Positions 1 through 64,000 of a DNA stretch of 64,000 nt are shown in pieces. Each line of letters starts with the position of its first letter. The first letter of the stretch is position 1. Origin of the DNA: Acidimicrobiia bacterium (GTDB taxonomy: Bacteria; Actinomycetota; Acidimicrobiia; Acidimicrobiales; CATQHL01); NCBI GenBank assembly GCA_009840735.1, contig VXNF01000108.1, positions 10,757-74,756 on the forward strand, written 5' to 3'. The notes under the pieces are model-generated. The model was given only the letters and a program-made list of their open reading frames with translations. It had not been told where the DNA came from and made no database searches. The position numbers and the translations under genes were made by a program.

Positions 1-593
1 CCTCCGGCGCGGCGGCGCCGAGCGACGCGATCCCGACCGCGCCGATCGTCTTCTCGAAGCCCTTCACCTCGGTCATCGGCCCCGGCGAGGTGATCGAATC
101 GCACCCGCACCTCACCTCGAAGCTGGACTACGAGGCCGAGCTGGCGGTCGTCATCGGCCGCGGCGGGCGGGACATCGCCCGCGCCGACGCCCTCGACCAC
201 GTCTTCGGCTACACGATCGTCAACGACGTCACCGCTCGGGACCGCCAGCAGACCCACCGCCAGTGGCTGCTGGGCAAAGGCCTCGACACGTTCTGCCCGA
301 TGGGGCCGGCCGTGGTGACCGCCGACGAGGTCGACCTCGCCGCCACCGTCGTGGAGTGCCGAGTCAACGGCGAGCTGCGCCAGCACGCGTCGGTGGCGGA
401 CCTCATCTTCGACGTCCCGACGCTCATCTGTGACCTGTCCGCGGGGATGACGCTGGTCGCCGGGGACCTGATTGCCACGGGAACGCCCGCGGGGGTAGGC
501 ATAGGCTTCGACCCGCCGCGCTTCTTGCGACCGGGCGACGAGGTGGCGGCAACCATCGAACCCATCGGAACACTCACGAACAGGATCGGATGA
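1..593 (+). CDS. Fumarylacetoacetate hydrolase (FAH) family protein, 5' end outside the window
   Basis: The frame is open from nt 3 (...PIVFSKPFTSVIGPGEVIESHP) and continuous with track ORF 90..593. FAH-type strings DYEAELAVVIG, TIVNDVTARD and GDLIATGTPAGVG. Confidence 0.85.
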   Translation, partial: SGAAAPSDAIPTAPIVFSKPFTSVIGPGEVIESHPHLTSKLDYEAELAVVIGRGGRDIARADALDHVFGYTIVNDVTARDRQQTHRQWLLGKGLDTFCPMGPAVVTADEVDLAATVVECRVNGELRQHASVADLIFDVPTLICDLSAGMTLVAGDLIATGTPAGVGIGFDPPRFLRPGDEVAATIEPIGTLTNRIG

Positions 594-596
594 ACT

Positions 597-1382
597 ATGG
601 CCACTGGCTTTCACGAACTCGGCAACCGCCACGTCTGGGTCGAGCAGGCCGGTGAAGGGCCGGCGGTCGTGGGCATCCACGGCCTCGGCGGCACCTGCAA
701 CATCTATGGGCCCCAGATCGCCGCGCTCGGCGGCGCCCACCGCTTCGTGACCTTCGACCTCAACGGCCACGGCATGAGCCCCATGGTGGGACCTGTCTCC
801 ATCGAGAACTGGGCCGAGGACGTGCTGGCGCTCATGGACGACCTCGAGCTGGCCGAAGTCGCCCTGCTGTCGCACTCCATGGGCACGCTCGTCGCTCAGC
901 AGGTGCTGGCCATCGCGGGCGAGCGCGTGCGGGCCTGCGCTCTGCTGGGCCCTGTGCGCAACCTCCCCGACGCGGCCCGCAGCGCCCAGGCTGACCGCGC
1001 CGCGCTGGTGCGCTCCCAGGGCATGGCCGCGGTTGCCGGCGGCATCTCCCAGGGCGCCGTGTCGGCCAAGACCCGCGCCGAGCGCCCCGTGGTGTGCGCC
1101 ATGATCAAGGAGCTGCTGCAGCGCCAGTCGGCCGAGGGGTACGCGGCGGCCTGTGAGGCTCTGGGCGGCTCGCGCCCACCGGACGTGTCGCAGTACCGCG
1201 GCCCGGTGCTGGCGATCACCGGAACCGAGGACATGGTCTGCCCGCCCGCGGGGGCGCACGCCATCGCCGCGGACTTCGCCGACGCCAGCGCCGTGGTCAT
1301 CGAGGACATCGGGCACTGGACTTCCCTGGAAGCGCCCGTCGAGGTGAACGACCTGCTGGGAGACTTCTTGAGGACGAGCTGA
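597..1382 (+). CDS. Alpha/beta-fold hydrolase (3-oxoadipate enol-lactonase-like)
   Basis: 261 aa. HGLGG oxyanion region, nucleophile elbow SHSMG, C-terminal IEDIGHW (catalytic His). Starts 4 nt after the upstream stop. Confidence 0.8.
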   Translation: MATGFHELGNRHVWVEQAGEGPAVVGIHGLGGTCNIYGPQIAALGGAHRFVTFDLNGHGMSPMVGPVSIENWAEDVLALMDDLELAEVALLSHSMGTLVAQQVLAIAGERVRACALLGPVRNLPDAARSAQADRAALVRSQGMAAVAGGISQGAVSAKTRAERPVVCAMIKELLQRQSAEGYAAACEALGGSRPPDVSQYRGPVLAITGTEDMVCPPAGAHAIAADFADASAVVIEDIGHWTSLEAPVEVNDLLGDFLRTS

Positions 1383-1456
1383 GCTCCGCCGTCGCAGCGT
1401 CCGCCGCCGAGCCGAGGATTCGAGGACCGAGAGCGCCAGCCGCAATACCGACCCCC

Positions 1457-1501
1457 GCACCGAGCACGACCGCACCGAGCACGACCGCACCGATCACGAC
1501 A
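1457..1501. repeat. 3 x 15-bp imperfect tandem repeat (gcaccgagcacgacc) in an intergenic leader
   Basis: Read directly: two identical units plus one with two changes, upstream of the aggagg RBS of the 1552 gene. Confidence 0.6.
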
Positions 1502-1551
1502 TCGCACTCACAGCCAACCCACAGACACAACCCAGACACTAGGAGGCGAGC

Positions 1552-2784
1552 ATGAGCAACACCCTGTTCACGAACGTCAACATCCTCGACGGCAACGCCG
1601 AGGGACCGATCGCTGGTGAGGTGAGCGTCGCTGACGGGCGCATCGCCGAGGTCGCCACAGACGGCGCAGCGCTGGCACGCAAAGACCATCGCGTGATCGA
1701 CGGCGGCGGCATGACGCTCATGTCGGGCCTGTGCGACGCCCACACCCACTTCACCTGGAACAGCGGCGGCAGCCTCGACGCCCTCGCGGGGATGCCCGTG
1801 GAGGACCACACGATCGTGGCCGTGGAGTCGGCTCGCATCCTGATCGACTCCGGCTACACGATGTGCGTCGGTGCCGCCTCGGCCAAGGAGCGCATCGACA
1901 TCGCGGCGCGCGACGGCATCAACGCCGGCATGATCCCCGGGCCCCGCTACCTGGCCTGCGGTCAGGAGCTCGCAACGCCCGCCGGGGTGCTCGTCTACGG
2001 CATCACGCGGGAGGTCTCCGGGGCGGAGGAGATGACCCGCGCCGTGCGGGAGATGTGCGGCCAGGGCGTGGACACCATCAAGCTGATCCTCTCCGGCGAG
2101 TCCATCACCGAGCGGGTCTGGGCCAAGGACACCTACATGACCGACGAGGAGGTGCGCGCCGCGGTCGTCGAGGCCCACCGGGTCGGCAAGAAGGTCTTGG
2201 CCCACGCCCGCAGCACCGACTCGATCAAGCAGTGCTTGCGCCAGGGCGTCGACGTCATCTACCACGCCAGCTACATCGACGAGGAGGCGGCGGACATGAT
2301 GGAGGAGCGCCGCGACGAGATCTTCGTGGCGCCGGGGCTGCACTGGCTGTACGCCACCCTGTACGAGGCGGCCGACTTCGGCTACCCCCAGGAGGCCGCC
2401 GAGGCCGTGGGCTACAAGGACGAGCTCGAGCACTCGATCATCGGGCTCAAAGAGATCCACAGCCGGGGCGTGCGCGTGCTGCCCGGCGGCGACTACGGCT
2501 TCGCCTGGACGCCCCATGGCACCAACGCCCGCGACCTGCAGCACTTCGTGGAGCTGCTGGACTTCACGCCCATGGAGACGATCCGGGCCGCCACGGTCCT
2601 CGGCGGGGAGATCTTCGGGCGTCCCGACGATCTGGGGCGCGTGGCGCCGGGCTACCTGGCAGACCTCCTGCTGGTCAACGGCGACCCGTCCGCAGACATC
2701 ACCGTGCTGCAGGACCACGACAAGCTCGTCGGGATCATGAAGGACGGCAACTGGCACAAGGATCCCGCCGCGGCGGGGATGTAG
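1552..2784 (+). CDS. Metal-dependent amidohydrolase family protein
   Basis: 410 aa. N-terminal LCDAHTHF (HxH metal site), later HARS and YHASY motifs, GDPSADITVL composite-domain tail. RBS aggagg 7 nt upstream. Confidence 0.85.
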   Translation: MSNTLFTNVNILDGNAEGPIAGEVSVADGRIAEVATDGAALARKDHRVIDGGGMTLMSGLCDAHTHFTWNSGGSLDALAGMPVEDHTIVAVESARILIDSGYTMCVGAASAKERIDIAARDGINAGMIPGPRYLACGQELATPAGVLVYGITREVSGAEEMTRAVREMCGQGVDTIKLILSGESITERVWAKDTYMTDEEVRAAVVEAHRVGKKVLAHARSTDSIKQCLRQGVDVIYHASYIDEEAADMMEERRDEIFVAPGLHWLYATLYEAADFGYPQEAAEAVGYKDELEHSIIGLKEIHSRGVRVLPGGDYGFAWTPHGTNARDLQHFVELLDFTPMETIRAATVLGGEIFGRPDDLGRVAPGYLADLLLVNGDPSADITVLQDHDKLVGIMKDGNWHKDPAAAGM

Positions 2785-2846
2785 CCGGCCCGACAGCGAC
2801 GGGCGACATCGTGGGGGCGGCGGCCTCGGACCGCTGAGAGTCGACC

Positions 2847-3716
2847 GTGGACTTCATCGCCAAAGCCGTCATCATCGGCCTGACCGAGCAGGCGCCGCTG
2901 GTGCTGGCGGCCATGGGCATGGCCCTGATCTACAACCTCAGCAAGGTCATCAACGTGGCCTTCGCCGAGACCATCACGCTGGGCGCCTACTTCGCGCAGT
3001 GGGTGAACGTGTTCTTCGGGGCCAGCTTCTATCTGAGCCTGGCCGTCTCGGGGATCCTGGCCGGCGCGCTTAGCTGTGCCACCTACCTGGTGGTGTTCCG
3101 CACCGCCGAGCGCCGCGGCGTCGGCGCCGTGGAGGTGATCATCATCTCGCTGGGGCTGTCGGTGCTGCTGCGTTACGCCCTTCAGTTCGTGTTCGGCTAC
3201 GAGGCCCGCTTCTTCGAAACGCCGCCGCCGACGTTCTTGAAGCTGTTCGACGTGGGGTTCACGTCGTTCCAGCTGACGGCGTTCATCTTGGTGGTCGTCT
3301 TGGCGCTGCTCTTCTACCTGTTCGTGCAGAAGACAGTCTGGGGCCGCCAAGTGCGGGCGCTCGCCAGCGACGCCGACCTGGCCAAGGTAAGCGGGATCAA
3401 CCCGCTGCTGACGACGCTGGTGATGTGGTTCATGGCGGGCGCGGCCGGCGGGCTGGCTGGCGCCTTCTGGGGCGTCGCCTCCTCCGCCAAGCCGGGGTTG
3501 GGCTGGGACCGCTTCCTGCTGACGCTGCTGGTGGTGTTAGTGGGCGGGACCCGGGGCCTGCGCGGCGTCATCCTGGCCGGCATGGGCACCGGCGTGCTGC
3601 TGTCGGCCCTGAAGCTGGAGATCGCCCCGCTGCGGGCCGAGATCGTGCTGCTCGTGGCGTTCATCCTGGTGTTGAAGCTGCGGGGCAATCGATTCCGTGA
3701 ACTGGCCAAGGTCTGA
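2847..3716 (+). CDS. Branched-chain amino acid (HAAT family) ABC transporter permease, LivH-type
   Basis: 289 aa multi-TM protein with typical LivH-like hydrophobic pattern, first of a permease/permease/ATPase/ATPase/SBP block. Confidence 0.9.
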   Translation: MDFIAKAVIIGLTEQAPLVLAAMGMALIYNLSKVINVAFAETITLGAYFAQWVNVFFGASFYLSLAVSGILAGALSCATYLVVFRTAERRGVGAVEVIIISLGLSVLLRYALQFVFGYEARFFETPPPTFLKLFDVGFTSFQLTAFILVVVLALLFYLFVQKTVWGRQVRALASDADLAKVSGINPLLTTLVMWFMAGAAGGLAGAFWGVASSAKPGLGWDRFLLTLLVVLVGGTRGLRGVILAGMGTGVLLSALKLEIAPLRAEIVLLVAFILVLKLRGNRFRELAKV

Positions 3717-3719
3717 GCG

Positions 3720-4661
3720 GTGAGCGCCGTGTGGGACTTCCTCTTCGGGTCGCCGGCGTTCCTGATCTTCGGCACCTACACGCTGATGATGATCGTCGGC
3801 CTCGGCATCCTGCTGCACCTGCAGCTCGGCGTGACCGGCATCGGCAACTTCGGCGTCGCCGGCTTCTGGGGCGCCGGCCTGTACAGCTTCGGCATCCTGC
3901 AGGTCCACTACGACGTGGGGTTTTGGTTGGCCCTGCTAGCGGCGACCGCGGCGGGCGGGGTGCTGGGCGTCGTTACGGGCTGGGTCATCGCCGACCTTGA
4001 CGACGACGGCGTGCTGGCCGCCACGCTGGCGGTGGCGAGCATCGTGTTCCTGGCCATTGAGAGCGAGCGGGGCATCACCGGCGGCCGGGTGGGCCTCGGC
4101 ACGATCGACTTCCCCTTCGACGTGGGCGAACGCACCGACTTGGCCTGGCTGGCGATCCTCTTCGGCGTCACCGGCGTGCTGCTGTGGTACGCCCGGCGGG
4201 TTCACCGCTCGCCGTACGGGCGGCTGCTGATCGCCACCGGCACCAACGAGCCCCTGGCGCGCAGCCTCCGCAAGCCGGCCAAACGCACCAAAGTCGGGGT
4301 CATGGCGCTCACCTCCGCGGGCATGGGCGCGCTCGGCGGCCTCTACGGCCCGATCGTGCATTTCCTGTTCCCCACCCAGCTGACCGTGGCGATCACCGTG
4401 TCGGTGATCACCGCGCTGGTGCTCGGCGGCCAGCAGCGACCCCTCGGGGCGTTCGTCGGGGCGCTGCTGACGGTGGGGCTCTTCGACATCGTCATCAAGC
4501 TGTACGTGCCCCTGCCGCGGGACCTGCTGGAGCACGCCTTCCCGGTCACCAAGCAGGTCATCTTCGGGGCGCTGCTGATCTTCGTGCTGCTGTTTAGGCC
4601 GCTGGGATTCCTGGGCCGGATGCGCCGGGAGACCCACGTGAAGGGCCTCACCCGTGTCTGA
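3720..4661 (+). CDS. HAAT family ABC transporter permease, LivM-type
   Basis: 313 aa multi-TM protein. Starts 4 nt after the previous stop and overlaps the next gene by 8 nt. Confidence 0.9.
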   Translation: MSAVWDFLFGSPAFLIFGTYTLMMIVGLGILLHLQLGVTGIGNFGVAGFWGAGLYSFGILQVHYDVGFWLALLAATAAGGVLGVVTGWVIADLDDDGVLAATLAVASIVFLAIESERGITGGRVGLGTIDFPFDVGERTDLAWLAILFGVTGVLLWYARRVHRSPYGRLLIATGTNEPLARSLRKPAKRTKVGVMALTSAGMGALGGLYGPIVHFLFPTQLTVAITVSVITALVLGGQQRPLGAFVGALLTVGLFDIVIKLYVPLPRDLLEHAFPVTKQVIFGALLIFVLLFRPLGFLGRMRRETHVKGLTRV

Positions 4662-5460
4662 GGGAAACGGCCAGGGCACCGAGGGGGGCGCCGCCGCGCC
4701 GGGCCGCGCCGTGATCCGCATCCGCGGCCTCACCAAGAGCTTCGGCGATCAGACCGTCGTACACGTGGACGACTTGGTGCTCGGCGCCCAGCCCGTCGAG
4801 GGCCTCATCGGGCCCAACGGCGCCGGCAAGACCACCCTCATGCGGCTCATCATGCGCTCCACCCGGGCCGACACCGGCAGCGTGACCCTCGACGACGGCG
4901 CCTCGGAGGTGGCGCTGTCGAAGCTGGCGCCGCACCGGATCGCCTCCCTCGGCGTCGTCAAGACCAACCAGGTGACCCAGGACTTCGCCGGGCTGACCAT
5001 CTGGGACTCGCTGCTGTTGGCGGTGGCGCAACGCCGCGACGAGCGGCCGCACCGCATCTACCGGGAGCGCCACCTCGTGGAGCGCTACGGCGAGGAGATC
5101 CAGAGCTACCTGGACGTCTTCGAGTTCTCCGAGCCAGGCGGCTTCGCCCACTCCACCGGCGAGAAGAAGCTCCTCGACCTGATCCGCTGCCTGCTCCTGA
5201 ACCCCAAGATCTTGCTGCTGGACGAGCCCACGGCGGGCCTTCCCGAGGACGTCACCGCGCAGGTCATCGAGCTATTGCGCGCCAAGGTGGCCGCCGGCAT
5301 GTCGGTGATCATCGTGGAGCACGATCTCGACGTCATCTGGGGCTTCAGCGACGTGGTCCACTTTATGGCCGAGGGCGACGTGATCCTCGAAGGCGACCCC
5401 GACTACATCCGCGCCCACAGCACCGTGGTGGAGAAGTACCTCGGGAGCGGCCATGTTTGA
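4654..5460 (+). CDS. ABC transporter ATP-binding protein, LivG-type
   Basis: Walker A GPNGAGKTT, signature-like STGEKKLL, Walker B LLLDEPTAGL. Confidence 0.9.
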   Translation: MSEGNGQGTEGGAAAPGRAVIRIRGLTKSFGDQTVVHVDDLVLGAQPVEGLIGPNGAGKTTLMRLIMRSTRADTGSVTLDDGASEVALSKLAPHRIASLGVVKTNQVTQDFAGLTIWDSLLLAVAQRRDERPHRIYRERHLVERYGEEIQSYLDVFEFSEPGGFAHSTGEKKLLDLIRCLLLNPKILLLDEPTAGLPEDVTAQVIELLRAKVAAGMSVIIVEHDLDVIWGFSDVVHFMAEGDVILEGDPDYIRAHSTVVEKYLGSGHV

Positions 5461-6145
5461 GGCGAGCGGCGTGCGCTGCGGCTACGAGGACATCGACGTC
5501 ATCAAGGGCCTCGACTTCAGCGTCGGCGAGGAAGTGTTCGCCATCCTGGGCGCCAACGGCGCCGGCAAGACGACCCTGCTGTCGGCCATCGCCGGTCTGT
5601 TGCCGCTGTCCGCCGGGCGGATCCGCTTCGGCGGCGAGACGATCTCGGGACTGCCGCCGTGGCGCATCGCCGCCATGGGCCTCGGCTTCGTCCCCCAGGA
5701 GCGTGGCGTGTTCGGTGACCTCACCGTCCTGGACAACCTGCGGGTCGGCGGCCTCGTCGCCCGGCAGGCGCGCGGCGACCGGATCGATGAGATCATGGAG
5801 CTCTTCCCGGCGCTGGCGGGGCTGCGCAACCAGCGGGCTGGCACGCTCAGCGGCGGGGAGACCAAGATGGTGGCCGCGGGCAGAGCCCTGATGCAGGACG
5901 CCAAGCTCCTGCTGATGGACGAGCCGACGGCTGGTCTGTCCCCGCTGTACGTCGAGAACTTCTTCGACAGGATCCGCCAGATACACGAAACGAAGCAGGT
6001 GGCCATCATCATCACCGAGCAGAACGCCACCAAGGCCCTCGAAGTGGCCGACCGGGCGATGGTGCTCAGCCTCGGTGAGGCGACGACGATCACCGACGCC
6101 AAAAACCTCACAACCGACCAACTGAGGAAAGGATACCAGATATGA
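5453..6145 (+). CDS. ABC transporter ATP-binding protein, LivF-type
   Basis: Walker A GANGAGKTT, signature LSGGE, Walker B LLLMDEPTAGLSP. 8-nt overlap with the upstream ATPase. Confidence 0.9.
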   Translation: MFEASGVRCGYEDIDVIKGLDFSVGEEVFAILGANGAGKTTLLSAIAGLLPLSAGRIRFGGETISGLPPWRIAAMGLGFVPQERGVFGDLTVLDNLRVGGLVARQARGDRIDEIMELFPALAGLRNQRAGTLSGGETKMVAAGRALMQDAKLLLMDEPTAGLSPLYVENFFDRIRQIHETKQVAIIITEQNATKALEVADRAMVLSLGEATTITDAKNLTTDQLRKGYQI

Positions 6146-7563
6146 GAAAGACACACCGAACGGCAGCGGGCGCGTCTCGTGCGCGCGGCTGGGTGTGGCG
6201 AGCGGGCGCAGTTCTGCTTGCGGTCAGCCTCGTGGCGGCCGCCTGCGGAGACGATGACGACGGCGCTGCGGCGCCGCAGCCCGCTCCCGCCGCGGCGCCG
6301 TCGCCGGACCCCGCGCCCGAGCCGCCGCCGCCACCGGAGCCGATGCCGGAACCGGAGGCGGAGCCGATCCTGCTGGGCGACCTGGCCTACTTCACCGGCG
6401 ACTTCGCCTCGGTAGGCGACCTGCTCGCCTCACAGGTGGACTTCCCGGTCAATGAGGTCATCAACTTGGATCCGCCGCTCGGACGCCCGATCGAGGTGAT
6501 CCACGAGGACATCGGCACCGTGGGCGAGGCCCAGGCGGTGCGCAAGCTGCTCGAGCAGGACGGCGTGGACATCGTGCTGAGCTCGGCGCATGAGTACTTC
6601 ACCTACCGGGACTTCATGCTGGACTGGCAGGAGGACAACGACGGGCCGCTCATGCCGACGGTTCACGGCGGCGTGATCCCTGTGAACGTGGGCGGACGCC
6701 CCGGCGAGCCGATCTTCCGGGCACAGGGCTCAGACGAGGGCCAGGGCGTCACCAACGCTCTCTACGCCGAGGCGCTGGGCGCCGAAGCGGTCGTCATCAT
6801 GACCACCCCCACCGCGGGCTATCAGCTCACCGCGGACGCCACCGAGAAGGCGCTGGATGCGATCGGCATCGAGTTGCTGGAACGCATCGACGCCCCCGGC
6901 GAGCAGTCCTCCTACCGGACCGAGGTGCAGCGGGCCGTGGACGCGGCGCCCGACGCCGTGATCATCCTCGCTCAGGCCACCGAGAGCGCCATCATGGTGA
7001 AGCAGTTCGCCGAGGCGGGCTGGGCCGGAACGATCATCGGCGAGGTCGGCTGGTCCGAGCCCGAGTTCGCCGCCACGGCGACCGCTGAGGCCTTGGCGGC
7101 GCACGAGGTGGTGGCGTACCCGTCGTTCCATCGCCAGGACAACCCGGCCTGGGACTTCTACCAGCCGCTCTGGGACGGCAACCCCGATTACACCCAGCAC
7201 ACCAACGCCGACGACCCGTACTCGTTCACCACTTATGACCTGCTGATCGTCACGGCGCTGGCGATCGAGGAGGCGGGCTCGGTGAACGGCTCGGACTGGG
7301 CGCCGGCCATGTTCAAGGTGTCGTCGGGGCCGGGCACGAAGTGCTACACCTACAGCAACTGCCTGGCGCTGATCAGGGCGGGCACCGACGTGGACTACGA
7401 GGGCGTGACCGGTCCGGCCACCTTCAGCCCCGGCGGCATCAACGCGGTCATCCCCGTGGTGCGGATCTTCGGTCCCGACGGCGAGATCGCCGATCAGGTC
7501 GCCGTGGACTCCGAGCGTCACCTCGAGATCCTCAACGAGGTGGCTTTCCAGTTCGAGGGCTGA
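6142..7563 (+). CDS. ABC transporter substrate-binding lipoprotein (Liv/amide-type periplasmic binding fold)
   Basis: Signal/lipobox LLAVSLVAAAC followed by an Asp/Pro-rich linker, then a type-I PBP-like body. 4-nt overlap with the upstream gene. Confidence 0.85.
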   Translation: MRKTHRTAAGASRARGWVWRAGAVLLAVSLVAAACGDDDDGAAAPQPAPAAAPSPDPAPEPPPPPEPMPEPEAEPILLGDLAYFTGDFASVGDLLASQVDFPVNEVINLDPPLGRPIEVIHEDIGTVGEAQAVRKLLEQDGVDIVLSSAHEYFTYRDFMLDWQEDNDGPLMPTVHGGVIPVNVGGRPGEPIFRAQGSDEGQGVTNALYAEALGAEAVVIMTTPTAGYQLTADATEKALDAIGIELLERIDAPGEQSSYRTEVQRAVDAAPDAVIILAQATESAIMVKQFAEAGWAGTIIGEVGWSEPEFAATATAEALAAHEVVAYPSFHRQDNPAWDFYQPLWDGNPDYTQHTNADDPYSFTTYDLLIVTALAIEEAGSVNGSDWAPAMFKVSSGPGTKCYTYSNCLALIRAGTDVDYEGVTGPATFSPGGINAVIPVVRIFGPDGEIADQVAVDSERHLEILNEVAFQFEG

Positions 7564-7597
7564 TCCCCTAGGGGTTCGACCCCTCACAAGTCGCTCT

Positions 7598-7628
7598 GTG
7601 GGCGGGGCCGCCCCCCGGCCCCGCCCAC
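7598..7628 (+). terminator. Perfect 13-bp GC hairpin downstream of the ABC operon (putative intrinsic terminator, no U-tract)
   Basis: gtgggcggggccg-ccccc-cggccccgcccac, arms exactly complementary, 35 nt after the stop at 7563. Confidence 0.45.
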
Positions 7629-7756
7629 GAGCATCCCGCATCGTCGGCCTGGCGCGGCCCGACACCTGCGGCGGCCGCTGAGGTCCGCTCAAGCGCCCGG
7701 TGTGGCCGTAGGCTCGGCGGACTGGGGTCGGCGATCGGATCGGGAGGGCTGCTCGG

Positions 7757-8920
7757 ATGTCCGAGGAGACGGCGCAACGCATTCTGTGGACCTCTTCGAA
7801 CATGGCGCTGGTGGGTCGAATCGCCGCGGAGTTCGAGAAGACGCGGCCCTTCGCCGGGTTGCGCGTCGGCGTGTCGCTGCACCTCGAGGTGAAGACCGCG
7901 GTGCTGCTGATGGCCCTGCAGGCCGGCGGCGCCGAGGTCGTCGCCACGGGGAATTACGGCACCTCCCAGGACGACGTAGTGTCGCACCTCAACGAGCAGG
8001 GGATCGACGCCCGCGGCAGCGGATCGGACTCCCGGCAGCGGCACCTGAGCCACGTCGAGTCTGTGCTGGACTCCGGCCCCGACATCCTGCTGGACAACGG
8101 CGCCGACTTGGCGCGCCGGGTCGTCGCCCGCGGCCTGGCCGTCCTCGGCGGCACCGAGGAGACCACGTCGGGGCACAACATCCTGGCCGGGGAGTTGGCG
8201 GCGCATCTGAGCTTCCCCATCATCGTGATCAACGACACGCCGCTGAAGGCGCTCGTCGAGAACAAGCACGCCGTGGGTCAGTCCACCTATGAGTCGTTCT
8301 GCCGCATCACCAACCTCATGCCTCAGGGCAAGCGGTTCCTGATCGTCGGTTACGGCTGGTGCGGGCGCGGGATCGCGCACTACATGCGGGCCAACGGGGC
8401 TGAGGTCGCCGTCGCTGAGATCGACGAGATCAAGGCGCTCGAAGCGGCGCTGGACGGGTTCCGGGTGGCCGACTCGGTCGCAGCCCTGATCGCCGACGCG
8501 GACGTCGCCATCACCGCCACCGGCGTGGACGGAGTAATCGGCGCCGACGAGCTCGCGCTGGCGCCCGACGGGCTGCTGCTGGGCAACACGGGCCACTTCG
8601 ACCGGGAGATCGACGTGCCGGCGCTCGACGCGCAGACCGCCGAGCGGATCCCTCTCGGGGATGTGCTCGCCCGGCACGTCCTCGAAGACGGCAGGACCAT
8701 CGACCTCATCGCCGAGGGGCGGATGTTCAACCTGGCGGGCAGTCAACCCAAGGGCAACACCATCGAGTCCATGGACATGGGCTTCGCCCTGCAGGCGAGG
8801 TCGCTGGAACGCGTGGCGCGGGACCACGCTTCGCTGCCCAGCGGCGCCCAGCCGGTGCCCGACGACATCAACCGCGCCCTCGCCCGGGCGTTCACCCGCC
8901 AGATGGGCAACGCCGTCTGA
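7757..8920 (+). CDS. Adenosylhomocysteinase-family (SAHH-like) NAD-binding protein, short form
   Basis: 387 aa. EETTSG (SAHH EETTTG-like), Rossmann VGYGWCGRGIA, C-terminal GRMFNLAGSQPKGN. Shorter than canonical SAHH as I remember it. Confidence 0.7.
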   Translation: MSEETAQRILWTSSNMALVGRIAAEFEKTRPFAGLRVGVSLHLEVKTAVLLMALQAGGAEVVATGNYGTSQDDVVSHLNEQGIDARGSGSDSRQRHLSHVESVLDSGPDILLDNGADLARRVVARGLAVLGGTEETTSGHNILAGELAAHLSFPIIVINDTPLKALVENKHAVGQSTYESFCRITNLMPQGKRFLIVGYGWCGRGIAHYMRANGAEVAVAEIDEIKALEAALDGFRVADSVAALIADADVAITATGVDGVIGADELALAPDGLLLGNTGHFDREIDVPALDAQTAERIPLGDVLARHVLEDGRTIDLIAEGRMFNLAGSQPKGNTIESMDMGFALQARSLERVARDHASLPSGAQPVPDDINRALARAFTRQMGNAV

Positions 8921-8992
8921 GCCGACCGAGGCAGTCGCCCAGCGTCCCCGCCCGCTGGCCCGCCGGGCTGGCGTTGTGGCCGGGCCGATGGC

Positions 8993-11900
8993 TCAGCGCA
9001 CGTAGCCCTGGCGGCGGTCGTTGGCTGCCTCGTCGGGGTGGCGGTCGGTGGGGTTGCCGAAGCCGCCGCCGCCGGGCAACTCGAGGATGAGCCGCCGGCC
9101 CGCGGGCACCGTCTGACGGCCTTTGGCGGCGAACGGCGTGCCGTCGTCGAGACGCAGCCGCCCGGGGGACCCGTCGCCGCCGCCGGCCCGGCCCCGCGCC
9201 GGGTTGTCGACGCGGTCGAACATGGCGGAGAACTCGAACAGGTAGCCGTCGGCGGGGCCGATCTCCATGATCTGGCCCAAGCCGCCGCGCTGGCGGCCGG
9301 CGCCGCCGCTGCCGGGGCGGATCTCCTTGCGCCAGATGACGATCGGGCCCACCTGCTCGGTGGCCTCGGCGCTCATCGTCATCACTCCCGACGGGAAGGC
9401 GGTGGCGGTCAAGCCGTCGAGGGTGGGCCGGGCGCCGCCTCCGCCGCTGTTGAACATGAGGATCTCCGCCGCCGGCAGCGGCGCCGTCGGGTCGGCGGCG
9501 CGGGCGCTCGCCTGGAAGTTCCAGATGGCGCCGGAACCCTCCGCGGGCACCACGTCGGGAAGGGCGTGGGCCAGGGCGCCGAGGCAGAGGTCGGTGACGA
9601 AGTGGCCGATGACGTGGCGCACGGCGATCGGGGCGGGTTCGGTGGCGTTGAGGATTACACCGGGTGGCGCGCTCACGGTGAACGGCCGCAGCGAAGCATG
9701 GTTGTTGGGCAGCTCCGGCGCCAACGCCACCAGCATCCCGTAGGTGAAATACGCCTGGGCGTAGGTGATCGGCACGTTGATGCCGAGCGGGCTGACGGGC
9801 GACGTTCCGGCGAAGTCGGCGTGCATGCCCTCCGGTGTCACGGTGAGGGTCGCGCAGAGATCCACCGGCTCGCCGTAGCCGTCCACTCGCATCTCGTTGC
9901 GGTAGGTGCCCGGCGGCACCGCCGCCAGCGCGCCGAGGGTGGCCCGGCGGGTGCGGTCGAATACGAAGTTCGCCACCCCTTCGAGGTCGGCGATGTTGAA
10001 CTCCTCGAACATGGCGGCGAGGCGCCGGCGTCCGATCTCATTGCAGGCGGCGAGGCCGTGGAGGTCGCCGATCACGTAGTCGGGTGCGCGCACGTTGTGG
10101 CGCAGGATGGCGATGAGGTCGCGGTTCAGCCGGCCGCGGTCGGCCCAGCGCATGATCGGGACCCGCAGCCCCTCCTCGTAGACCTCCCGTGCGTCGGGGC
10201 CCCAGCCCCGGCCGCCGACGTCGACCACGTGCGCGGTGGAGGCGAAGAAGCCGACGAGGTCGTCGCCGGTGAACACCGGCGTCGTGACGGTGAAGTCGTG
10301 CAAGTGGCCGGTGCCCTTCCAGGGGTCGTTGGTGATGTAGACGTCGCCGGGCGCGATGCTGTCGCGCCCGATGTCGGCGATGAAATGCCCGACGGCGGCG
10401 GCCATGGTGTTGACGTGGCCGGGCGTGCCGGTCACCGCCTGGGCGATCATGCGACCCTGACGGTCGAACACCCCAGCCGAGAGGTCGCCCGCCTCGCGCA
10501 CCGACGTGGCGAAGGCCGTGCGCACCAGCGTGCGGGCCTGCTCTTCCACGATCGAGATGAGACGGTTCCACATGACCTGCATCTGGACTTCGCCCGCCTC
10601 GCCGGCGGCGCTTCCTGCTGGTGCCGCCTGGTCGGCTGCTGTGGAATCGCGGCGGCCGGTCGCGGTTTGCGGTGCGGTCTCGGCGCGGATCACGAGTGTC
10701 CCGTCGGCCGCCACGACGGCGGCGTGGCGCGAACTCAGCACCGTCGTGGTCTGCTCCTCGACGATCAGCGCCGGTCCCCGCACCCGCTCGCCCGCCGCCA
10801 GCGCGGCCCGTTGCACGATGCCGGCCTGCAGCCGCTGCCCGGTCGTCGGGTCGTACACGGGCCGGGCGGCGCCCGGTGTCACCACCGCCCCCGCGGGCGT
10901 GGCGGCGAGGGGCTCGCGGGGCCGCCGCTGCGACGACACCCGCACTGACCAGCTGACCGCCTCGATGGTCAGGTCCTCGATGGCTCGCCCGAAGCGCGCC
11001 TCGTAGGCGGCGGTGAAGGCGTCCCTGAGTGCTTGCGCGGTCACGGGCCCCGGCGGCAGATCCACCGGGATCTCCCAGCCTTGGCCCCGGTAGCGCATCG
11101 ACGCCTGGCGCTCGGCGCGGCGCGGCGCGTCGGTGCCCTGGCTAACGAAGGCTTCGGCCTCGGCGGTGAGTCGGGCCAGCGTGTCGTTGACGCCGTCGGC
11201 GTCGAAGTGATCCACGGCGGTGTGGAAGCTGCGCGATGCCTCATAGGAGAACGGCGCCAGCAGGAACCCGATGGCCGAGCCGACTCCGGCGCCGGGAGGC
11301 ACCAGCACCTCGCTGAGGCCGAGCTTGTCCATGAGCCGGCTGGCGTGGACCGGGGCGCCGCCGCCGAAGGCCACCATTGCGAAGCCGCTGAGGTCCTTGC
11401 CGCTCTCCACGGCGTGGACGCGGGCCGCGTTGGCCATGTTCTCGTCTACGACCTCGGTCACACCGACCGCGGCGGTAACGGTGTCGGCGCCGAGCGGCGT
11501 CGCGATCGCCCGCATGGCCCCGGCGGCCCGCTCCGGCGACAGCGAGATGCCCTTGGCGCCGAACGTGTCGGGGTGCAGTCGGCCCAGGCAGACGTCGGCG
11601 TCGGTGACGGTGGGATCGTGGCCGCCGAGGTCGTAGGCCGCCGGGCCGGGCGCCGAGCCGGCGCTGCGCGGCCCGACGCGGATCTGCCCGAGGGAGTCCA
11701 CCGAGGCGATGGAGCCGCCGCCCGCGCCGATCTCCAGCATCTCGATCACCGGTATCGAGATCGGCATGCCGCTGCCCTTTTTGAACCGGGCTTCACGGGC
11801 CACCTCGAATGTGGATGCGGTGCGCGGCACGCAGTCCTCGATGAGGGTGATCTTGGCGGTCGTGCCGCCCATGTCGAACGAGCAGATGCGCCGCCGTCCG

Positions 11901-12727
11901 TGGCGGGCGGCCAGCTCCGCGGCGAAGACAGCGCCGCCCGCCGGTCCCGACTCCACCAGCCGCACCGGAAACGCTGCAGCCACCTCCACGCTCAACAGGC
12001 CGCCGCCGGAGTGGATGAGGTGCAGCGGGCAGGTGGCGCCGAGCCTGCGCAGCTCAGCCGCGAGGCGATGCAAGTAGGACGCCATGAGGGGCTGCACATA
12101 GGCGTTGGCGCAGGTGGTGTTGAAGCGCTCGTACTCGCGCATTCGTGGCGAGACCTCGCTGCTGAGCGAGGCGGCGACGCCCGGCGCGGCCTCCAGAAGC
12201 ATCGCCCGGAAACGGCGCTCGTGGTCGCCGTTGCGGTAGCTGTGCATGAAGCCGACGGCCACGGACTCGTAGCCGCCGTCGATCAGCTCCGCCACGACGG
12301 CACCGGCGGCGGCCTCGTCGAAGGGCACCAGCACCTCGCCCCGCGCGTTCAGGCGCTCGGCCACGACGTAGCGGTCCTTGCGCTCGATCAGCGGCGACGG
12401 CAACACGATGTTCAGGTCGTACTGCTCGAAGCGGCTCTCGGTGCGGGTCTCGATCACGTCGCGGAACCCTGCGGTTGTGACGAGGGCGGTGCGGGCGCCA
12501 GTGCGCTGGATGAGGGCGTTGGTGGCCAGCGTGGTGCCGTGGATGATCTGGGTCACCTCGGCTAGGTCGACGTCGTTGCCGGCGGCCAGCTCGGCCACCG
12601 CCGCCAGCACGCCCTCCTCGGGTCGGCCGGTGGTCAGCACCTTGGTGGACACGAAGCGGCCGTCGTGGCGTTCCAGCACCACGTCGGTGAAGGTGCCCCC
12701 CACATCCGCGCCGATGCGCAGCGGCAC
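8993..12727 (-). CDS. Fused hydantoinase/oxoprolinase A + B (HyuA-HyuB) protein
   Basis: 1244 aa. N-terminal IGADVGGTFTDVV (HyuA ASKHA fold) and C-terminal HyuB-type body, joined by a low-complexity Ala/Gly/Thr linker. Confidence 0.9.
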   Translation of the reverse strand: MPLRIGADVGGTFTDVVLERHDGRFVSTKVLTTGRPEEGVLAAVAELAAGNDVDLAEVTQIIHGTTLATNALIQRTGARTALVTTAGFRDVIETRTESRFEQYDLNIVLPSPLIERKDRYVVAERLNARGEVLVPFDEAAAGAVVAELIDGGYESVAVGFMHSYRNGDHERRFRAMLLEAAPGVAASLSSEVSPRMREYERFNTTCANAYVQPLMASYLHRLAAELRRLGATCPLHLIHSGGGLLSVEVAAAFPVRLVESGPAGGAVFAAELAARHGRRRICSFDMGGTTAKITLIEDCVPRTASTFEVAREARFKKGSGMPISIPVIEMLEIGAGGGSIASVDSLGQIRVGPRSAGSAPGPAAYDLGGHDPTVTDADVCLGRLHPDTFGAKGISLSPERAAGAMRAIATPLGADTVTAAVGVTEVVDENMANAARVHAVESGKDLSGFAMVAFGGGAPVHASRLMDKLGLSEVLVPPGAGVGSAIGFLLAPFSYEASRSFHTAVDHFDADGVNDTLARLTAEAEAFVSQGTDAPRRAERQASMRYRGQGWEIPVDLPPGPVTAQALRDAFTAAYEARFGRAIEDLTIEAVSWSVRVSSQRRPREPLAATPAGAVVTPGAARPVYDPTTGQRLQAGIVQRAALAAGERVRGPALIVEEQTTTVLSSRHAAVVAADGTLVIRAETAPQTATGRRDSTAADQAAPAGSAAGEAGEVQMQVMWNRLISIVEEQARTLVRTAFATSVREAGDLSAGVFDRQGRMIAQAVTGTPGHVNTMAAAVGHFIADIGRDSIAPGDVYITNDPWKGTGHLHDFTVTTPVFTGDDLVGFFASTAHVVDVGGRGWGPDAREVYEEGLRVPIMRWADRGRLNRDLIAILRHNVRAPDYVIGDLHGLAACNEIGRRRLAAMFEEFNIADLEGVANFVFDRTRRATLGALAAVPPGTYRNEMRVDGYGEPVDLCATLTVTPEGMHADFAGTSPVSPLGINVPITYAQAYFTYGMLVALAPELPNNHASLRPFTVSAPPGVILNATEPAPIAVRHVIGHFVTDLCLGALAHALPDVVPAEGSGAIWNFQASARAADPTAPLPAAEILMFNSGGGGARPTLDGLTATAFPSGVMTMSAEATEQVGPIVIWRKEIRPGSGGAGRQRGGLGQIMEIGPADGYLFEFSAMFDRVDNPARGRAGGGDGSPGRLRLDDGTPFAAKGRQTVPAGRRLILELPGGGGFGNPTDRHPDEAANDRRQGYVR

Positions 12728-12868
12728 GGCTAGCTGCTCCTAGCGGGGCGGTCGCCCTGGCGTGCGGGGGCCGGTGCCCGGGAGGGGTCGCCGGTGGTCG
12801 TCGCCCCCTTTGCCTGCCAGCGACTCGTGCAGGTGTCGATTTGAAGCGCGACCTAAGCCCATGCCTTC

Positions 12869-15055
12869 TCAGGAGGGTACCTTGGCGATGAACCAGCGGG
12901 CTCTCCAGCTGATCGGCGGCCCGGACTGCGACTCTTCGGGCTCGGGCGACTCGGCGAGCGCCATCGCTTCGGCAATGTCGAAGGAGTTGAACCGCGCCAG
13001 CACGAAGTCCGAGCCCACGGCGAGTGAGACCGGGGTGAGGCCCTCGCTGTCGCCTAGCCCGAAGGCCTGCGCGGCGTCCTGCCAGCCCCAACGCTCGCCG
13101 TCGGCCGACCAGCCGATCCAGATGGGAGGCACGCCGGTCGGGCCGAAGAGCTCCTCTCGGGTGTCCACGAGCCGGTCGGTGTCCGGGATCAGGTCCGCCT
13201 CGGTGAACCGCACGAGCTCCTCGCCGGTCACTGGATCGTCGAAGGCGACAGATGTGGTGCCGTCGGCTTCCTCGACTTCGCGCACGCCCGCCGGCGGCTC
13301 GTCGGCCTCCATCTGCTCGGCGGAGAGCTCGTAGACGGCCACGCCGTCGGCTATGTCCCACAGCGACAAGCCGTCGGCGCCGAGTCGCAACTCGTAGCCG
13401 TCCTTGATGAACGTGGCGCTGCCGATCAGGCTGCGGATCTGCTCCGGCAGCGCCCAAGCGGCGGTGGCCACCCCCGCCGGCCCGGCAGACAGCACGCCCA
13501 GCGGACCCAGCACGTCGAAGGCGGCGACGGGCCGCGGGGCGGAGTCGACGGCGCCGCGGCTGATGCTCAAGGCGCCGTTGCGGTCATGGGACTGCCAGAC
13601 GACGCCGTCGTGGCCGCGGGCGACCGTGCCGTAGCCCGACTCGCCCGTGGCCACCTCGACCCAGCGAAGCCCGTCGCTCGAGGTGAAGCGCCGGGTCTGG
13701 CTGTCGTCGAGGACCACGAAGGCGAAGCCGTCCTCGGTGGCCACCGCTGAGGTGACGCCGCCGGCGTGCTCGGCGACGCGGGAGACGGTCGATCCGTCAC
13801 CGGCCAGCACGACGACGCGCCCCGAGGCGTAGCCGTCGCAGTGTTCCAGCTGCTCCGGGGTGAGGTCCAGCTCGCTTAGGTCGACGCGGAGAAGTTGTTC
13901 TTCGTTACTGAGGTCCCAATCGGCCGGGTCGCCGAGGCGGATCGTGAGGGTGTCCTCGCTGCGTCGCCACTCGTGGGCGAGCGTGCCCGCTTCGATGAGA
14001 CCGCGCTCGGTGAGAATCTCCTGAATTTCCAGGAACCGGTGCAGCGAGACCAGCACCACCACCCGCTCGCCCGCTGCAAGCACCTCCTGCACCGCCGACC
14101 GCTCGGCGCAGTGCGGCGGCAGTTCCTGCGTCGGCGCGATGTCGAGCCCCAGTTCACCCCAGGTGCCCCCGCCGTCGTCGGACACGAAGACACGGCTGGC
14201 GATGGCGGTAGGAGGGTAGATGGGGTGATCCCAGTCGTTGCTGGCGATCACCCACCGATCTCCGGCGACGGCGAAGCGATGCGGAAAGGCCACGTCGGGC
14301 AGTTCGACGCTGCTCCAGGTGACGCCGTCCCCGGTGAGCGACAGCCGGTCGCCGTCGGGCCCTCGGATGCTTGCGACGATCCTCCCGTCGCCGAGCGACG
14401 ACAGCTCCACGGCGCTGGTTGCTTCCGCACCGAGATCGATGGAGGCTTCGGTCCACGCCAGGGCGGGGCCAGTGGATATAGCCGCGGGCGAGGGCAGGAG
14501 CGAGGCGGCCGACGCCGACGACGAGAGGACCGCCTCGGTTGCCTCGGCGTTGGTGTCTGCCTCGGCGCTGTCGTCCCGACCGATGGGAGGTGAATCGGCG
14601 GCGGCCGGCGCGGCGGCGGCCGGATCGGACTCGGCGGCGGATTCAGTTGCGGGAGCGGCGGCCGATTCGTCTCCGGCGGCGGGCGACCCCGACTCCCCAG
14701 CGGCCCGCTCGGCCTGCTCAGATGCCGTCGGCTCAGCTTGACTGCCCGCCCGCTCGGCGGCGGGTTCGGGCATCGTCGGCTGGGTGGCCACCTGGATGCT
14801 CCCGTCCCCACCGTCGCCGTCCAGCGTGTTCCAGGTCGCTAGGCCCGCGATCAGCGCGGCCGCGGCGGCGATCCCGACTGCGCCGTGGCGGACTCGCCGA
14901 GCTTTGGCCCGAGCGGCGGCCCGTGCGGCGATGTCAGCCACCGGCGGCGAGGAGATCGGGTTGTCGGCGCTCCTGCCGACGGCCTCGCCGAGGGCGCTGC
15001 CGAGCGCTTCGTGGCCGGCGGAAGGTCGGTCGTCGTGCTGGCGTTCGTCGGTCAT
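12869..15055 (-). CDS. Membrane-anchored protein with extracytoplasmic Asp-box (BNR-like) repeats, putative anti-sigma/partner of the ECF sigma factor
   Basis: The ATG at 15055 overlaps the sigma stop (ATGA). One TM helix (AVGIAAAAALIAGLATW), an Ala/Glu/Pro-rich linker, and Asp-box-like motifs SDDGGGTW, SSDGLRW and TGDGVTW. The track ORF extends further 5' in the same frame, but that part overlaps the sigma gene. Confidence 0.7.
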   Translation of the reverse strand: MTDERQHDDRPSAGHEALGSALGEAVGRSADNPISSPPVADIAARAAARAKARRVRHGAVGIAAAAALIAGLATWNTLDGDGGDGSIQVATQPTMPEPAAERAGSQAEPTASEQAERAAGESGSPAAGDESAAAPATESAAESDPAAAAPAAADSPPIGRDDSAEADTNAEATEAVLSSSASAASLLPSPAAISTGPALAWTEASIDLGAEATSAVELSSLGDGRIVASIRGPDGDRLSLTGDGVTWSSVELPDVAFPHRFAVAGDRWVIASNDWDHPIYPPTAIASRVFVSDDGGGTWGELGLDIAPTQELPPHCAERSAVQEVLAAGERVVVLVSLHRFLEIQEILTERGLIEAGTLAHEWRRSEDTLTIRLGDPADWDLSNEEQLLRVDLSELDLTPEQLEHCDGYASGRVVVLAGDGSTVSRVAEHAGGVTSAVATEDGFAFVVLDDSQTRRFTSSDGLRWVEVATGESGYGTVARGHDGVVWQSHDRNGALSISRGAVDSAPRPVAAFDVLGPLGVLSAGPAGVATAAWALPEQIRSLIGSATFIKDGYELRLGADGLSLWDIADGVAVYELSAEQMEADEPPAGVREVEEADGTTSVAFDDPVTGEELVRFTEADLIPDTDRLVDTREELFGPTGVPPIWIGWSADGERWGWQDAAQAFGLGDSEGLTPVSLAVGSDFVLARFNSFDIAEAMALAESPEPEESQSGPPISWRARWFIAKVPS

Positions 15056-15564
15056 TGTTCGATCACCTCCCGCAGCTGGGCCAGACCCCGGGACACCATG
15101 CTCTTGACGGTGCCGGGGCGGACCCCCATCGTCTCGGCGATCTCCCGCTCGGAGAGACCGGCGTAGAAACGCAGCACCAGGGCCGTCTTGCGCTTCGGCG
15201 GCAGGCTGTCGAGAGCGTCGAGCAGATAGTCCCGCTCGGCGGCCACGGGACGGGGATGGCCGAGGCCGACGCGCCGCCGCACCTCCCGCTTGCGCAGCTC
15301 GCTGCGCGCCCCGTTGACGACCGCGGTGCGCAGGTAGCCGCCCGGCGAGTCCAATCGATCCCAACGTTCGAAGACCCGGGCGAAGGCGTCCTGGGCGATC
15401 TCCTCGGCTGACTCCGACGTGTCGAGCAGCGCCCGCGCCAGGCGCACCATGGGCGCGTATTCGGCCCGGTAGAAGTCGTCGAAGTCGACAGCGATCACCT
15501 GCCTATCCAACACCGTTGGCAAGGTGGATGCGCGGTCGCCGTTGACAGCCACGAAGGTTCCCAT
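15052..15564 (-). CDS. ECF-type RNA polymerase sigma-70 family factor
   Basis: Region 2 (AEEIAQDAFARVFERWDRL...YLRTAVVNGA) and region 4 HTH (LSEREIAETMGVRPGTVKSMVSRG). ATG at 15564 is preferred because of the promoter geometry; a GTG at 15573 is also possible. Confidence 0.85.
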   Translation of the reverse strand: MGTFVAVNGDRASTLPTVLDRQVIAVDFDDFYRAEYAPMVRLARALLDTSESAEEIAQDAFARVFERWDRLDSPGGYLRTAVVNGARSELRKREVRRRVGLGHPRPVAAERDYLLDALDSLPPKRKTALVLRFYAGLSEREIAETMGVRPGTVKSMVSRGLAQLREVIEQ

Positions 15565-15574
15565 CACCCGCACC

Positions 15575-15600
15575 GACGCCCCAGGCGCCTGATCGGTTCC
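15575..15600 (-). promoter_or_regulatory. ECF-type promoter candidate GGAAC-N17-CGTC immediately upstream of the sigma gene (near-leaderless)
   Basis: The minus strand reads GGAACCGATCAGGCGCCTGGGGCGTC. The -10 element ends about 10 nt before ATG 15564. This matches the classical autoregulated ECF arrangement. Confidence 0.4.
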
Positions 15601-15692
15601 CGAGACCGCGCCGCGGGGCGCTCGACGGCGGGGACCGCGAACGCGCCCGAATCCGCCAGACTGGTTGTGTAGCGCACGCTCAACGAGGAGCC

Positions 15693-16862
15693 GTGATGTC
15701 TGTACTGGTCACCCCCAATCCCCTGCGCGAGGATCGAGACTGGCCGCCGGCGCCGCAGGAAATCGCCGGCTTCCATCGCCGCATGCCGGCTTACTCGCCG
15801 ACGCTCCTGCTGGACGCCCCCGAACTGGCTGAACGCCTCGGCGTGGGGCGACTGCTCGTCAAGGCCGAGACGCGCCGCATGGGCCTGCCGTCGTTCAAGA
15901 TCCTCGGCGCCTCCTGGGCCACCTACCAGGCGATCTGCGCCCACGTCGGCGCCCCGCCGGCCCGCTGGGGCAACATCAACGAGCTGGCGGCCCGGCTGGC
16001 GTACCTGCGCCCGCTGCAGCTGTGTACCGCCACCGACGGCAACCACGGCCGGGCAGTCGCCTTCATGGCCCGGCTGCTGGGCTTCGACGCCCACATCTTC
16101 GTGCCGGCCGGCATGGCGGCGGCCCGCGTCGAGGCCATGGAGTGGGAGGGCGCCAAGGTCACCATGGTGGCCGGCGACTACGACGACGCCGTGGCCCGGT
16201 CGGCGCAGGAGGCCGGCGAGCGCTGCATCGTGGTGTCCGACACCTCCTGGCCGGGCTATGAGACCATTCCCGACCAGGTGATCGAGGGATACACGACGAT
16301 CTTCGCCGAAGTGGACGAGGCCATCGCCGCCAGCGGCCTCGAGCAGCCCGAGCTGGTGGTGGTGCCGATGGGCGTCGGGGCGTTCATGTCGGCGGCGGTG
16401 ACGCACTACCGCTCGGGATCGCACCGCCCCGTGCTGGTGGGCACCGAGCCGATCGACGCCAACTGCGTGCAGGCTTCGGCGCTCGCCGGAGGGCTGACGC
16501 ACGTCCCCGGCCCGCACCGCTCGATCATGGTGGGCCTCAACTGCGGGCAGCCGTCGCCGGTGGCTTGGCCTCGCCTGGCCGCCGGGGTGGACTGGTTCGC
16601 CGCCGTCGACGACGAGGCGGCCCGCGGCGCCATGCGCGACCTAGCCGACGCCGCCGTCGTGGCCGGCGAGACCGGCGCCGCCTCCCTGGCCGGGCTCGTG
16701 GCGCTGCTGGGCGACCCGGCGGCCCGCGAGGCTCTGGGCGACCTGTCGGGCAGCTGCGTCATGGTGACGGTCACCGAAGGCGCCACCGACCCCGACGCCT
16801 ACGAGCGGATCGTGGGCCGCAGCCACGACACCGTCGGTCGAGTCCTCACCGCCATGCGCTGA
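15693..16862 (+). CDS. Fold-type II PLP-dependent enzyme, diaminopropionate ammonia-lyase-like
   Basis: 389 aa. PLP-lysine context PSFKILGASWA, and the overall Thr-dehydratase/DpaL-like pattern. Confidence 0.7.
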   Translation: MMSVLVTPNPLREDRDWPPAPQEIAGFHRRMPAYSPTLLLDAPELAERLGVGRLLVKAETRRMGLPSFKILGASWATYQAICAHVGAPPARWGNINELAARLAYLRPLQLCTATDGNHGRAVAFMARLLGFDAHIFVPAGMAAARVEAMEWEGAKVTMVAGDYDDAVARSAQEAGERCIVVSDTSWPGYETIPDQVIEGYTTIFAEVDEAIAASGLEQPELVVVPMGVGAFMSAAVTHYRSGSHRPVLVGTEPIDANCVQASALAGGLTHVPGPHRSIMVGLNCGQPSPVAWPRLAAGVDWFAAVDDEAARGAMRDLADAAVVAGETGAASLAGLVALLGDPAAREALGDLSGSCVMVTVTEGATDPDAYERIVGRSHDTVGRVLTAMR

Positions 16863-16943
16863 CCCGCGGACGGATTGGTCTCCTACGCGCCGGTAGCGTG
16901 ACCGGTGGCGGCTCGGAGCGAACGGGCCGGGACAGGAGCAGCC

Positions 16944-17876
16944 ATGACACGGACGTTTCGGTTCGGCTTGACCTTGGAGCGGACCAGCGATCAGGACCGG
17001 ATCGCTGAGCAGGCGCGCCGGGCCGAGGAGTTGGGTTACTCCTGCATGGTCGTGACCGACCACCTCGACGACCGCAACGGGCCGCTGGTGACGATCACCG
17101 CCGCGGCGCTGGCCACCTCGACGCTGCGGGTCGGCACGCTGGTGCTCTGCAACGACTACCGCCACCCCGTCGTGTTGGCCAAGGAGCTCGCCACGCTCGA
17201 CCGGCTCTCCGGCGGGCGGCTGGAGGTGGGCCTCGGCGCCGGCTGGATGACGACCGATTACGAGCAGGCCGGTCTGGTGAAGGACCGCCCGGGCGTGCGC
17301 ATCGAGCGACTGGCGGAGGCCGTCTCGGTCATGGACGGCTGCTTCGGCGACGGGCCTTTCGACTTCGCCGGGCAGCACTACACCGTCCGGGGCCTCGACG
17401 CCGGCCCGAAGCCCGTCCAGCGCCCGCGCCCGCCGCTGCTAATGGCCGGCGGCGGCCCCAAGATGCTGGCCCTGGCCGCGCAGCGGGCCGACATCGTGGC
17501 GGTCAACGTCAGCCTCCGCGCCGGCGTGATCGACGAGAGGGTGGCGGCCGACGCCACCGCTGAGGCCACCGACGAGAAGGTGGCGCTCGTGCGGGACGTG
17601 GCCGGTGACCGCCTCGGCGGCATCGAACTCAGCGTCGGCGTGTTCATCGCCGCGATCGTCGATAACCGGCGGGCGTTCGCTGAAGCGCTGGCGCCCGGCT
17701 TCGGAATCACCGCCGAGGCGGCCCTCGACTCGCCCCACGCCCTGTTCGGCACCGTCGATGACTGCGTCGCCGTCCTCGAGGAGCGTCGCCGGCGCTGGGG
17801 CGTGTCCTACGTGACGATCCCCGCAGAAGCCGCCGTGGAGTTCGCCCCCGTCGTCGAGCGCCTTACCGGCCGTTAG
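16944..17876 (+). CDS. LLM-class (luciferase-like) F420/flavin-dependent oxidoreductase
   Basis: MTRTFRFGL start typical of the LLM N-terminus, plus VTDHL and LSGGRLEVGLGAGW. The track ORF begins 39 nt earlier. Confidence 0.8.
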   Translation: MTRTFRFGLTLERTSDQDRIAEQARRAEELGYSCMVVTDHLDDRNGPLVTITAAALATSTLRVGTLVLCNDYRHPVVLAKELATLDRLSGGRLEVGLGAGWMTTDYEQAGLVKDRPGVRIERLAEAVSVMDGCFGDGPFDFAGQHYTVRGLDAGPKPVQRPRPPLLMAGGGPKMLALAAQRADIVAVNVSLRAGVIDERVAADATAEATDEKVALVRDVAGDRLGGIELSVGVFIAAIVDNRRAFAEALAPGFGITAEAALDSPHALFGTVDDCVAVLEERRRRWGVSYVTIPAEAAVEFAPVVERLTGR

Positions 17877-17980
17877 CGCCGGATCTTCCGCCGGTCGGCG
17901 GAGTCCGGTACCGTTGATTCGCCTGCAGGCGACGGGCGCCAGCAGGGCGGAATCAGTTGCCGCCAGTCGGGGAAGGGCAA

Positions 17981-19027
17981 ATGGCTAGGACCGAGGGCTA
18001 CGTGCCGGACGGCATGCCGATGGCGCCGCCGAGGTTCCTGACGCGGCCGTCGGGGTCGCTGAGGAACATCACCAAGCTCACCAAGCTGATGATGTGGCCC
18101 TACGGGTTGTTCTACATCGGGCTCTCGGTGGTGATCTGGAACTACTTCACGCCCGCGTTGGCCCGCATGGAACGCTTCGAGATCGGTTGGGTCGCCGAGA
18201 TCTACGTGCGCAACCTGGTGATGGTGGCGGTGTGGGTGAGCGCCATCCACTTCTGGCTCTACGTTCGCCGGGCGCAGGGCAAACGGTTCAAGTACGACGG
18301 CCAGTGGCTCAGCACCAGCGCCCGCCGATTCATGTGGCGCAACCAGGCGTGGGACAACGCCTTCTGGAGCCTCGCCAGCGCGCCTGTCTTCTGGACCTTC
18401 TGGGAGGCGCTGCTCTACTGGTGCTACGCCAACGACTACATCCCCCACGTCCGCTGGGGCGACGGGGTAGGCTGGATCGTCTACTTGGTGGTGATGACGG
18501 TCTTCTCGTTTTGGCTGGTGGCCGGCTACTTCTACGTGACCCACCGGTTCCTGCACACCAGGCCCATGTACCGCTGGGCGCACTACCTCCATCACAAGAA
18601 CGTCAACACCGGGCCGTGGTCGGGCCTGTCGATGCACCCGATCGAGCACCTGCTCTACTTCTCCACGCCGGTGTTCTTCCTGTTCATCCCCGCCAACCCG
18701 TTCATCATCATCGTCACGCAGATCTTCACCGGGCTGGCCCCGTCGCTCGGCCACTCCAACTTCGACCGCATCGTGACCGTCGGCGAACGCACCCTGCCCG
18801 CCGGCGACTACTTCCACGACCTGCACCACAAGTACTTCGAGTGCAACTACGGCACCCCGGTCGTCCCCGTCGACGCCTGGGTCGGCACCTGGCACGACGG
18901 CTCCCCCGAGGCCCACGAGCGGATGCGAGCCCGACGGGAGGCCGCCGGTAGCGCCCGATCAGGTCACTCGGTGGCGGCCTCCGCTGCTGCCTCGACGAGC
19001 GCCCGGAGCAGGTCGATCACCAGATAG
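17981..19027 (+). CDS. Fatty acid hydroxylase / sterol desaturase family membrane protein
   Basis: His boxes HRFLH, HYLHHKN and HDLHHKYFECNYG, with several TM segments. ATG at 17981 follows gggaaggg. Confidence 0.8.
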   Translation: MARTEGYVPDGMPMAPPRFLTRPSGSLRNITKLTKLMMWPYGLFYIGLSVVIWNYFTPALARMERFEIGWVAEIYVRNLVMVAVWVSAIHFWLYVRRAQGKRFKYDGQWLSTSARRFMWRNQAWDNAFWSLASAPVFWTFWEALLYWCYANDYIPHVRWGDGVGWIVYLVVMTVFSFWLVAGYFYVTHRFLHTRPMYRWAHYLHHKNVNTGPWSGLSMHPIEHLLYFSTPVFFLFIPANPFIIIVTQIFTGLAPSLGHSNFDRIVTVGERTLPAGDYFHDLHHKYFECNYGTPVVPVDAWVGTWHDGSPEAHERMRARREAAGSARSGHSVAASAAASTSARSRSITR

Positions 19028-19311
19028 GCCGACCCCTCGGAGACAGCGTCGAGCGGTCGCTGACCCTTCAACTCGGGCTGAGGCGACCGCAGCCAGGTGC
19101 GCGCCGGGCGGTCCGGCATCGCTTGGCGGGCGAGATCCACGACCGCTCGCAGTTCTAACAGCCGCTTCTCCACTTCTCTGCGGACGGTGTCGCTCCGATA
19201 GCGCCAGCGCAGCACCTCTCGCCGGCTGGTCCGTGTGACCTGCGCCAAGTCTCCGACAGTCAGCACCCCGCCGGCGCACACGTCGTCCAGCAGCGATCGG
19301 ATCGTCGTCAT
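18964..19311 (-). CDS. Xre-like HTH + DUF2384-type antitoxin-like protein (ParS/MbcA family-like), no adjacent RES toxin
   Basis: 115 aa from ATG 19311. HTH LTVGDLAQVTRTSRREVLRW. C-terminus TWLRSPQPELKGQRPLDAVSEGSAYLVIDLLRAL matches the DUF2384 pattern from memory. Confidence 0.55.
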   Translation of the reverse strand: MTTIRSLLDDVCAGGVLTVGDLAQVTRTSRREVLRWRYRSDTVRREVEKRLLELRAVVDLARQAMPDRPARTWLRSPQPELKGQRPLDAVSEGSAYLVIDLLRALVEAAAEAATE

Positions 19312-19611
19312 CGTGGCGGTCCTCCTCGGGGCGGCGGGCCGTGGTGTCGGGCATACGTTGGCACAGATTCGATCCTGCCAGGCGCCGCGCGGCACGAAGC
19401 GGCCGGGGCGGCGGTCACGCCGAGAGACAGAGGCAAGGACAAACCAACAGACAGCACACAGGACACTCATTGATCCTGGTGACGAGGCGTCTCGTAGAGA
19501 AGATGCTCCATATGTCGGTCAGACAACGCTGTGAGCAGGTATTATAGTCTGTCGAACTGCTCATTGCGAGGTCACTAGCGTGGACAGAGAGTTTGGAGTT
19601 GACTACAGGAT

Positions 19612-20805
19612 GTGACCATGTATGATGCCGCAATGAGGCAATATCAGCGTACACACCCCTGGATCACTTTCGAGACGATAGCGCCCGACAGGCTCGGTCC
19701 GCGGACCTGGATGCTGCTCGGTGAGGCCCGCGCCGCCTGTTCGATGCTGGCCAGGCTTCCGCTCCAGCCGGCCGTGGCCCGGGAGATGTACACGGTCGCT
19801 CTGACGCGCGGCGCCCAAGCCACCACCGCTATTGAAGGCAACACGCTTACCGTCGAGCAGGTCCGCGGCATTCTGACCGGCGACTTCACGGCTCCCCCGT
19901 CGCGAGCCTATCAGGAGCGGGAGGTTCGCAACGTCCTCGAGGCATTGCAGGGGATCTCTGAGCAGGCGCAAGGTGGGTCGGTTCCGCAGATCACCCGGGC
20001 GTTGATCTGCGACTACAACCGACAGATTCTCGAAGGCACCGAGCGTCCGGCGGATGTGGTGCCCGGCTCGGTGCGCCGCCACATGGTCGGGGTGGGTCGC
20101 TACGCAGGCGCCCCGGCGGAGGACTGCGAATACCTGCTGGAGCGTCTGGCGGGCTGGCTGAACAGCGAGGCGTTCCGGTCGGAAGACCCGGCTGTGCAGT
20201 TCGCGGGGCACTTCCTGGCGGCTGTCTGCGCGCACGTCTATATCGCTTGGATACACCCGTTTGCCGACGGGAACGGCCGCACGGCGAGGCTCTTGGAGTT
20301 CACCATTCTGGCGCGCTCGGGGACGCTGCCGCTGCTAGCGGCCCACCTGCTCTCAGACCACTACAACCTCACGCGTGACCGCTATTACCAGGAGTTAGCC
20401 GCATCCAGCGCCCAGAGTTCGGTGGCCGGATTCGTGGCCTATGCAGTCGAAGGATTCGTCGACGGGCTCAGAGCCAAGCACGAGCAGGTGCTTGAGCAGC
20501 AGCTTCGAGTTACGTGGACAAACTTCGTGCAGGAGCGGTTGGCAGACGGTCCGGCAACCCCGAGTCGGGACCGCCGCCAAGCCTTGGTCCTCGGCATGGC
20601 ACCCGGCGTGATTCACTCGCGGACCGAGCTGGCGACGCTGAATACGCCCGTCACGGCGCTGTACGCGAGGGTGGGGCCCAAGACGCTCAGCCGGGATCTG
20701 AACCAGTTGGTGGACATGGGCCTCGTCGTCAAGGAGGAGGGCGGCTGGCGGGCCAACGTGGACGTGCTGGCAGCGTTCCTACCTCCGAGCGGCACCACGG
20801 ATTGA
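19612..20805 (+). CDS. Fic/DOC family protein (Fido domain) with N-terminal inhibitory helix and C-terminal wHTH
   Basis: Fic motif HPFADGNGRTARLL. Auto-inhibition motif TTAIEGN ([ST]xxxE[GN]). AT-rich upstream region. Confidence 0.9.
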   Translation: MTMYDAAMRQYQRTHPWITFETIAPDRLGPRTWMLLGEARAACSMLARLPLQPAVAREMYTVALTRGAQATTAIEGNTLTVEQVRGILTGDFTAPPSRAYQEREVRNVLEALQGISEQAQGGSVPQITRALICDYNRQILEGTERPADVVPGSVRRHMVGVGRYAGAPAEDCEYLLERLAGWLNSEAFRSEDPAVQFAGHFLAAVCAHVYIAWIHPFADGNGRTARLLEFTILARSGTLPLLAAHLLSDHYNLTRDRYYQELAASSAQSSVAGFVAYAVEGFVDGLRAKHEQVLEQQLRVTWTNFVQERLADGPATPSRDRRQALVLGMAPGVIHSRTELATLNTPVTALYARVGPKTLSRDLNQLVDMGLVVKEEGGWRANVDVLAAFLPPSGTTD

Positions 20806-20903
20806 TCCCTGCCGAAGCGTCCGCCCCCCACGACGTTCGCCATCCCAATCGTCCGCGCCCCCAATCGCTTGCGCATGGCAGGCTCGCTGCATGGCGCACA
20901 CGA

Positions 20904-22205
20904 CTACGACCGCGAGCGGCTGAGCGGGTCGCTCGGGGGCTGGGCGACGAGGTGCGGGTTCGGGACGTGGCCGATCAGGGTGTAGGGGTTGAGGAACTGT
21001 CTGCCCCATAGGGCGCTGCGTTCGGCTCGCGTCAGTTCGGATCGGTCGCAGACGGTATGCCAGTTGGCGCGGATGGTGTCGATTTGGTGGTCCACGAGAG
21101 CGGCTGCCTCCTCACCCGCGAGCCTGTAGGTGTGGGCGTGGTCGACGCACCGGGCGACTTGGCTGGCGCGGTCGCCGTTGTTGCCGAACGCCATCGCCTG
21201 TTCGGCGCCGACGCCGAAACCGACTTGGGGGCAGATGTCGAAGGCGGGTGTCAAGGTGAGCGATCGTCCGTCCCAGAACGCGGCGTGATTCTTCGCGTGG
21301 TCGTCGGTGTTGCCGCAGAGGATGCTGAAGGTGATGCGGGCGAACAATTCCCGCATGGTTTTGGTCGGTTCGGCGAATCGGGCTCTGATCTCTTCGGCCA
21401 AGCGGGGGTAGCTGTCTTCTGCGGTCCCTCCCGGTTCTTCGGCGGCGCGGTTCTGCAGCAGGGTCCTGGCGGAGACGACGAGCCTTCGACCGTCGCCTGG
21501 CGTCCTGTCGAATCGCTCAACGAGCAGCACCTGTCGGCCAGCGACTCGTTGAAGTGAGACAGACGCGACCTCGATGCCCGCTTCCCGGGCCAGGAGCATG
21601 GCGACGTGCTCACCTTGGATGGCCGGGTCACTGTCCCGGACGGAAGGGAACTTGGCGAGGAACCCGAACTGCCCGCCCGTGATCAGGGCCTTCGGTCGAG
21701 CGCCGCCGGCCGATGTGCTCTGCAGCAGTGCTCGCCGGAGAACGTCCCGCAGCGGCAGGCCTTGCTCAACCCGCTGCGCCGCCTCGGCAAGGTCCTCGAT
21801 GTTCGCTTCGTCGCCGCAGCGGGGGGCGTATGCGTCGGCGTCGTGCTGCAGGTCGAGCGCTCCGATTCGATTGGAAGCGGATTCGAGCAGGTAGCCGAGG
21901 CTGCTGAGTCCGCCGTGCTCGAGCTCGAGGCGACGTTCGATGACGCGGCGGCCCCACGAGTCGGGGCCCGCGTCTGCGATGCATCCGGGCACATCGTCGC
22001 GGGTCAGCACTTCATCTTCCTGCAGCGGCAGGTCCGGGAGGCTGAGGGCGATGGCATCGTGGCGCGCCAGATAGCTCTGGCCGTAGACGAAACTCATTCG
22101 CGGTCCGCGGTCTGTGAGCCGGGCGGCGACAACCGGGTCGCCGGCGCCTGGCAACCAGATCCAGACGAATGCCTGAGGCGGTCGGCGGCGGGCCTCAGAA
22201 ATCAT
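20904..22205 (-). CDS. hipA: HipA-family type II toxin Ser/Thr kinase
   Basis: 433 aa. GGARPKALI (P-loop-like), catalytic NTDDHAKNHAAF, HipA N-terminal coupling region. Confidence 0.85.
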   Translation of the reverse strand: MISEARRRPPQAFVWIWLPGAGDPVVAARLTDRGPRMSFVYGQSYLARHDAIALSLPDLPLQEDEVLTRDDVPGCIADAGPDSWGRRVIERRLELEHGGLSSLGYLLESASNRIGALDLQHDADAYAPRCGDEANIEDLAEAAQRVEQGLPLRDVLRRALLQSTSAGGARPKALITGGQFGFLAKFPSVRDSDPAIQGEHVAMLLAREAGIEVASVSLQRVAGRQVLLVERFDRTPGDGRRLVVSARTLLQNRAAEEPGGTAEDSYPRLAEEIRARFAEPTKTMRELFARITFSILCGNTDDHAKNHAAFWDGRSLTLTPAFDICPQVGFGVGAEQAMAFGNNGDRASQVARCVDHAHTYRLAGEEAAALVDHQIDTIRANWHTVCDRSELTRAERSALWGRQFLNPYTLIGHVPNPHLVAQPPSDPLSRSRS

Positions 22206-22521
22206 TGTCCACTCGCGGGTGGCGGACGGCGTCGGGCAGAACGGTCAGCCGGGTCGTGAGGTATTCGGCCTCTTGCGCGCGCCGCTGCCGATCCTCGCCG
22301 AACAGCGCCACGCCGACAATGGTGGCGACTTCGAAGGCGGTCCCGAGAGCGACGGTCGGGTCGCCGCGTTCCACCTTGCGGACCGTGGTGAGAGACACTC
22401 CCACCCGTTCGGCCACTTCGGCGGCCCGCATCCGCCGCTCGCGGCGGGCGGCTCGCACCCTGAGGGCGAACAGGCCCAAGGCTTCGCGGCTGGCTGCTGA
22501 GAACTCCCGGTGGCGATGCAT
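22195..22521 (-). CDS. hipB: XRE-family HTH antitoxin, HipB-like
   Basis: HTH MRAAEVAERVGVSLTTVRKVERG. 11-nt overlap with hipA. Confidence 0.75.
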   Translation of the reverse strand: MHRHREFSAASREALGLFALRVRAARRERRMRAAEVAERVGVSLTTVRKVERGDPTVALGTAFEVATIVGVALFGEDRQRRAQEAEYLTTRLTVLPDAVRHPRVDNDF

Positions 22522-22577
22522 ACTGCTAGTATATGAGCAATATTATAGTGTCGATCCTAATATATTAGCAGGTAGCG
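22522..22577. promoter_or_regulatory. AT-rich divergent intergenic region between hipB and the helicase gene, with short palindromes
   Basis: actgctagtatatgagcaatattatagtgtcgatcctaatatattagcagg. Palindromes aatatt and taatatatta (22558-22567). Stands out from the GC-rich surroundings. Confidence 0.35.
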
Positions 22578-25500
22578 GTGGTCCCGCACGCCGATGAGCC
22601 CACGCTGATGAGCGCCGAGGGCGGATCGCACGGGCGGGCTCTACGCTCGAATCTTGTGGCCCGGTTGGAGGACTTGACGAAAGGCGTCCGCGTGCGGGGG
22701 GTGACTCCGACCGGGCCGGTGACGGTCATCGACGCCGACTGGATGGGCGCCGACGCGCTGACCCTCACCTACGAGGACAGCAGCGGGGCCACCGACCGCG
22801 AGGTCCTCTACCGCTCCAACGAGGAGGACCTGGAGTGGGCCGACGATGGCCGCCGCTGGTCGCTGGACGCCGATCCGGCGCTGTTCAAGCTGGTCTCCGA
22901 GGCGAAGCGCATCTCCCTCGCCTACCTGTTCGACCCGTACCTGGCCACCGAGACGAGCGACATCGAGGTGCTGCCGCATCAGATCGAGGCGGTCTACGCC
23001 GACATGCTGCCCCTTCGGCCGCTGCGTTTCCTGCTGGCCGACGACCCCGGTGCCGGCAAGACGATCATGGCCGGACTGCTCATCAAGGAGCTCATGGTGC
23101 GCGGCGACCTGGGGCGGTGCCTGATCGTCGTGCCCGGCGGGCTGGCCGAGCAGTGGCAGGACGAGCTGGGCGAGAAGTTCGGCTTGGAGTTCGAGTTGCT
23201 GAGCCGCGAGATGGTGGAGGCGTCCCGCTCCGGCAACCCCCTCCTCGAGCGCCCGCTGCTGGTGGCCCGCCTCGACATGCTGGCCCGCAACGACGATCTG
23301 CAAGCCCGGCTGGCGCAGACCGAATGGGACCTCGTCGTGGTGGATGAGGCCCACAAGATGTCGGCCTCGTTCCAGGGCGCCGAGGTGCGCGAGACCAAGC
23401 GCTACCGCCTCGGACGCCAGCTCGAACGGGTCGCCCGTCACTTCGTGCTGATGACCGCCACCCCCCACAACGGCAAGCCGGAGGACTTCCAGCTGTTCAT
23501 GGCGCTGCTCGACGGCGACCGCTTCGCCGGCAAGTTCCGCAAGGGGACTCACAGCGACGAACCGCCCCGCGACCTCATGCGTCGCATGGTCAAGGAGGAG
23601 CTGCTGCGCTTCGACGGGACGCCCCTGTTCCCCGAGCGGGTGGCGACCACGGCCAAGTACCCGCTGAGCGACGGCGAGAGCGAGCTCTACGAGCAGGTGA
23701 CCGAGTACGTCCGCAGCGGGATGAACCGGGCGGAGCGGCTGCGAGCCGAGGGGCAGGGCGGGCGCTCGGCGGTGGTGGGTTTCGCCCTCACGATCCTGCA
23801 GCGGCGCTTGGCGTCGTCCCCGCTGGCGATCTGGCGGTCGATCCAGCGCCGCCGCGCCCGGCTGGGCGCCCGGCTCGTCGAGGTGCGGGACATGCGAGCC
23901 GCCTTGGAGGTGACGCAGGTTCCCGCCGGCTACCAGCCAGACGACTTCGGCCACTTCGAGCGCGACTTCGAGCCCGATGATCTGCTGGGAAGCGAGGTGG
24001 AGGAGGTCGAGACCGAGATCCTCGACGCGGCGACCGCCGCCCGCACCGTCGAGGAGCTGGAGGCCGAGATCGCCGACCTCAGCCGCCTCGAGGAGCTGGC
24101 CGAGACGGTGTATCGGTCCGGCGCCGACCGCAAGTGGGAGGAGCTGGCCGGACTGCTGCAGAACACGCCGGAGATGCGCGACGCCGCGGGGCGCCGCCAC
24201 AAGCTGATCGTCTTTACCGAGCACCGCGACACGCTCGAATACCTGCAAGCCAAGCTGGCCGGCCTGCTGGGGAGGTCCGCAGCGGTCGTCGCCATCCACG
24301 GCGGCGTGAAGCGGGACGAGCGCCGCAAGGTGCAGGACCGGTTCACCCAGGACGCGGAGGTGACGATCCTGGTGGCGACCGACGCAGCCGGGGAGGGCCT
24401 CAACCTGCAGCGCGCCCACCTGATGGTGAACTACGACCTTCCCTGGAACCCCAACCGCATCGAGCAGCGCTTCGGGCGCATCCATCGCATCGGCCAGACT
24501 GACACCTGCCGCCTGTGGAACCTGGTGGCCGACGGCACCCGCGAGGGGACGGTGTTCGAGCGGTTGCTCACGAAGCTGGAGGAGCAGCGCCGCGCCCTCG
24601 GCGGGAAAGTCTTCGACGTCTTGGGCGAGGCGTTCTCCGACCGGTCGCTGCGGCAGCTGCTGATCGACGCCATCTGCAGCGAGGACCCGGTGCTGCAACG
24701 GGTGCGGATGGAGGCCGTGATCGACGGCACCGTCGGCGCCCGCACGCAGGAACTCATCGACGCCCAGTCGCTGCTCAGCGACGTTCTGGCGCCGGAGCGC
24801 ACCGCAGGCATCCGCGACGAGTTGGAGCGCGCCCGCGCCCGCAAGCTCCAGCCCGGTTTCGTGCGCAGCTTCTTCCTCGCTGCCCTGGCGCGACTCGGCG
24901 GGCGCGCCGCTGAGCGGGAGGCCGGCCGGTATCAGGTTGTCGGCGTGCCCGCGGCGCTGCGCAGCTGGGACAGCGCCAACCGGCGTGGCCGGCTGCTGCG
25001 GAACTACGAGCGGATCTGCTTTGAGCACGACCACGTGTCGGTGCCTGGCCGGCCGGTGGCGGATCTCCTGGCGCCGGGCCATCCGCTGCTCGACGCTGCC
25101 GTCGGGGTGACCCTGGAGCGCCACGGCGAGGTGCTGCAGCAGGGAACTGTGCTCATCGATCCGCAGGACTGGACGGAGACGCCGCGGCTGCTGGTGTTCC
25201 TCGAGCACGAGATCGTCGACGGCACCACGCTTCGCGACGGTCGCCGCCAGGTGGTCTCCCGACGCTTGGAGTACGTGGAGATCACCGAGACGGGCGACGT
25301 GGCCAGCGCCGGGCGGGATCCTCACATCGACCTGCGGGCCCCCGACGCCGACGAGCAGGTGTTGCTGGCGCCGCTGGCGGAGGCCGACTGGGTGATAGCC
25401 GGCCTCGAGACGACGGCCCTGCGCCACGCCGGCGAGCACAACGCGCCGCGACACCTCACCGAAGTGCAGGACCGGGTGCGGTGGCGGGTGGGGCGCACCC

Positions 25501-26174
25501 TCGAAGCCGTCGAGAGCCGCCTCACCGAGGAGATCCGCTACTGGGGCGCCGAGGCCCTGCGGCTGAAGGACAAGGAACTGGCCGGACAGAGCGGCGCCCG
25601 GCTCAACTCAGCCCTCGCCGGTCGCCGGGCCGACGAGGCCACCGAGCGCCTGCAACGCCGCCGAGCCGAGTTGGTTCTGCAAGCCAAGCTCTCGGTGCGG
25701 CGGCCCCGCGTCGTCGGCGGCGCCCTCGTGGTGCCCGCCGGCCTCGTGGTCAAGCTGGCAGGGACCGAAGTGCCCGACCACGCGCACGACACGGTGCGAA
25801 CCGAGAAGCTGGCCGTGGCCGCGGTGCTCGCCGTCGAGCGGGAGCTAGGGCGAGACCCTGTCGAGATGGCTCACAACAACGAGGGCTACGACGTCGAGAC
25901 CCGCGGCGACGACGGCCGCCTGCTGTTCATCGAGGTCAAGGGCCGGGTGGCGGGCGCCGACCTCTTCACGATCACCAACCGGGAACTCAACTACGGCCTG
26001 AACAACGCCGAACGTCACATCCTGGCCCTCGTGCGCGTCGAAGAGGACGACACCACCACCGTCCGCTACCTCTACGACCCGTTCGGCGGCCGGGAGCCTG
26101 CGCCCAGCGCCGCCGAGTACGACCGCCGCCTCTCCTGGGACACCTACTGGAACCTCGCCGAAGCGCCTCGGTGA
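22578..26174 (+). CDS. SNF2/DEAH-box superfamily-2 helicase with C-terminal DUF3883-like PD-(D/E)xK nuclease module
   Basis: Motif I DDPGAGKT, II VVVDEAHKM, III LMTATPHNG, VI QRFGRIHRIGQ. C-terminus NNEGYDVET...LLFIEVKG...HILALV. Alternative start ATG at 22608. Confidence 0.9.
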   Translation: MVPHADEPTLMSAEGGSHGRALRSNLVARLEDLTKGVRVRGVTPTGPVTVIDADWMGADALTLTYEDSSGATDREVLYRSNEEDLEWADDGRRWSLDADPALFKLVSEAKRISLAYLFDPYLATETSDIEVLPHQIEAVYADMLPLRPLRFLLADDPGAGKTIMAGLLIKELMVRGDLGRCLIVVPGGLAEQWQDELGEKFGLEFELLSREMVEASRSGNPLLERPLLVARLDMLARNDDLQARLAQTEWDLVVVDEAHKMSASFQGAEVRETKRYRLGRQLERVARHFVLMTATPHNGKPEDFQLFMALLDGDRFAGKFRKGTHSDEPPRDLMRRMVKEELLRFDGTPLFPERVATTAKYPLSDGESELYEQVTEYVRSGMNRAERLRAEGQGGRSAVVGFALTILQRRLASSPLAIWRSIQRRRARLGARLVEVRDMRAALEVTQVPAGYQPDDFGHFERDFEPDDLLGSEVEEVETEILDAATAARTVEELEAEIADLSRLEELAETVYRSGADRKWEELAGLLQNTPEMRDAAGRRHKLIVFTEHRDTLEYLQAKLAGLLGRSAAVVAIHGGVKRDERRKVQDRFTQDAEVTILVATDAAGEGLNLQRAHLMVNYDLPWNPNRIEQRFGRIHRIGQTDTCRLWNLVADGTREGTVFERLLTKLEEQRRALGGKVFDVLGEAFSDRSLRQLLIDAICSEDPVLQRVRMEAVIDGTVGARTQELIDAQSLLSDVLAPERTAGIRDELERARARKLQPGFVRSFFLAALARLGGRAAEREAGRYQVVGVPAALRSWDSANRRGRLLRNYERICFEHDHVSVPGRPVADLLAPGHPLLDAAVGVTLERHGEVLQQGTVLIDPQDWTETPRLLVFLEHEIVDGTTLRDGRRQVVSRRLEYVEITETGDVASAGRDPHIDLRAPDADEQVLLAPLAEADWVIAGLETTALRHAGEHNAPRHLTEVQDRVRWRVGRTLEAVESRLTEEIRYWGAEALRLKDKELAGQSGARLNSALAGRRADEATERLQRRRAELVLQAKLSVRRPRVVGGALVVPAGLVVKLAGTEVPDHAHDTVRTEKLAVAAVLAVERELGRDPVEMAHNNEGYDVETRGDDGRLLFIEVKGRVAGADLFTITNRELNYGLNNAERHILALVRVEEDDTTTVRYLYDPFGGREPAPSAAEYDRRLSWDTYWNLAEAPR

Positions 26175-26191
26175 GGGGCTCAGGTTTACCG

Positions 26192-26214
26192 TTACCGCGG
26201 CAACACCGCGGTAA
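26192..26214. promoter_or_regulatory. Perfect palindrome ttaccgcgg-N5-ccgcggtaa (putative MazE operator), followed by a tatact -10-like box
   Basis: Read directly. Lies 20-43 nt upstream of the mazE GTG (26235). Confidence 0.4.
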
Positions 26215-26234
26215 TACCGGGTTATACTGATGTT

Positions 26235-26468
26235 GTGAAAGTCGCCGTATCAATCCCGGATCCCCTCTTCCGCCGTGCGGAGCGATCGGCGCGTCGCCGG
26301 AAGATGTCGCGCTCGCAGCTGTACGCGTTCGCGCTCGAACAGATCGTGGATCGCGAGGGTGACAGCGAGATCACCGATCAGCTCAACGCCGTGTATGCGG
26401 ACCACGACTCCCGACTGGATCCCGGCCTGGCGGCTGCGCAGGCCGAAGCCGTGCGCGAGCAGTGGTGA
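26235..26468 (+). CDS. mazE: Ribbon-helix-helix (CopG/MazE-like) antitoxin
   Basis: 77 aa. KVAVSIPDPLFRRAE...MSRSQLYAFALEQ is a typical RHH strand plus helices. Sits directly upstream of mazF. Confidence 0.75.
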   Translation: MKVAVSIPDPLFRRAERSARRRKMSRSQLYAFALEQIVDREGDSEITDQLNAVYADHDSRLDPGLAAAQAEAVREQW

Positions 26469-26480
26469 GCGGGCCCGAGG

Positions 26481-26831
26481 GTGCTGAGACGCGGCGACAT
26501 CTGTTGGGCGAACCTGCCAGAACCGGTGGGATCCGAGCCGGGATACCGCCGCCCGGTTCTGATCGTCTCCGCGGACGCCTTCAATGACAGCAGAATCAAC
26601 ACGGTGGTCGCGCTGGCGATCTCGTCCAACCTGGCCCTCGCCGATGCGCCTGGCAACGTGGAACTGCCTGCGGCGGACTCCGGGCTGGTTCGCGACTCGG
26701 TCGCGAACGTCACACAAGTCGTGACTCTCGACAAGGCCCAGGTGCGAGAGTGGGTCGGCAGCGCGGGCACCGAGTTGATGCGCCGGGTTGAGGCCGGCCT
26801 GCGCCTCGTCCTGCAACTCGAAGCAGGCTGA
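26481..26831 (+). CDS. mazF: MazF/PemK family endoribonuclease toxin
   Basis: RGDICWANLPEPVGSEPGYRRPVLIVS...VVALAISS...QVVTLDK matches the PemK pattern. Confidence 0.85.
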   Translation: MLRRGDICWANLPEPVGSEPGYRRPVLIVSADAFNDSRINTVVALAISSNLALADAPGNVELPAADSGLVRDSVANVTQVVTLDKAQVREWVGSAGTELMRRVEAGLRLVLQLEAG

Positions 26832-26880
26832 CAGCGAGGAGCCGTGGACTCGCCGCTAGTCCGGTGCCGGAGCAAGGCGC

Positions 26881-29736
26881 GTGACTGAGCTGCGGCGGAA
26901 GCTTATTGAGGTGGCGTTGCCGTTGGACGCCATCAACGCGGCGGCGGCGAAGGAGAAGTCGATCCGTCACGGGCACCCGTCGACGCTGCACCTCTGGTGG
27001 GCGCGGCGCCCGCTGGCGGCGTGCCGGGCGGTGCTGTTTGCCTCGCTCGTGGACGACCCCTCCGCGCACCCCGACAAGTTCCCGACTGATGCGGATCAGG
27101 CCGCCGAGCGCAAGCGGCTCTTCGAGATCATCGAGCGCCTGGTGCCGTGGAAGAACAGCAACAACTCCGACGTCCTTGCCGAGGCCCACGCAGAGATAGC
27201 CGCGAGTTGCGACGGCAAACATCCTGCGGTGCTCGACCCGTTCGCCGGCGGCGGGTCAATCCCGCTGGAGGCGCAGCGCCTGGGCCTCGAGGTGCACGCC
27301 TCGGACCTCAACCCCGTGGCGGTGCTCATAAACAAGGCAATGATCGAGATCCCGCCCCGGTTCGCCGGTCGGCCTCCTATCCATCCCGATCAGGAAGGCG
27401 CTGCGGACCTCCGGCAATGGTCGGGCGCGCAGGGCTTGGCCGCCGATGTGCGCTACTACGGGCGCTGGATGCGAGACGAGGCCCAGCGCCGCATCGGCCA
27501 CCTGTACCCGAAGGTCGATCTGCCCCCCGAGCACGGCGGAGGCGAGGCCAATGTGATCGCCTGGTTGTGGGCGCGCACCGTGCCCTCGCCGGACCCTGCG
27601 TGGCGTGGCCACGTTCCGCTGGTGAAGAGCTTCTTGCTGAGCAACAAGAAGGCGCGGCAGGTGTGGGTCCAGCCTGTCGTGGACCGCGCAACGAAGACCG
27701 TGCGGTACGAGGTGCGAACCGACGGCGACGGAGAGCCTCCAGAGGGAACCGTCACCCGCCAGGGCGCCCGCTGTCTCGCCACCGGCGCGGCCATGCCGTT
27801 CGAGCACATACGCGCCGAGGGACGCGCCGGGCGCATGGGTCAACAACTCTTGGCCATTGTGGCCGAGGGCGACCGGCAGCGGGTGTACCTCGAACCGTCC
27901 GCCGAGCACGCCGAGATTGCTCAGGCAACCACCCGAGAGGATGTGCCGACGGGAGAACTCTCGGGCAAGGCTCGCGCGAACGTCGCGAACTACGGCTTGA
28001 CCCGGTGGTCCGACCTGTTCACCGCCCGACAGTTGACGGCCCTCACCACGTTCAGCGACCTAGTGGACGAGGCGAGACAGCAAGCGAAGGCCGACGCCGC
28101 CGCCGCAGTCGGTTGGGTCAACGACCCGACCCTGCTACGGGACGGCGGCTCCGGTGGCGCCGCGTACGCCGAGGCGATCTCGGTCTATCTGGCTTTCGCG
28201 CTCTCAAAGATGGCTGATCGCGGATCGACGATCTGCACATGGTTCACCGCACGGGACTCGACTCGGAACACGTTCGCTCGCCAGGCGATCCCGATGACGT
28301 GGGATTTTGCTGAGGCCAACACACTGCTGGACGGAACCGGATCGTTCCTTGGGGCTGTGGGGTGGACGGCGGAATCAGTTGAGGGCCAGCAGCTGTTCGA
28401 CGCGCTCCCTGGGATTGTCTCGCAACTCGACGCCGCCGAGGCGCCCCGAGCACTCCATTCCCGCGGACAGGCGGAGTCGGGGTCGGGGCCTGTGGGCGGC
28501 GGGCGGCCCGGCGGGGGTCGGGCCGGTTCGCCGCCCTCGGGCTTGTTGGTGTCAACTGATCCGCCGTACTACGACAACATCGGGTACGCCGACCTGTCTG
28601 ACTTCTTCTACGTGTGGCTGCGCCGCTGCCTGGCGTCGGTGTACCCGGACGTGTGCGCGACGCTTCTGGTGCCGAAGGCGCAGGAACTGGTGGCCACGCC
28701 CTACCGCTTCGACGGCGACAGACGGAAGGCCGAAGAGTTCTTCGAGTCCGGGCTCAATCGAGTCTTCGAGCGGCTCGCGGAAGCTCAAGACGAGCGGTTC
28801 CCCATGACCGTGTACTACGCCTTCAAGCAGGCCGAGACCACTGAGGGTGGCGTGGCTTCCACGGGGTGGGAGACGATCTTGCAGAGCCTCATCAACGCGG
28901 GGTTAGTGATTGTCGGCACATGGCCGATTGCCACCGAGCTGAGAACCAAGCCCGTCGCTCTGGGGGCCAACGCCTTGGCGTCCTCGATCGTGCTGGTGTG
29001 CCGCCGGCGCTCGGAGTCGGCGCCGCTGGCGACCCGGCGCGAGTTCCTGCGCGCTCTCGAGGCCGAGCTGCCCGCGGCGCTGCGGCTGCTGCGCGAGGGC
29101 GGCATCGCGCCGGTGGACATGGCACAGGCGGCGATCGGCCCCGGCATGGCGGTGTTCTCTCGCTACGCCCGAGTCATGGAGGCCAGCGGCGAGACGATGC
29201 GGGTGCGCACCGCGCTGGAGCTCATCAACGAGACCCTCGATGAGGTCACCGAGGGCATCGACGCCGAGTTCGACTACGACACCCGCTGGGCGGTCAGCTG
29301 GTTCGCCGAGTACGGCTTCGAGCAGGGCGAGTTCGGCCGCGCCGAGCTGCTCTCGAAGTCCCGCAACACCTCGGTGGCGGGCCTCGCCGAGGCGGGCATC
29401 GTCGCATCCGGCGCCGGCAAAGTGCGCCTGTTGCGCCGCGACGAGCTGGACCCCGACTGGGACCCGGCCACCGACCGCCGCTTCACCGTCTGGGAAGTCG
29501 CCCATCACCTCATCCATAGAATCCACCATGACGGCGAAGCAGCAGCCGCGGCCCTGCTCGGCGCCGTCGGCGGCCACGGCGAGGCCGCCAAGGAGCTCGC
29601 CTACCGCCTCTACCTCGTCTGCGAGCGCAAGGGCTGGGCCGCCGACGCCCTCGACTACAACAGCCTCGTAACCTCCTGGCCCGAACTAACCAAACTCGCC
29701 GCCACCGCAAAACCAACCCAAGCCGCCCTCCTGTAG
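26881..29736 (+). CDS. DUF1156-type DNA methyltransferase (COG1743-like), copy 1, full length, Zn-ribbon cysteines absent
   Basis: 951 aa. N-terminus KLIEVALPLDAIN...HGHPSTLHLWWARRP, AdoMet motif VLDPFAGGGSIPLEA, catalytic DPPYYDNIGYADLSDFFYVWL, long C-terminal domain (DTRWAVSWFAEYGF...). Confidence 0.85.
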   Translation: MTELRRKLIEVALPLDAINAAAAKEKSIRHGHPSTLHLWWARRPLAACRAVLFASLVDDPSAHPDKFPTDADQAAERKRLFEIIERLVPWKNSNNSDVLAEAHAEIAASCDGKHPAVLDPFAGGGSIPLEAQRLGLEVHASDLNPVAVLINKAMIEIPPRFAGRPPIHPDQEGAADLRQWSGAQGLAADVRYYGRWMRDEAQRRIGHLYPKVDLPPEHGGGEANVIAWLWARTVPSPDPAWRGHVPLVKSFLLSNKKARQVWVQPVVDRATKTVRYEVRTDGDGEPPEGTVTRQGARCLATGAAMPFEHIRAEGRAGRMGQQLLAIVAEGDRQRVYLEPSAEHAEIAQATTREDVPTGELSGKARANVANYGLTRWSDLFTARQLTALTTFSDLVDEARQQAKADAAAAVGWVNDPTLLRDGGSGGAAYAEAISVYLAFALSKMADRGSTICTWFTARDSTRNTFARQAIPMTWDFAEANTLLDGTGSFLGAVGWTAESVEGQQLFDALPGIVSQLDAAEAPRALHSRGQAESGSGPVGGGRPGGGRAGSPPSGLLVSTDPPYYDNIGYADLSDFFYVWLRRCLASVYPDVCATLLVPKAQELVATPYRFDGDRRKAEEFFESGLNRVFERLAEAQDERFPMTVYYAFKQAETTEGGVASTGWETILQSLINAGLVIVGTWPIATELRTKPVALGANALASSIVLVCRRRSESAPLATRREFLRALEAELPAALRLLREGGIAPVDMAQAAIGPGMAVFSRYARVMEASGETMRVRTALELINETLDEVTEGIDAEFDYDTRWAVSWFAEYGFEQGEFGRAELLSKSRNTSVAGLAEAGIVASGAGKVRLLRRDELDPDWDPATDRRFTVWEVAHHLIHRIHHDGEAAAAALLGAVGGHGEAAKELAYRLYLVCERKGWAADALDYNSLVTSWPELTKLAATAKPTQAALL

Positions 29737-29756
29737 CTGTGAGCCCACAGGGCAGG

Positions 29757-32132
29757 CTATGTGGTCGCACGGTGACCGCGCAGACGGATGCGGGTTCGTG
29801 AGACTGGCGTGAGTTGGCGAAACTGGGCTCGAACTCGGTCGTGCAGCCGAGAGTCCGGCGACTTGTCGACAAGGGAAACCAGTACCGCAAACGGGATGGT
29901 CTCCGCATAGCTGCTGAGGCGTCCGCCGTTTCGCGCCAGGTACCGGAACTCGAGCGAGGGTCGTTCGACCGCACCTGCTGCCATCCTGAACCGGTAGTGG
30001 CGCACCGTTTCCCATTTGCCTGAATCTCTCAGAGACGGCTCAGTCGGATCGCTCGCTCGGGTAAGCGCCTTTGTCGCCGGCAGGGTGCTTATCTGCCAGC
30101 CCTCCTGCAGTAGCTCACGCGCTTGCTCAGTCCGCAGGTCGTACGTCTGGCTACGCGCTGGACTCGTTCCCTCTGGCGGCCTGAATCGGAACACCTGGTG
30201 GTGTGGGCGGAAGACCATGTCGATCGACGCAGACGTGTATTCCGTTGGCTCGGTGGGTTCGACAGGTGAGAGATAAGCCAGCGTCATTCTGAACTCGAGG
30301 GCGCTCGGGATGTCGTCAGGTAGAGGTAGTCGGTATCCCATAGGGCTGCGGCGGTCGATCTCGTCAACGAAGAGCACATGGACTTCGTGGGCTCCAGACT
30401 CAAGAAGCGGAGCGAACTCAAGCGGGAAGCGTCCGTAGCCGACTTCGTTCATGCGCTTTCGCCAGTGCGGATGCCGGTCGGCATAGTGCACCGCGAAGGT
30501 GCGAAGCACGCTGGGGGTCGCCACCGGCAGGCGTGTCGCCAAGTCCGCTAGGGCGTGTGTGACCAGCGGAGCCGCGAAGCTCGTGCCTGCCGTCGGGACG
30601 AGCGAGCCGTCGACTCCCAGTGCCTCGAACGGGATCTCGTTGGTCCCACCGAACTGCACACCCGTGGGTTGTACGCGATTGCCATGTCGCCCCGGCCCCA
30701 TTGACGAGTAGTCAGCCCGACTCCATGGACGGCTGGGTGGCGGGGCATTGCAGGCTCCGACCGTTATGCCATTCACCATGTCCCCCGGGACCTGAACATG
30801 ATGTAGGCCAAGAACTTGAGGTTGTGTGCCACCGTTCCCGGCGGCAACGACAAAGAGGACGTTGTGTTCCCACGCCAGATGATCCAGTTCACTCGTCCAG
30901 CGGTCAGGCTCATGTGAGTCTTCCGTGGCGAGTTCAGGTCCGATGCTCAGATTGACGATCCCGAGGTCGTTCTCACGTACCGCCTCCACGATCCGGTCGA
31001 GCACCCAGTAGCCAGCGAGGTCCCCTGGGATCTTCTCAGGTGGAACGACACGAAAGCTCTCGACCGGGCACGGTGGCTGACGTAGCGCCGTCTGCGTGTT
31101 CGCTAGACCGAACATGGCTGCGCCGACGACAGCGGTTCCATGGTCCATGTCCTTGGTCGTCGCCGGTTCGGGGGTCAGATCAGAGGTGGGCACGGCGCCG
31201 AAGAGCGAGTTTGCGCCCGGGGAGTGAACCCCACCGTCGAACACGGCTACTCTCGGCTCCTCAGCCGCAGGCTGACGGGTAGCCGGTGGTCCGACCCACA
31301 CATGGCTTCGAGTGGCGAAGCCAGGGAGTGGCCGGATGGCCGGCATTGGTCTCATGGCTCGAAGTGGGTTGAATTCGGCTAGGCGGTCCGCGGCGCCTGT
31401 CGGGATCGTGACCGGGGAGAACGTGAGCCCTCCTACCCGGCGTACGAAGTCGCGGTGGCAATCACCGCCTGTCTCTTCCACGAGTGTGAACCACTTATCG
31501 AGGGTTACTTCGTCAAGTGGTGTGGGCTCCCAGGCGCTGGAAGGGATCGGGTGAAGTACCGCCTCCCAGGTCGTCGTTTCTTGATCCGACTCAGGATCGC
31601 GTAGTACGACCGACTCGGGGGTTGCGATGCCGACATGGTCGAGCTTGCGGATGTCCGAGAAAGCCTGTTGCTCGGACCGGGCACGCCCTGGGCTCTCGAT
31701 GAGATGCCCGAGTCGCTCTAGACCCCTGTCGCTCATTGCGAGGATCACGCGCCGTGTGACGCTCTCGCGCTGCTTGCGCTTCGTCTGATAGACCCCTTTG
31801 TCGGCGTGCGAGCCGACTGGCACAGCGTCGACGGCGCGCAGGAGTGTCTCGGGGAAGTGACTCGCGGCTAGATAGTTGGGTAGCAGACGGGCCTCAACGT
31901 ATAGACGAGAGCCGCGCAATTCCGGGCGCAGGCTGAACGCCTGCTGTGTGACGTCGCGGACCATTGGCAGCAGTAACTCGCGTGCCTGTTCGGGGGTCTG
32001 CGGCTCATACTTCTCTCCGCCGCCCGATGGCGCATCTTCCACGTGAATCCGCAGACGCTCGCCGCCGGTGAGAACACGTCGATCCGGTGCGGGGGCCCGT
32101 GGCACAGCGCCGTCGGGAGGGGTGTCGCTCAC
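29757..32132 (-). CDS. Cytoplasmic S8 (subtilisin-like) serine peptidase with large unknown N- and C-terminal regions, IetS-like
   Basis: The GTG at 32132 overlaps the ATPase stop (GTGA). Triad contexts VAVFDGGV (Asp), DHGTAVVGAA (His) and AGTSFAAP (Ser), with oxyanion NLSIG. No signal peptide at the N-terminus. The track ORF start at 32243 lies inside the ATPase gene. Confidence 0.85.
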   Translation of the reverse strand: MSDTPPDGAVPRAPAPDRRVLTGGERLRIHVEDAPSGGGEKYEPQTPEQARELLLPMVRDVTQQAFSLRPELRGSRLYVEARLLPNYLAASHFPETLLRAVDAVPVGSHADKGVYQTKRKQRESVTRRVILAMSDRGLERLGHLIESPGRARSEQQAFSDIRKLDHVGIATPESVVLRDPESDQETTTWEAVLHPIPSSAWEPTPLDEVTLDKWFTLVEETGGDCHRDFVRRVGGLTFSPVTIPTGAADRLAEFNPLRAMRPMPAIRPLPGFATRSHVWVGPPATRQPAAEEPRVAVFDGGVHSPGANSLFGAVPTSDLTPEPATTKDMDHGTAVVGAAMFGLANTQTALRQPPCPVESFRVVPPEKIPGDLAGYWVLDRIVEAVRENDLGIVNLSIGPELATEDSHEPDRWTSELDHLAWEHNVLFVVAAGNGGTQPQVLGLHHVQVPGDMVNGITVGACNAPPPSRPWSRADYSSMGPGRHGNRVQPTGVQFGGTNEIPFEALGVDGSLVPTAGTSFAAPLVTHALADLATRLPVATPSVLRTFAVHYADRHPHWRKRMNEVGYGRFPLEFAPLLESGAHEVHVLFVDEIDRRSPMGYRLPLPDDIPSALEFRMTLAYLSPVEPTEPTEYTSASIDMVFRPHHQVFRFRPPEGTSPARSQTYDLRTEQARELLQEGWQISTLPATKALTRASDPTEPSLRDSGKWETVRHYRFRMAAGAVERPSLEFRYLARNGGRLSSYAETIPFAVLVSLVDKSPDSRLHDRVRAQFRQLTPVSRTRIRLRGHRATT

Positions 32133-33274
32133 CGCTGCTCCCGGGAGCGTCTGATTGCTGCAGCGACGGTGGGATGGCTCACGCCGAGTCGAGCCGCGAT
32201 CTGACGGTTGGAGAGGCCGAGGTGTTCGCTCATAGCGACACACAGGAGGTCACGGTCGGGGCCCGGCTGGTGTGATCCCTTGGCCAGGGCATCGAGGAGC
32301 ATGTCGCCGACAGTCCCCCCGGCGAGCAGTGAGCGTCGTTGAGCCTTCTCCCACAGGCGCGTCAGATCTGAGCCGCTGGAGCCATCGCTGAGCGCCACGA
32401 CTAACTCGAGCATGGATTCATCGGTGGCCTCGATCCCACCTGCGAGATACCCGAGGATCCGGCGGCGCTCGTCGGGTCCGGGAAGGGGAAGTCGGATGTG
32501 GCGGTCGAAGCGACGGTCAACGGCTGGGTCGAGAATTCTCAGATGATTCGTGGCGGCTACCAGAAGGCTCGCGTCTGGCCACCGGTCCAACTCGAGCAGG
32601 ACGACGTTGACTATGCGCTTCAACTCGCCAATGTCAGTGTCATCGTCGCGGCGCTTGGCGAGAGCGTCGAACTCGTCCAGTAACAGCACGCATGCCCCGG
32701 ACTTGGCGAATTCCAGCGCGGAGCGGATATTGCGACCACTAGTTCCCAGGTAACTGGACACGACCGTCGCGAGGTCGATCGACACGAGAGGCACTCCAAT
32801 CTCCGCCGCCAGCCAGTGAGCTGCCATCGTCTTGCCAACCCCAGGGGGACCGCTCAGCAGCACCGTTCGTGTCAGGCCGACGCCCGCAGCGGCGAGTTCG
32901 TCGGCGCGCGATCGCTCCGCCACGATCTCCGCCAACTCGTCTGCCACGATCGGATCGAGGGTGAGTCCGTCGGCTTCCGGGAAGGGATCAACGCTCACGA
33001 GGGAATGTGTCGTGCCCTCCTCTCGTGGGAGTTCGGGTTCCGCGTAGCGCAGTCCGATGGCGCTGCCGGAAGCCGAGAGAGCCTCGTGCACCGCGGCCCG
33101 GAACTCCGCGGGGTCGGTAACGCCCGGAGGCACCGTTCGCAGTAGCCGCGTCGCAAGCTGGCGAACACCCGCGGCGTACCCGGTTGCGCCCACGCGGACC
33201 AAGTCGAAGACCGCTTGCTCGAGATCTGAAGCCGACTGGTAAGTCTGCGCCCGCATCTTCAGCTTACTTTCCAT
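32129..33274 (-). CDS. Classical-clade AAA+ ATPase with C-terminal HTH, IetA-like
   Basis: Walker A GPPGVGKT, Walker B LLLDEFD, sensor-1 VAATN, Arg-finger region DPAVDRRFD. C-terminal LSNRQIAARLGVSHPTVAAAIRR. Confidence 0.85.
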   Translation of the reverse strand: MESKLKMRAQTYQSASDLEQAVFDLVRVGATGYAAGVRQLATRLLRTVPPGVTDPAEFRAAVHEALSASGSAIGLRYAEPELPREEGTTHSLVSVDPFPEADGLTLDPIVADELAEIVAERSRADELAAAGVGLTRTVLLSGPPGVGKTMAAHWLAAEIGVPLVSIDLATVVSSYLGTSGRNIRSALEFAKSGACVLLLDEFDALAKRRDDDTDIGELKRIVNVVLLELDRWPDASLLVAATNHLRILDPAVDRRFDRHIRLPLPGPDERRRILGYLAGGIEATDESMLELVVALSDGSSGSDLTRLWEKAQRRSLLAGGTVGDMLLDALAKGSHQPGPDRDLLCVAMSEHLGLSNRQIAARLGVSHPTVAAAIRRSREQR

Positions 33275-33585
33275 TCGAGCGGCAACAAGCTGTTCAGCGA
33301 TGATACTAGATTGGAAAGTCAGATCTGTGCAATCCAGCTCACGGCGACGGTGGAGCGGCCACCCAGAAGAACTCCGAGAACATCGGGGTTAGGTCTGATC
33401 GGTCGGTTGCTGCCCGAGTGGAGATGGTCTAGGGGCGGGTTCAACGGTGCGGCGGCGCTCGCGATTGAGCATCAAGTACTCGCGACATTGTGTAAGAACC
33501 TATTGACAATATTGTAGAAGAAGTGCCCCGGGTCCGCTAGGCTGGCGGCATCGAGGACTACATCGCTCGCATTGCTGACCGTGCT

Positions 33586-34794
33586 TTGGCCTCGGATCTG
33601 GGCGGATGGCCCGCCGTCCTGGTCACCGGACCCCGCGCCGTCGGCAAGACCACGTCTGCGCTGCGGTTGGCCGGGTCGGTGCTCCAGCTTGACCGGCCCG
33701 AAGAGCGCGGCCTCGTCCTCGAGGACCCGGACGCGGCGATCTCGGTCGGTCCCTTCCCGCTGCTGCTCGACGAGTGGCAGCACACGCCGGACGTTCTGGG
33801 CGCTGTCAAGCGGGCGGTCGACGCCGACGGTCTTCCTGGGAGTTTCATCATCACGGGCTCGGCCCGCAACGACCTCATTGCGGGCTCGTGGCCCGGCACG
33901 GGCCGTTTCCTGGACGTCCAGCTGTGGCCGCTCACGGGGCGGGAGCTCTTCGGCGATGCGGCCGCGCCGTCGCTCTTCGACCGGTGGGACACGCCGGCGC
34001 GGTTCACGGTCCCGAACGACCCGCCCGACATCTTGGGTTATCTGCGGATCGCTCTGGCCGGTGGCTTCCCTGCTGCGGTCGCCTCGCCCGACGCCGACCG
34101 GCGGGCCCGCTGGATGCGCAGCTATGTGCAGGTTGCGTCGACCCGCGACCTCGGCGAGTTCGACAGCGGCACCGGCCGCCCTCGCAGCCCCGAGCGGATG
34201 CGCCGCTACCTGCAGGCGTGCGCGTTGCACACCGCCGGCGTCGTTGCGGACTCGACCCTCGCGGAGTCCGCTCGCCTGGACCGCAAGACCGCCGCCGGCT
34301 ACCACGAGATCCTCAGCGTCCTGCGTCTCATTGCCGACGCGCCGGCGTGGCGCTCGAACCGCCTGAAGCGACTCACGGCGACGCCCAAGCGCTACCTCAC
34401 CGACGCAGGCCTCGCCGCCTGGCTGGCCGGAGTGGATTTTGACGCCGCCAGGCACAACTCGGACGCGCGGGGCCGCATCATCGAGACGTACGTGGCAGCC
34501 CAACTCCGGGTGGAGGCCGAGGCATCGGGGCGGCCGGTGCAACTCCATCATCTGCGCGCCCAGCGCGGCGAGCACGAGATCGACCTGATCGCCGAATTCG
34601 GCTTCAGGGTCGCCGCGTTCGAGGTGAAGGCGACCAGTGCCCCGACCCGCAAGGACGCCCGGCACATAATCTGGCTGCGAGACCAGATGCCCTCCGAGCA
34701 GTTCGCGGGCGGGGTCGTCTTCCACACCGGTCGCCACCGCCGCCGAATCGACGAAGGCGTCGAGGCCGTCCCCATCGCCGCCCTCTGGGGTTGA
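33586..34794 (+). CDS. COG1373-type AAA ATPase with DUF4143 (PD-(D/E)xK-like) C-terminal domain, paralog 1
   Basis: GPRAVGKTT, LLLDEWQ, C-terminal HEIDLIAE...AAFEVKA. The conserved N-terminal stretch YIARIADRA lies upstream of the first usual start codon (TTG 33586), after a TAG at 33538. Confidence 0.8.
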   Translation: MASDLGGWPAVLVTGPRAVGKTTSALRLAGSVLQLDRPEERGLVLEDPDAAISVGPFPLLLDEWQHTPDVLGAVKRAVDADGLPGSFIITGSARNDLIAGSWPGTGRFLDVQLWPLTGRELFGDAAAPSLFDRWDTPARFTVPNDPPDILGYLRIALAGGFPAAVASPDADRRARWMRSYVQVASTRDLGEFDSGTGRPRSPERMRRYLQACALHTAGVVADSTLAESARLDRKTAAGYHEILSVLRLIADAPAWRSNRLKRLTATPKRYLTDAGLAAWLAGVDFDAARHNSDARGRIIETYVAAQLRVEAEASGRPVQLHHLRAQRGEHEIDLIAEFGFRVAAFEVKATSAPTRKDARHIIWLRDQMPSEQFAGGVVFHTGRHRRRIDEGVEAVPIAALWG

Positions 34795-35021
34795 CGCCCG
34801 ACCCCTCGGATCTCCTGCGCCGAGCAGAATTCGGATTGTCCTGCAGTGACGCGGCTGAGGCGCTGCGCCGCGAGCGATACGCCCGCCGTGTCCGCGCCGA
34901 GTTCGCCGCCCTGCGGGCGGATCCGCAGGGCTGGCAGGCCTACCTGAGCGAAGCGGACCTCACGGCCGTCGCCGATGGCGTCGATTACTCGAGGAATGTG
35001 TTGATCGCAACGGGTTCGTAG
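34791..35021 (+). pseudogene. Probable remnant of an RHH (MazE-like) antitoxin gene, lacking the N-terminal beta-strand and lacking any toxin partner
   Basis: TPDPSDLLRRAE resembles IPDPLFRRAE of the mazE at 26235. The tail RADPQGWQAYLSE...ADG is like actinobacterial MazE tails. The only start is a TTG overlapping the upstream stop, and the last 12 codons are antisense to the DUF4411 gene. Confidence 0.3.
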
Positions 35022-35290
35022 TTCGAGCTGTTCGCCCAGGTGCTTACTTCGCCACGGCTCGGCATGATCGACGGGTCGGGTGATAGGAACAGCTCCGGCC
35101 GTTGTCTTGCCCAAACGGCGAGTTCGTCATCACCGGCCTCGATCTCAGCGCCCACCCGTTCGATGCTGGCCACTGCGCCCGTCGCGCGGGTTCGGTCAAT
35201 CCAGTCCCAGAACGCGGGACAGAAGTCGAACCCGTAGTGCAGGTTCTTGGCCTGGATGAAGACGTTTGCGTCGAGAAGATATCGGGTCAC
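34985..35290 (-). CDS. DUF4411-like PIN-domain protein, C-terminally truncated
   Basis: MTRYLLDANVFIQAKNLHYGFDFCPAFWDWI is a typical DUF4411 N-terminus. It stops after 101 aa, where family members (about 160 aa as I recall) continue. GTGA overlap with the upstream ImmA gene. Confidence 0.6.
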   Translation of the reverse strand: MTRYLLDANVFIQAKNLHYGFDFCPAFWDWIDRTRATGAVASIERVGAEIEAGDDELAVWARQRPELFLSPDPSIMPSRGEVSTWANSSNYEPVAINTFLE

Positions 35291-36423
35291 ACGACCCTCA
35301 GTTCTGTGGCCAGACGCTCGAACGTCGCCGTCTTCTTGAAGCCAAGCATCCGGAATGCGTCCGTGTAGAGAGTCTGACCCTCGAGGGTGCTGGCGATCAC
35401 CGACCGAGCGAAGAGCTTGCTGACCCTCACCGGTTGCGCGTGGTAGTAGTTGCCGCCGTCCCCGCCGAGACCCATCACGCGGCCCATCTCACCGGCGTAG
35501 GCAGTGCGGAAGTCCTGCCAGTTGAGGTAGCCGGCTTCGCGGAGTCGGCGCAACACGACAAGGGTGCTGCACCGGAACAGGCGAGCAAGCCGGTCGAGTT
35601 CTCGGGTCCGGTCGGTTTCGGGGTTGAACTCCGCCCGCAAACGCTCCAGCGGAACGAGCAACTCTGCGGCGACCTGGTTGCACCATCGCTCGACGTCGGG
35701 CGTTGGCCTGCCACCGAGGTCGGCGTCTGAGAGCGCGCTCTCTGCCAGCCAGATGTGTGCCAGTTCATGGGCGAGCGTGAAGACTTGGGCCGCCTTCGTG
35801 TCGGCACCGTTGACGAAGACGACCGGCGCTCGATCGTCGACCAGCGCGAACCCCCGGAATTCGCGAGGGTCGAGCTTACGGTGGGTGTTACTGCCGACGA
35901 TTCCGCTGATCATGACGAGAACTCCCAGCGTCTCGGCTTGGTCGCGCAGCCGGGCGAGCGCTTCGCTCCAACCGCCGCCCCGGCTCTCAACGGCAAAATC
36001 CAAAGCGGCTGTCATGGTGCGAGCCGCGATAGAGATCGGCGATGCTGTGGTGAGCGAGCCCACGACCTCGACACGGTCGAACCCGTTCCGGAGGGCGTGC
36101 TCGTGGTACCAGTCCTGCCGTTGCTGGCACTGGTAGATGGTGTCGAGGAGGTTCGCGCTCGGCCTCGCCGGGGGTCTGTCACCGATTGTGCGAAAGTCCG
36201 GGATCGGGAGTCGCTCCTCGGGTGGTGCGGCCAGGAAGAAGAAGCCGATCGGCGTGTAGGTGCGGGCAGCGAACGCCTCCAACTGCTTGAACGTCGGCTG
36301 GCGGTCACCGCTCTCCCAGTCATCGAGCCGCGGAAACCTCTCCGCCGCGGTCTCCCGGTCGAGCCCGGCGCGATCGAGCGCCCATCGGTACATCTCCGGC
36401 CGCACGTCGACACGCATCGTCAC
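35287..36423 (-). CDS. ImmA/IrrE-family zinc metallopeptidase fused to an N-terminal HTH-like domain (COG2856-like)
   Basis: 378 aa. Zn motif FTLAHELAHIWL, downstream ERWCNQVAAELLVP. Confidence 0.8.
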   Translation of the reverse strand: MTMRVDVRPEMYRWALDRAGLDRETAAERFPRLDDWESGDRQPTFKQLEAFAARTYTPIGFFFLAAPPEERLPIPDFRTIGDRPPARPSANLLDTIYQCQQRQDWYHEHALRNGFDRVEVVGSLTTASPISIAARTMTAALDFAVESRGGGWSEALARLRDQAETLGVLVMISGIVGSNTHRKLDPREFRGFALVDDRAPVVFVNGADTKAAQVFTLAHELAHIWLAESALSDADLGGRPTPDVERWCNQVAAELLVPLERLRAEFNPETDRTRELDRLARLFRCSTLVVLRRLREAGYLNWQDFRTAYAGEMGRVMGLGGDGGNYYHAQPVRVSKLFARSVIASTLEGQTLYTDAFRMLGFKKTATFERLATELRVV

Positions 36424-36489
36424 GGCGTCATTCTGGCCGACCGTCCGGCCCTGCGGTGATCTGGCCGTTCGGCGTATGTGCCAGGGGAA

Positions 36490-36900
36490 TCATCTGGAGG
36501 CGGCGAATGGGTTGACGACTTGGACGTCTCGGATGATCTGGCCGGCGTTGAAGTCCTCGGTGAGGAGGCGGTCGGCGCCGGCTGCGGCGGCCGCCTCGAC
36601 GATCAGGGCGTCCCAGATAGAGAGCCTCGCACTGAGGGCAGTGTCGGTTGCGCGCAGGACGAGTCGGTGATCCACTGGCACGACGCGGAGCGCGGCCATC
36701 TGGCGCACGCCCTCGCGTGCGGCCCGCGGGTCGAGGTTGAGCTTCCTGGTGGCCACCCAGAAGAACTCTGTCAGCACCTGGGTGGAGATGACAAGATCTT
36801 CAGCGGCGTCGGTGAGCGTCGCTCGAGCGACGCGCTGCTTGTCGACCTCGGCGTGGTCGTAGAGGTATACGAACACGTTCGTGTCGACGAAGGCGCTCAG
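36490..36900 (-). CDS. vapC: PIN-domain VapC-like toxin (start codon uncertain: CTG at 36900 or GTG at 36876)
   Basis: PIN acidic residues FVDTNV, VLTEF, IWDALIV and LLTEDF. The first Asp lies upstream of the first canonical start. The CTG forms a CTGA overlap with the vapB stop. Confidence 0.65.
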   Translation of the reverse strand: MSAFVDTNVFVYLYDHAEVDKQRVARATLTDAAEDLVISTQVLTEFFWVATRKLNLDPRAAREGVRQMAALRVVPVDHRLVLRATDTALSARLSIWDALIVEAAAAAGADRLLTEDFNAGQIIRDVQVVNPFAASR

Positions 36901-37142
36901 CGGCCTGTCCGTTCCCCGTAGATGTCTTCGCGGGTCCAGCCGCGGCCCGCGTTGCCGCTGGTGGCACCGGCGTCGGCGGCGAGCGCGATGAGGGTTAGCA
37001 CGGTGGCGCCCTGCTGCGAGGTGCCGGTGAAGGACACCAAGAAGTCGCGCACGGCGGCGTTCACCGACGTGCCGGACTCGAGAGCCCGGATCCGAGCGCG
37101 ACGCAGCAATTCGTCGTCGATCGCGAGTGTGAGATTCGCCAC
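36897..37142 (-). CDS. vapB: Ribbon-helix-helix VapB-like antitoxin
   Basis: 81 aa from GTG 37142: VANLTLAIDDELLRRARIRALESGTSVNAAVRDFL. The rest of the 344-aa track ORF upstream is antisense to the methylase gene and looks spurious. Confidence 0.7.
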   Translation of the reverse strand: MANLTLAIDDELLRRARIRALESGTSVNAAVRDFLVSFTGTSQQGATVLTLIALAADAGATSGNAGRGWTREDIYGERTGR

Positions 37143-37164
37143 GTAATCAGTGTACCACGTAACC
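37139..37164. promoter_or_regulatory. Direct repeat ccacgtaa-N8-ccacgtaa spanning the vapB start (candidate VapB operator)
   Basis: Read directly: ccacgtaatcagtgtaccacgtaacc. Each unit contains the ACGT palindrome core. Confidence 0.3.
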
Positions 37165-37311
37165 TGTGTGACGAGATGCGTGGAGCAACCGGCGTGTCGA
37201 GATCGTCCTTCGCTGGTGTGCGACATCTCCGCCGTCGTCGGGGCCGGGCGGCTGGGCGCGCCTCTGTCGTACCGCTTGTGTAGACCTGCGGCTGTGGAGT
37301 CGTCGCGTTCG

Positions 37312-39741
37312 GTGCCGTCGGGGCGCAAGCTTATTGAGGTGGCGTTGCCGCTGGAGGCCGTGAACGCCGCTGGGCGGGCCGAGAAGGCCGTGCCGAAGAA
37401 GGGCCATCCGGCGACGATGCACCTTTGGTGGTCCCGCAAGCCGCTGGGCGTGGCGCGGGCCGTGCTGTTCGCCTCGCTCGTGGACGACCCGTCGGCCCGG
37501 CCGGATCGATTCCCCACCGAGGCCGACCAGCAGGCCGAGCGCCGACGGTTGCTGGAGCTCGTCGAGGGGCTCTGCCGATGGGAGCGCAGCGGCGACGTTG
37601 CTCTGCTGGCGGAGGCGCAGGACCGAATCGCGGCCTCCGCGGGCGGCGATGCGCCGAGAATCATTGACCCGTTCTGCGGCGGCGGGGCCATCTCGACCGA
37701 GGCGACGCGGCTGGGGTTGAACACTCTCGCCATCGACCTGAACCCCGTCGCCAGCCTGGTGAGCGCGGCCACCCTCACGGTGGCGCAACGGTTCGCCGGG
37801 GTGCCTGCTGTCAACGGTGGGGTGCGCTCCGGCGGCGCGCCGCTGGGTGGGGGTCGTACCGGGGGTGTTCGGTCGGCGGGCGGTGCCGGCGCGGGGCGCG
37901 GCGGCGGGCTGGCGGGGATTGCGGCTGACATCGCGTTCTACGGGGCAGCCGTCGAGGGCGAGTGTCAGCGGCGCCTCGCGGGCGCTTTCGAGGCGCCTGT
38001 GAGTCCACTGTCGCCGAGCGGGCGCACGGTGGCGATCTCCTACCTGTGGGCGCGGACGATCACCTGCGCCAACCCAGGCTGCCGCCGCACCACGCCGCTG
38101 CTGTCCACCTGGTGGCTGTCCAAGAAGCGAACGAACCGCTGGCATGCCCGCCCGGTTATCGACGGCGACCGCTTCGACTTCGACGTGGCCTCCGGGCCGC
38201 CGCCCGCTGAAGTCGTTGATCTCAAGATCGGACGGGGGGCCAACTTCCGCTGCCTGTTCTGCAACACCGTGAACGACGCAGAGGCCGTGCGCCACTGGGG
38301 GCGAGAGTTCGGCTTCGGGCTGCGTCTGGTGGCCACCCAAGCGTTCGCTGACCCGCTGCGGCGCCGAGGCGGACGCGTCTGGCTGGCACCCGACGCCGCG
38401 AGCCAACAGGCGGGCCTCGCCGGCGGCGACGCCAAGTACGCCGAGGCCGTCGAGGCAGCACTGCGCCGAGAGCTGCCGACCGAGTGCGGGAACGTCACCT
38501 CGTTCGGGCTGCGCACCTTCGGCGACCTGCTGTCTCCACGCCAGCGGCGCACGATGGCCACCTTCAGCGAGGCAATAAACGGGATCACTCCCGTCGTACA
38601 CAGCGACGCGGTCGATGCCGGAATGCCCGACGGCGAAGTCGGCCTCGAGGAGGGTGGCAGCGGGGCGCGCGCCTACGCCGAGGCCATCACCACCTACCTG
38701 GCGCTCGCCCTGTCGCGCATGGCCAACCGCACGACGGCGATGACGACCCACAACCGGGCCAACGGCTCGGTGGAGCAGTCGTTCATCCGGCCCGCCTACG
38801 GGTTCTACGGTGAGTTCCCCGAGGCCAATCCCTTCTCCGGGTCGACGGGCTCCTGGGCCGGCGGTCTCGACTACGTCGTCAAGGCGGTCGAGGCTCTCCC
38901 CGCGCCCGCTCCGGCGACACGGGTCGGCCAAGCCGAAGTGCGCTGCGCCTCGATGCTCACCGCCCTCGACGGCGAGGTCGGCGTGGTCTGCACCGATCCG
39001 CCCTACTACGACATGTTCGACTACGCATCGCTGTCGAATCTGTTTCTTGTGTGGCTCAGGGCGACGCTCGGCAACGTGTGGCCAGACACGCTGGGGCCAC
39101 TCCTCGCACCCAGCGACGAGCAGATCGTCGCCAACTCGGCGCGCTCGGGGGGACACAGGGCGGCGGCGCACGCCCACTTCGAGACGCTGCTAAGCCGGGC
39201 CTTCGAGCACATGCGAGACGTCCAAGACCCCCGCTACCCGCTGACCGTCTACTACGGATACCAGCAGGGCGACAACAAGGGTAGCGGCGGGGCCTGGGAG
39301 GCTCTGCTGGAGAGCCTGATCTCGGCCGGCTTCCGGATCACCGCATCGTGGCCATTGCGCACCGAGCGGCCCGAAGGCGTCAAGAAGGGCACCAAGTCGT
39401 TGGCTTCGTCGGTGCTGCTGGTGTGCCGCGCCGCCGAGGACGGAGCTGGGCGAGCTGTGGCGACGCTTACTGACTTGAGAGGAGAGCTGCGGGCCGACCT
39501 GCCCGGCGCCATTCGGTTGTTCCAGCAAGCCAACGTCGCCCCCCTGGATCTCGCGCAGGCTGCCGTCGGGGTTGGGATGGCGGCGTACACGCGTTACGGA
39601 AGGGTGCTGGCCTCAGACGGATCGCCCATGGGCGTGCGAGCAGCCTTGGCGCTGATCAACGAGGTCTTCGACGAGACGCTCACCGACACCGGCGACGGAC
39701 GGGACGCGGAGCGCCGTGCCGCGCAGGCGCCTCGACACTGA
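37312..39741 (+). CDS. DUF1156-type DNA methyltransferase, copy 2, Zn-ribbon retained, C-terminal domain lost or decayed
   Basis: GTG 37312 gives VPSGRKLIEVALPLEAVN, parallel to copy 1. IIDPFCGGGAISTEA, CANPGC...CLFCNT (CxxC...CxxC), DPPYYDMFDYASLSNLFLVWL. Ends at an in-frame TGA about 170 aa short of copy 1. Confidence 0.8.
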   Translation: MPSGRKLIEVALPLEAVNAAGRAEKAVPKKGHPATMHLWWSRKPLGVARAVLFASLVDDPSARPDRFPTEADQQAERRRLLELVEGLCRWERSGDVALLAEAQDRIAASAGGDAPRIIDPFCGGGAISTEATRLGLNTLAIDLNPVASLVSAATLTVAQRFAGVPAVNGGVRSGGAPLGGGRTGGVRSAGGAGAGRGGGLAGIAADIAFYGAAVEGECQRRLAGAFEAPVSPLSPSGRTVAISYLWARTITCANPGCRRTTPLLSTWWLSKKRTNRWHARPVIDGDRFDFDVASGPPPAEVVDLKIGRGANFRCLFCNTVNDAEAVRHWGREFGFGLRLVATQAFADPLRRRGGRVWLAPDAASQQAGLAGGDAKYAEAVEAALRRELPTECGNVTSFGLRTFGDLLSPRQRRTMATFSEAINGITPVVHSDAVDAGMPDGEVGLEEGGSGARAYAEAITTYLALALSRMANRTTAMTTHNRANGSVEQSFIRPAYGFYGEFPEANPFSGSTGSWAGGLDYVVKAVEALPAPAPATRVGQAEVRCASMLTALDGEVGVVCTDPPYYDMFDYASLSNLFLVWLRATLGNVWPDTLGPLLAPSDEQIVANSARSGGHRAAAHAHFETLLSRAFEHMRDVQDPRYPLTVYYGYQQGDNKGSGGAWEALLESLISAGFRITASWPLRTERPEGVKKGTKSLASSVLLVCRAAEDGAGRAVATLTDLRGELRADLPGAIRLFQQANVAPLDLAQAAVGVGMAAYTRYGRVLASDGSPMGVRAALALINEVFDETLTDTGDGRDAERRAAQAPRH

Positions 39742-39891
39742 CACCGCCCGCGCCACCGAGGCGCCTGGCTGTCGCAGTTCGGCGCCCGTCGGAACCGGTC
39801 CGCCCCGACCGGCACCTTGCTACCTTTGTTCGCTCCGACGGTTGCAGTTGTCGGCTGATTCGCCGCTGGGGCCGCGGAGAGGAGTGATCTA
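39742..39891 (+). pseudogene. Frame-scrambled remnant of the methylase C-terminal domain
   Basis: By-eye matches to the copy-1 C-terminus appear in three frames: LDTDTAR vs FDYDTRW, AWLSQFG vs AVSWFAEYG, and LATFVRSDGCSCRLIRR vs LAEAGIVASGAGKVRLLRR. The segment also carries the ggagaggag RBS of the next gene. Confidence 0.3.
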
Positions 39892-42800
39892 GTGGCGCTG
39901 AGCAACCACGAGCGGATCGGCAAGGCGATCGCCCTGGTGGGCGAGGGGTTGGCGCCGTTCGTGGCCCGCGAGTGCGAGGCACAGTTCGGCCGCAGCTGGC
40001 CGGCGGCCGTGCAGCGGGTCGAGACACGGGGCGGTCGCCCGCGGCAAGTCAATCCACGAGATCCGCAGTTCTTGCTGAAGGTGCTTTGGGATGAGTGGAA
40101 CGCGGTGTTCTCGCGCAAGCTGTCGCGAGCCGACCGCAGCTATGTGGCTGAACTCCAGGCTGTGCGTAACTCATGGGCTCACAACGAGAGTTTTTCCACA
40201 GACGACGCCCTCCGCGGGCTAGACACCGCCCAGCGCTTGCTGGAGTCCGCCGCCGCCGGCGCGCAAGCGAACGAGGTAGGTGGCCTGCACCAGGAACTGC
40301 TGCGCCTGAAGTTCGAGGAGCAGAGCCGCAGCGCTCGGCGCGCCAGGGCGCAGCGCACCGAGGCCGGGGTGGCGGCCGGGCTGCCGCCGTGGCGGGAGGT
40401 CATCGAGCCGCACGACGACGTCACCTCCGGGCGTTTCGAGATGGCGCAGTACGCCGCCGACCTTCACCAGGTGTGGCGCGGCGCGGCCGCGGCCGAGTAC
40501 GGCGACCCGACCGAGTTCTACCGGCGCACCTTCATAACCGAGGGGCTCGGCAAGCTGATCACCGGCGCAGTTGAGCGTTTCGCCGGCAGCGGCGGCGACC
40601 CCGTCGTGAAGCTGCAGACCAACTTCGGCGGTGGCAAGACGCACGCCCTCATCGCCCTGTACCACCTCGCCGGCGCCGACCGTGCGGCCGACCTTCCCGG
40701 CGTGGAAGATCTTCTGACCGGCGGGGGATTGACCCTTCCCGGAACCGGGGTGCGCCGAGCGGTCCTCGTGGGGCACCAACTTGAGCCCGGGAGCGCCGCC
40801 GAGAAGCCCGACGGCACCGCAGTTAGCACCATTTGGGGTGAACTTGCCTGGCAGCTTGGTGGATCTGATGCATATTCGCTGGTGGCAGAAGCGGACCGGA
40901 CCGCCACCAGCCCCGGCGCCGCCCTCGGCGAACTCCTGGCCGCCCACGCGCCGTGCCTGATCCTGATCGACGAGTGGGTGGCCTACGCCCGCCAGCTCTA
41001 CGGGCAGCAGGGTCTGCAGGCGGGGACCTTCGACGCCCACTTCAGTTTCGCCCAGGCGCTTGCCGACGCCGTCGCCGCCACCCCGCGGGCGCTGCTGGTG
41101 GCCACCATCCCGGCCTCGCAGATCGAGGTCGGCGGTGAGGGCGGGCAGGCGGCGCTCACCCGCCTGGAGAATCTGTTCGGGCGCGTGGAGGCCAACTGGC
41201 GCACAGCCTCCACCGAGGAGAGCTTCGAGATCGTCCGGCGCCGGCTGTTCAAGCCGCTCAGCGCCGCCTCGGCCCGCAAGCGGGAGGCGGTGGCGGCCGC
41301 CTTCGCCGAGCTCTACCGGGCCAACAGCGGCGAGTTCCCGTCGGAGTGCCGGGAGGGCGAGTACCGGCGGCGGATGGTGGCCGCCTACCCGGTCCACCCG
41401 GAGTTGTTCGACCGGCTTTTTGGCGATTGGTCGAACCTGGAACGCTTCCAGCGAACCCGCGGTGTGTTGCGCCTGATGGCCAAAGTTATCCACAGTCTGT
41501 GGATGAACGAGGACGCGACTCTGCTGATCATGCCGGGCACGATTCCCGTCGACGACGCCGAAGTTGCCGCCGAAATGACCCGCTACCTGGACGATGGCTG
41601 GCGGCCGGTGCTGGAGGTGGACGTGGACGGGCCCAAGGCCCTCTCGTGGCGTCTCGACTCGGAGAACGCCCCGCTCGGCCGCTACTCGGCGGCGCGGCGG
41701 GTGGCCCGCACGGTGTACTTCGGTTCTGCGCCCAGCCAGCAGGCCGCAAACAAGGGCCTCGACGACCGTTCGATCAAGCTCGGCTGTGTCCAGCCGGGGG
41801 AGCGCCCGGCCACCTTCGGTGACGCCCTCCGGCGACTCTCGGACCGGGCCACGTACCTGTACCGCGACGCATCCCGCTACTGGTACGCGCTGGCGCCGAC
41901 GGTTACGCGCATGGCTCAGGATCGGGCCGCCGAGCTCAAGTCTCTCGACGTTGACGAGGCGATCCGCCGCCGCCTCGGCGCGCAGGCCGCCCGTCGGGGC
42001 GACTTCGCCGCTGTGCATCCTTGTGTCCGCTCGCCCGGCGAGGTGCCCGACGAGGACACGGTCCGGCTCGTGATCATCGACCCCGGCTTCGAGCACGACC
42101 GCAGCAGCAAGCTGAGCCGGGCCCAAGACTTCGCCTCGGTGGTCTTGGACGAGCGCGCCGGCGGGGCGCGGCGCCATCGCAACATGGTGGTGTTCCTAGC
42201 GGCTGACAGTGCCCGGCTCGGAGAGTTGCGCCAAGCGGCCCGGCAGTGGCTCGCCTGGGACTCCATTCGCCGCGACGGCGAGACCCTGAACCTGGACGCC
42301 TTCCAGACCCGCCAAGCGGACGCCAAGACGCAGGAGTTCGACGAGACGGTAGACCAGCGCATCGTCGAGACCTACCAGTGGGTGCTCAACCCCGAGGCGC
42401 ACGAGAACGACCCGACGGGGCCAATGACCTGGGACACGTTCCGGCTGCCGAGTGTCGGCGTGGGGCGAGCCGGCGCCGGCTCGGAGTCGCTGGCCGAACG
42501 GGTCTCTCGCAAGCTGATCGCCGATGAGAGCCTGGTGCCCGGCTACTCCGGTCCTCGGCTGCGGCTGGACATCGACCGGGTGCCGCTGTGGCGAGGCTCG
42601 GAGGTCAGCGTGGCGCAGCTTTGGGGCGACTTCACCCAGTACCTGTATCTGCCCCGGCTTCGGGATCGGTCGGTGCTGGATGAAGCGGTGCGCGACGGCG
42701 TGGCCTCGCTGACTTGGCGGGCCGACGGCTTCGCTTACGCGGAGGCCCGCGGCGCTGTGGGCGCGGGCGGGGAGAGTGGCCGCTACGTCGGTTTGCGGGC

Positions 42801-43218
42801 GGGCGAGGCCCTCCTCGCACCCGCGCCGAGCGGTCTGGTGGTCCACCCGGACGTGGCTGCTGGGCAACTGGCCGCTGAACGGGCCGAGAGCCTCGACCGC
42901 CCCGATGAACCCGGAGGAGCGGCCGACGGCGACTTTGACTCACCGGGTGATGACGAGCCCGACCCGGCGCCCGGCCGTCCGCCCCTGCCCACCCGCTACT
43001 GGGGCCGGGTCACGCTGGACTCGCTGCACTGGACCCGAGCGGCCGCCGACATCGCCGACGCCATCGTCAACCAGCTCGCCCGCACGGACGGCGCCCGCGT
43101 CGAGATCACCATCGAGGTGGAAGGCACCGCCCCGGAGGGATTCGACGAGGCCACCCAGCGCACCGTTCGGGAGAATGCCGCCACACTGAAGTTCACGACC
43201 GGCGAATTCGAAGCCTGA
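39892..43218 (+). CDS. DUF499-type P-loop ATPase (COG1483-like) with N-terminal Swt1-like HEPN domain
   Basis: 1108 aa. HEPN Rx4H motif AVRNSWAHNE, P-loop NFGGGKTHAL, Walker B CLILIDEWVAY. Strong RBS ggagaggag 7 nt upstream of the GTG. Confidence 0.85.
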   Translation: MALSNHERIGKAIALVGEGLAPFVARECEAQFGRSWPAAVQRVETRGGRPRQVNPRDPQFLLKVLWDEWNAVFSRKLSRADRSYVAELQAVRNSWAHNESFSTDDALRGLDTAQRLLESAAAGAQANEVGGLHQELLRLKFEEQSRSARRARAQRTEAGVAAGLPPWREVIEPHDDVTSGRFEMAQYAADLHQVWRGAAAAEYGDPTEFYRRTFITEGLGKLITGAVERFAGSGGDPVVKLQTNFGGGKTHALIALYHLAGADRAADLPGVEDLLTGGGLTLPGTGVRRAVLVGHQLEPGSAAEKPDGTAVSTIWGELAWQLGGSDAYSLVAEADRTATSPGAALGELLAAHAPCLILIDEWVAYARQLYGQQGLQAGTFDAHFSFAQALADAVAATPRALLVATIPASQIEVGGEGGQAALTRLENLFGRVEANWRTASTEESFEIVRRRLFKPLSAASARKREAVAAAFAELYRANSGEFPSECREGEYRRRMVAAYPVHPELFDRLFGDWSNLERFQRTRGVLRLMAKVIHSLWMNEDATLLIMPGTIPVDDAEVAAEMTRYLDDGWRPVLEVDVDGPKALSWRLDSENAPLGRYSAARRVARTVYFGSAPSQQAANKGLDDRSIKLGCVQPGERPATFGDALRRLSDRATYLYRDASRYWYALAPTVTRMAQDRAAELKSLDVDEAIRRRLGAQAARRGDFAAVHPCVRSPGEVPDEDTVRLVIIDPGFEHDRSSKLSRAQDFASVVLDERAGGARRHRNMVVFLAADSARLGELRQAARQWLAWDSIRRDGETLNLDAFQTRQADAKTQEFDETVDQRIVETYQWVLNPEAHENDPTGPMTWDTFRLPSVGVGRAGAGSESLAERVSRKLIADESLVPGYSGPRLRLDIDRVPLWRGSEVSVAQLWGDFTQYLYLPRLRDRSVLDEAVRDGVASLTWRADGFAYAEARGAVGAGGESGRYVGLRAGEALLAPAPSGLVVHPDVAAGQLAAERAESLDRPDEPGGAADGDFDSPGDDEPDPAPGRPPLPTRYWGRVTLDSLHWTRAAADIADAIVNQLARTDGARVEITIEVEGTAPEGFDEATQRTVRENAATLKFTTGEFEA

Positions 43219-43281
43219 GTCGTCGCGGGCGAGGCGGCCTCTGAGCGAGGGGACGACGCCTAGGCTGGGGATCCTCTCGCT

Positions 43282-43611
43282 ATGACCTCAGGGACCGCAT
43301 CCACCCGGGCCGCTTCGCGCCAGGCCGCTGAACGCCGCTTCAGCCAGTCGATGGTCGTCTCGGGCACTCGCTGCCTGCTGGCGTACATCGTGTTCCCGTA
43401 CGTGTTCCCGCTGATCGGGGTGGCCGATGTGGTCGGGCCGGCGGTGGGCGTGACGATCGGCGCGGTCGCGGTGGTGTTCAACGGCCTCAGCATCCGGCGC
43501 TTCTGGCGCGGGGACCACCGGCTCAAGTGGCCGATCAGCGCGGTCAACGTGGCGGTCATCGGGCTGATGTGCTTCCTGGCCGCAAGCGACATCGGCGAGC
43601 TGACCGGCTGA
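43282..43611 (+). CDS. Small hypothetical membrane protein (about 3 TM segments)
   Basis: 109 aa with hydrophobic stretches LLAYIVFPYVFPLIGV, AVGVTIGAVAVVF and VNVAVIGLMCFLAA. No recognisable family. Confidence 0.5.
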   Translation: MTSGTASTRAASRQAAERRFSQSMVVSGTRCLLAYIVFPYVFPLIGVADVVGPAVGVTIGAVAVVFNGLSIRRFWRGDHRLKWPISAVNVAVIGLMCFLAASDIGELTG

Positions 43612-43623
43612 GTCGGCGCGGCG

Positions 43624-44016
43624 TCAGCACATCAGCAGTGTGCCGGGAATGAGGCGCTGATTGACCGGATCGACGATCAGCCCGAGACCTTCGAGGGTGT
43701 AGGCGCCCAGCAGACACAACGAATCGTCCGCGCCGAACACCACGATGGTCGTCACGCTCTCCCCGTTGATGGTGGCTTGAGCCTGCCCGTAGTCCATCTC
43801 CAGTCTGCTGCCGTCGGCCAGCTGGAAGCTGCGGCTGCCTTCGCGGCTCATTGCCAGATCCTCACAGAGCGAGGCGGGGACCGTGGTGTAGAACGCTCCC
43901 GTGTCCACGATGGCTTCGACGTCTCTGATTTTCGACCCGTCCAGACTCGCCAGACGAACCGGGTGCCTGAAAGTTCCCATGAAGGCGACGCTACTTGTCG
44001 AAGACAAGTTTGTCAA
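43624..44016 (-). CDS. Retropepsin-like (clan AA) aspartic protease domain protein
   Basis: VEAIVDTGAFYTTVP (DTG active-site motif) and a LLGAYTLEGLGLIVD dimerisation-like tail. The start could be the internal ATG (MGTFRHP). Confidence 0.65.
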   Translation of the reverse strand: MTNLSSTSSVAFMGTFRHPVRLASLDGSKIRDVEAIVDTGAFYTTVPASLCEDLAMSREGSRSFQLADGSRLEMDYGQAQATINGESVTTIVVFGADDSLCLLGAYTLEGLGLIVDPVNQRLIPGTLLMC

Positions 44017-44189
44017 CAGTAAGTCACAATCAATTTCTATCTATTTCATTTCGCAGATCGGCGCGCCCGCTGGCGCCGTCGTCCGACCACCCAGTCCGAG
44101 ACGCCGAGACGAGTCTCCAGGGCGGCTGCGATGCCGGGTCGGCGCGTCTACAGTCTTCTGACCGGCCGCTCGCAGCATCGGAGGTCCCT

Positions 44190-45509
44190 ATGACGCGTGC
44201 CTTCGAGGCCCCCGCCGCGGCGGCCAACTGGCGGCGGCACTACGACGTGGCCAACGCCGACCTCGCCTGGCAATACAAGGGCTGGCCTCGGTCACCCGCC
44301 GACGCCGACCTGGACTCGGTCGCAGAGCTCGGGTTGAACCTCTTCGCCGATGACTTCATGTTCCCGGTGATGGTGATCTCCCACGGCGACCTGATGCACA
44401 ACATCGAGGTCGTGGCCCGGTTCTGCGCCGACAGCGGCGTCTCGCTGGCGCCGCACGGCAAGACGACCATGTCGCCGGAGCTCTCCCACCTGCAACTCGA
44501 GGCAGGAGCGTGGGCCATCACTGCCTCCACCGGCAGTCAGGCGCGCATCTTCCGGGCCTTCGACATCGGTCGCATCCTGATCGCCCACCAGGTGGTGGAC
44601 CCCGCCGCGGTCAGGTGGATGGCCGACGAACTGGCCGCCCATCCCGACGTGGAGCTGTTCTGTCTCATCGACTCGGTGGAGTGTGTCGAGGCGATGGAGG
44701 CGGCGCTGGCCGGGCGGCCCGCCGGGCGGCCCATCGGCGGCCTCGTGGAGTTGGGCATGACAGGGGGCCGCACCGGCTGCCGCACAATCCACGGGGCGGT
44801 GGCGGTGGCCGAGCGGATCGCCGCCTCCGAGCGTGTCCGCCTCGTCGGCGTGGAGGGCTACGAAGGCATCCTGCATTTCCGCGGCGACGACTTCAGCGAA
44901 GTGGACGAGTTCTTGCACCGGATGCGGGAACTCACCGAGCGACTCGCCGACGCCGGCCACTTCGACCACCTCGACGAGGTGATCGTCACCGCCGGCGGCA
45001 GCATGTTCCCCGACCGGGTGGTGGCCATCCTGGGCGGCGACTGGGACATCGGCCGGCCGGTTCGGCCGGTGATCCGCCCCGGCGGCTACGCCACTCACGA
45101 CTCGAAGATGTACACCGACTCGGGACCGTTCGGCGTGCGGGCGCCGATGGACGCCTACCCGGCGCTGCGCGCGGCTCTGACACTGTGGTCCTACGTGGTC
45201 TCCCGCCCCGAGCCCAACCTGGCGCTGCTGGGCTTCGGCAAACGCGACGGCTCCTACGACGTGGACCTGCCCATGCCCGAGACGCTCCGCCGCGACGGCG
45301 AGACGCACGACGTGGCCCGCCAACTGGAGGTCTTCGAGCTCAACGACCAGCACGCCTTCGTGCGCCTCGAGCCGGACTTCGACCTCCGAGTCGGGGACCA
45401 GGTGGGCTGCGGCATCAGCCACCCCTGCACCAGCTTCGACCGTTGGCGGGCCATCCCGGTGACCGACGACGACCACAACATCGTCAGCGCAGTGCGGACG
45501 TTCTTCTAA
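44190..45509 (+). CDS. Alanine-racemase-fold PLP enzyme, D-serine deaminase / D-amino-acid aldolase-like
   Basis: ATG 44190 is preceded by ggagg. PLP-lysine context LAPHGKTTMSPEL. The C-terminal domain ends ...GISHPCTSFDRW. The track ORF's 65-aa N-terminal extension looks spurious. Confidence 0.7.
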   Translation: MTRAFEAPAAAANWRRHYDVANADLAWQYKGWPRSPADADLDSVAELGLNLFADDFMFPVMVISHGDLMHNIEVVARFCADSGVSLAPHGKTTMSPELSHLQLEAGAWAITASTGSQARIFRAFDIGRILIAHQVVDPAAVRWMADELAAHPDVELFCLIDSVECVEAMEAALAGRPAGRPIGGLVELGMTGGRTGCRTIHGAVAVAERIAASERVRLVGVEGYEGILHFRGDDFSEVDEFLHRMRELTERLADAGHFDHLDEVIVTAGGSMFPDRVVAILGGDWDIGRPVRPVIRPGGYATHDSKMYTDSGPFGVRAPMDAYPALRAALTLWSYVVSRPEPNLALLGFGKRDGSYDVDLPMPETLRRDGETHDVARQLEVFELNDQHAFVRLEPDFDLRVGDQVGCGISHPCTSFDRWRAIPVTDDDHNIVSAVRTFF

Positions 45510-45558
45510 GCGGACCTCGGGGCGCCGGTGTCCGGGCGCCACCAGGAATTCGCCAGGA

Positions 45559-47052
45559 TCAGGCGAAGACGGTCGGGCGGAGACCGGGGATGTCGTCGTC
45601 GAGGGGGAAGAAGGGGCGCTGCATCCGCTCGAACGGCAGTGATCGCACCGAGGCCGGCGTCGGTCCGGGGGAGTCGATGACGATCACGGGGGCGTCGGGG
45701 TAGACCATCCGATAGTTCATCGGGTTCTTGGCGACGGCGAACTTGGGGGTGCGGGCGTCGACTCCAACCGAGGTGTACTGCTCGCCGGTCCACTCATAGG
45801 TGGGATGGGTGGCGATCACGATCTGTAGGCCGCTGGCGCGCAGCACCGCGGTCGGGCCCATCTCGCCGACGACGCCCTCCCAGATGCCGCCCTCGTAGAC
45901 GAACCTGCCGTCGGTGAGCACCTCGACGGTGCCGGTGATCGACATGGGGTCGCCCCAGCGCGGGTCGAGCCGGTGCCCGAGGCGCAGCGTCACCTCGGCG
46001 CCGACACCCGCGGCGTGGCACTGCGCAGCCGCTTCGGGGTCCACGACCGGCGCCACGGACGCCGCGTCGGGGGCGAGCTCGGCCAGAGCGGCGATGCAGG
46101 CGACGCTGTCGCCGGCCGCGCCGCCGCCGCAGGCATCGGCGGTCTCCATCAGCACGATCGGGCTGTCGTCGATCAGGAGACCCTGGCGTACGGCCTCGGT
46201 CGGCGTGGACATGTCCGGTTCGAACTCGTGGCGCCGCTGCCAGTACTCCTCGGCCAGGGCGACAGCGGCCTCTCGCGCCCCATCGGTGTCGCCGTCGGTG
46301 ATGACCAGCCCTCCGCTGCCCATTCCGGGGCGGTCGATGAACGGGTGGACCAGGAACATGCTGGTGGACAGCACGTCCGGGCGCTCTTCCAGCGCCTTGG
46401 CCTTGCGCATCATGTCCGCGAACGGTCCCTCTCCTTCGGTGGAGCCGTTCACGGCGCCCGTCAGCACCGGCACCTTGGCCATGACCATCGCTGGCTGCGC
46501 CGCACCGACGGCGGCGTCGATAAGCAGGGCGGCGCCGCGGCGGCCCGTCGTGTAGCTGTCGCGATGAGGGTACGTCTCCCAGGCCACGAGGCCGTCGGCG
46601 TTGGTCACCATGGCCTCGGTGACGTGCGCGTGCAGGTCCAGAGTGGCGACGATGGGCACGTCGGGCCCGGCGAGCGCCCGGGCGGCTGCCAGCAGGTCAC
46701 CCTCGATGTCGTGGACCGTCTCGGACACTGCTGCTCCGTGCAAGGCCAGCAGGACCGCATCCACGGGGACGACCTGCTCGAGGGCCGCCAGAAGGTCAAG
46801 GCGCAGCGTCTCGTAGCAGTCGTCGGTCAGCGGACCGCCGGGGCTGGTCGAGGCGAACAGCAGCGGCACCGGTGTCGCCTCACGCTCGGCCAGCACTTCC
46901 AGCATCCCGCCCATGACCCCCCCGGCCACTCCCAACACGTCCTCGCCGTAGCGGAGTTCGAAGCGCGCGAAGGCGGCGATGTCGATGGGCGTCCCACCGA
47001 AGTCGTTGCACTCGGTGAGGATCCCGCCGACGGCAATACGTGGTGGCGACAT
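45559..47052 (-). CDS. M81 family metallopeptidase (MlrC-like)
   Basis: 497 aa. N-terminal RIAVGGILTECNDFGG, typical of the MlrC N-domain, plus the MlrC C-domain. Confidence 0.8.
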   Translation of the reverse strand: MSPPRIAVGGILTECNDFGGTPIDIAAFARFELRYGEDVLGVAGGVMGGMLEVLAEREATPVPLLFASTSPGGPLTDDCYETLRLDLLAALEQVVPVDAVLLALHGAAVSETVHDIEGDLLAAARALAGPDVPIVATLDLHAHVTEAMVTNADGLVAWETYPHRDSYTTGRRGAALLIDAAVGAAQPAMVMAKVPVLTGAVNGSTEGEGPFADMMRKAKALEERPDVLSTSMFLVHPFIDRPGMGSGGLVITDGDTDGAREAAVALAEEYWQRRHEFEPDMSTPTEAVRQGLLIDDSPIVLMETADACGGGAAGDSVACIAALAELAPDAASVAPVVDPEAAAQCHAAGVGAEVTLRLGHRLDPRWGDPMSITGTVEVLTDGRFVYEGGIWEGVVGEMGPTAVLRASGLQIVIATHPTYEWTGEQYTSVGVDARTPKFAVAKNPMNYRMVYPDAPVIVIDSPGPTPASVRSLPFERMQRPFFPLDDDIPGLRPTVFA

Positions 47053-47088
47053 ATTCGACTCCTCGGCTCGGTCCCGGTCTCGCCGTGC

Positions 47089-47955
47089 TCAGTTCAAGCC
47101 GTAGGCGCGGCAGGCGGATCGCCAGCGCAGGTCCTCCGCCGCCCCGGCATCCAGAGGCGCCAGCAACTCCTCGAACGCCTTGTGCTGCCGCCGGTAGCCG
47201 CCGCCGACGTTGCAGACCGGCCAGTCACTGCCGAACATCAGGCGCTCGGAGCCGAACGCCTCCAGGGCCACCTCGAAGGCGCCGCGCAGATCCTCAGTTG
47301 TCCAGTCGGCGTGCGGCGTGACGTTGTGCAGCCCCGACACCTTGGCGAAGACGTTGGAGCAGCCGGCCGCGGCGCTCATCAGCTCCACCCAGCGGGGGTA
47401 GTCGTCTGTGCTGATCGGGGGCTTGTTCAGGTGGTCGATGACGATGTGAAGATCGCCGACCGCCTCGGCCAGGGTCGGCACGTGCTGGAGGTGCCGCAGG
47501 GTCACGCCCACGAAGTCGTAGGCCATCCCGTGCTGGGCCAGGATGCCGAGGCTCTCGCTGACGGCGGGTTGCAGCACCCAATCCGGGTCGGGCTCGTCGT
47601 GAATCAGGTGCCGTATCCCCACGAGCGGCCCGGCGGCGCGCAGCGAGTCCAAGGTGTCGGGCACCCCGTCGGGGTCGAGCAGATCGACCCAGCCGACGAC
47701 AGCGACTACCCGATCATCCGACCTGCTGACCGCGAGCATGGCCTCGGTGTCGGCGAGGCTGTTCTCGGCCTGCACCAGCACGGCCTCGGTCGCGCCGGTG
47801 GCCTCGAAGTGCTCCTGCGCCTCGTCGACGAGGAACGTGCGGCGCAACTGGTGGAATGCCGGTGGCAGGTCGGCGTTGAGCCAGTCGTAGGCGCACTGGT
47901 CGAGATCCCACTGGTGGAGGTGGGTGTCGATGAGTCGGGCAGCGGTTTCGGTCAT
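47089..47955 (-). CDS. Amidohydrolase-2 family TIM-barrel hydrolase (lactonase/decarboxylase-like)
   Basis: LIDTHLHQWD metal site, ...VIDHLNKPP, MFGSDWPV. Confidence 0.8.
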   Translation of the reverse strand: MTETAARLIDTHLHQWDLDQCAYDWLNADLPPAFHQLRRTFLVDEAQEHFEATGATEAVLVQAENSLADTEAMLAVSRSDDRVVAVVGWVDLLDPDGVPDTLDSLRAAGPLVGIRHLIHDEPDPDWVLQPAVSESLGILAQHGMAYDFVGVTLRHLQHVPTLAEAVGDLHIVIDHLNKPPISTDDYPRWVELMSAAAGCSNVFAKVSGLHNVTPHADWTTEDLRGAFEVALEAFGSERLMFGSDWPVCNVGGGYRRQHKAFEELLAPLDAGAAEDLRWRSACRAYGLN

Positions 47956-48061
47956 GGTCTCGGCCTCCGCATGATGTTCGTCGAGGATGGCGTGTACGGG
48001 CTCGAGCGATGCGACATCGCCACCCGCTTCCGGCAGACGATGGCCTGTGAGCGGCCACCCT

Positions 48062-48868
48062 TCACTTGGTGGCGCCCGCGGTGAGGCCGCGGACGAAGTA
48101 CCTCTGCAGCAGCAGGTAGAACGCCAGCACCGGGATCGACACGAAGAGCATGTAGCTGAAGAGTTGCCCGTAGTTCACGTCGAACTGCCCGACAGACCGG
48201 AACAAGCCGACGGTGACCGTATTGCCCTGCAGCGGACCCAGCAACACCAGCGGGGGTAGGAATTCGTTCCACACCCATACCCCGCAGATCACCAGCACGC
48301 TCGCTGTGGCCGGCCGCAGCAGCGGCAGGATCACCGACCAGTAGATGGATGCCAGGGAGGCCCCGTCTATCGAGGCCGCTTCGGCCAGCTCCCGTGGGAT
48401 CGACCGCATGAACCCGCGGTAGACGAGCACCGCGAACGGGGCGTAGTAGGCGCACAGGAAGAGGATGAGGCCCGGGAAGCTGTTCTGCAGCCCGACGTAC
48501 TTCAGCACCCGGAACACCGGGATCAGGATCACCGGTGTCGGCAGGATCAGGCCGAAGAGGATGACGGTGCCGACGGCGTTGCTGATCCAGCTGGTGGACA
48601 TGTGGAGGGCGAACGCCAGCATCGAGGAGACGACCATGATGAGGGCGATCGTCGAGCCCGTGATGAGCAGCGAGTTGACGAGTCCGCCGGTCACGTCCCC
48701 GGCGCTGAGCACTCCCGACATGCCGTCCAGCGTCGGACCGACGGGCGGCTTGGCCGGCGACCGCAGGATCTCCGGGTCGCTCTTGAAGGCGTTGGCGATC
48801 ACCAGGTAAAGGGGGAACAGGAATAAGGCCGAGACGACGATCGCCAGCAGTGCCCGGAACTGGCGCAT
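48062..48868 (-). CDS. Carbohydrate-type ABC transporter permease (MalG/CUT1-like)
   Basis: 268 aa from ATG 48868 (TGATG junction with the upstream permease). EAA loop LAEAASIDGASLASIYWSVILP. Confidence 0.85.
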   Translation of the reverse strand: MRQFRALLAIVVSALFLFPLYLVIANAFKSDPEILRSPAKPPVGPTLDGMSGVLSAGDVTGGLVNSLLITGSTIALIMVVSSMLAFALHMSTSWISNAVGTVILFGLILPTPVILIPVFRVLKYVGLQNSFPGLILFLCAYYAPFAVLVYRGFMRSIPRELAEAASIDGASLASIYWSVILPLLRPATASVLVICGVWVWNEFLPPLVLLGPLQGNTVTVGLFRSVGQFDVNYGQLFSYMLFVSIPVLAFYLLLQRYFVRGLTAGATK

Positions 48869-49803
48869 CACAACTCCACCTCGCGGCGGCGAAGGACCCG
48901 GAGTGAGACGACCGTAGTCGCTGCGGTGATCACCAGCAGCAGGACCGCCATCGCCGAGGCCAGGCCGGCGCGGTTCTGGGTGAACCCGGCGCGGATGATC
49001 GCCAAGCCGACGGTCTCCGACGAGCGTCCCGGTCCACCCCCCGTCAACGCCACGACGTGGTCGTAGAGCTTCAGGGCGGAGATCAGCGAGATCAAGGTCG
49101 TGATGGTCACCGCGGGCGCTACCAGCGGCCAGGTGATGAGGCGGAACCGCATGTACCCCGAGGCGCCGTCGATGGAGGCCGCCTCGTAGAGGTCGGTGGG
49201 GATCGCCCGCAGAGCGGCCACGTAGATCACCGTGGCGAACGCGATGAGCTGCCACGCCAGCGCCAGCCCCACCGAGACGACGGCGAGATTGGGGGAGCTG
49301 ATCCACTCCGGTCCGGGGATCCCCAGTGCCTCGAGCGCGTTGTTGAGCGAGCCGTCGTTGGCCAGGGTCCATCGGAACGTGAGGCCCACAACGAGCGGGC
49401 TGAGGACGAACGGCGCGAACAGGATGATGCGCAAGGTCGTGTAGAGCCGCGATCCTGCATCCAGCAACACCGCGAAGAGCAGCCCCAGGGCGTTGGGCAC
49501 CACCACCGAGGCCGCCGCGATCAGAAGGGTGACGTAGAGGGCGTGGCGGAAGTCGCCGCTCTCCCAGAGCTTGGCGTAGTTGCTGAAGCCCACCCACGAG
49601 ATCTCGTCCCGCAGGAAGTTCACGTCGTTGAGGCTGTAGTGGACGGTGACGCCGATGGGCGCGACCACCAGCGCTGCGAACAGCGCCGTGGCGGGCGCGC
49701 CCATCGCCATGAGCCCGAAGCTGCGCCGCCCTGCGCCGGGCGGCCGGCGGCGCCCGGCGCGACCCCGCGTCGGCAGGAGGGTGCCCCTGACGGCGGAGGT
49801 CAA
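48868..49803 (-). CDS. Carbohydrate-type ABC transporter permease (MalF/CUT1-like)
   Basis: EAA loop LYEAASIDGASGYMRFRLITWP, 6 TM pattern. The start is uncertain (TTG 49803 or an internal ATG). Confidence 0.85.
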   Translation of the reverse strand: MTSAVRGTLLPTRGRAGRRRPPGAGRRSFGLMAMGAPATALFAALVVAPIGVTVHYSLNDVNFLRDEISWVGFSNYAKLWESGDFRHALYVTLLIAAASVVVPNALGLLFAVLLDAGSRLYTTLRIILFAPFVLSPLVVGLTFRWTLANDGSLNNALEALGIPGPEWISSPNLAVVSVGLALAWQLIAFATVIYVAALRAIPTDLYEAASIDGASGYMRFRLITWPLVAPAVTITTLISLISALKLYDHVVALTGGGPGRSSETVGLAIIRAGFTQNRAGLASAMAVLLLVITAATTVVSLRVLRRREVEL

Positions 49804-49813
49804 ATTGGTTGGT

Positions 49814-51550
49814 CTAGCCGGAGAGGTCGTCCCAGGCGTCCTGGAGCGCCTGTGCGGCTTCCTCCGCCGACCGGCCGGCCAGCATCTCCTGGGCCTGGAT
49901 CCAGATCTCGTTCTGCATGCCTGCCACGAGGGCGTCGTCGCCCACCTCGAAGGTGTAGAAGGCGACCTGTCTCGCCGACTGATCGGCGAGGATCTGGATG
50001 ACCTCGGTGATCAGCGGGTGCAGCTCCACGTCGTCGGGCAACACGAACAGCTTGTTGTTGGCGATGTGCGCGTCACGGATCAGATCGTCGAGGTTGGTCT
50101 CGACGTTCGTGGCGAACTCTACCGAGAACAGCCGCGCCGCCTCCGGATCGGGCGTTGCGGCCGATATGGCCGGGCCGCCGGACGTGTAGGTGGCGAGGCG
50201 CTTGGCGCCGTCGAGGGTGGGCATCGGGAAGACGCCGATCTCGAACGGATGGTCCATGGGCACCGCCCCGGCGAAGAAGCTGCCCATCGGATACATCGCC
50301 GCGGCCCCGTCGAGGAACGACTGCTGCAGATCGGCGTAGCCGAGGTTCAGCTCCTCACCCGTCAGCCATCCGGCGGCCACCATCTGCTCGTACGGCCGCA
50401 GTGCCTCCACGAAGATCGGGTCGGTGAAACTGGCCTCGCCGCTGCGCAGCTTCTGGTTGAACGTCGGATCCACGCCCGTCACGTTGAGCGAGGCGAGGTT
50501 CATGATCGGCCAGCCCGCGGCCCAGGCGTCAGCGCCGGCACCGCCGATCACGAACGGGGTTTCTCCCGAGGCCGCGATCGCCAGGGCCGCATTGATGAAC
50601 TCGTCCCAGGTCTCCGGCTCGGACGTGATTCCGGCCGCCTCGAACATGTCCTTGTTGTAGAAGACTCCCGACTCGTAGACCGTGAGCATCGGCAGCGCGT
50701 ACTGCTTGCCGTCGGTGTAGCCGAGACCGACCGGGTCGATGAACCGCTCGAGGTCCTCCGGCTCGAACGGCAGCAGCAGGCCCTCGGCGATGAACTCCGC
50801 CGTGGAGAAGTTGCTCATCATGACGTCGGGAAGCTGGTCGGTGGCCGCCAACTGCTTGAGGAAGTCACCGATGTTGAGGTCGGGTGCCACGATCTTGTTG
50901 ATCTCGAACTGCGGGAAGTCCGCCACCGTGCGGGCGATGGCGTCGTCCCAGAACTCCGCCGGCAGGTTCGGCGTCTCGAACACAAGGAAGTCCAACTCGA
51001 TCAAGTCCGCTGCCGGTGCGGCGGCGGCCGCGGCCTCAGCCTGTGCGGCTGCGGCCTCCTCGCGCGCTGCCTCAGCCTCGGCCCGCGCCTCGTCGGCCTC
51101 CGCTTGGGCCGCGGCGGCTGCGTCTCGCGCTTCGTCGGCCTCGGCCTGCGCGGCTGCGGCCTCCGAGAGCGCCTCGTCGGCCGCGGCCTGGGCGGCTGCG
51201 AGGGCGGCTTCGGCGGAGGCCATGGCCTCCACGTTGCCCTCGGCGGTGGCCTGCGCCAGGTCGGCTGCCGCCTGCGCCGCCTCTGCGGCCGCGAGTGCAG
51301 CCTGTGCCGCGGCGTCCGCAGCGGCCGCGTCGGCGATACCGGTGGCGGCGTCCGCCGCCGCACTCTGGGCGGCGGCTGCGGTTGCCTGGACTTCGGCCAT
51401 GGCGTCGGCGGCGTCGGCTGAGGCACCTCTCGCCTCCGCGAGGGCCGCGTCGGCGGCTTCGGACGCGGAGTCGTCGCCCGCGCACGCCGCCGCGATGAGC
51501 GCCAGTACGAGCAGCGATGCGAGAACGCCGCCCTTGTTCAAGTACCTCAT
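49814..51550 (-). CDS. Extracellular solute-binding lipoprotein (family 1) with a long Ala-rich N-terminal linker
   Basis: ATG 51550 is preceded by ggagga. Signal/lipobox VLALIAAAC. SBP_bac_1-like body from about residue 185. The track ORF starts 90 nt earlier. Confidence 0.8.
   Translation of the reverse strand: MRYLNKGGVLASLLVLALIAAACAGDDSASEAADAALAEARGASADAADAMAEVQATAAAAQSAAADAATGIADAAAADAAAQAALAAAEAAQAAADLAQATAEGNVEAMASAEAALAAAQAAADEALSEAAAAQAEADEARDAAAAAQAEADEARAEAEAAREEAAAAQAEAAAAAAPAADLIELDFLVFETPNLPAEFWDDAIARTVADFPQFEINKIVAPDLNIGDFLKQLAATDQLPDVMMSNFSTAEFIAEGLLLPFEPEDLERFIDPVGLGYTDGKQYALPMLTVYESGVFYNKDMFEAAGITSEPETWDEFINAALAIAASGETPFVIGGAGADAWAAGWPIMNLASLNVTGVDPTFNQKLRSGEASFTDPIFVEALRPYEQMVAAGWLTGEELNLGYADLQQSFLDGAAAMYPMGSFFAGAVPMDHPFEIGVFPMPTLDGAKRLATYTSGGPAISAATPDPEAARLFSVEFATNVETNLDDLIRDAHIANNKLFVLPDDVELHPLITEVIQILADQSARQVAFYTFEVGDDALVAGMQNEIWIQAQEMLAGRSAEEAAQALQDAWDDLSG
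51008..51478 (-). repeat. Coding low-complexity Ala/Glu/Asp-rich tract (about 157 aa, reiterated AAAAQAEADEAR-like units)
   Basis: Read from the translation of 49814..51550. It generates long shadow ORFs in other frames. Confidence 0.6.
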
Positions 51551-51832
51551 GAGTCCTCCGATATCGGTTTCTTGCCCGACGCTGACGAGGCCGTCGCGGA
51601 AACGACATGCGAGACAGCACCGAGGAGACTGCGGGCGCACAGTACCCGGTGCGCCGCCGTGCCAAAAGTGGCCTTGGCTGTGGCCATGAGAGCCTGCCCG
51701 GCCGCAGCCATTTGGTTGCCCGCTGGCGGCCAGCGGTTCTGCCCAGCGGCGGCCGACAGATCTGGCCGCGTTGAGGTTCGTTTCCCGTTGGGTATCGCCG
51801 CGGTGCCTGCGCGAGGTTGGCGCGAGGAACTG

Positions 51833-52393
51833 CTAGGCCAGGCGGCGGAGGCGTCGGTCGATGCGGGCTAGGAACGCCCGTCGATCTGCCATGCTGGAGC
51901 GGTCGGAGTCGTAGAAGGCCAGCCAGCGCAGCCGGCAGTTCGCTGGGCAGAGCGGGTGCAGGCTGTGGCGCAGGAAGTGCAGGCCCGCCTCGCCCTGCAC
52001 CGCGTTCACGAGCTTGGAGGAGCCGTGGGTCGTGACCGCGGCCACGTAGCGCAAGTTCGCTAGGAGCTCGCGGCTGGCGGCGGTCGTCTCGGGCCGGCCG
52101 GGCCGCGGCGTCGAGTTGGCGGCCACGACCTGCTCCAACCAGCCGGCGAGCATGGCCGGCAGGCCGCTCCACCAGGTCGGGTAGATGACGACGAGCGCCT
52201 CGGCGGCGCGCAGCTGCTCGGCGTGGGTCTCGATGACCGACGCGTGCGCCGCCGCCGGCGAGAAGCCCTCGGCGTAGAGGTCCAGCAGTCGGGGCTCGGC
52301 GCCCGCGTCGTCGAGCGTCTCGACGACCTGCGTCGCCACCGCCGCCACAAAACTCTCCGGCACCGGATGGCAGAGAACGACGAGGGTGCTCAC
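51833..52393 (-). CDS. Flavodoxin-like-fold NAD(P)H dehydrogenase (quinone) family protein
   Basis: STLVVLCHPVPESF...LLDLYAEGF...LVVIYPTWWSGLPAMLAGWLE. Confidence 0.75.
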   Translation of the reverse strand: MSTLVVLCHPVPESFVAAVATQVVETLDDAGAEPRLLDLYAEGFSPAAAHASVIETHAEQLRAAEALVVIYPTWWSGLPAMLAGWLEQVVAANSTPRPGRPETTAASRELLANLRYVAAVTTHGSSKLVNAVQGEAGLHFLRHSLHPLCPANCRLRWLAFYDSDRSSMADRRAFLARIDRRLRRLA

Positions 52394-52974
52394 AGCCCCA
52401 CCAGGACGCGGTCCAGCTTGGCGGCGAAGCGCCGGCGCGCCGCGGCGGCTCGCTCGGGCCGCGTGTCGTAAAGCGCCACGTAGCGTCGCCGGCAGCGCCG
52501 GTTCACGATCAGCCGCATGGTGCGCAGCAGGATGCGGCGCCCGTAGTCCCGACTGCGGAGAACATCGGACCGGGAACGCTCGTGGATCGCGATCGCCACG
52601 AGCCGGCGGACGCCGATGAGGCCGCGATGCAGCTTCCCGTCGCGGAGATGGAAGCCGACGCCGGGCACGAAGGTGCGGTCCACGAAGCCCTTGAGGCGCG
52701 GCGGCATGCCTGTCCAGGTCGCCCGGTAGACGAAGATCAACGCCTCGGCGGAGCTCACCCGCGGCCCGAAGCCGGCTGTATCGGGCTCCACGAGCGGCTT
52801 GCCCGAGTGGTAGGCGCGGCGTCCGGCGGTGGTCATGGCGGGGTGGAAGTCGCCCTCGTGCAGGTCGATCACGTCGATGTCGTGGTCCGCGCTGGCGAGC
52901 GCGGCCTCCACCGCCCGGCGCAGCCCGCCGTCGTCCACGTCAGGATCGTCAGCCAGAACCAGCAGGACGCGCAC
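52390..52974 (-). CDS. Flavodoxin-like-fold NAD(P)H dehydrogenase family protein, second paralog
   Basis: GTG 52974: VRVLLVLADDP...VIDLHEGDF...LIFVYRATWTGMPPRLKGFVDR. 4-nt overlap with the downstream paralog. Confidence 0.65.
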   Translation of the reverse strand: MRVLLVLADDPDVDDGGLRRAVEAALASADHDIDVIDLHEGDFHPAMTTAGRRAYHSGKPLVEPDTAGFGPRVSSAEALIFVYRATWTGMPPRLKGFVDRTFVPGVGFHLRDGKLHRGLIGVRRLVAIAIHERSRSDVLRSRDYGRRILLRTMRLIVNRRCRRRYVALYDTRPERAAAARRRFAAKLDRVLVGL

Positions 52975-53082
52975 GGCTTCATTCTGGCAGCCTCGCGAGC
53001 GCCGACCACAAGCCCCCCTCAGATCGAACGGTGCCGGCCCCGCTGGCGGGGCCGGCACCGCAGCGGGCTACCCTCGGCGGCG

Positions 53083-54384
53083 GTGGGCGCTTCCTGCATC
53101 CTGGCCGACGCGCTGCTGCCCGACGGGCGGCGGGTGGACGTCACTGTCGTTGACGGCGCAGTGGCGTCGGTGGACGAGGTGACGCCTGCCGATCAGGGGA
53201 CTTCGGGGCACCCGAGCGGCCGGGAATTGACCGGCGACCACTTGGCATCGGCGCCAGCGGAGCCTTTCGAGCGCCACGACCTCGGGGGGATGCTGCTGCT
53301 GGGCGGCCTGGCCGAGCCGCATGCCCACCTCGACAAGGCGCTCTCTGCCGAAGTGGTGGTCAACGCCACAGGCGATCTCGTCGGGGCCATCACGGCCTGG
53401 CACGGGGCGCGCGGCGCCATCACCGCCGAGAACACGATGGCGCGGGCGCTGCGCGCCGTCGAGATCGCCGTCGAGCACGGGGTGACCGCCATCCGCAGCC
53501 ACGTCGACGTGGGGGCCGACATCGGCGCCCGCGGTGTGGAGGCCGTCGGCGAGGTCCGACGCCTGTGCCGCCGCGTCGTGGATCTGCAGCTCGTGGCGTT
53601 GGTCGGCGTGCCGCTGACGGGTCCGGAGGGTGCGGGCAACCGGCGCGCCTTAGCGGTCGCCCTGGAGGCCGGCGCCGACCTCGTGGGCGGAGCGCCCGCC
53701 CTGGATCCGAGACCCGCGGAGTACGTGACCGTGTGCCTCGACGCGGCCGCTGAGGCGGCGCTGCCCGTCGACCTGCACATCGACGAGACGCTCGACCCGC
53801 AGGCGCGGGCTGTCGTCCATTTGGCCCGCGGTGTCCTCGACCACGGGTTCCCGCACCCGGTGACAGCGAGCCACTGCGTGAGCCTCGGCATGATGTCTGA
53901 GGCTGAGCAACGAGAGATCGCCGCTCTCGTGGCCGCGGCGGGTGTCGGCGTGGTGACCCTGCCGCAGACGAACCTGTTCCTGCAGGGCCGCGGTCTCCGC
54001 ACCGCCCCGCCGCGGGGACTCACCGCCCTGGAGGCGCTGGCGGAGGCGGGCGTGCGGGTGGCCGGCGGGGGCGACAACCTGCAAGATCCCTTCAACCTCA
54101 TGGGCCGCGGCGACCCGTTCGAGACCGCCTCGCTGCTGGTGACCGCCGGCCATCTGCGACCCGATGACGCCTTGCGGCAGGTGTCCGCGAGCGCCCGAGA
54201 CGTCATGGGGCTGCCTGCCGCCGAGCCGATCCCCGGCGCGGTCGCCGACTTCGTGGCCGTGGCCGCCGGTTCGGTCCGCCAGGCCATCGCCGCGGCACCC
54301 GGCACCCGCAAGACTTTCAAGGCCGGCCGCCTCGTGGCCCACACCGCCCACCGCGTGGTCGTCCCCGGCGCGCCGCCCGCCTGA
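53083..54384 (+). CDS. Amidohydrolase, cytosine deaminase-like
   Basis: GTG 53083. GGLAEPHAHLDKA (HxH), VDLHIDE, TASHC, GGDN. The upstream part of the 600-aa track ORF is antisense to the reductase gene. Confidence 0.75.
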   Translation: MGASCILADALLPDGRRVDVTVVDGAVASVDEVTPADQGTSGHPSGRELTGDHLASAPAEPFERHDLGGMLLLGGLAEPHAHLDKALSAEVVVNATGDLVGAITAWHGARGAITAENTMARALRAVEIAVEHGVTAIRSHVDVGADIGARGVEAVGEVRRLCRRVVDLQLVALVGVPLTGPEGAGNRRALAVALEAGADLVGGAPALDPRPAEYVTVCLDAAAEAALPVDLHIDETLDPQARAVVHLARGVLDHGFPHPVTASHCVSLGMMSEAEQREIAALVAAAGVGVVTLPQTNLFLQGRGLRTAPPRGLTALEALAEAGVRVAGGGDNLQDPFNLMGRGDPFETASLLVTAGHLRPDDALRQVSASARDVMGLPAAEPIPGAVADFVAVAAGSVRQAIAAAPGTRKTFKAGRLVAHTAHRVVVPGAPPA

Positions 54385-54659
54385 GCGGGCCGCCCACGGC
54401 GCGCGCAGCGCGGCGACACCGCCCCCGTCAGCACTGATCGCAGGCTCGAAGGCCTTGTCGTCGGATTCCGGCTCAGGCCAATACACGGCCGTTGGAGGCA
54501 ACGCTGGCAACGAAGGTGCAGACGGTCTGTGCAGTACTAGACATACGAATTGAGTATTAGTGGCCAGTCCATCTGTGCATTAGGTGATACACTCTGGGTA
54601 TTGATCTGATCCGGAGACACCTGCAGCCTCGCGTTGAGGAGGCTCTGGAGTGGTCCCGT

Positions 54660-55853
54660 GTGGTTCTGCTGCACGGTGCTCGGCAGTGCGGGAAGACGAC
54701 GCTGGCGCGGATGATCGCCGAGCGTCGGCTGGGCACATATGTATCGCTCGATGACGAGGCGGAGTTGCGGATTGCGCAGGCCGATCCGATCACCTTCCTG
54801 CTCGGCAGGCGCCATCCGCTGATTGTGGACGAGATCCAGCTTGGTGGCGATCGCGTCGTCCGCGCCGTGAAGCAACTCGTGGATGCCGATCGCACGCCGG
54901 GACGGTTCCTGCTGACCGGGTCTACCAACTTCCTATCCGTGCCGACCATCAGCGAGTCGCTGGCGGGGCGGGTGCAGATCTTCCATCTCGGGCCGCTGTC
55001 GGAGGCCGAACTGGCCGGCGTCCCGCCGACGGCGATCGACGCCTGGTTCGAGGGTGCGCCCGAGACAACGGCGGCGGGGCGCACGTCGCGCGACGAGTAC
55101 CTCACGCTCGTGTGCCGCGGCGGTTATCCCGAAGTGGTCGGCCTCGCCCCGGATCGTCGCCGGCGATGGTTCCGGGGCTATGTCGAGACGGTGACCCAGC
55201 GCGATATTGCGGCCCTCGCCGACGTGCGCAGGATCGCCGCGCTGCCCGCTCTGTTGCGGTGGACCGCCGGGATGACCTCGGGCCACGTCAACCTGTCGAA
55301 CGCGGCGAGGAGATTGCAGACCAGCCGCGCGGCCATCATGTCGTACTTCGAGTGGTTGCAGACAGTCTTCCTGATCTACGAGCTCCCGCCGTGGTCCCGC
55401 CACCTGCCGGGCAGGCCGGTGCGCCGCTCCAAGTACCACATCACCGACAGCGGGTTGGCCGCCGCTCTCTTGGCGGTGGATGCGCCCGCCCTCGCCGCAC
55501 CCACTGCGCCGGCAGCCGGGTCGCTGCTGGAGACGTTCACGGTGAACGAGGTCGCCCGCCAAGTCTCCGCCTCGGCGCGGGACTGCACGCTCTGGCACTA
55601 CCGGGACAATCAAGGCCGCGAGGTCGCCCTCGTGCTGGAGGACCCCGGCGGGGCCGTGGTCGCCGTCGAGGCGAAGGCGACGCAATCGCCCGATCCCCGG
55701 CAACTGCGACCGCTTGCCTGGCTGCGCGACCGTCTCGACGCCGTCGCGCCGGGCACCTTCCGGGCCGGCGTGCTGCTCCACACCGGCCATCAGTCCGGCA
55801 AACTGGACGACCGGCTTCACCTGCAACCCATCGACTCCCTCTGGACGGCCTGA
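54660..55853 (+). CDS. COG1373-type AAA ATPase with DUF4143 domain, paralog 2 (nuclease-motif Asp replaced)
   Basis: GARQCGKTT, LIVDEIQ, C-terminal GREVALVLE...VAVEAKA. The homologous N-terminal stretch LIRRHLQPRVEEAL lies upstream of the first canonical start (GTG 54660), after a TGA at 54585. Confidence 0.75.
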   Translation: MVLLHGARQCGKTTLARMIAERRLGTYVSLDDEAELRIAQADPITFLLGRRHPLIVDEIQLGGDRVVRAVKQLVDADRTPGRFLLTGSTNFLSVPTISESLAGRVQIFHLGPLSEAELAGVPPTAIDAWFEGAPETTAAGRTSRDEYLTLVCRGGYPEVVGLAPDRRRRWFRGYVETVTQRDIAALADVRRIAALPALLRWTAGMTSGHVNLSNAARRLQTSRAAIMSYFEWLQTVFLIYELPPWSRHLPGRPVRRSKYHITDSGLAAALLAVDAPALAAPTAPAAGSLLETFTVNEVARQVSASARDCTLWHYRDNQGREVALVLEDPGGAVVAVEAKATQSPDPRQLRPLAWLRDRLDAVAPGTFRAGVLLHTGHQSGKLDDRLHLQPIDSLWTA

Positions 55854-56074
55854 GGGCTCCGAGTCCGTGTCGATCAGTCACGCTTGGCGGACGACTTGAA
55901 CCGGAGGCCGGCGCGGAACCCAGGCAGCACACGGCGGCGCCGCCCAATCGTCCGGGCTTTTCGGTCGTGCATGCAGGGTCGCGTGAGTTAGGCGCCGAAG
56001 GCCGCGATAAACCGGTACCATAAGCCGCGCAGCTTATGCACTATGAGCCGCGTGAGAACGGTATAGTCCCTGTT

Positions 56075-57301
56075 GTGGGCACCTATCTGCCGCGGTTGGT
56101 GGACCCGTGGCTCGCCCGGCTGTTGGCGGGGCTGCCGGCGCTGATGATCACCGGGGCGCGGGCCACGGGAAAGACCACGACCGCGCTGCGCCATGCCGCC
56201 GAGGTGGTGCGCCTCGACGTCGGCCACGAGGCGACCCCGTTCCGGGCCGATCCCGACGCCGCCCTGCGCAACCGCCGGGAGCCCCTGCTGCTCGACGAGT
56301 GGCAGGAGTGCGCCGACGTGCTCGGCGCCGTCAAGCGCGCGGTCGACCAGGATCGCCGCCCAGGTCGTTTCATCCTGACCGGTTCGGTCCGGGCCGAGAC
56401 GGATCCACGTTCGTGGCCCGGAGTGGGGCGAGTCGTCACCGTCGAGATGCACCCGCTGACCGTACGGGAACAACTCGGATACGACGGTCCGCTGTTCTTG
56501 GACCGTCTGTTGGGCGGGGAGCTTCCGGGGCGCTTGCCCGATGCCCCCGACCTGCGGGACTACGTGGGGATCGCGCTGCGCGGCGGGTTCCCCGACGCGG
56601 CCACCGAGAGCGACGAGATTCTGCGCGGCGCCTGGCTCGCCGACTACGCGCGCAGGCTGGGCGAGGAACGCCCGGGGCCTCCCAACGGTGTGGACGGCAA
56701 CCGGCTCGGGCGCTTTCTGAACGCCTACGCCTTGAACTCGGCCGGCATCGTGACCGACAACGCCCTCTGGCAGACAGCCGGCATCAACCGCCGCACCGCC
56801 GACTCGTATGTGAGACTGCTGACCAACCTCGGCGTCATCGCCGAGGTGCCGGCGTGGAGCAGCAACCGTCTGAAGCGTCTCACACGCGGCCCCAAGCGCT
56901 TCATTGCCGACGCCGGGTTGTGGGGCGCGATCACCGACGCCGACGAGGCGCTGGTCATGAGCGACGGCAACCTTCTCGGACGATTGATCGAGACCTTCGT
57001 GACCAGCCAACTTAGGGCTGAGTTGAGCGCGTCGGCTCGCCCGCCGCGGCTCTACCACCTGCGCGACGGCGCCGGGCGCCACGAGGTCGACCTCATCATC
57101 GACCTGGGCCACCGCGGCCTCGTCGCCTTGGAGATCGAGGCCAAGGGGGCGGTCGGCGCGGCAGACGCCCGGCACCTGGTGTGGCTGCGCGACCAGCTGG
57201 GCGATCAGGTCCTAGCCGCCGCCGTCTTCCACACCGGCCCGGCGCGCTACCGCCTCGCTGACGGCGTCGACGCCATCCCCATCTGCGCGCTGTGGACGTG
57301 A
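56075..57301 (+). CDS. COG1373-type AAA ATPase with DUF4143 domain, paralog 3
   Basis: GTG 56075 (VGTYLPRLVD...). GARATGKTT, LLLDEWQ, HEVDLIID...LEIEAKG. High similarity to paralog 1. Confidence 0.8.
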   Translation: MGTYLPRLVDPWLARLLAGLPALMITGARATGKTTTALRHAAEVVRLDVGHEATPFRADPDAALRNRREPLLLDEWQECADVLGAVKRAVDQDRRPGRFILTGSVRAETDPRSWPGVGRVVTVEMHPLTVREQLGYDGPLFLDRLLGGELPGRLPDAPDLRDYVGIALRGGFPDAATESDEILRGAWLADYARRLGEERPGPPNGVDGNRLGRFLNAYALNSAGIVTDNALWQTAGINRRTADSYVRLLTNLGVIAEVPAWSSNRLKRLTRGPKRFIADAGLWGAITDADEALVMSDGNLLGRLIETFVTSQLRAELSASARPPRLYHLRDGAGRHEVDLIIDLGHRGLVALEIEAKGAVGAADARHLVWLRDQLGDQVLAAAVFHTGPARYRLADGVDAIPICALWT

Positions 57302-57354
57302 CCGAGCCTGCGCCTCGGCGGAGCGCCCGCGACGATGACCTCGACCGCCCTCCG

Positions 57355-58317
57355 ATGAGCGCCGCCGGAACGCGCATCCCCTGGGGCGTTTGGTTCGAGC
57401 CGACGCAGCCGGTGCCCCGTCTCGTGGCCTTGGCGGCGTTGGCAGAGCGGCTCGGCGCCGAGGTGCGCCTGGTGGCTGACGAGGGGACCGAGCGAGACGT
57501 CTACGTGGCGCTGACCGCCATCGTCACTGCCACCGAGAGCCTCGTGGTGGGGCCGGCCATCACGAACCCGTTCTCGCGGCACCCCGTCACGACCGCCGCG
57601 GCGGTGGCGACGCTGGCCGAGATGGCGCCGGGGCGCGTGTGGCACGGCCTCGGCGTCGGGGGAAGCCGGGTCTTGGCACCGCTGGGGCTCGAGCCTCGGC
57701 GCCCCTACTCGGCTCTCGTGGAGGCGTTCGCGGCCAACCGTCGCCTGCTGGGCGGCCGGCGGGCCGGGCCGGCGTCTCTGGGCTGGTTCGATGGCGACGT
57801 GCCCATGGCGGTGGCGGGTCGGGGGCCGCGGGTGCAGCGTTTCGCCGCCGCCGAGGCCGACTGGGTGATCCTCTCCGCCAAGGCGCTGGCAGACCTGCCC
57901 GAGACCGCCAGGACCATCCGCAGCGCCGGCGGTGCCCGCATCGCCTGGTCGGCCTACTTGGCCTACGACGACCCCGAGCGCCGCCGCGCCCTGCGGCACT
58001 TCGCCTACATGGCCCTCGACGCCCCCGCCGGGGTCCGCCGCCAGGTCGGCCTAGACGAGCTGCGGGCCGCCCGCGTGCGCCGCGCCATGCTCGCCGGACG
58101 CTTAGACGAGGCCGCCGAACACCTCCCCGAGTCGCTGCTCGACCTCTACGCGGTCACCGGCACGCCCGACGAGTGCGCCGCCCGGATCGCCGGCTTGCGC
58201 GGTTCGTTCGACCTGTTCGTGCTGCCCATGAACGACGAGGAGACCTGCGAGTCACACATCGAATCTTCCGCCGCGATCCTCGCCCACGCCTCCAAGCTGT
58301 CGGCAGCGGCTGACTGA
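57355..58317 (+). CDS. LLM-class flavin/F420-dependent oxidoreductase
   Basis: MSAAGTRIPWGVWFEP..., TIM-barrel LLM pattern (VADEG..., GLGVGGS). The track start at 57292 overlaps the upstream gene. Confidence 0.7.
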   Translation: MSAAGTRIPWGVWFEPTQPVPRLVALAALAERLGAEVRLVADEGTERDVYVALTAIVTATESLVVGPAITNPFSRHPVTTAAAVATLAEMAPGRVWHGLGVGGSRVLAPLGLEPRRPYSALVEAFAANRRLLGGRRAGPASLGWFDGDVPMAVAGRGPRVQRFAAAEADWVILSAKALADLPETARTIRSAGGARIAWSAYLAYDDPERRRALRHFAYMALDAPAGVRRQVGLDELRAARVRRAMLAGRLDEAAEHLPESLLDLYAVTGTPDECAARIAGLRGSFDLFVLPMNDEETCESHIESSAAILAHASKLSAAAD

Positions 58318-58352
58318 CGTCTAAACCATACGAATTGCCAAATACCGGAGGC

Positions 58353-59042
58353 TCAGGTGCCCGGGGGAGCGGTGTCGTCGGCTAACAGCTGAGTGAAGGC
58401 GGCGACGATGTCGGCGTGCCGCCCTCGGAAAAACGACGTGACCGTGTCCCGGATCTCAGGACCGAAGGCGGCGCACATGGCCGGATCGTCGTGCAGGTAG
58501 CGGTAGTCCGTCAAGTGGCGCAGGAACCCGCGCACAGCCTCCAAGTCGAGATCGATCGCGTGCCTCCGCAGGTACAGGAGGATCCCCTGCTCGACGGTGA
58601 TGCCGCCGTGCGTCTCTATGTACATCACGTCGACGAAGTCGCGAAGCTGCTTGCGGTTCTCGATGGCCCGGTACTTGGCGGCGGCGATGTCTTGCAGCGA
58701 GCCGACAAGCAGCGAGTCCACGCGCATCACCGGCCCGAGGCGGAACTCGCTGGCGTCGCTGACGATGTCGACCTTCACGTCCTCGAACGTTCCGCGGACC
58801 ATGCGGTCCGACGCGGTTTCGCAATGGAACGCGCCGAGATCCGAGAGAGCCGCGGTGAGGCGCGAGGCCTCGAGCCGCACGGGCACGAAGAAGTCAAGGT
58901 CTTCGCTCAGGCGGTGACGGAGCCAGACGGCGAGCCCTGTCCCCCCCATCAGGATGCTGCCCGCGGGCAGGATGCCGGCGATCTTCGGCCAAGCGTCGAT
59001 CGTGCCCGCCGGGAGCACGTCGGCGTAGTCAGCCAGTGCCAC
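58353..59042 (-). CDS. AbiEii/AbiGii-family nucleotidyltransferase toxin-like protein (DUF1814)
   Basis: ILMGGTGLAVWLRHRLSEDLDFFV (NTase G..G / DxD context), later AAKYRAIENRKQLRDFVDV. Confidence 0.75.
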   Translation of the reverse strand: MALADYADVLPAGTIDAWPKIAGILPAGSILMGGTGLAVWLRHRLSEDLDFFVPVRLEASRLTAALSDLGAFHCETASDRMVRGTFEDVKVDIVSDASEFRLGPVMRVDSLLVGSLQDIAAAKYRAIENRKQLRDFVDVMYIETHGGITVEQGILLYLRRHAIDLDLEAVRGFLRHLTDYRYLHDDPAMCAAFGPEIRDTVTSFFRGRHADIVAAFTQLLADDTAPPGT

Positions 59043-59631
59043 CTGTTCGGCTCGTTAGCGCGTCGCGGATCATCAGGCACCTGTCTTCGGGGAGATGCGG
59101 TGTTTCCGCGACACGCTTCAACGCGGCGCTCGGCAGGGTCTGCAACGCCCACCCCCACGACGTCACGTCGCCGCTCATGAGGATCTGCTCGGCGACGAGG
59201 GCGGCGTCACGCGGCAGCCGGTAGAGGCAGGTGTCGCCCCACCAGAACAGGTGCCGGAACCGCTCCGGCAGCTCTTGGGGCATCGGGCCTGCCGGGACCG
59301 CAGGAAGCTGAGTCCGGCGCAGCACCTCCGGCACGCGCCACCACGCCGAGGTAGCCAGCGTCCAGACCGATTCTCGCCGGACCGGCCGCGACGGCACGGT
59401 CTCATCCTCGCAGGCCACAAGGCCCTCTTCGAGCAGGTAGTCGAGTGCCACGGCGGCCTCCGAGGGAGACACATCGGCGGCCAACGCGACCGACGCCACC
59501 GGATAGAGCCCCAGCGGTCGCTTCGACAGGGCGGCCAGCACCCGCTGCTCCGGCACCGACAGCACGAGGGAATCCCCGCTCGCCGCTGCGGGCGGGGCGC
59601 TCTTGCTGGCGGCGGTGATCGCCGTGGCCAT
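59029..59631 (-). CDS. Putative wHTH antitoxin/partner of the AbiEii-like NTase
   Basis: ATG 59631. wHTH-like EQRVLAALSKRPLGLYPVASVALAADVSPSEAAVALDYLLEEGLV. 14-nt overlap with the downstream NTase gene. Confidence 0.5.
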   Translation of the reverse strand: MATAITAASKSAPPAAASGDSLVLSVPEQRVLAALSKRPLGLYPVASVALAADVSPSEAAVALDYLLEEGLVACEDETVPSRPVRRESVWTLATSAWWRVPEVLRRTQLPAVPAGPMPQELPERFRHLFWWGDTCLYRLPRDAALVAEQILMSGDVTSWGWALQTLPSAALKRVAETPHLPEDRCLMIRDALTSRTGGTG

Positions 59632-59666
59632 CGGTGCGATCGTAACCCTGGCGTCGGCCTGATCGG

Positions 59667-61910
59667 TCAGAGCTGCGGTGGCGCCGTGAGCTTGTCGACG
59701 CCGACGTAGACGAACTCCCACGGCTCGGGATCGGGCCCCAGGTTCTCGACTCCGGCGGGATAGCTTGGTATGAAGCCGTACCTCTTGGCCTGCCGGAAGT
59801 TGTCGGCGGCCAACCAGGCGTAGGCTTCGGAGTACTTGAAGTCGTTGATCCCGTAGCCGGGAGTCTCCAGATCGACCGCGTATCCGGTCTGGTGGCGCGA
59901 GTAACCGGGCGGGGCGACCACCCGCAGCGCTCGCCAGATCCTCTCGGCCGTGAAGGGCGCCTTCAGGTGGCGGAACAGCAGCAGCTCCTGGACGTCGAAT
60001 CCACGGTAGGCCGACCTCAGAATGAGTTGATGGCCCGCCTGGCGGGCCGCGGCGCGGAGAGCCTCATAGGCGCCTGCCGCCTTCGGTTGCAGCAGCTTCT
60101 GGTCGACGCTCACCAACTCGTCGGTGGAGGCGACCACCGGCTGGAGCCGATAGCCCCGATCCGCAGCGACCGCTTGAATGCGCTGGTCTGTCTGGGCGTC
60201 GCCGGTGATGGCGGGTGCTTCGGAAAGGCCTAACAGGTTGGGCAACGTGACCGAATCCAGCAATTGCTTGAACTGTGGGCCGGAGAATTGCCGAAGCTGC
60301 GCAACGGCTTGCGCGGTCGAGTCCGACGAGTCTTCCTCTGGTGGGTCCGCCCCCGATGTGGCCGAGGTCGACGTGGCCGGAGCCGCCGTGTCCAACCGCG
60401 ATGTGGCCTCGTCCGGCTTGCGCAGCCGAGGAGTGAGGTCATAGGGCGTTGTGCCCATGTGCCGCTCGCAGTCGCCCTCGATGAGGTCGCTGAGTCGGTC
60501 GATCCGCCAGCCCCCCGAGGCTGGCTGCGGCGCCCCGTTCTTGTCGAGCAGGTGCGGGTGGAACTCCCAGCCGACGATCCGATCACCGGCGAAGTCGATC
60601 TGCAGGACGCCCGTCTCGCCGCTGATGCCACTCCTTGCGTGCCACACGAAGTTGCCCAGCGAGTAGGCCACTAGCTTTCCGCGGTCGAACTCGATCGCCT
60701 GCAGGACGTGGGGATGGTGACCGATGACGGCATCGGCGCCGGCGTCGAGCAGGTCCTGCGCGAACGTCTGCTGCGCGGCGCTCGGGCATGTGGCCACTTC
60801 GACGCCCCAATGGACCGCGACGATGACGACGTCCGCCTCCCCTGAGGCAGTGCGCACGCTCTCCAGGACGCGTTCGGGTTCGGTGGCCGAGGCGATGCCG
60901 GGCGAGTCGGCGCCGGCGGGGAAACTCCAGGGCACGATCATGGAGGCCCCGACGAACGCCACGGTCACGGCCCCGTGGACCTCCAGGAGACGGTGCCGGT
61001 AGGCCTCGGCGGCGTTGGCGCCCGCCCCGAGGGCGACCACGCCGGCAGCCTCCAACGAGGCGATCGTGTCGGCGAGGGCCACCGGGCCGTAGTCCTTGGC
61101 GTGGTTGTTGGCCAGGTTGGCCACGTCGATCCCGGCGTGGCCGATCCGCTGCGCCGCCGACGAGGGGGCGCGGAACGTGAACTGCTTGCCGGTCGGCGCG
61201 CCGCGGTCGCTGATCGCCATCTCGACGTTCACGACGGCGAGGTCGCCCGAGGCCAAGGGTGGCTCGATGTCCGCGAACGGGTCGATCCCGGCCGGCTCGG
61301 TGCGGTCCATCAGCACGTCGCCGCCGGCGAGCAACGTCCACCTCGGCAGCGTCGAGTCGGGTGTCGTGCCCGCGAGCGTCAGGCGCGAACTGCTGCGCCA
61401 GCGTCCCGGCGCGGCGTCGGCGGGGACAAAGCGTCTCAGCGGCAGTCGGCGGGTTTCCCAGGTTCCCTCGGTCCGTCGCTGGAGCGAGAGCTCGATGCCC
61501 CCGCCGTCGGCGAGCCGCGCCGCCACGCGCAGCTGCATGCCGGCGATCCGCAGAGAGGAGCTATTGCGCCAGCGTCCCGGCGCGGCGTCGGCGGGGATGA
61601 AGCGTCTCGCAGGCAGTTGGCGGTCCCCCCAGATTCCCTCCTGCCGCTGCTGGAGCGCGAACTCCATGTTGCCGCTGGCGAGTGTGCGCGCCGCGAGACG
61701 CACCTGCAGGCTCTCGTCCAGATACGCCGCCGAACCCGCGGGGTTGGGGAGTTCGGCGGTATCGGCTGAGGCCTGAACGGTGGGTCCCACCTGGGCCGTC
61801 GCGGCGCCGGAGACACAGGTCGCGAGGATGGCGGCGACGAGCAGGCACCGCAGCAGCCGCCCGACCGCCCCGCGCCGGCCCGCCGCGCCACTGCTGGCGG
61901 CAGCCCTCAT
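59667..61910 (-). CDS. Secreted multidomain protein: 2 x 57-aa repeat + CapA/PGA_cap metallophosphatase-like domain + VanY/M15 D-Ala-D-Ala carboxypeptidase-like domain
   Basis: Signal peptide LLRCLLVAAILATCVSGAATA. CapA strings NLANNHAKDYG and VIGHHPHVLQ. M15 strings SAYRGF, SRHQTGYAVD and PWEFVY. Confidence 0.8.
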   Translation of the reverse strand: MRAAASSGAAGRRGAVGRLLRCLLVAAILATCVSGAATAQVGPTVQASADTAELPNPAGSAAYLDESLQVRLAARTLASGNMEFALQQRQEGIWGDRQLPARRFIPADAAPGRWRNSSSLRIAGMQLRVAARLADGGGIELSLQRRTEGTWETRRLPLRRFVPADAAPGRWRSSSRLTLAGTTPDSTLPRWTLLAGGDVLMDRTEPAGIDPFADIEPPLASGDLAVVNVEMAISDRGAPTGKQFTFRAPSSAAQRIGHAGIDVANLANNHAKDYGPVALADTIASLEAAGVVALGAGANAAEAYRHRLLEVHGAVTVAFVGASMIVPWSFPAGADSPGIASATEPERVLESVRTASGEADVVIVAVHWGVEVATCPSAAQQTFAQDLLDAGADAVIGHHPHVLQAIEFDRGKLVAYSLGNFVWHARSGISGETGVLQIDFAGDRIVGWEFHPHLLDKNGAPQPASGGWRIDRLSDLIEGDCERHMGTTPYDLTPRLRKPDEATSRLDTAAPATSTSATSGADPPEEDSSDSTAQAVAQLRQFSGPQFKQLLDSVTLPNLLGLSEAPAITGDAQTDQRIQAVAADRGYRLQPVVASTDELVSVDQKLLQPKAAGAYEALRAAARQAGHQLILRSAYRGFDVQELLLFRHLKAPFTAERIWRALRVVAPPGYSRHQTGYAVDLETPGYGINDFKYSEAYAWLAADNFRQAKRYGFIPSYPAGVENLGPDPEPWEFVYVGVDKLTAPPQL
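61368..61709 (-). repeat. Tandem 171-bp (57-codon) duplication inside the CapA-VanY gene
   Basis: The 32-nt block gcgccagcgtcccggcgcggcgtcggcgggga occurs at 61395 and 61566. Protein units: ...RRFIPADAAPGRWRNSSSLRIAG / ...RRFVPADAAPGRWRSSSRLTLAG. Confidence 0.7.
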
Positions 61911-61949
61911 AGGCGGGGGGTGCTCGCCAGAATCGCCCTGCGGTTCCGG

Positions 61950-62627
61950 TCAGGTTCCGTCGCCGTCGCCGGCGACGAAGTCGGCCCACGGGATGCGGGG
62001 CAGGAAGTAGGTGCCCTCGGGGACCGTGCGCAGAAACGACCGCAGCCCCAGCCGTCCGATGGCGCCGAGCCGCAGCGGGTCGATGCGGCCCTGCTCGTTG
62101 CAGATCGCCTCGTCGTAGGCCGCCCACACCACCTCGGCCACGACCAAGTGCACCTCGCCGAAGGGCACGCCGGTCGTGCCCAGGTCCACGACCTGGCGCA
62201 CCTCGCACTCCAGGCGGGCCAGGGCCTCGCCGATCGCCGGGGCGCTGACCTTCGTGGCTGGCACCGGGGTCCAGCCCGTCATCTCGAACTCGTCGGAGTC
62301 CGCCGGACCCTCGGTGGCGACAGTCTCGATCTTGTCCCCGAACGTCTCGGTCGTGACGTTGATGACGAAGTCCCCCGAGGCCATGGCGTTCTCGTAGGTG
62401 TGCTTCAGGTCTCCGTCCTCGCGCAGCCCCATCGTGATGCCGATCAGCATCGGGTCGCCGGTGATGGGCAGATAGTAGCTCATGGGGGCGATGTTGGCGA
62501 TGCCCTCCGGGCTGCGAGTGGACACCATGGCGATGGGGCGGGGCACCACGAGCTGCGACAGCAGGAACTGGCAGTCCATCGGGCTGTTCTCAGCCGGATC
62601 GAAGGTGATCGCGCGATCGGGACTCAT
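61950..62627 (-). CDS. Flavin reductase-like FMN-binding domain protein
   Basis: LVVPRPIAMVSTRSPEGIANIAPMSYY, typical split-barrel flavin reductase N-terminus. Confidence 0.8.
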   Translation of the reverse strand: MSPDRAITFDPAENSPMDCQFLLSQLVVPRPIAMVSTRSPEGIANIAPMSYYLPITGDPMLIGITMGLREDGDLKHTYENAMASGDFVINVTTETFGDKIETVATEGPADSDEFEMTGWTPVPATKVSAPAIGEALARLECEVRQVVDLGTTGVPFGEVHLVVAEVVWAAYDEAICNEQGRIDPLRLGAIGRLGLRSFLRTVPEGTYFLPRIPWADFVAGDGDGT

Positions 62628-62718
62628 CGGACCTCCGGATCGTCGTGGGCGGAATCAGGTCATCCCGTCGGACAACGGTACGACGAAAGCCGCCGGCGGG
62701 TGGTGTGCCGCCGGCGGT

Positions 62719-63294
62719 TCAGTCGGCTGGGATGGCGTCGTAGGCGGCGAAGTCGGGGTCCACGACCGTCTGGATGCCGAGCCCGGTCACGACCCGGTTC
62801 ACGTAGTTGAGGTGGGCGCAGTGGGCGTTGGCGTCGAGGATGGCGAGGTCGTCGAAGCCTGCCTGGCGCAGGGCGGTCACGTCGCCCTCGCCGATCTCGC
62901 CGGGCCGGGTCGTCAGGTCGATGGTGTAGCGCAGCAGGGCCGCCTCGGATTCGGGCAGGGCGTCGGCGGCTGCGGCGGGGTCGGTGCCCAGCAGGGCGAT
63001 CTCCTCGTCGCTGAAGCCGTCGGCGCGCAGCTTGACGGTGACTTGGCTCATGCAGTGGACCGTGCCGTTGAGCGCCGAGGTCACGAAGCCGATGAGGTTG
63101 CGCTGGCGGGCGGTGAGCGCCGAGGGGCAGCGCTCGGTGGCGGCGTAGAGCTCCAGTCGGGCGCCCACGAGCCTCGGGTACAGCGACCCCGCCAGGGTCA
63201 TCTCGGTCACCTCGCCCAGCGTCTCCCGCTGACGGTCGTAGTGGCGGCGCAACTCGTCGTCGGCGTCGTCGTAGGGTACGCTGCGGATCCACAT
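62719..63294 (-). CDS. Carboxymuconolactone decarboxylase (AhpD-like) family, peroxidase-related protein
   Basis: MWIRSVPYDDADDEL... and LTARQRNLIGFVTSALNGTVHCMSQ (CMD core with Cys/His). GTG 63312 is an alternative start. Confidence 0.75.
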   Translation of the reverse strand: MWIRSVPYDDADDELRRHYDRQRETLGEVTEMTLAGSLYPRLVGARLELYAATERCPSALTARQRNLIGFVTSALNGTVHCMSQVTVKLRADGFSDEEIALLGTDPAAAADALPESEAALLRYTIDLTTRPGEIGEGDVTALRQAGFDDLAILDANAHCAHLNYVNRVVTGLGIQTVVDPDFAAYDAIPAD

Positions 63295-63456
63295 GCCGCC
63301 ATGTTCGCACACCCCGGGGAGCGTCCCCGGCGTGGCGGCGCGGCGGCGAGTAGGTCGCGGCGCTGGCGGGGAGCGAACCTCCGGCGATGCTCCAGCAGGG
63401 GATCGTTCCGTCGGCGCCGATGACGCTCATCCTTCCCGTCGTCCGGGGTGACCCTC

Positions 63457-64000
63457 ATGTCGAACTACGCGCCTGCATCCTCGCTCGGCTGGCTCGACTT
63501 CGACGCCGCCGCCAGCGCAGCGGTCGCCGAGCTGATCCGCTCGCTGGAGGAACCCGCAACCCTCGACAACCTGGGCCTCGGCTCGGTGCGCGACGCCTTC
63601 TCGGCGCGGCTCAGCCCCGGCACCTCCACCCTGCAGACCAGACTCCGCTACTTCATCTTCGTGCCGTGGATCTTCGCCCGACTCGAAGAGCAGCGGGTGG
63701 CGCCGGGCGACTTCGCTCGCAGGCTGCGCGACGACGAGGCGCGGCTCATCGACTGCCTCCGCCATCTGGGGCCGAGGAACGGCGTGATCGGCTTCAAGGC
63801 GGGCCGGGACCTCAAGTACATGCCGAGCTGGCTGTACTGGCTGGGCCTCGGCAGCTGGGGTCTGCGCCGGGGCAACCTCAGCATCAGCGAGTACGGCCAG
63901 CGGGCCGCCGCGTTGGCCCGCCAGCAGCCCGAGCGCGACGACGACCACAACGCGACCGCCCCACTGACGGCGATGTGGGCACCGCTGCCCCCGCCCCCGG
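63457..64000 (+). CDS. Hypothetical protein, 3' end outside the window (not in the supplied ORF track)
   Basis: ATG 63457 opens a frame with no stop to nt 64000: MSNYAPASSLGWLDFDAAAS...LGLGSVRDAFSARLSPGTSTLQTRLRYFIFVPWIF...MPSWLYWLGLGSWGL. GC-rich third-position codon usage is consistent with coding. Confidence 0.55.
   Translation, partial: MSNYAPASSLGWLDFDAAASAAVAELIRSLEEPATLDNLGLGSVRDAFSARLSPGTSTLQTRLRYFIFVPWIFARLEEQRVAPGDFARRLRDDEARLIDCLRHLGPRNGVIGFKAGRDLKYMPSWLYWLGLGSWGLRRGNLSISEYGQRAAALARQQPERDDDHNATAPLTAMWAPLPPPP

Follow-up and report, generated by a model that had tools for sequence, protein, structure and literature searches.

How the genes of a single presumed defence system come to be spread over 20.6 kb, with toxin and defence genes lodged between them, is the question raised by a locus in the Acidimicrobiia contig presented above. 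We examined it in a window of 64,000 nucleotides, the whole stretch of DNA that was analysed. An earlier note had described a helicase, two methylases and an ATPase, all on the + strand, and had offered two explanations: two partial systems brought together, or one operon that served repeatedly as a landing site. Its observation as a whole was confirmed, with the four core genes in place on the + strand and Pfam and PADLOC profile matches upholding the helicase, methylase and ATPase calls for all four proteins (Table 1). We hold with good confidence that this is one chromosomal defence island built on a HEPN-fused, four-gene helicase-methylase-ATPase (Hma) operon, hmaA, hmaB, hmaB' and hmaC, whose slots have been filled repeatedly. 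The first methylase gene, MTase-1, is called hmaB, B1 or B, and the second, MTase-2, is called hmaB', B2 or B'.

Table 1. Features of the defence island, with positions in the window.
Feature	Position	Strand	Evidence and remarks
Xre/MbcA/ParS-C antitoxin-like gene	18964-19470	-	Pfam/PADLOC
SoFic	19612-20805	+	Pfam/PADLOC
hipA	20904-22205	-	Pfam/PADLOC
hipB-like HTH	22195-22521	-	Pfam/PADLOC
hmaA	22578-26174	+	RapA-like Snf2 helicase, C-terminal PD-(D/E)xK (NOV_C/DUF3883) nuclease; PADLOC HmaA 1440 bits
mazE-like	26235-26468	+	weak RHH match only
mazF	26481-26831	+	PemK_toxin 7.9e-26
hmaB (B1)	26881-29736	+	PADLOC HmaB 1172 bits; DUF1156 1e-32
IetS	29757-32132	-	PADLOC 3.2e-33; Peptidase_S8
IetA	32129-33274	-	PADLOC 6.8e-72; AAA
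AAA_14/DUF4143 ATPase (COG1373 of the earlier note)	33586-34794	+	candidate PDC-S01 6.4e-93; DUF4143 3.3e-32
Truncated DUF4411 PIN-like gene	34985-35290	-	DUF4411 8e-27, profile 1-100 of 159; after ImmA
ImmA/IrrE-type M78 peptidase	35287-36423	-	Peptidase_M78 1.8e-17
vapC	36490-36876	-	PIN 3.4e-11
vapB (RHH-like)	36897-37142	-	FitA-like RHH 1e-4, below cutoff
hmaB' (B2)	37312-39741	+	PADLOC HmaB 556 bits, profile 3-820 of 973; DUF1156 1.5e-22
Decayed 3' remnant of hmaB' and conserved hmaC leader	39742-39891	+	DNA alignment; sequence read
hmaC	39892-43218	+	HEPN_Swt1 1.2e-31 and DUF499; PADLOC HmaC 988 bits
Conserved 109-aa gene	43282-43611	+	right border, downstream of hmaC

The core genes of the Hma locus

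We assigned the Hma class from the PADLOC profile score of each protein, which bore out the class named in the earlier note, and took the locus rule from a published survey (10.1101/2024.01.29.577857). That rule requires the hma genes to lie on one strand, each once, with at most three foreign genes per gap. In the window all hma genes share one strand; the duplicate HmaB and the eight genes between B1 and B2 break the rule. Both B1 and B2 are DUF1156 methylases with FxGxG and DPPY motifs, as the note had read them (DPFAGGG / DPFCGGG and DPPYY). The families are associated beyond chance: among about 79 loci fetched via HmaC alone, most have HmaB upstream, and, given a long enough flank, most loci with HmaC and HmaB have a co-oriented HmaA upstream as well. 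The window locus is an Hma locus, to which an anti-phage role may be ascribed by analogy.

The Pfam domains of HmaA are SNF2-rel_dom, Helicase_C and NOV_C (residues 1076-1162, 1.1e-14), with no PLD/HKD match in Pfam, and the match to the PADLOC HmaA profile PDLC00659 spans residues 28-1178. BrxHII profiles are secondary matches, at 288-324 bits versus 1440 for the HmaA profile. The best PDB relative is RapA, and the sequence search matched RapA and Snf2 remodellers only; it returned no relatives for HmaB or HmaC. All 290 positions invariant across 14 homologues are retained, including GAGKT158-162, DEAH256-259 and D1105/E1119/K1121. The start codon can be placed only to within about 10-25 codons, and the protein, at 1198 aa, looks intact. 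HmaC carries the N-terminal HEPN domain predicted by the earlier note, a Swt1-like HEPN at residues 11-118 with R92-x4-H97, fused to a DUF499 ORC/Cdc6-like AAA+ ATPase. The HEPN lies outside the PADLOC HmaC profile PDLC00662, whose match spans residues 164-1107. Walker A and B are kept (GGGKT246-250, DE360-361) among 179 of 179 invariant positions, and this 1108-aa protein also looks intact.

B1 is a full-length DUF1156 N6-adenine methylase of the canonical HmaB type (951 aa) that retains 93 of 93 universal invariants. In its target-recognition insert, three of the four Zn-ribbon cysteines are missing in the lineage, and the columns read SWCT. An AF2 model (pLDDT 82.6) shows a core and three C-terminal helical domains: residues ~719-796 form helical domains, ~799-850 a winged helix and ~870-942 a helical bundle. 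Judged by their sequences, HmaA, HmaB and HmaC in the window look functional.

A second methylase with a clipped tail

B2 retains the catalytic motifs and a 4-Cys Zn-ribbon. The earlier note correctly recognised it as a DUF1156 methylase and missed its C-terminal truncation: B2 has 809 aa versus 920-1020 aa in its orthologues. It lacks about 145 C-terminal aa, which correspond to the winged-helix and last helical domains. Ending at the B1-equivalent residue ~797-800, it keeps only the first of the three C-terminal domains, and in the B1 model the break point falls where the first C-terminal helical domain gives way to the wHTH. A 69-nt in-frame indel is present at 37830-37898 relative to two related loci, L001 and L002. 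Downstream of B2, about 430 nt have been deleted piecemeal, with recognisable remnants left (DNA alignment A1). The ribosome binding site that the note had placed before hmaC is real (GGAGAGGAG at 39876-39884), but MTase-2 and the ATPase do not abut, as it had stated: 150 nt lie between them. Nor is this the only junction with operon-like spacing, since the gaps along hmaA-mazE-mazF-hmaB are tighter (60, 12 and 49 nt versus 150). The hmaC leader, which also contains TTGCTACCTTTGTTCGC at 39817-39833, is conserved across nine loci, with conservation confined to the TTGCTAC... motif. A hairpin reading of this leader (CCGAC...GTCGG) was dropped because, by eye, orthologues do not keep the pairing.

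We compared the two methylases with each other and with other HmaB proteins. A recent duplication of B1 was rejected because B1 and B2 are only 40% identical. Identity between B and B' is 24-30% across the recognition insert and 57-64% at the N-terminus. In a neighbour-joining tree, B' forms a clade apart from other HmaB; it is small (about 90 clusters at least 45% identical, below which scores fall to generic HmaB), and B' adjoins HmaC wherever HmaC persists. The proposal that two partial systems were brought together is not supported, since B2 is an old paralogue with its own HmaC-linked clade and distant taxa also carry it inside the four-gene operon. The idea that B' is inherited strictly together with a single A/C clade was not upheld because of locus L112, where B' accompanies only distantly related A (53%) and C (44.5%).

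The damaged tail raises the possibility that the locus is a decaying relic, in which the scaffold no longer works, B' is a pseudogene and the site merely holds active cargo (IetAS, PDC-S01 and the toxin-antitoxin pairs). Consistent with decay, the B' tail is truncated and degraded, two universally invariant residues are changed (T679S, P754V), and residues 651-800 are unusually divergent from close orthologues. Many independent losses of A, B, the B' tail or C have also occurred in relatives: L085, L088, L005 and L007 lack HmaA through deletion, only 106 aa of B remain in L092, and HmaC is split or missing in L085, L096, L110 and L111. However, HmaA, HmaB and HmaC have open frames with every invariant kept, and excess substitution as a sign of B2 pseudogenisation was rejected, B2 being no outlier (5 private substitutions over the retained 800 aa versus 0-14 in orthologues). 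The clipped allele is common to several samples (L001-L003; cluster P0121 with 13 members), the cut coincides exactly with a domain boundary, and three other B' proteins end no more than a few residues from the equivalent position. We therefore regard a dead scaffold as very unlikely. B2 itself may be on its way out, and the window copy could be partly inactive, the scaffold being unstable in this lineage.

One operon, probably reused as a landing site

Three unrelated contigs carry A-B-B'-C without cargo genes between A, B and B', with A/B/B'/C identities of 68/56/50.5/62% (L095), 66/60/52/60% (L097) and 66/39/50/60.5% (L006). In L112 the order is A-x-B-B'-x-C, and another context reads A-x-x-B-C-B'; among loci with a single methylase, identity does not exceed 54% for A and 49% for C. 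At least eight related genomes share the chromosomal site, the scaffold and its flanks and differ in cargo (L083, L085, L086, L087, L088, L092, L093, L009), the most compact relative, L087, reading A-mazEF-B-mazEF-B'-C. Comparison with contiguous versions, as the earlier note had suggested, identifies the junctions A|B, B|B' and B'|C as insertion slots. Together, the conserved scaffold, the differing cargo and the cargo-free versions bear out the landing-site option. The ancestral operon of this small sub-group would have been hmaA, hmaB, hmaB', hmaC, with hmaB' carrying its own target-recognition insert beside hmaC. In the Acidimicrobiales lineage it would have stayed at a fixed site while its three junctions were reused as slots for defence and toxin-antitoxin genes, and the four genes would therefore be spread over 20.6 kb in the window.

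The cargo identities proposed earlier (mazEF, an AAA-S8 pair, a COG1373 ATPase, ImmA, a truncated DUF4411 gene and vapBC) are supported by Pfam and PADLOC; an 'antitoxin scar' at 34791-35021 has no domain support. The A|B slot holds mazEF, co-oriented and tightly spaced, and the same pair occupies the same slot in L087 and L088. The IetAS pair is complete and in opposite orientation, an AAA+ gene adjoining an S8 subtilase gene with a 4-nt overlap, and its G+C is 0.63-0.65 versus ~0.70. The DUF4411 gene is called truncated because its match stops at profile position 100. Divergent from MTase-2, vapBC has long occupied this position in most relatives, being found upstream of B2 in L007, L009, L085, L088, L092 and L093. 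The genes at 18964-22521 are the left part of the same island, and the G+C dip starts near 18 kb. In L083, L085 and L087, Fic genes likewise flank the Hma scaffold or lie within it. At the right border, copies of the 109-aa gene that are 72-86% identical follow hmaC in relatives, and the gene is kept in L096, L110 and L111 despite hmaC loss. A repeat search around the cargo found no flanking direct repeats, the only meaningful repeats being the 5' ends and cores shared by the homologous B1 and B2. A tRNA scan was negative and no integrase domain occurs in the island, and thus nothing points to an integrative element.

Gene orientation alone suggests two or more transcription units, probably hmaA-mazEF-hmaB and hmaB'-hmaC, since transcription is unlikely to run from hmaA through the intervening opposite-strand cargo to hmaC. 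A promoter and terminator scan of 22-41 kb gave one promoter-like and four terminator-like sites, at or below shuffle expectation, and is uninformative on transcription units. The parting of the halves by opposite-strand cargo would also fit two independent neighbouring modules, a helicase-nuclease with its methylase (hmaA and hmaB) and a helicase-free module with a HEPN effector (hmaB' and hmaC). HmaA defends alone in E. coli (PMC11232893), B' and HmaC are adjacent in every HmaC-retaining locus, and in L005, L007 and L113 no A lies within 10 kb of B'-C. However, the loci with B'-C only occupy this chromosomal site too and resemble products of deletion; L085 retains an HmaA remnant (residues 22-92 joined to 1111-1197), and L113 has a second, uncalled HmaB upstream. 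Moreover, outside the decaying lineage there is one co-oriented four-gene operon (L095, L097, L006, L112), A and C identities covary across loci, and A+B without C is not seen at this site. Two separate modules are thus improbable, and we retain the single four-gene operon.

Working model and comparison with known systems

The single operon suggests a working model, which we infer from homology and one experimental paper (PMC11232893). The DPPY methylases would mark host DNA at two different motifs, and HmaC, an ORC/Cdc6-like AAA+ protein with wHTH and RRM domains, may act as the sensor, scanning DNA or forming a scaffold on it. The HmaA Snf2 translocase and PD-(D/E)xK nickase would cut unmarked invader DNA, with the HEPN RNase of HmaC as a backup or last-resort abortive effector. 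In that study, the only experimental one, HmaA alone protected against T4, its PD-(D/E)xK domain is a nickase, and phage from an HmaB-overexpressing host did not escape (PMC11232893); restriction-modification-like logic, with methylation as self, is therefore unproven. The earlier statement that the mechanism is essentially uncharacterised is partly outdated by these results and by the re-description of Hma as a Type-1 BREX-related (BR), DUF499-centred system (PMC12839542). A bolder and rather doubtful reading takes the two-methylase form as a functionally distinct Hma subtype. Here B' would be no spare protective methylase but the HmaC partner, providing the sensing and restriction complex, through its C-terminal wHTH domains, with a second DNA specificity, directed at another motif or at the opposite strand of an asymmetric site; tail loss would uncouple methylation from restriction. 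If so, tail loss in B' (here and in P0145, P0165 and P0209) would be a route for safely dismantling such systems. Related loci with one, two or clipped methylases, with or without helicase or ATPase, form a ready genotype set for part dependencies.

The window may also be likened to Type IIS and other restriction-modification systems in which two methyltransferases, each with its own recognition module, work for a single restriction function. The effector there is a Type II endonuclease, whereas the window has an Snf2-nickase and an AAA+ ATPase.

The earliest verifiable description of Hma is as a HEPN-DUF499 restriction-modification-like operon (Anantharaman et al. 2013, PMC3710099), and the domain model and proposed roles are given there and in PMC12839542. 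The Hma system of PADLOC (Payne et al. 2021, PMC8565338) was functionally tested in Halomonas meridiana (PMC11232893). We found no paper in the searchable literature linking the COG0553/COG1743/COG1483 set named in the earlier note, and no description there of a two-methylase Hma form. Embedding and Hma itself are already known; modestly new are the two-methylase sub-group and the clipped MTase-2. The earlier interpretation thus stands for the Hma system, the HEPN-DUF499 protein, the cargo and the landing site, and is unsupported for the unusual layout and the joined partial systems and partly outdated for the status of the mechanism.

The window shares with the PADLOC and H. meridiana Hma the three families, the A-B-C order on one strand and the HmaA nuclease motif. 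The H. meridiana locus likewise has slots, A|B (holding Septu) and B|C (a 6.6-kb insert). PADLOC Hma differs in having one HmaB rather than two, in a HmaC profile that leaves out the HEPN, and in lacking the eight genes, most on the opposite strand, between B and B'. With Type-1 BR the window shares the DUF499 AAA+ ATPase (HEPN-fused in 1370/2446 taxa, PMC12839542), the DUF1156 N6-methylase with a nested recognition insert and the Snf2 helicase with an active PD-(D/E)xK. Like that type, it lacks the Type-2 markers DUF3780 and HKD and the Type-3 markers PglZ and iSTAND, with no Pfam match to DUF3780, PglZ or iSTAND in any ORF at 18.9-44 kb. BREX type 3, which has PglZ, BrxA and BrxF alongside BrxC, PglXI and BrxHII, does not fit, the first three being absent. 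The C-terminal HTH triad said to be present in all BR methylases has counterparts in the AF2 model of B1 but is incomplete in B2, which lacks two of the three, and to the one methylase per system of the Type-1 BR main text (PMC12839542) the window operon adds a phylogenetically separate second.

The earlier note had called non-contiguous genes unusual, yet embedding is the published norm, reported for 62.7% of 1,485 Hma systems (bioRxiv 10.1101/2024.01.29.577857, Payne et al. 2024) and 66.5% of Hma loci (PMC11232893), and known also from BREX, DISARM and Type I restriction-modification systems (10.1101/2024.01.29.577857). Loci like the present one were excluded from that survey because each hma gene had to occur once with at most three genes per gap, and such published search rules hide them. 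The locus is a clear case of a defence operon as a long-lived landing pad, with cargo turning over faster than the scaffold. As in Payne et al. 2024, defence systems and toxin-antitoxin modules are nested in a multi-gene system and vary in content among relatives; in contrast to the survey, where 96.7% of embedded genes are co-oriented with the host system, six of nine in the window lie on the opposite strand.

Core genes of the hma locus and their setting

We called genes in the window by ORF and codon-position analysis, complemented by profile searches. Every core gene and domain assignment of the earlier note was borne out, as was its description of the defence and toxin genes lying between them (see the table). 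HmaA retains 290 of 290 positions invariant among 14 homologues, including Walker A, the DEAH box, motif VI and Asp-1105, Glu-1119 and Lys-1121. HmaC keeps 179 of 179 invariant positions, among them Walker A and B and the HEPN motif R92-x4-H97, and MTase-1 (B1, the canonical HmaB) has all 93 universal HmaB invariants. In the Acidimicrobiales B1 lineage, three of the four cysteines of the Zn-ribbon in the recognition insert (MTase-1 residues ~236-300) are replaced, the columns reading SWCT; the CCCC ribbon is kept in the clade of MTase-2 (B2, the paralogue B') and in most canonical HmaB proteins. The ribosome-binding site proposed between MTase-2 and hmaC was confirmed (GGAGAGGAG). These two genes are 150 nt apart rather than without a gap; the stretch hmaA-mazE-mazF-hmaB1 is more closely spaced (gaps of 60, 12 and 49 nt).

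Features of the hma island and its flanks (positions in the window)
Feature	Position	Strand	Evidence or remark
877-aa open frame	12869-15502	-	housekeeping flank
Xre/MbcA/ParS-C antitoxin-like gene, SoFic, hipBA	18964-22521		left island extension, upstream of hmaA
hmaA	22578-26174	+	PADLOC HmaA, 1440 bits; Pfam SNF2-rel_dom, Helicase_C, NOV_C (= DUF3883)
mazE-like + mazF	26235-26831	+	
MTase-1 (B1)	26881-29736	+	HmaB, 1172 bits; DUF1156
IetS/IetA	29757-33274	-	complete pair
AAA_14/DUF4143 ATPase	33586-34794		PADLOC candidate PDC-S01
ImmA-type M78 peptidase, then DUF4411 gene	34985-36423	-	DUF4411 cut at profile position 100/159
PIN/RHH pair	36490-37142	-	
MTase-2 (B2)	37312-39741	+	HmaB, 556 bits; DUF1156
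Gly-rich loop indel in MTase-2	37830-37898		69 nt, in frame
hmaC leader motif	39817-39833		TTGCTACCTTTGTTCGC
hmaC	39892-43218	+	HmaC, 988 bits, match from residue 164; N-terminal Swt1-like HEPN, 1.2e-31
109-aa gene	43282-43611		possibly membrane protein

The G+C content of the window is ~0.70 and falls to 0.63-0.67 at ~18-37 kb. Compared with the hma genes, the IetAS pair is clearly poorer in G+C (0.63-0.65) and its third-position GC is weaker, consistent with a more recent foreign origin. Among related loci, L092 has a truncated IetS and L086 just a fragment of it. To the left of hmaA, the SoFic-type Fic protein is matched by PADLOC at 8.7e-52, and hipBA is divergent from hmaA at a distance of 56 nt. 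No toxin partner for the Xre/MbcA/ParS-C antitoxin-like gene was found within the window. Housekeeping genes border the island on both sides, and neither a tRNA nor an integrase was found. The 877-aa frame in the flank could be either an unannotated gene or not a real gene; its third-position GC is moderate, and it has no match in Pfam. The 109-aa gene lies 3' of hmaC in all relatives and is retained where hmaC is deleted (L096, L110, L111).

Six of the nine embedded genes lie on the strand opposite the hma genes, and this convergent and divergent arrangement makes a single hma transcript unlikely. From the gene layout, at least two transcription units would be expected, hmaA-mazEF-hmaB and hmaB'-hmaC. 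The hmaC leader carries a conserved non-coding motif, TTGCTACCTTTGTTCGC, also located ~75 nt upstream of hmaC in eight related loci (L005, L007, L009, L086, L087, L088, L092 and L093). It is missing in L004 and L085, the loci in which B' and hmaC are separated by an inserted Fic gene. The motif may represent an internal promoter or operator. A hairpin considered near it had no covariation support.

Ancestry of the four-gene arrangement

We fetched loci around relatives of HmaC, MTase-1 and MTase-2 and mapped all window proteins onto them. The ordinary single-methylase order A-B-C is found in ~70 actinobacterial and other loci, whose methylase shares 45-55% identity with MTase-1 and 34-39% with MTase-2. 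The nearest relatives of the window HmaC (76-92% identity) come from Acidimicrobiales MAGs and metagenome contigs, and there the island occupies the same chromosomal site, with a luciferase-like monooxygenase and a fatty-acid hydroxylase on the left and, on the right, D-serine dehydratase or NUDIX beyond the conserved 109-aa gene. The order HmaA, B1, B2, HmaC repeats in these relatives, with different intervening genes in each genome: A-mazEF-B1-mazEF-B2-C in L087, A-B1-AbiC-IetSA-transposase-B2-Fic-C in L083, A-DUF6338-B1-TPR/kinase/IetA-like-B2-C in L086, A-B1-AbiC-vapBC-B2-C in L093, and in L009 B1 followed by several TA pairs, PDC-S01, vapBC and B2-C. Beyond the Acidimicrobiales lineage, three loci (L095, L097 and L006, the last a Gemmatimonas MAG) have A-B-B'-C in which A, B and B' follow one another free of cargo genes. 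In another locus, L112, two junctions of the four-gene set each hold a single small gene, and one more context shows the order A-B-C-B'.

Two origins had been put forward for the split locus, the joining of two partial systems (helicase with MTase-1, MTase-2 with ATPase) and a single operon that repeatedly served as a landing site. HmaA and HmaC identities co-vary, being at least 66% and at least 60%, respectively, in L095, L097 and L006 versus at most 54% and at most 49% in single-methylase loci. In the HmaB tree MTase-2 sits on a deep branch of its own, which comprises only ~90 clusters in a database of 5.8 billion proteins, and B' adjoins HmaC in every locus that retains HmaC. B1 and B2 share 40% identity overall and only 24-30% across the recognition insert. 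Together with the shared gene order, the cargo differing from genome to genome and the cargo-free A-B-B' elsewhere, these comparisons lead us to favor an old four-gene operon repeatedly used as a landing site and speak against a recent meeting of two halves.

Two further methylase genes were noted. A tblastn search revealed a canonical HmaB with 50% identity to B1 in L113 (positions 7247-9943), directly upstream of B', making this also a two-methylase locus; the gene is omitted from the stored gene calls and is probably frameshifted. The genome of L007 also has an orphan DUF1156 methylase of the MTase-1 type (L084, 69% identity). It adjoins a DUF222/HNH gene near a type I-U-like CRISPR-Cas cluster, ~240 kb away from the B'-hmaC pair of L007 and far from any hmaA or hmaC.

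Truncation of MTase-2 and losses in related loci

MTase-2 is not a full-length gene, with 809 aa compared with 920-1020 aa in its orthologues. DNA alignment with L009, L005 and L007 places the divergence of its frame near residue 798. The original 3' end has lost approximately 430 nt in several separate stretches, with recognizable leftovers just before the well conserved hmaC leader. In an AlphaFold model of B1 (pLDDT 82.6), a C-terminal helical domain (~719-796) is followed by a winged helix (~799-850) and a helical bundle (~870-942). The break maps exactly between the first two, and B2 therefore lacks two of three C-terminal HTH-like domains, whereas all three have been reported for all BREX-related (BR) methylases (PMC12839542). 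The retained 800 residues show no obvious decay, with five private changes at otherwise invariant positions versus 0-14 among orthologues. Two of the five fall on universally invariant residues, and segment 651-800 is unusually divergent. The truncated allele is common to several metagenome samples. Three other B'-clade proteins, P0145 (from L110), P0165 (from L111) and P0209, terminate no more than a few residues from the corresponding point, after ...ALINEV.DE..., suggesting that a domain boundary lies here and that loss at it is tolerated or favored. Loss of the B' tail in L110 and L111 is accompanied by loss of most or all of hmaC.

A separate 69-nt in-frame indel distinguishes the window from metagenome contigs L001 and L002, which are identical to it across the remaining MTase-2 gene. 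It lies in a Gly-rich loop (GGVRSGGAPLGGGRTGGVRSAGG...), the least conserved part of MTase-2 among orthologues.

Other scaffold genes have been lost as well. HmaA is a fused remnant in L085 and missing from L088, L005 and L007; HmaC is split in L085, survives as fragments in L110 and has disappeared from L096 and L111; and in L092, B1 has shrunk to 106 aa and IetS has lost its end along with it. The methylases are the most persistently retained parts, a pattern that would be expected if restriction functions go before modification functions.

Proposed mechanism and comparison with published Hma systems

By sequence, the catalytic motifs of the predicted N6/N4-type methylase (DPPY), SF2 translocase with PD-(D/E)xK nuclease, AAA+ ATPase and HEPN RNase are intact. 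Both methylases would mark self DNA. Since the recognition inserts of B and B' have no sequence relationship, the two presumably do so at different motifs. HmaC may scan DNA or act as a scaffold on it, unmarked DNA would be restricted by HmaA, and the HEPN domain could provide an abortive backup (PMC12839542, PMC3710099). The self-marking step should be taken with caution, given that in the Halomonas study propagation in a host overexpressing HmaB did not enable phage to escape (PMC11232893).

Earlier papers already describe Hma, its fusion to HEPN and the nesting of other defence genes within it. A 2013 paper drew attention to the operon as R-M-like, combining a HEPN-DUF499 ATPase with an SNF2-DUF3883 helicase (PMC3710099); it was named Hma by PADLOC in 2021 (PMC8565338) and re-described in 2026 as a 'Type-1 BREX-related' system, with the HEPN fusion in 1370 of 2446 taxa (PMC12839542). 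HmaA of Halomonas meridiana alone protected E. coli from T4 via PD-(D/E)xK nickase activity; in that locus Septu lies between hmaA and hmaB, and hmaB and hmaC are 6.6 kb apart (PMC11232893). The non-contiguous genes, regarded as unusual in the earlier note, are instead a published hallmark of Hma, with embedded genes in 62.7% of 1,485 curated systems (10.1101/2024.01.29.577857); the Halomonas study gives a figure of 66.5% (PMC11232893). A second methylase paralogue is not mentioned in the main texts of the Hma and BR papers examined. The embedding survey (10.1101/2024.01.29.577857) admitted only loci with a single copy of every hma gene and no gap of more than three genes, rules by which two-methylase loci are filtered out. 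Our locus is chiefly valuable as a natural series of deletions with which Hma can be dissected. It differs in its second methylase paralogue, in the truncation of this B' at a domain boundary and in the uncommon size of its embedded block, most of which runs opposite to the hma genes.
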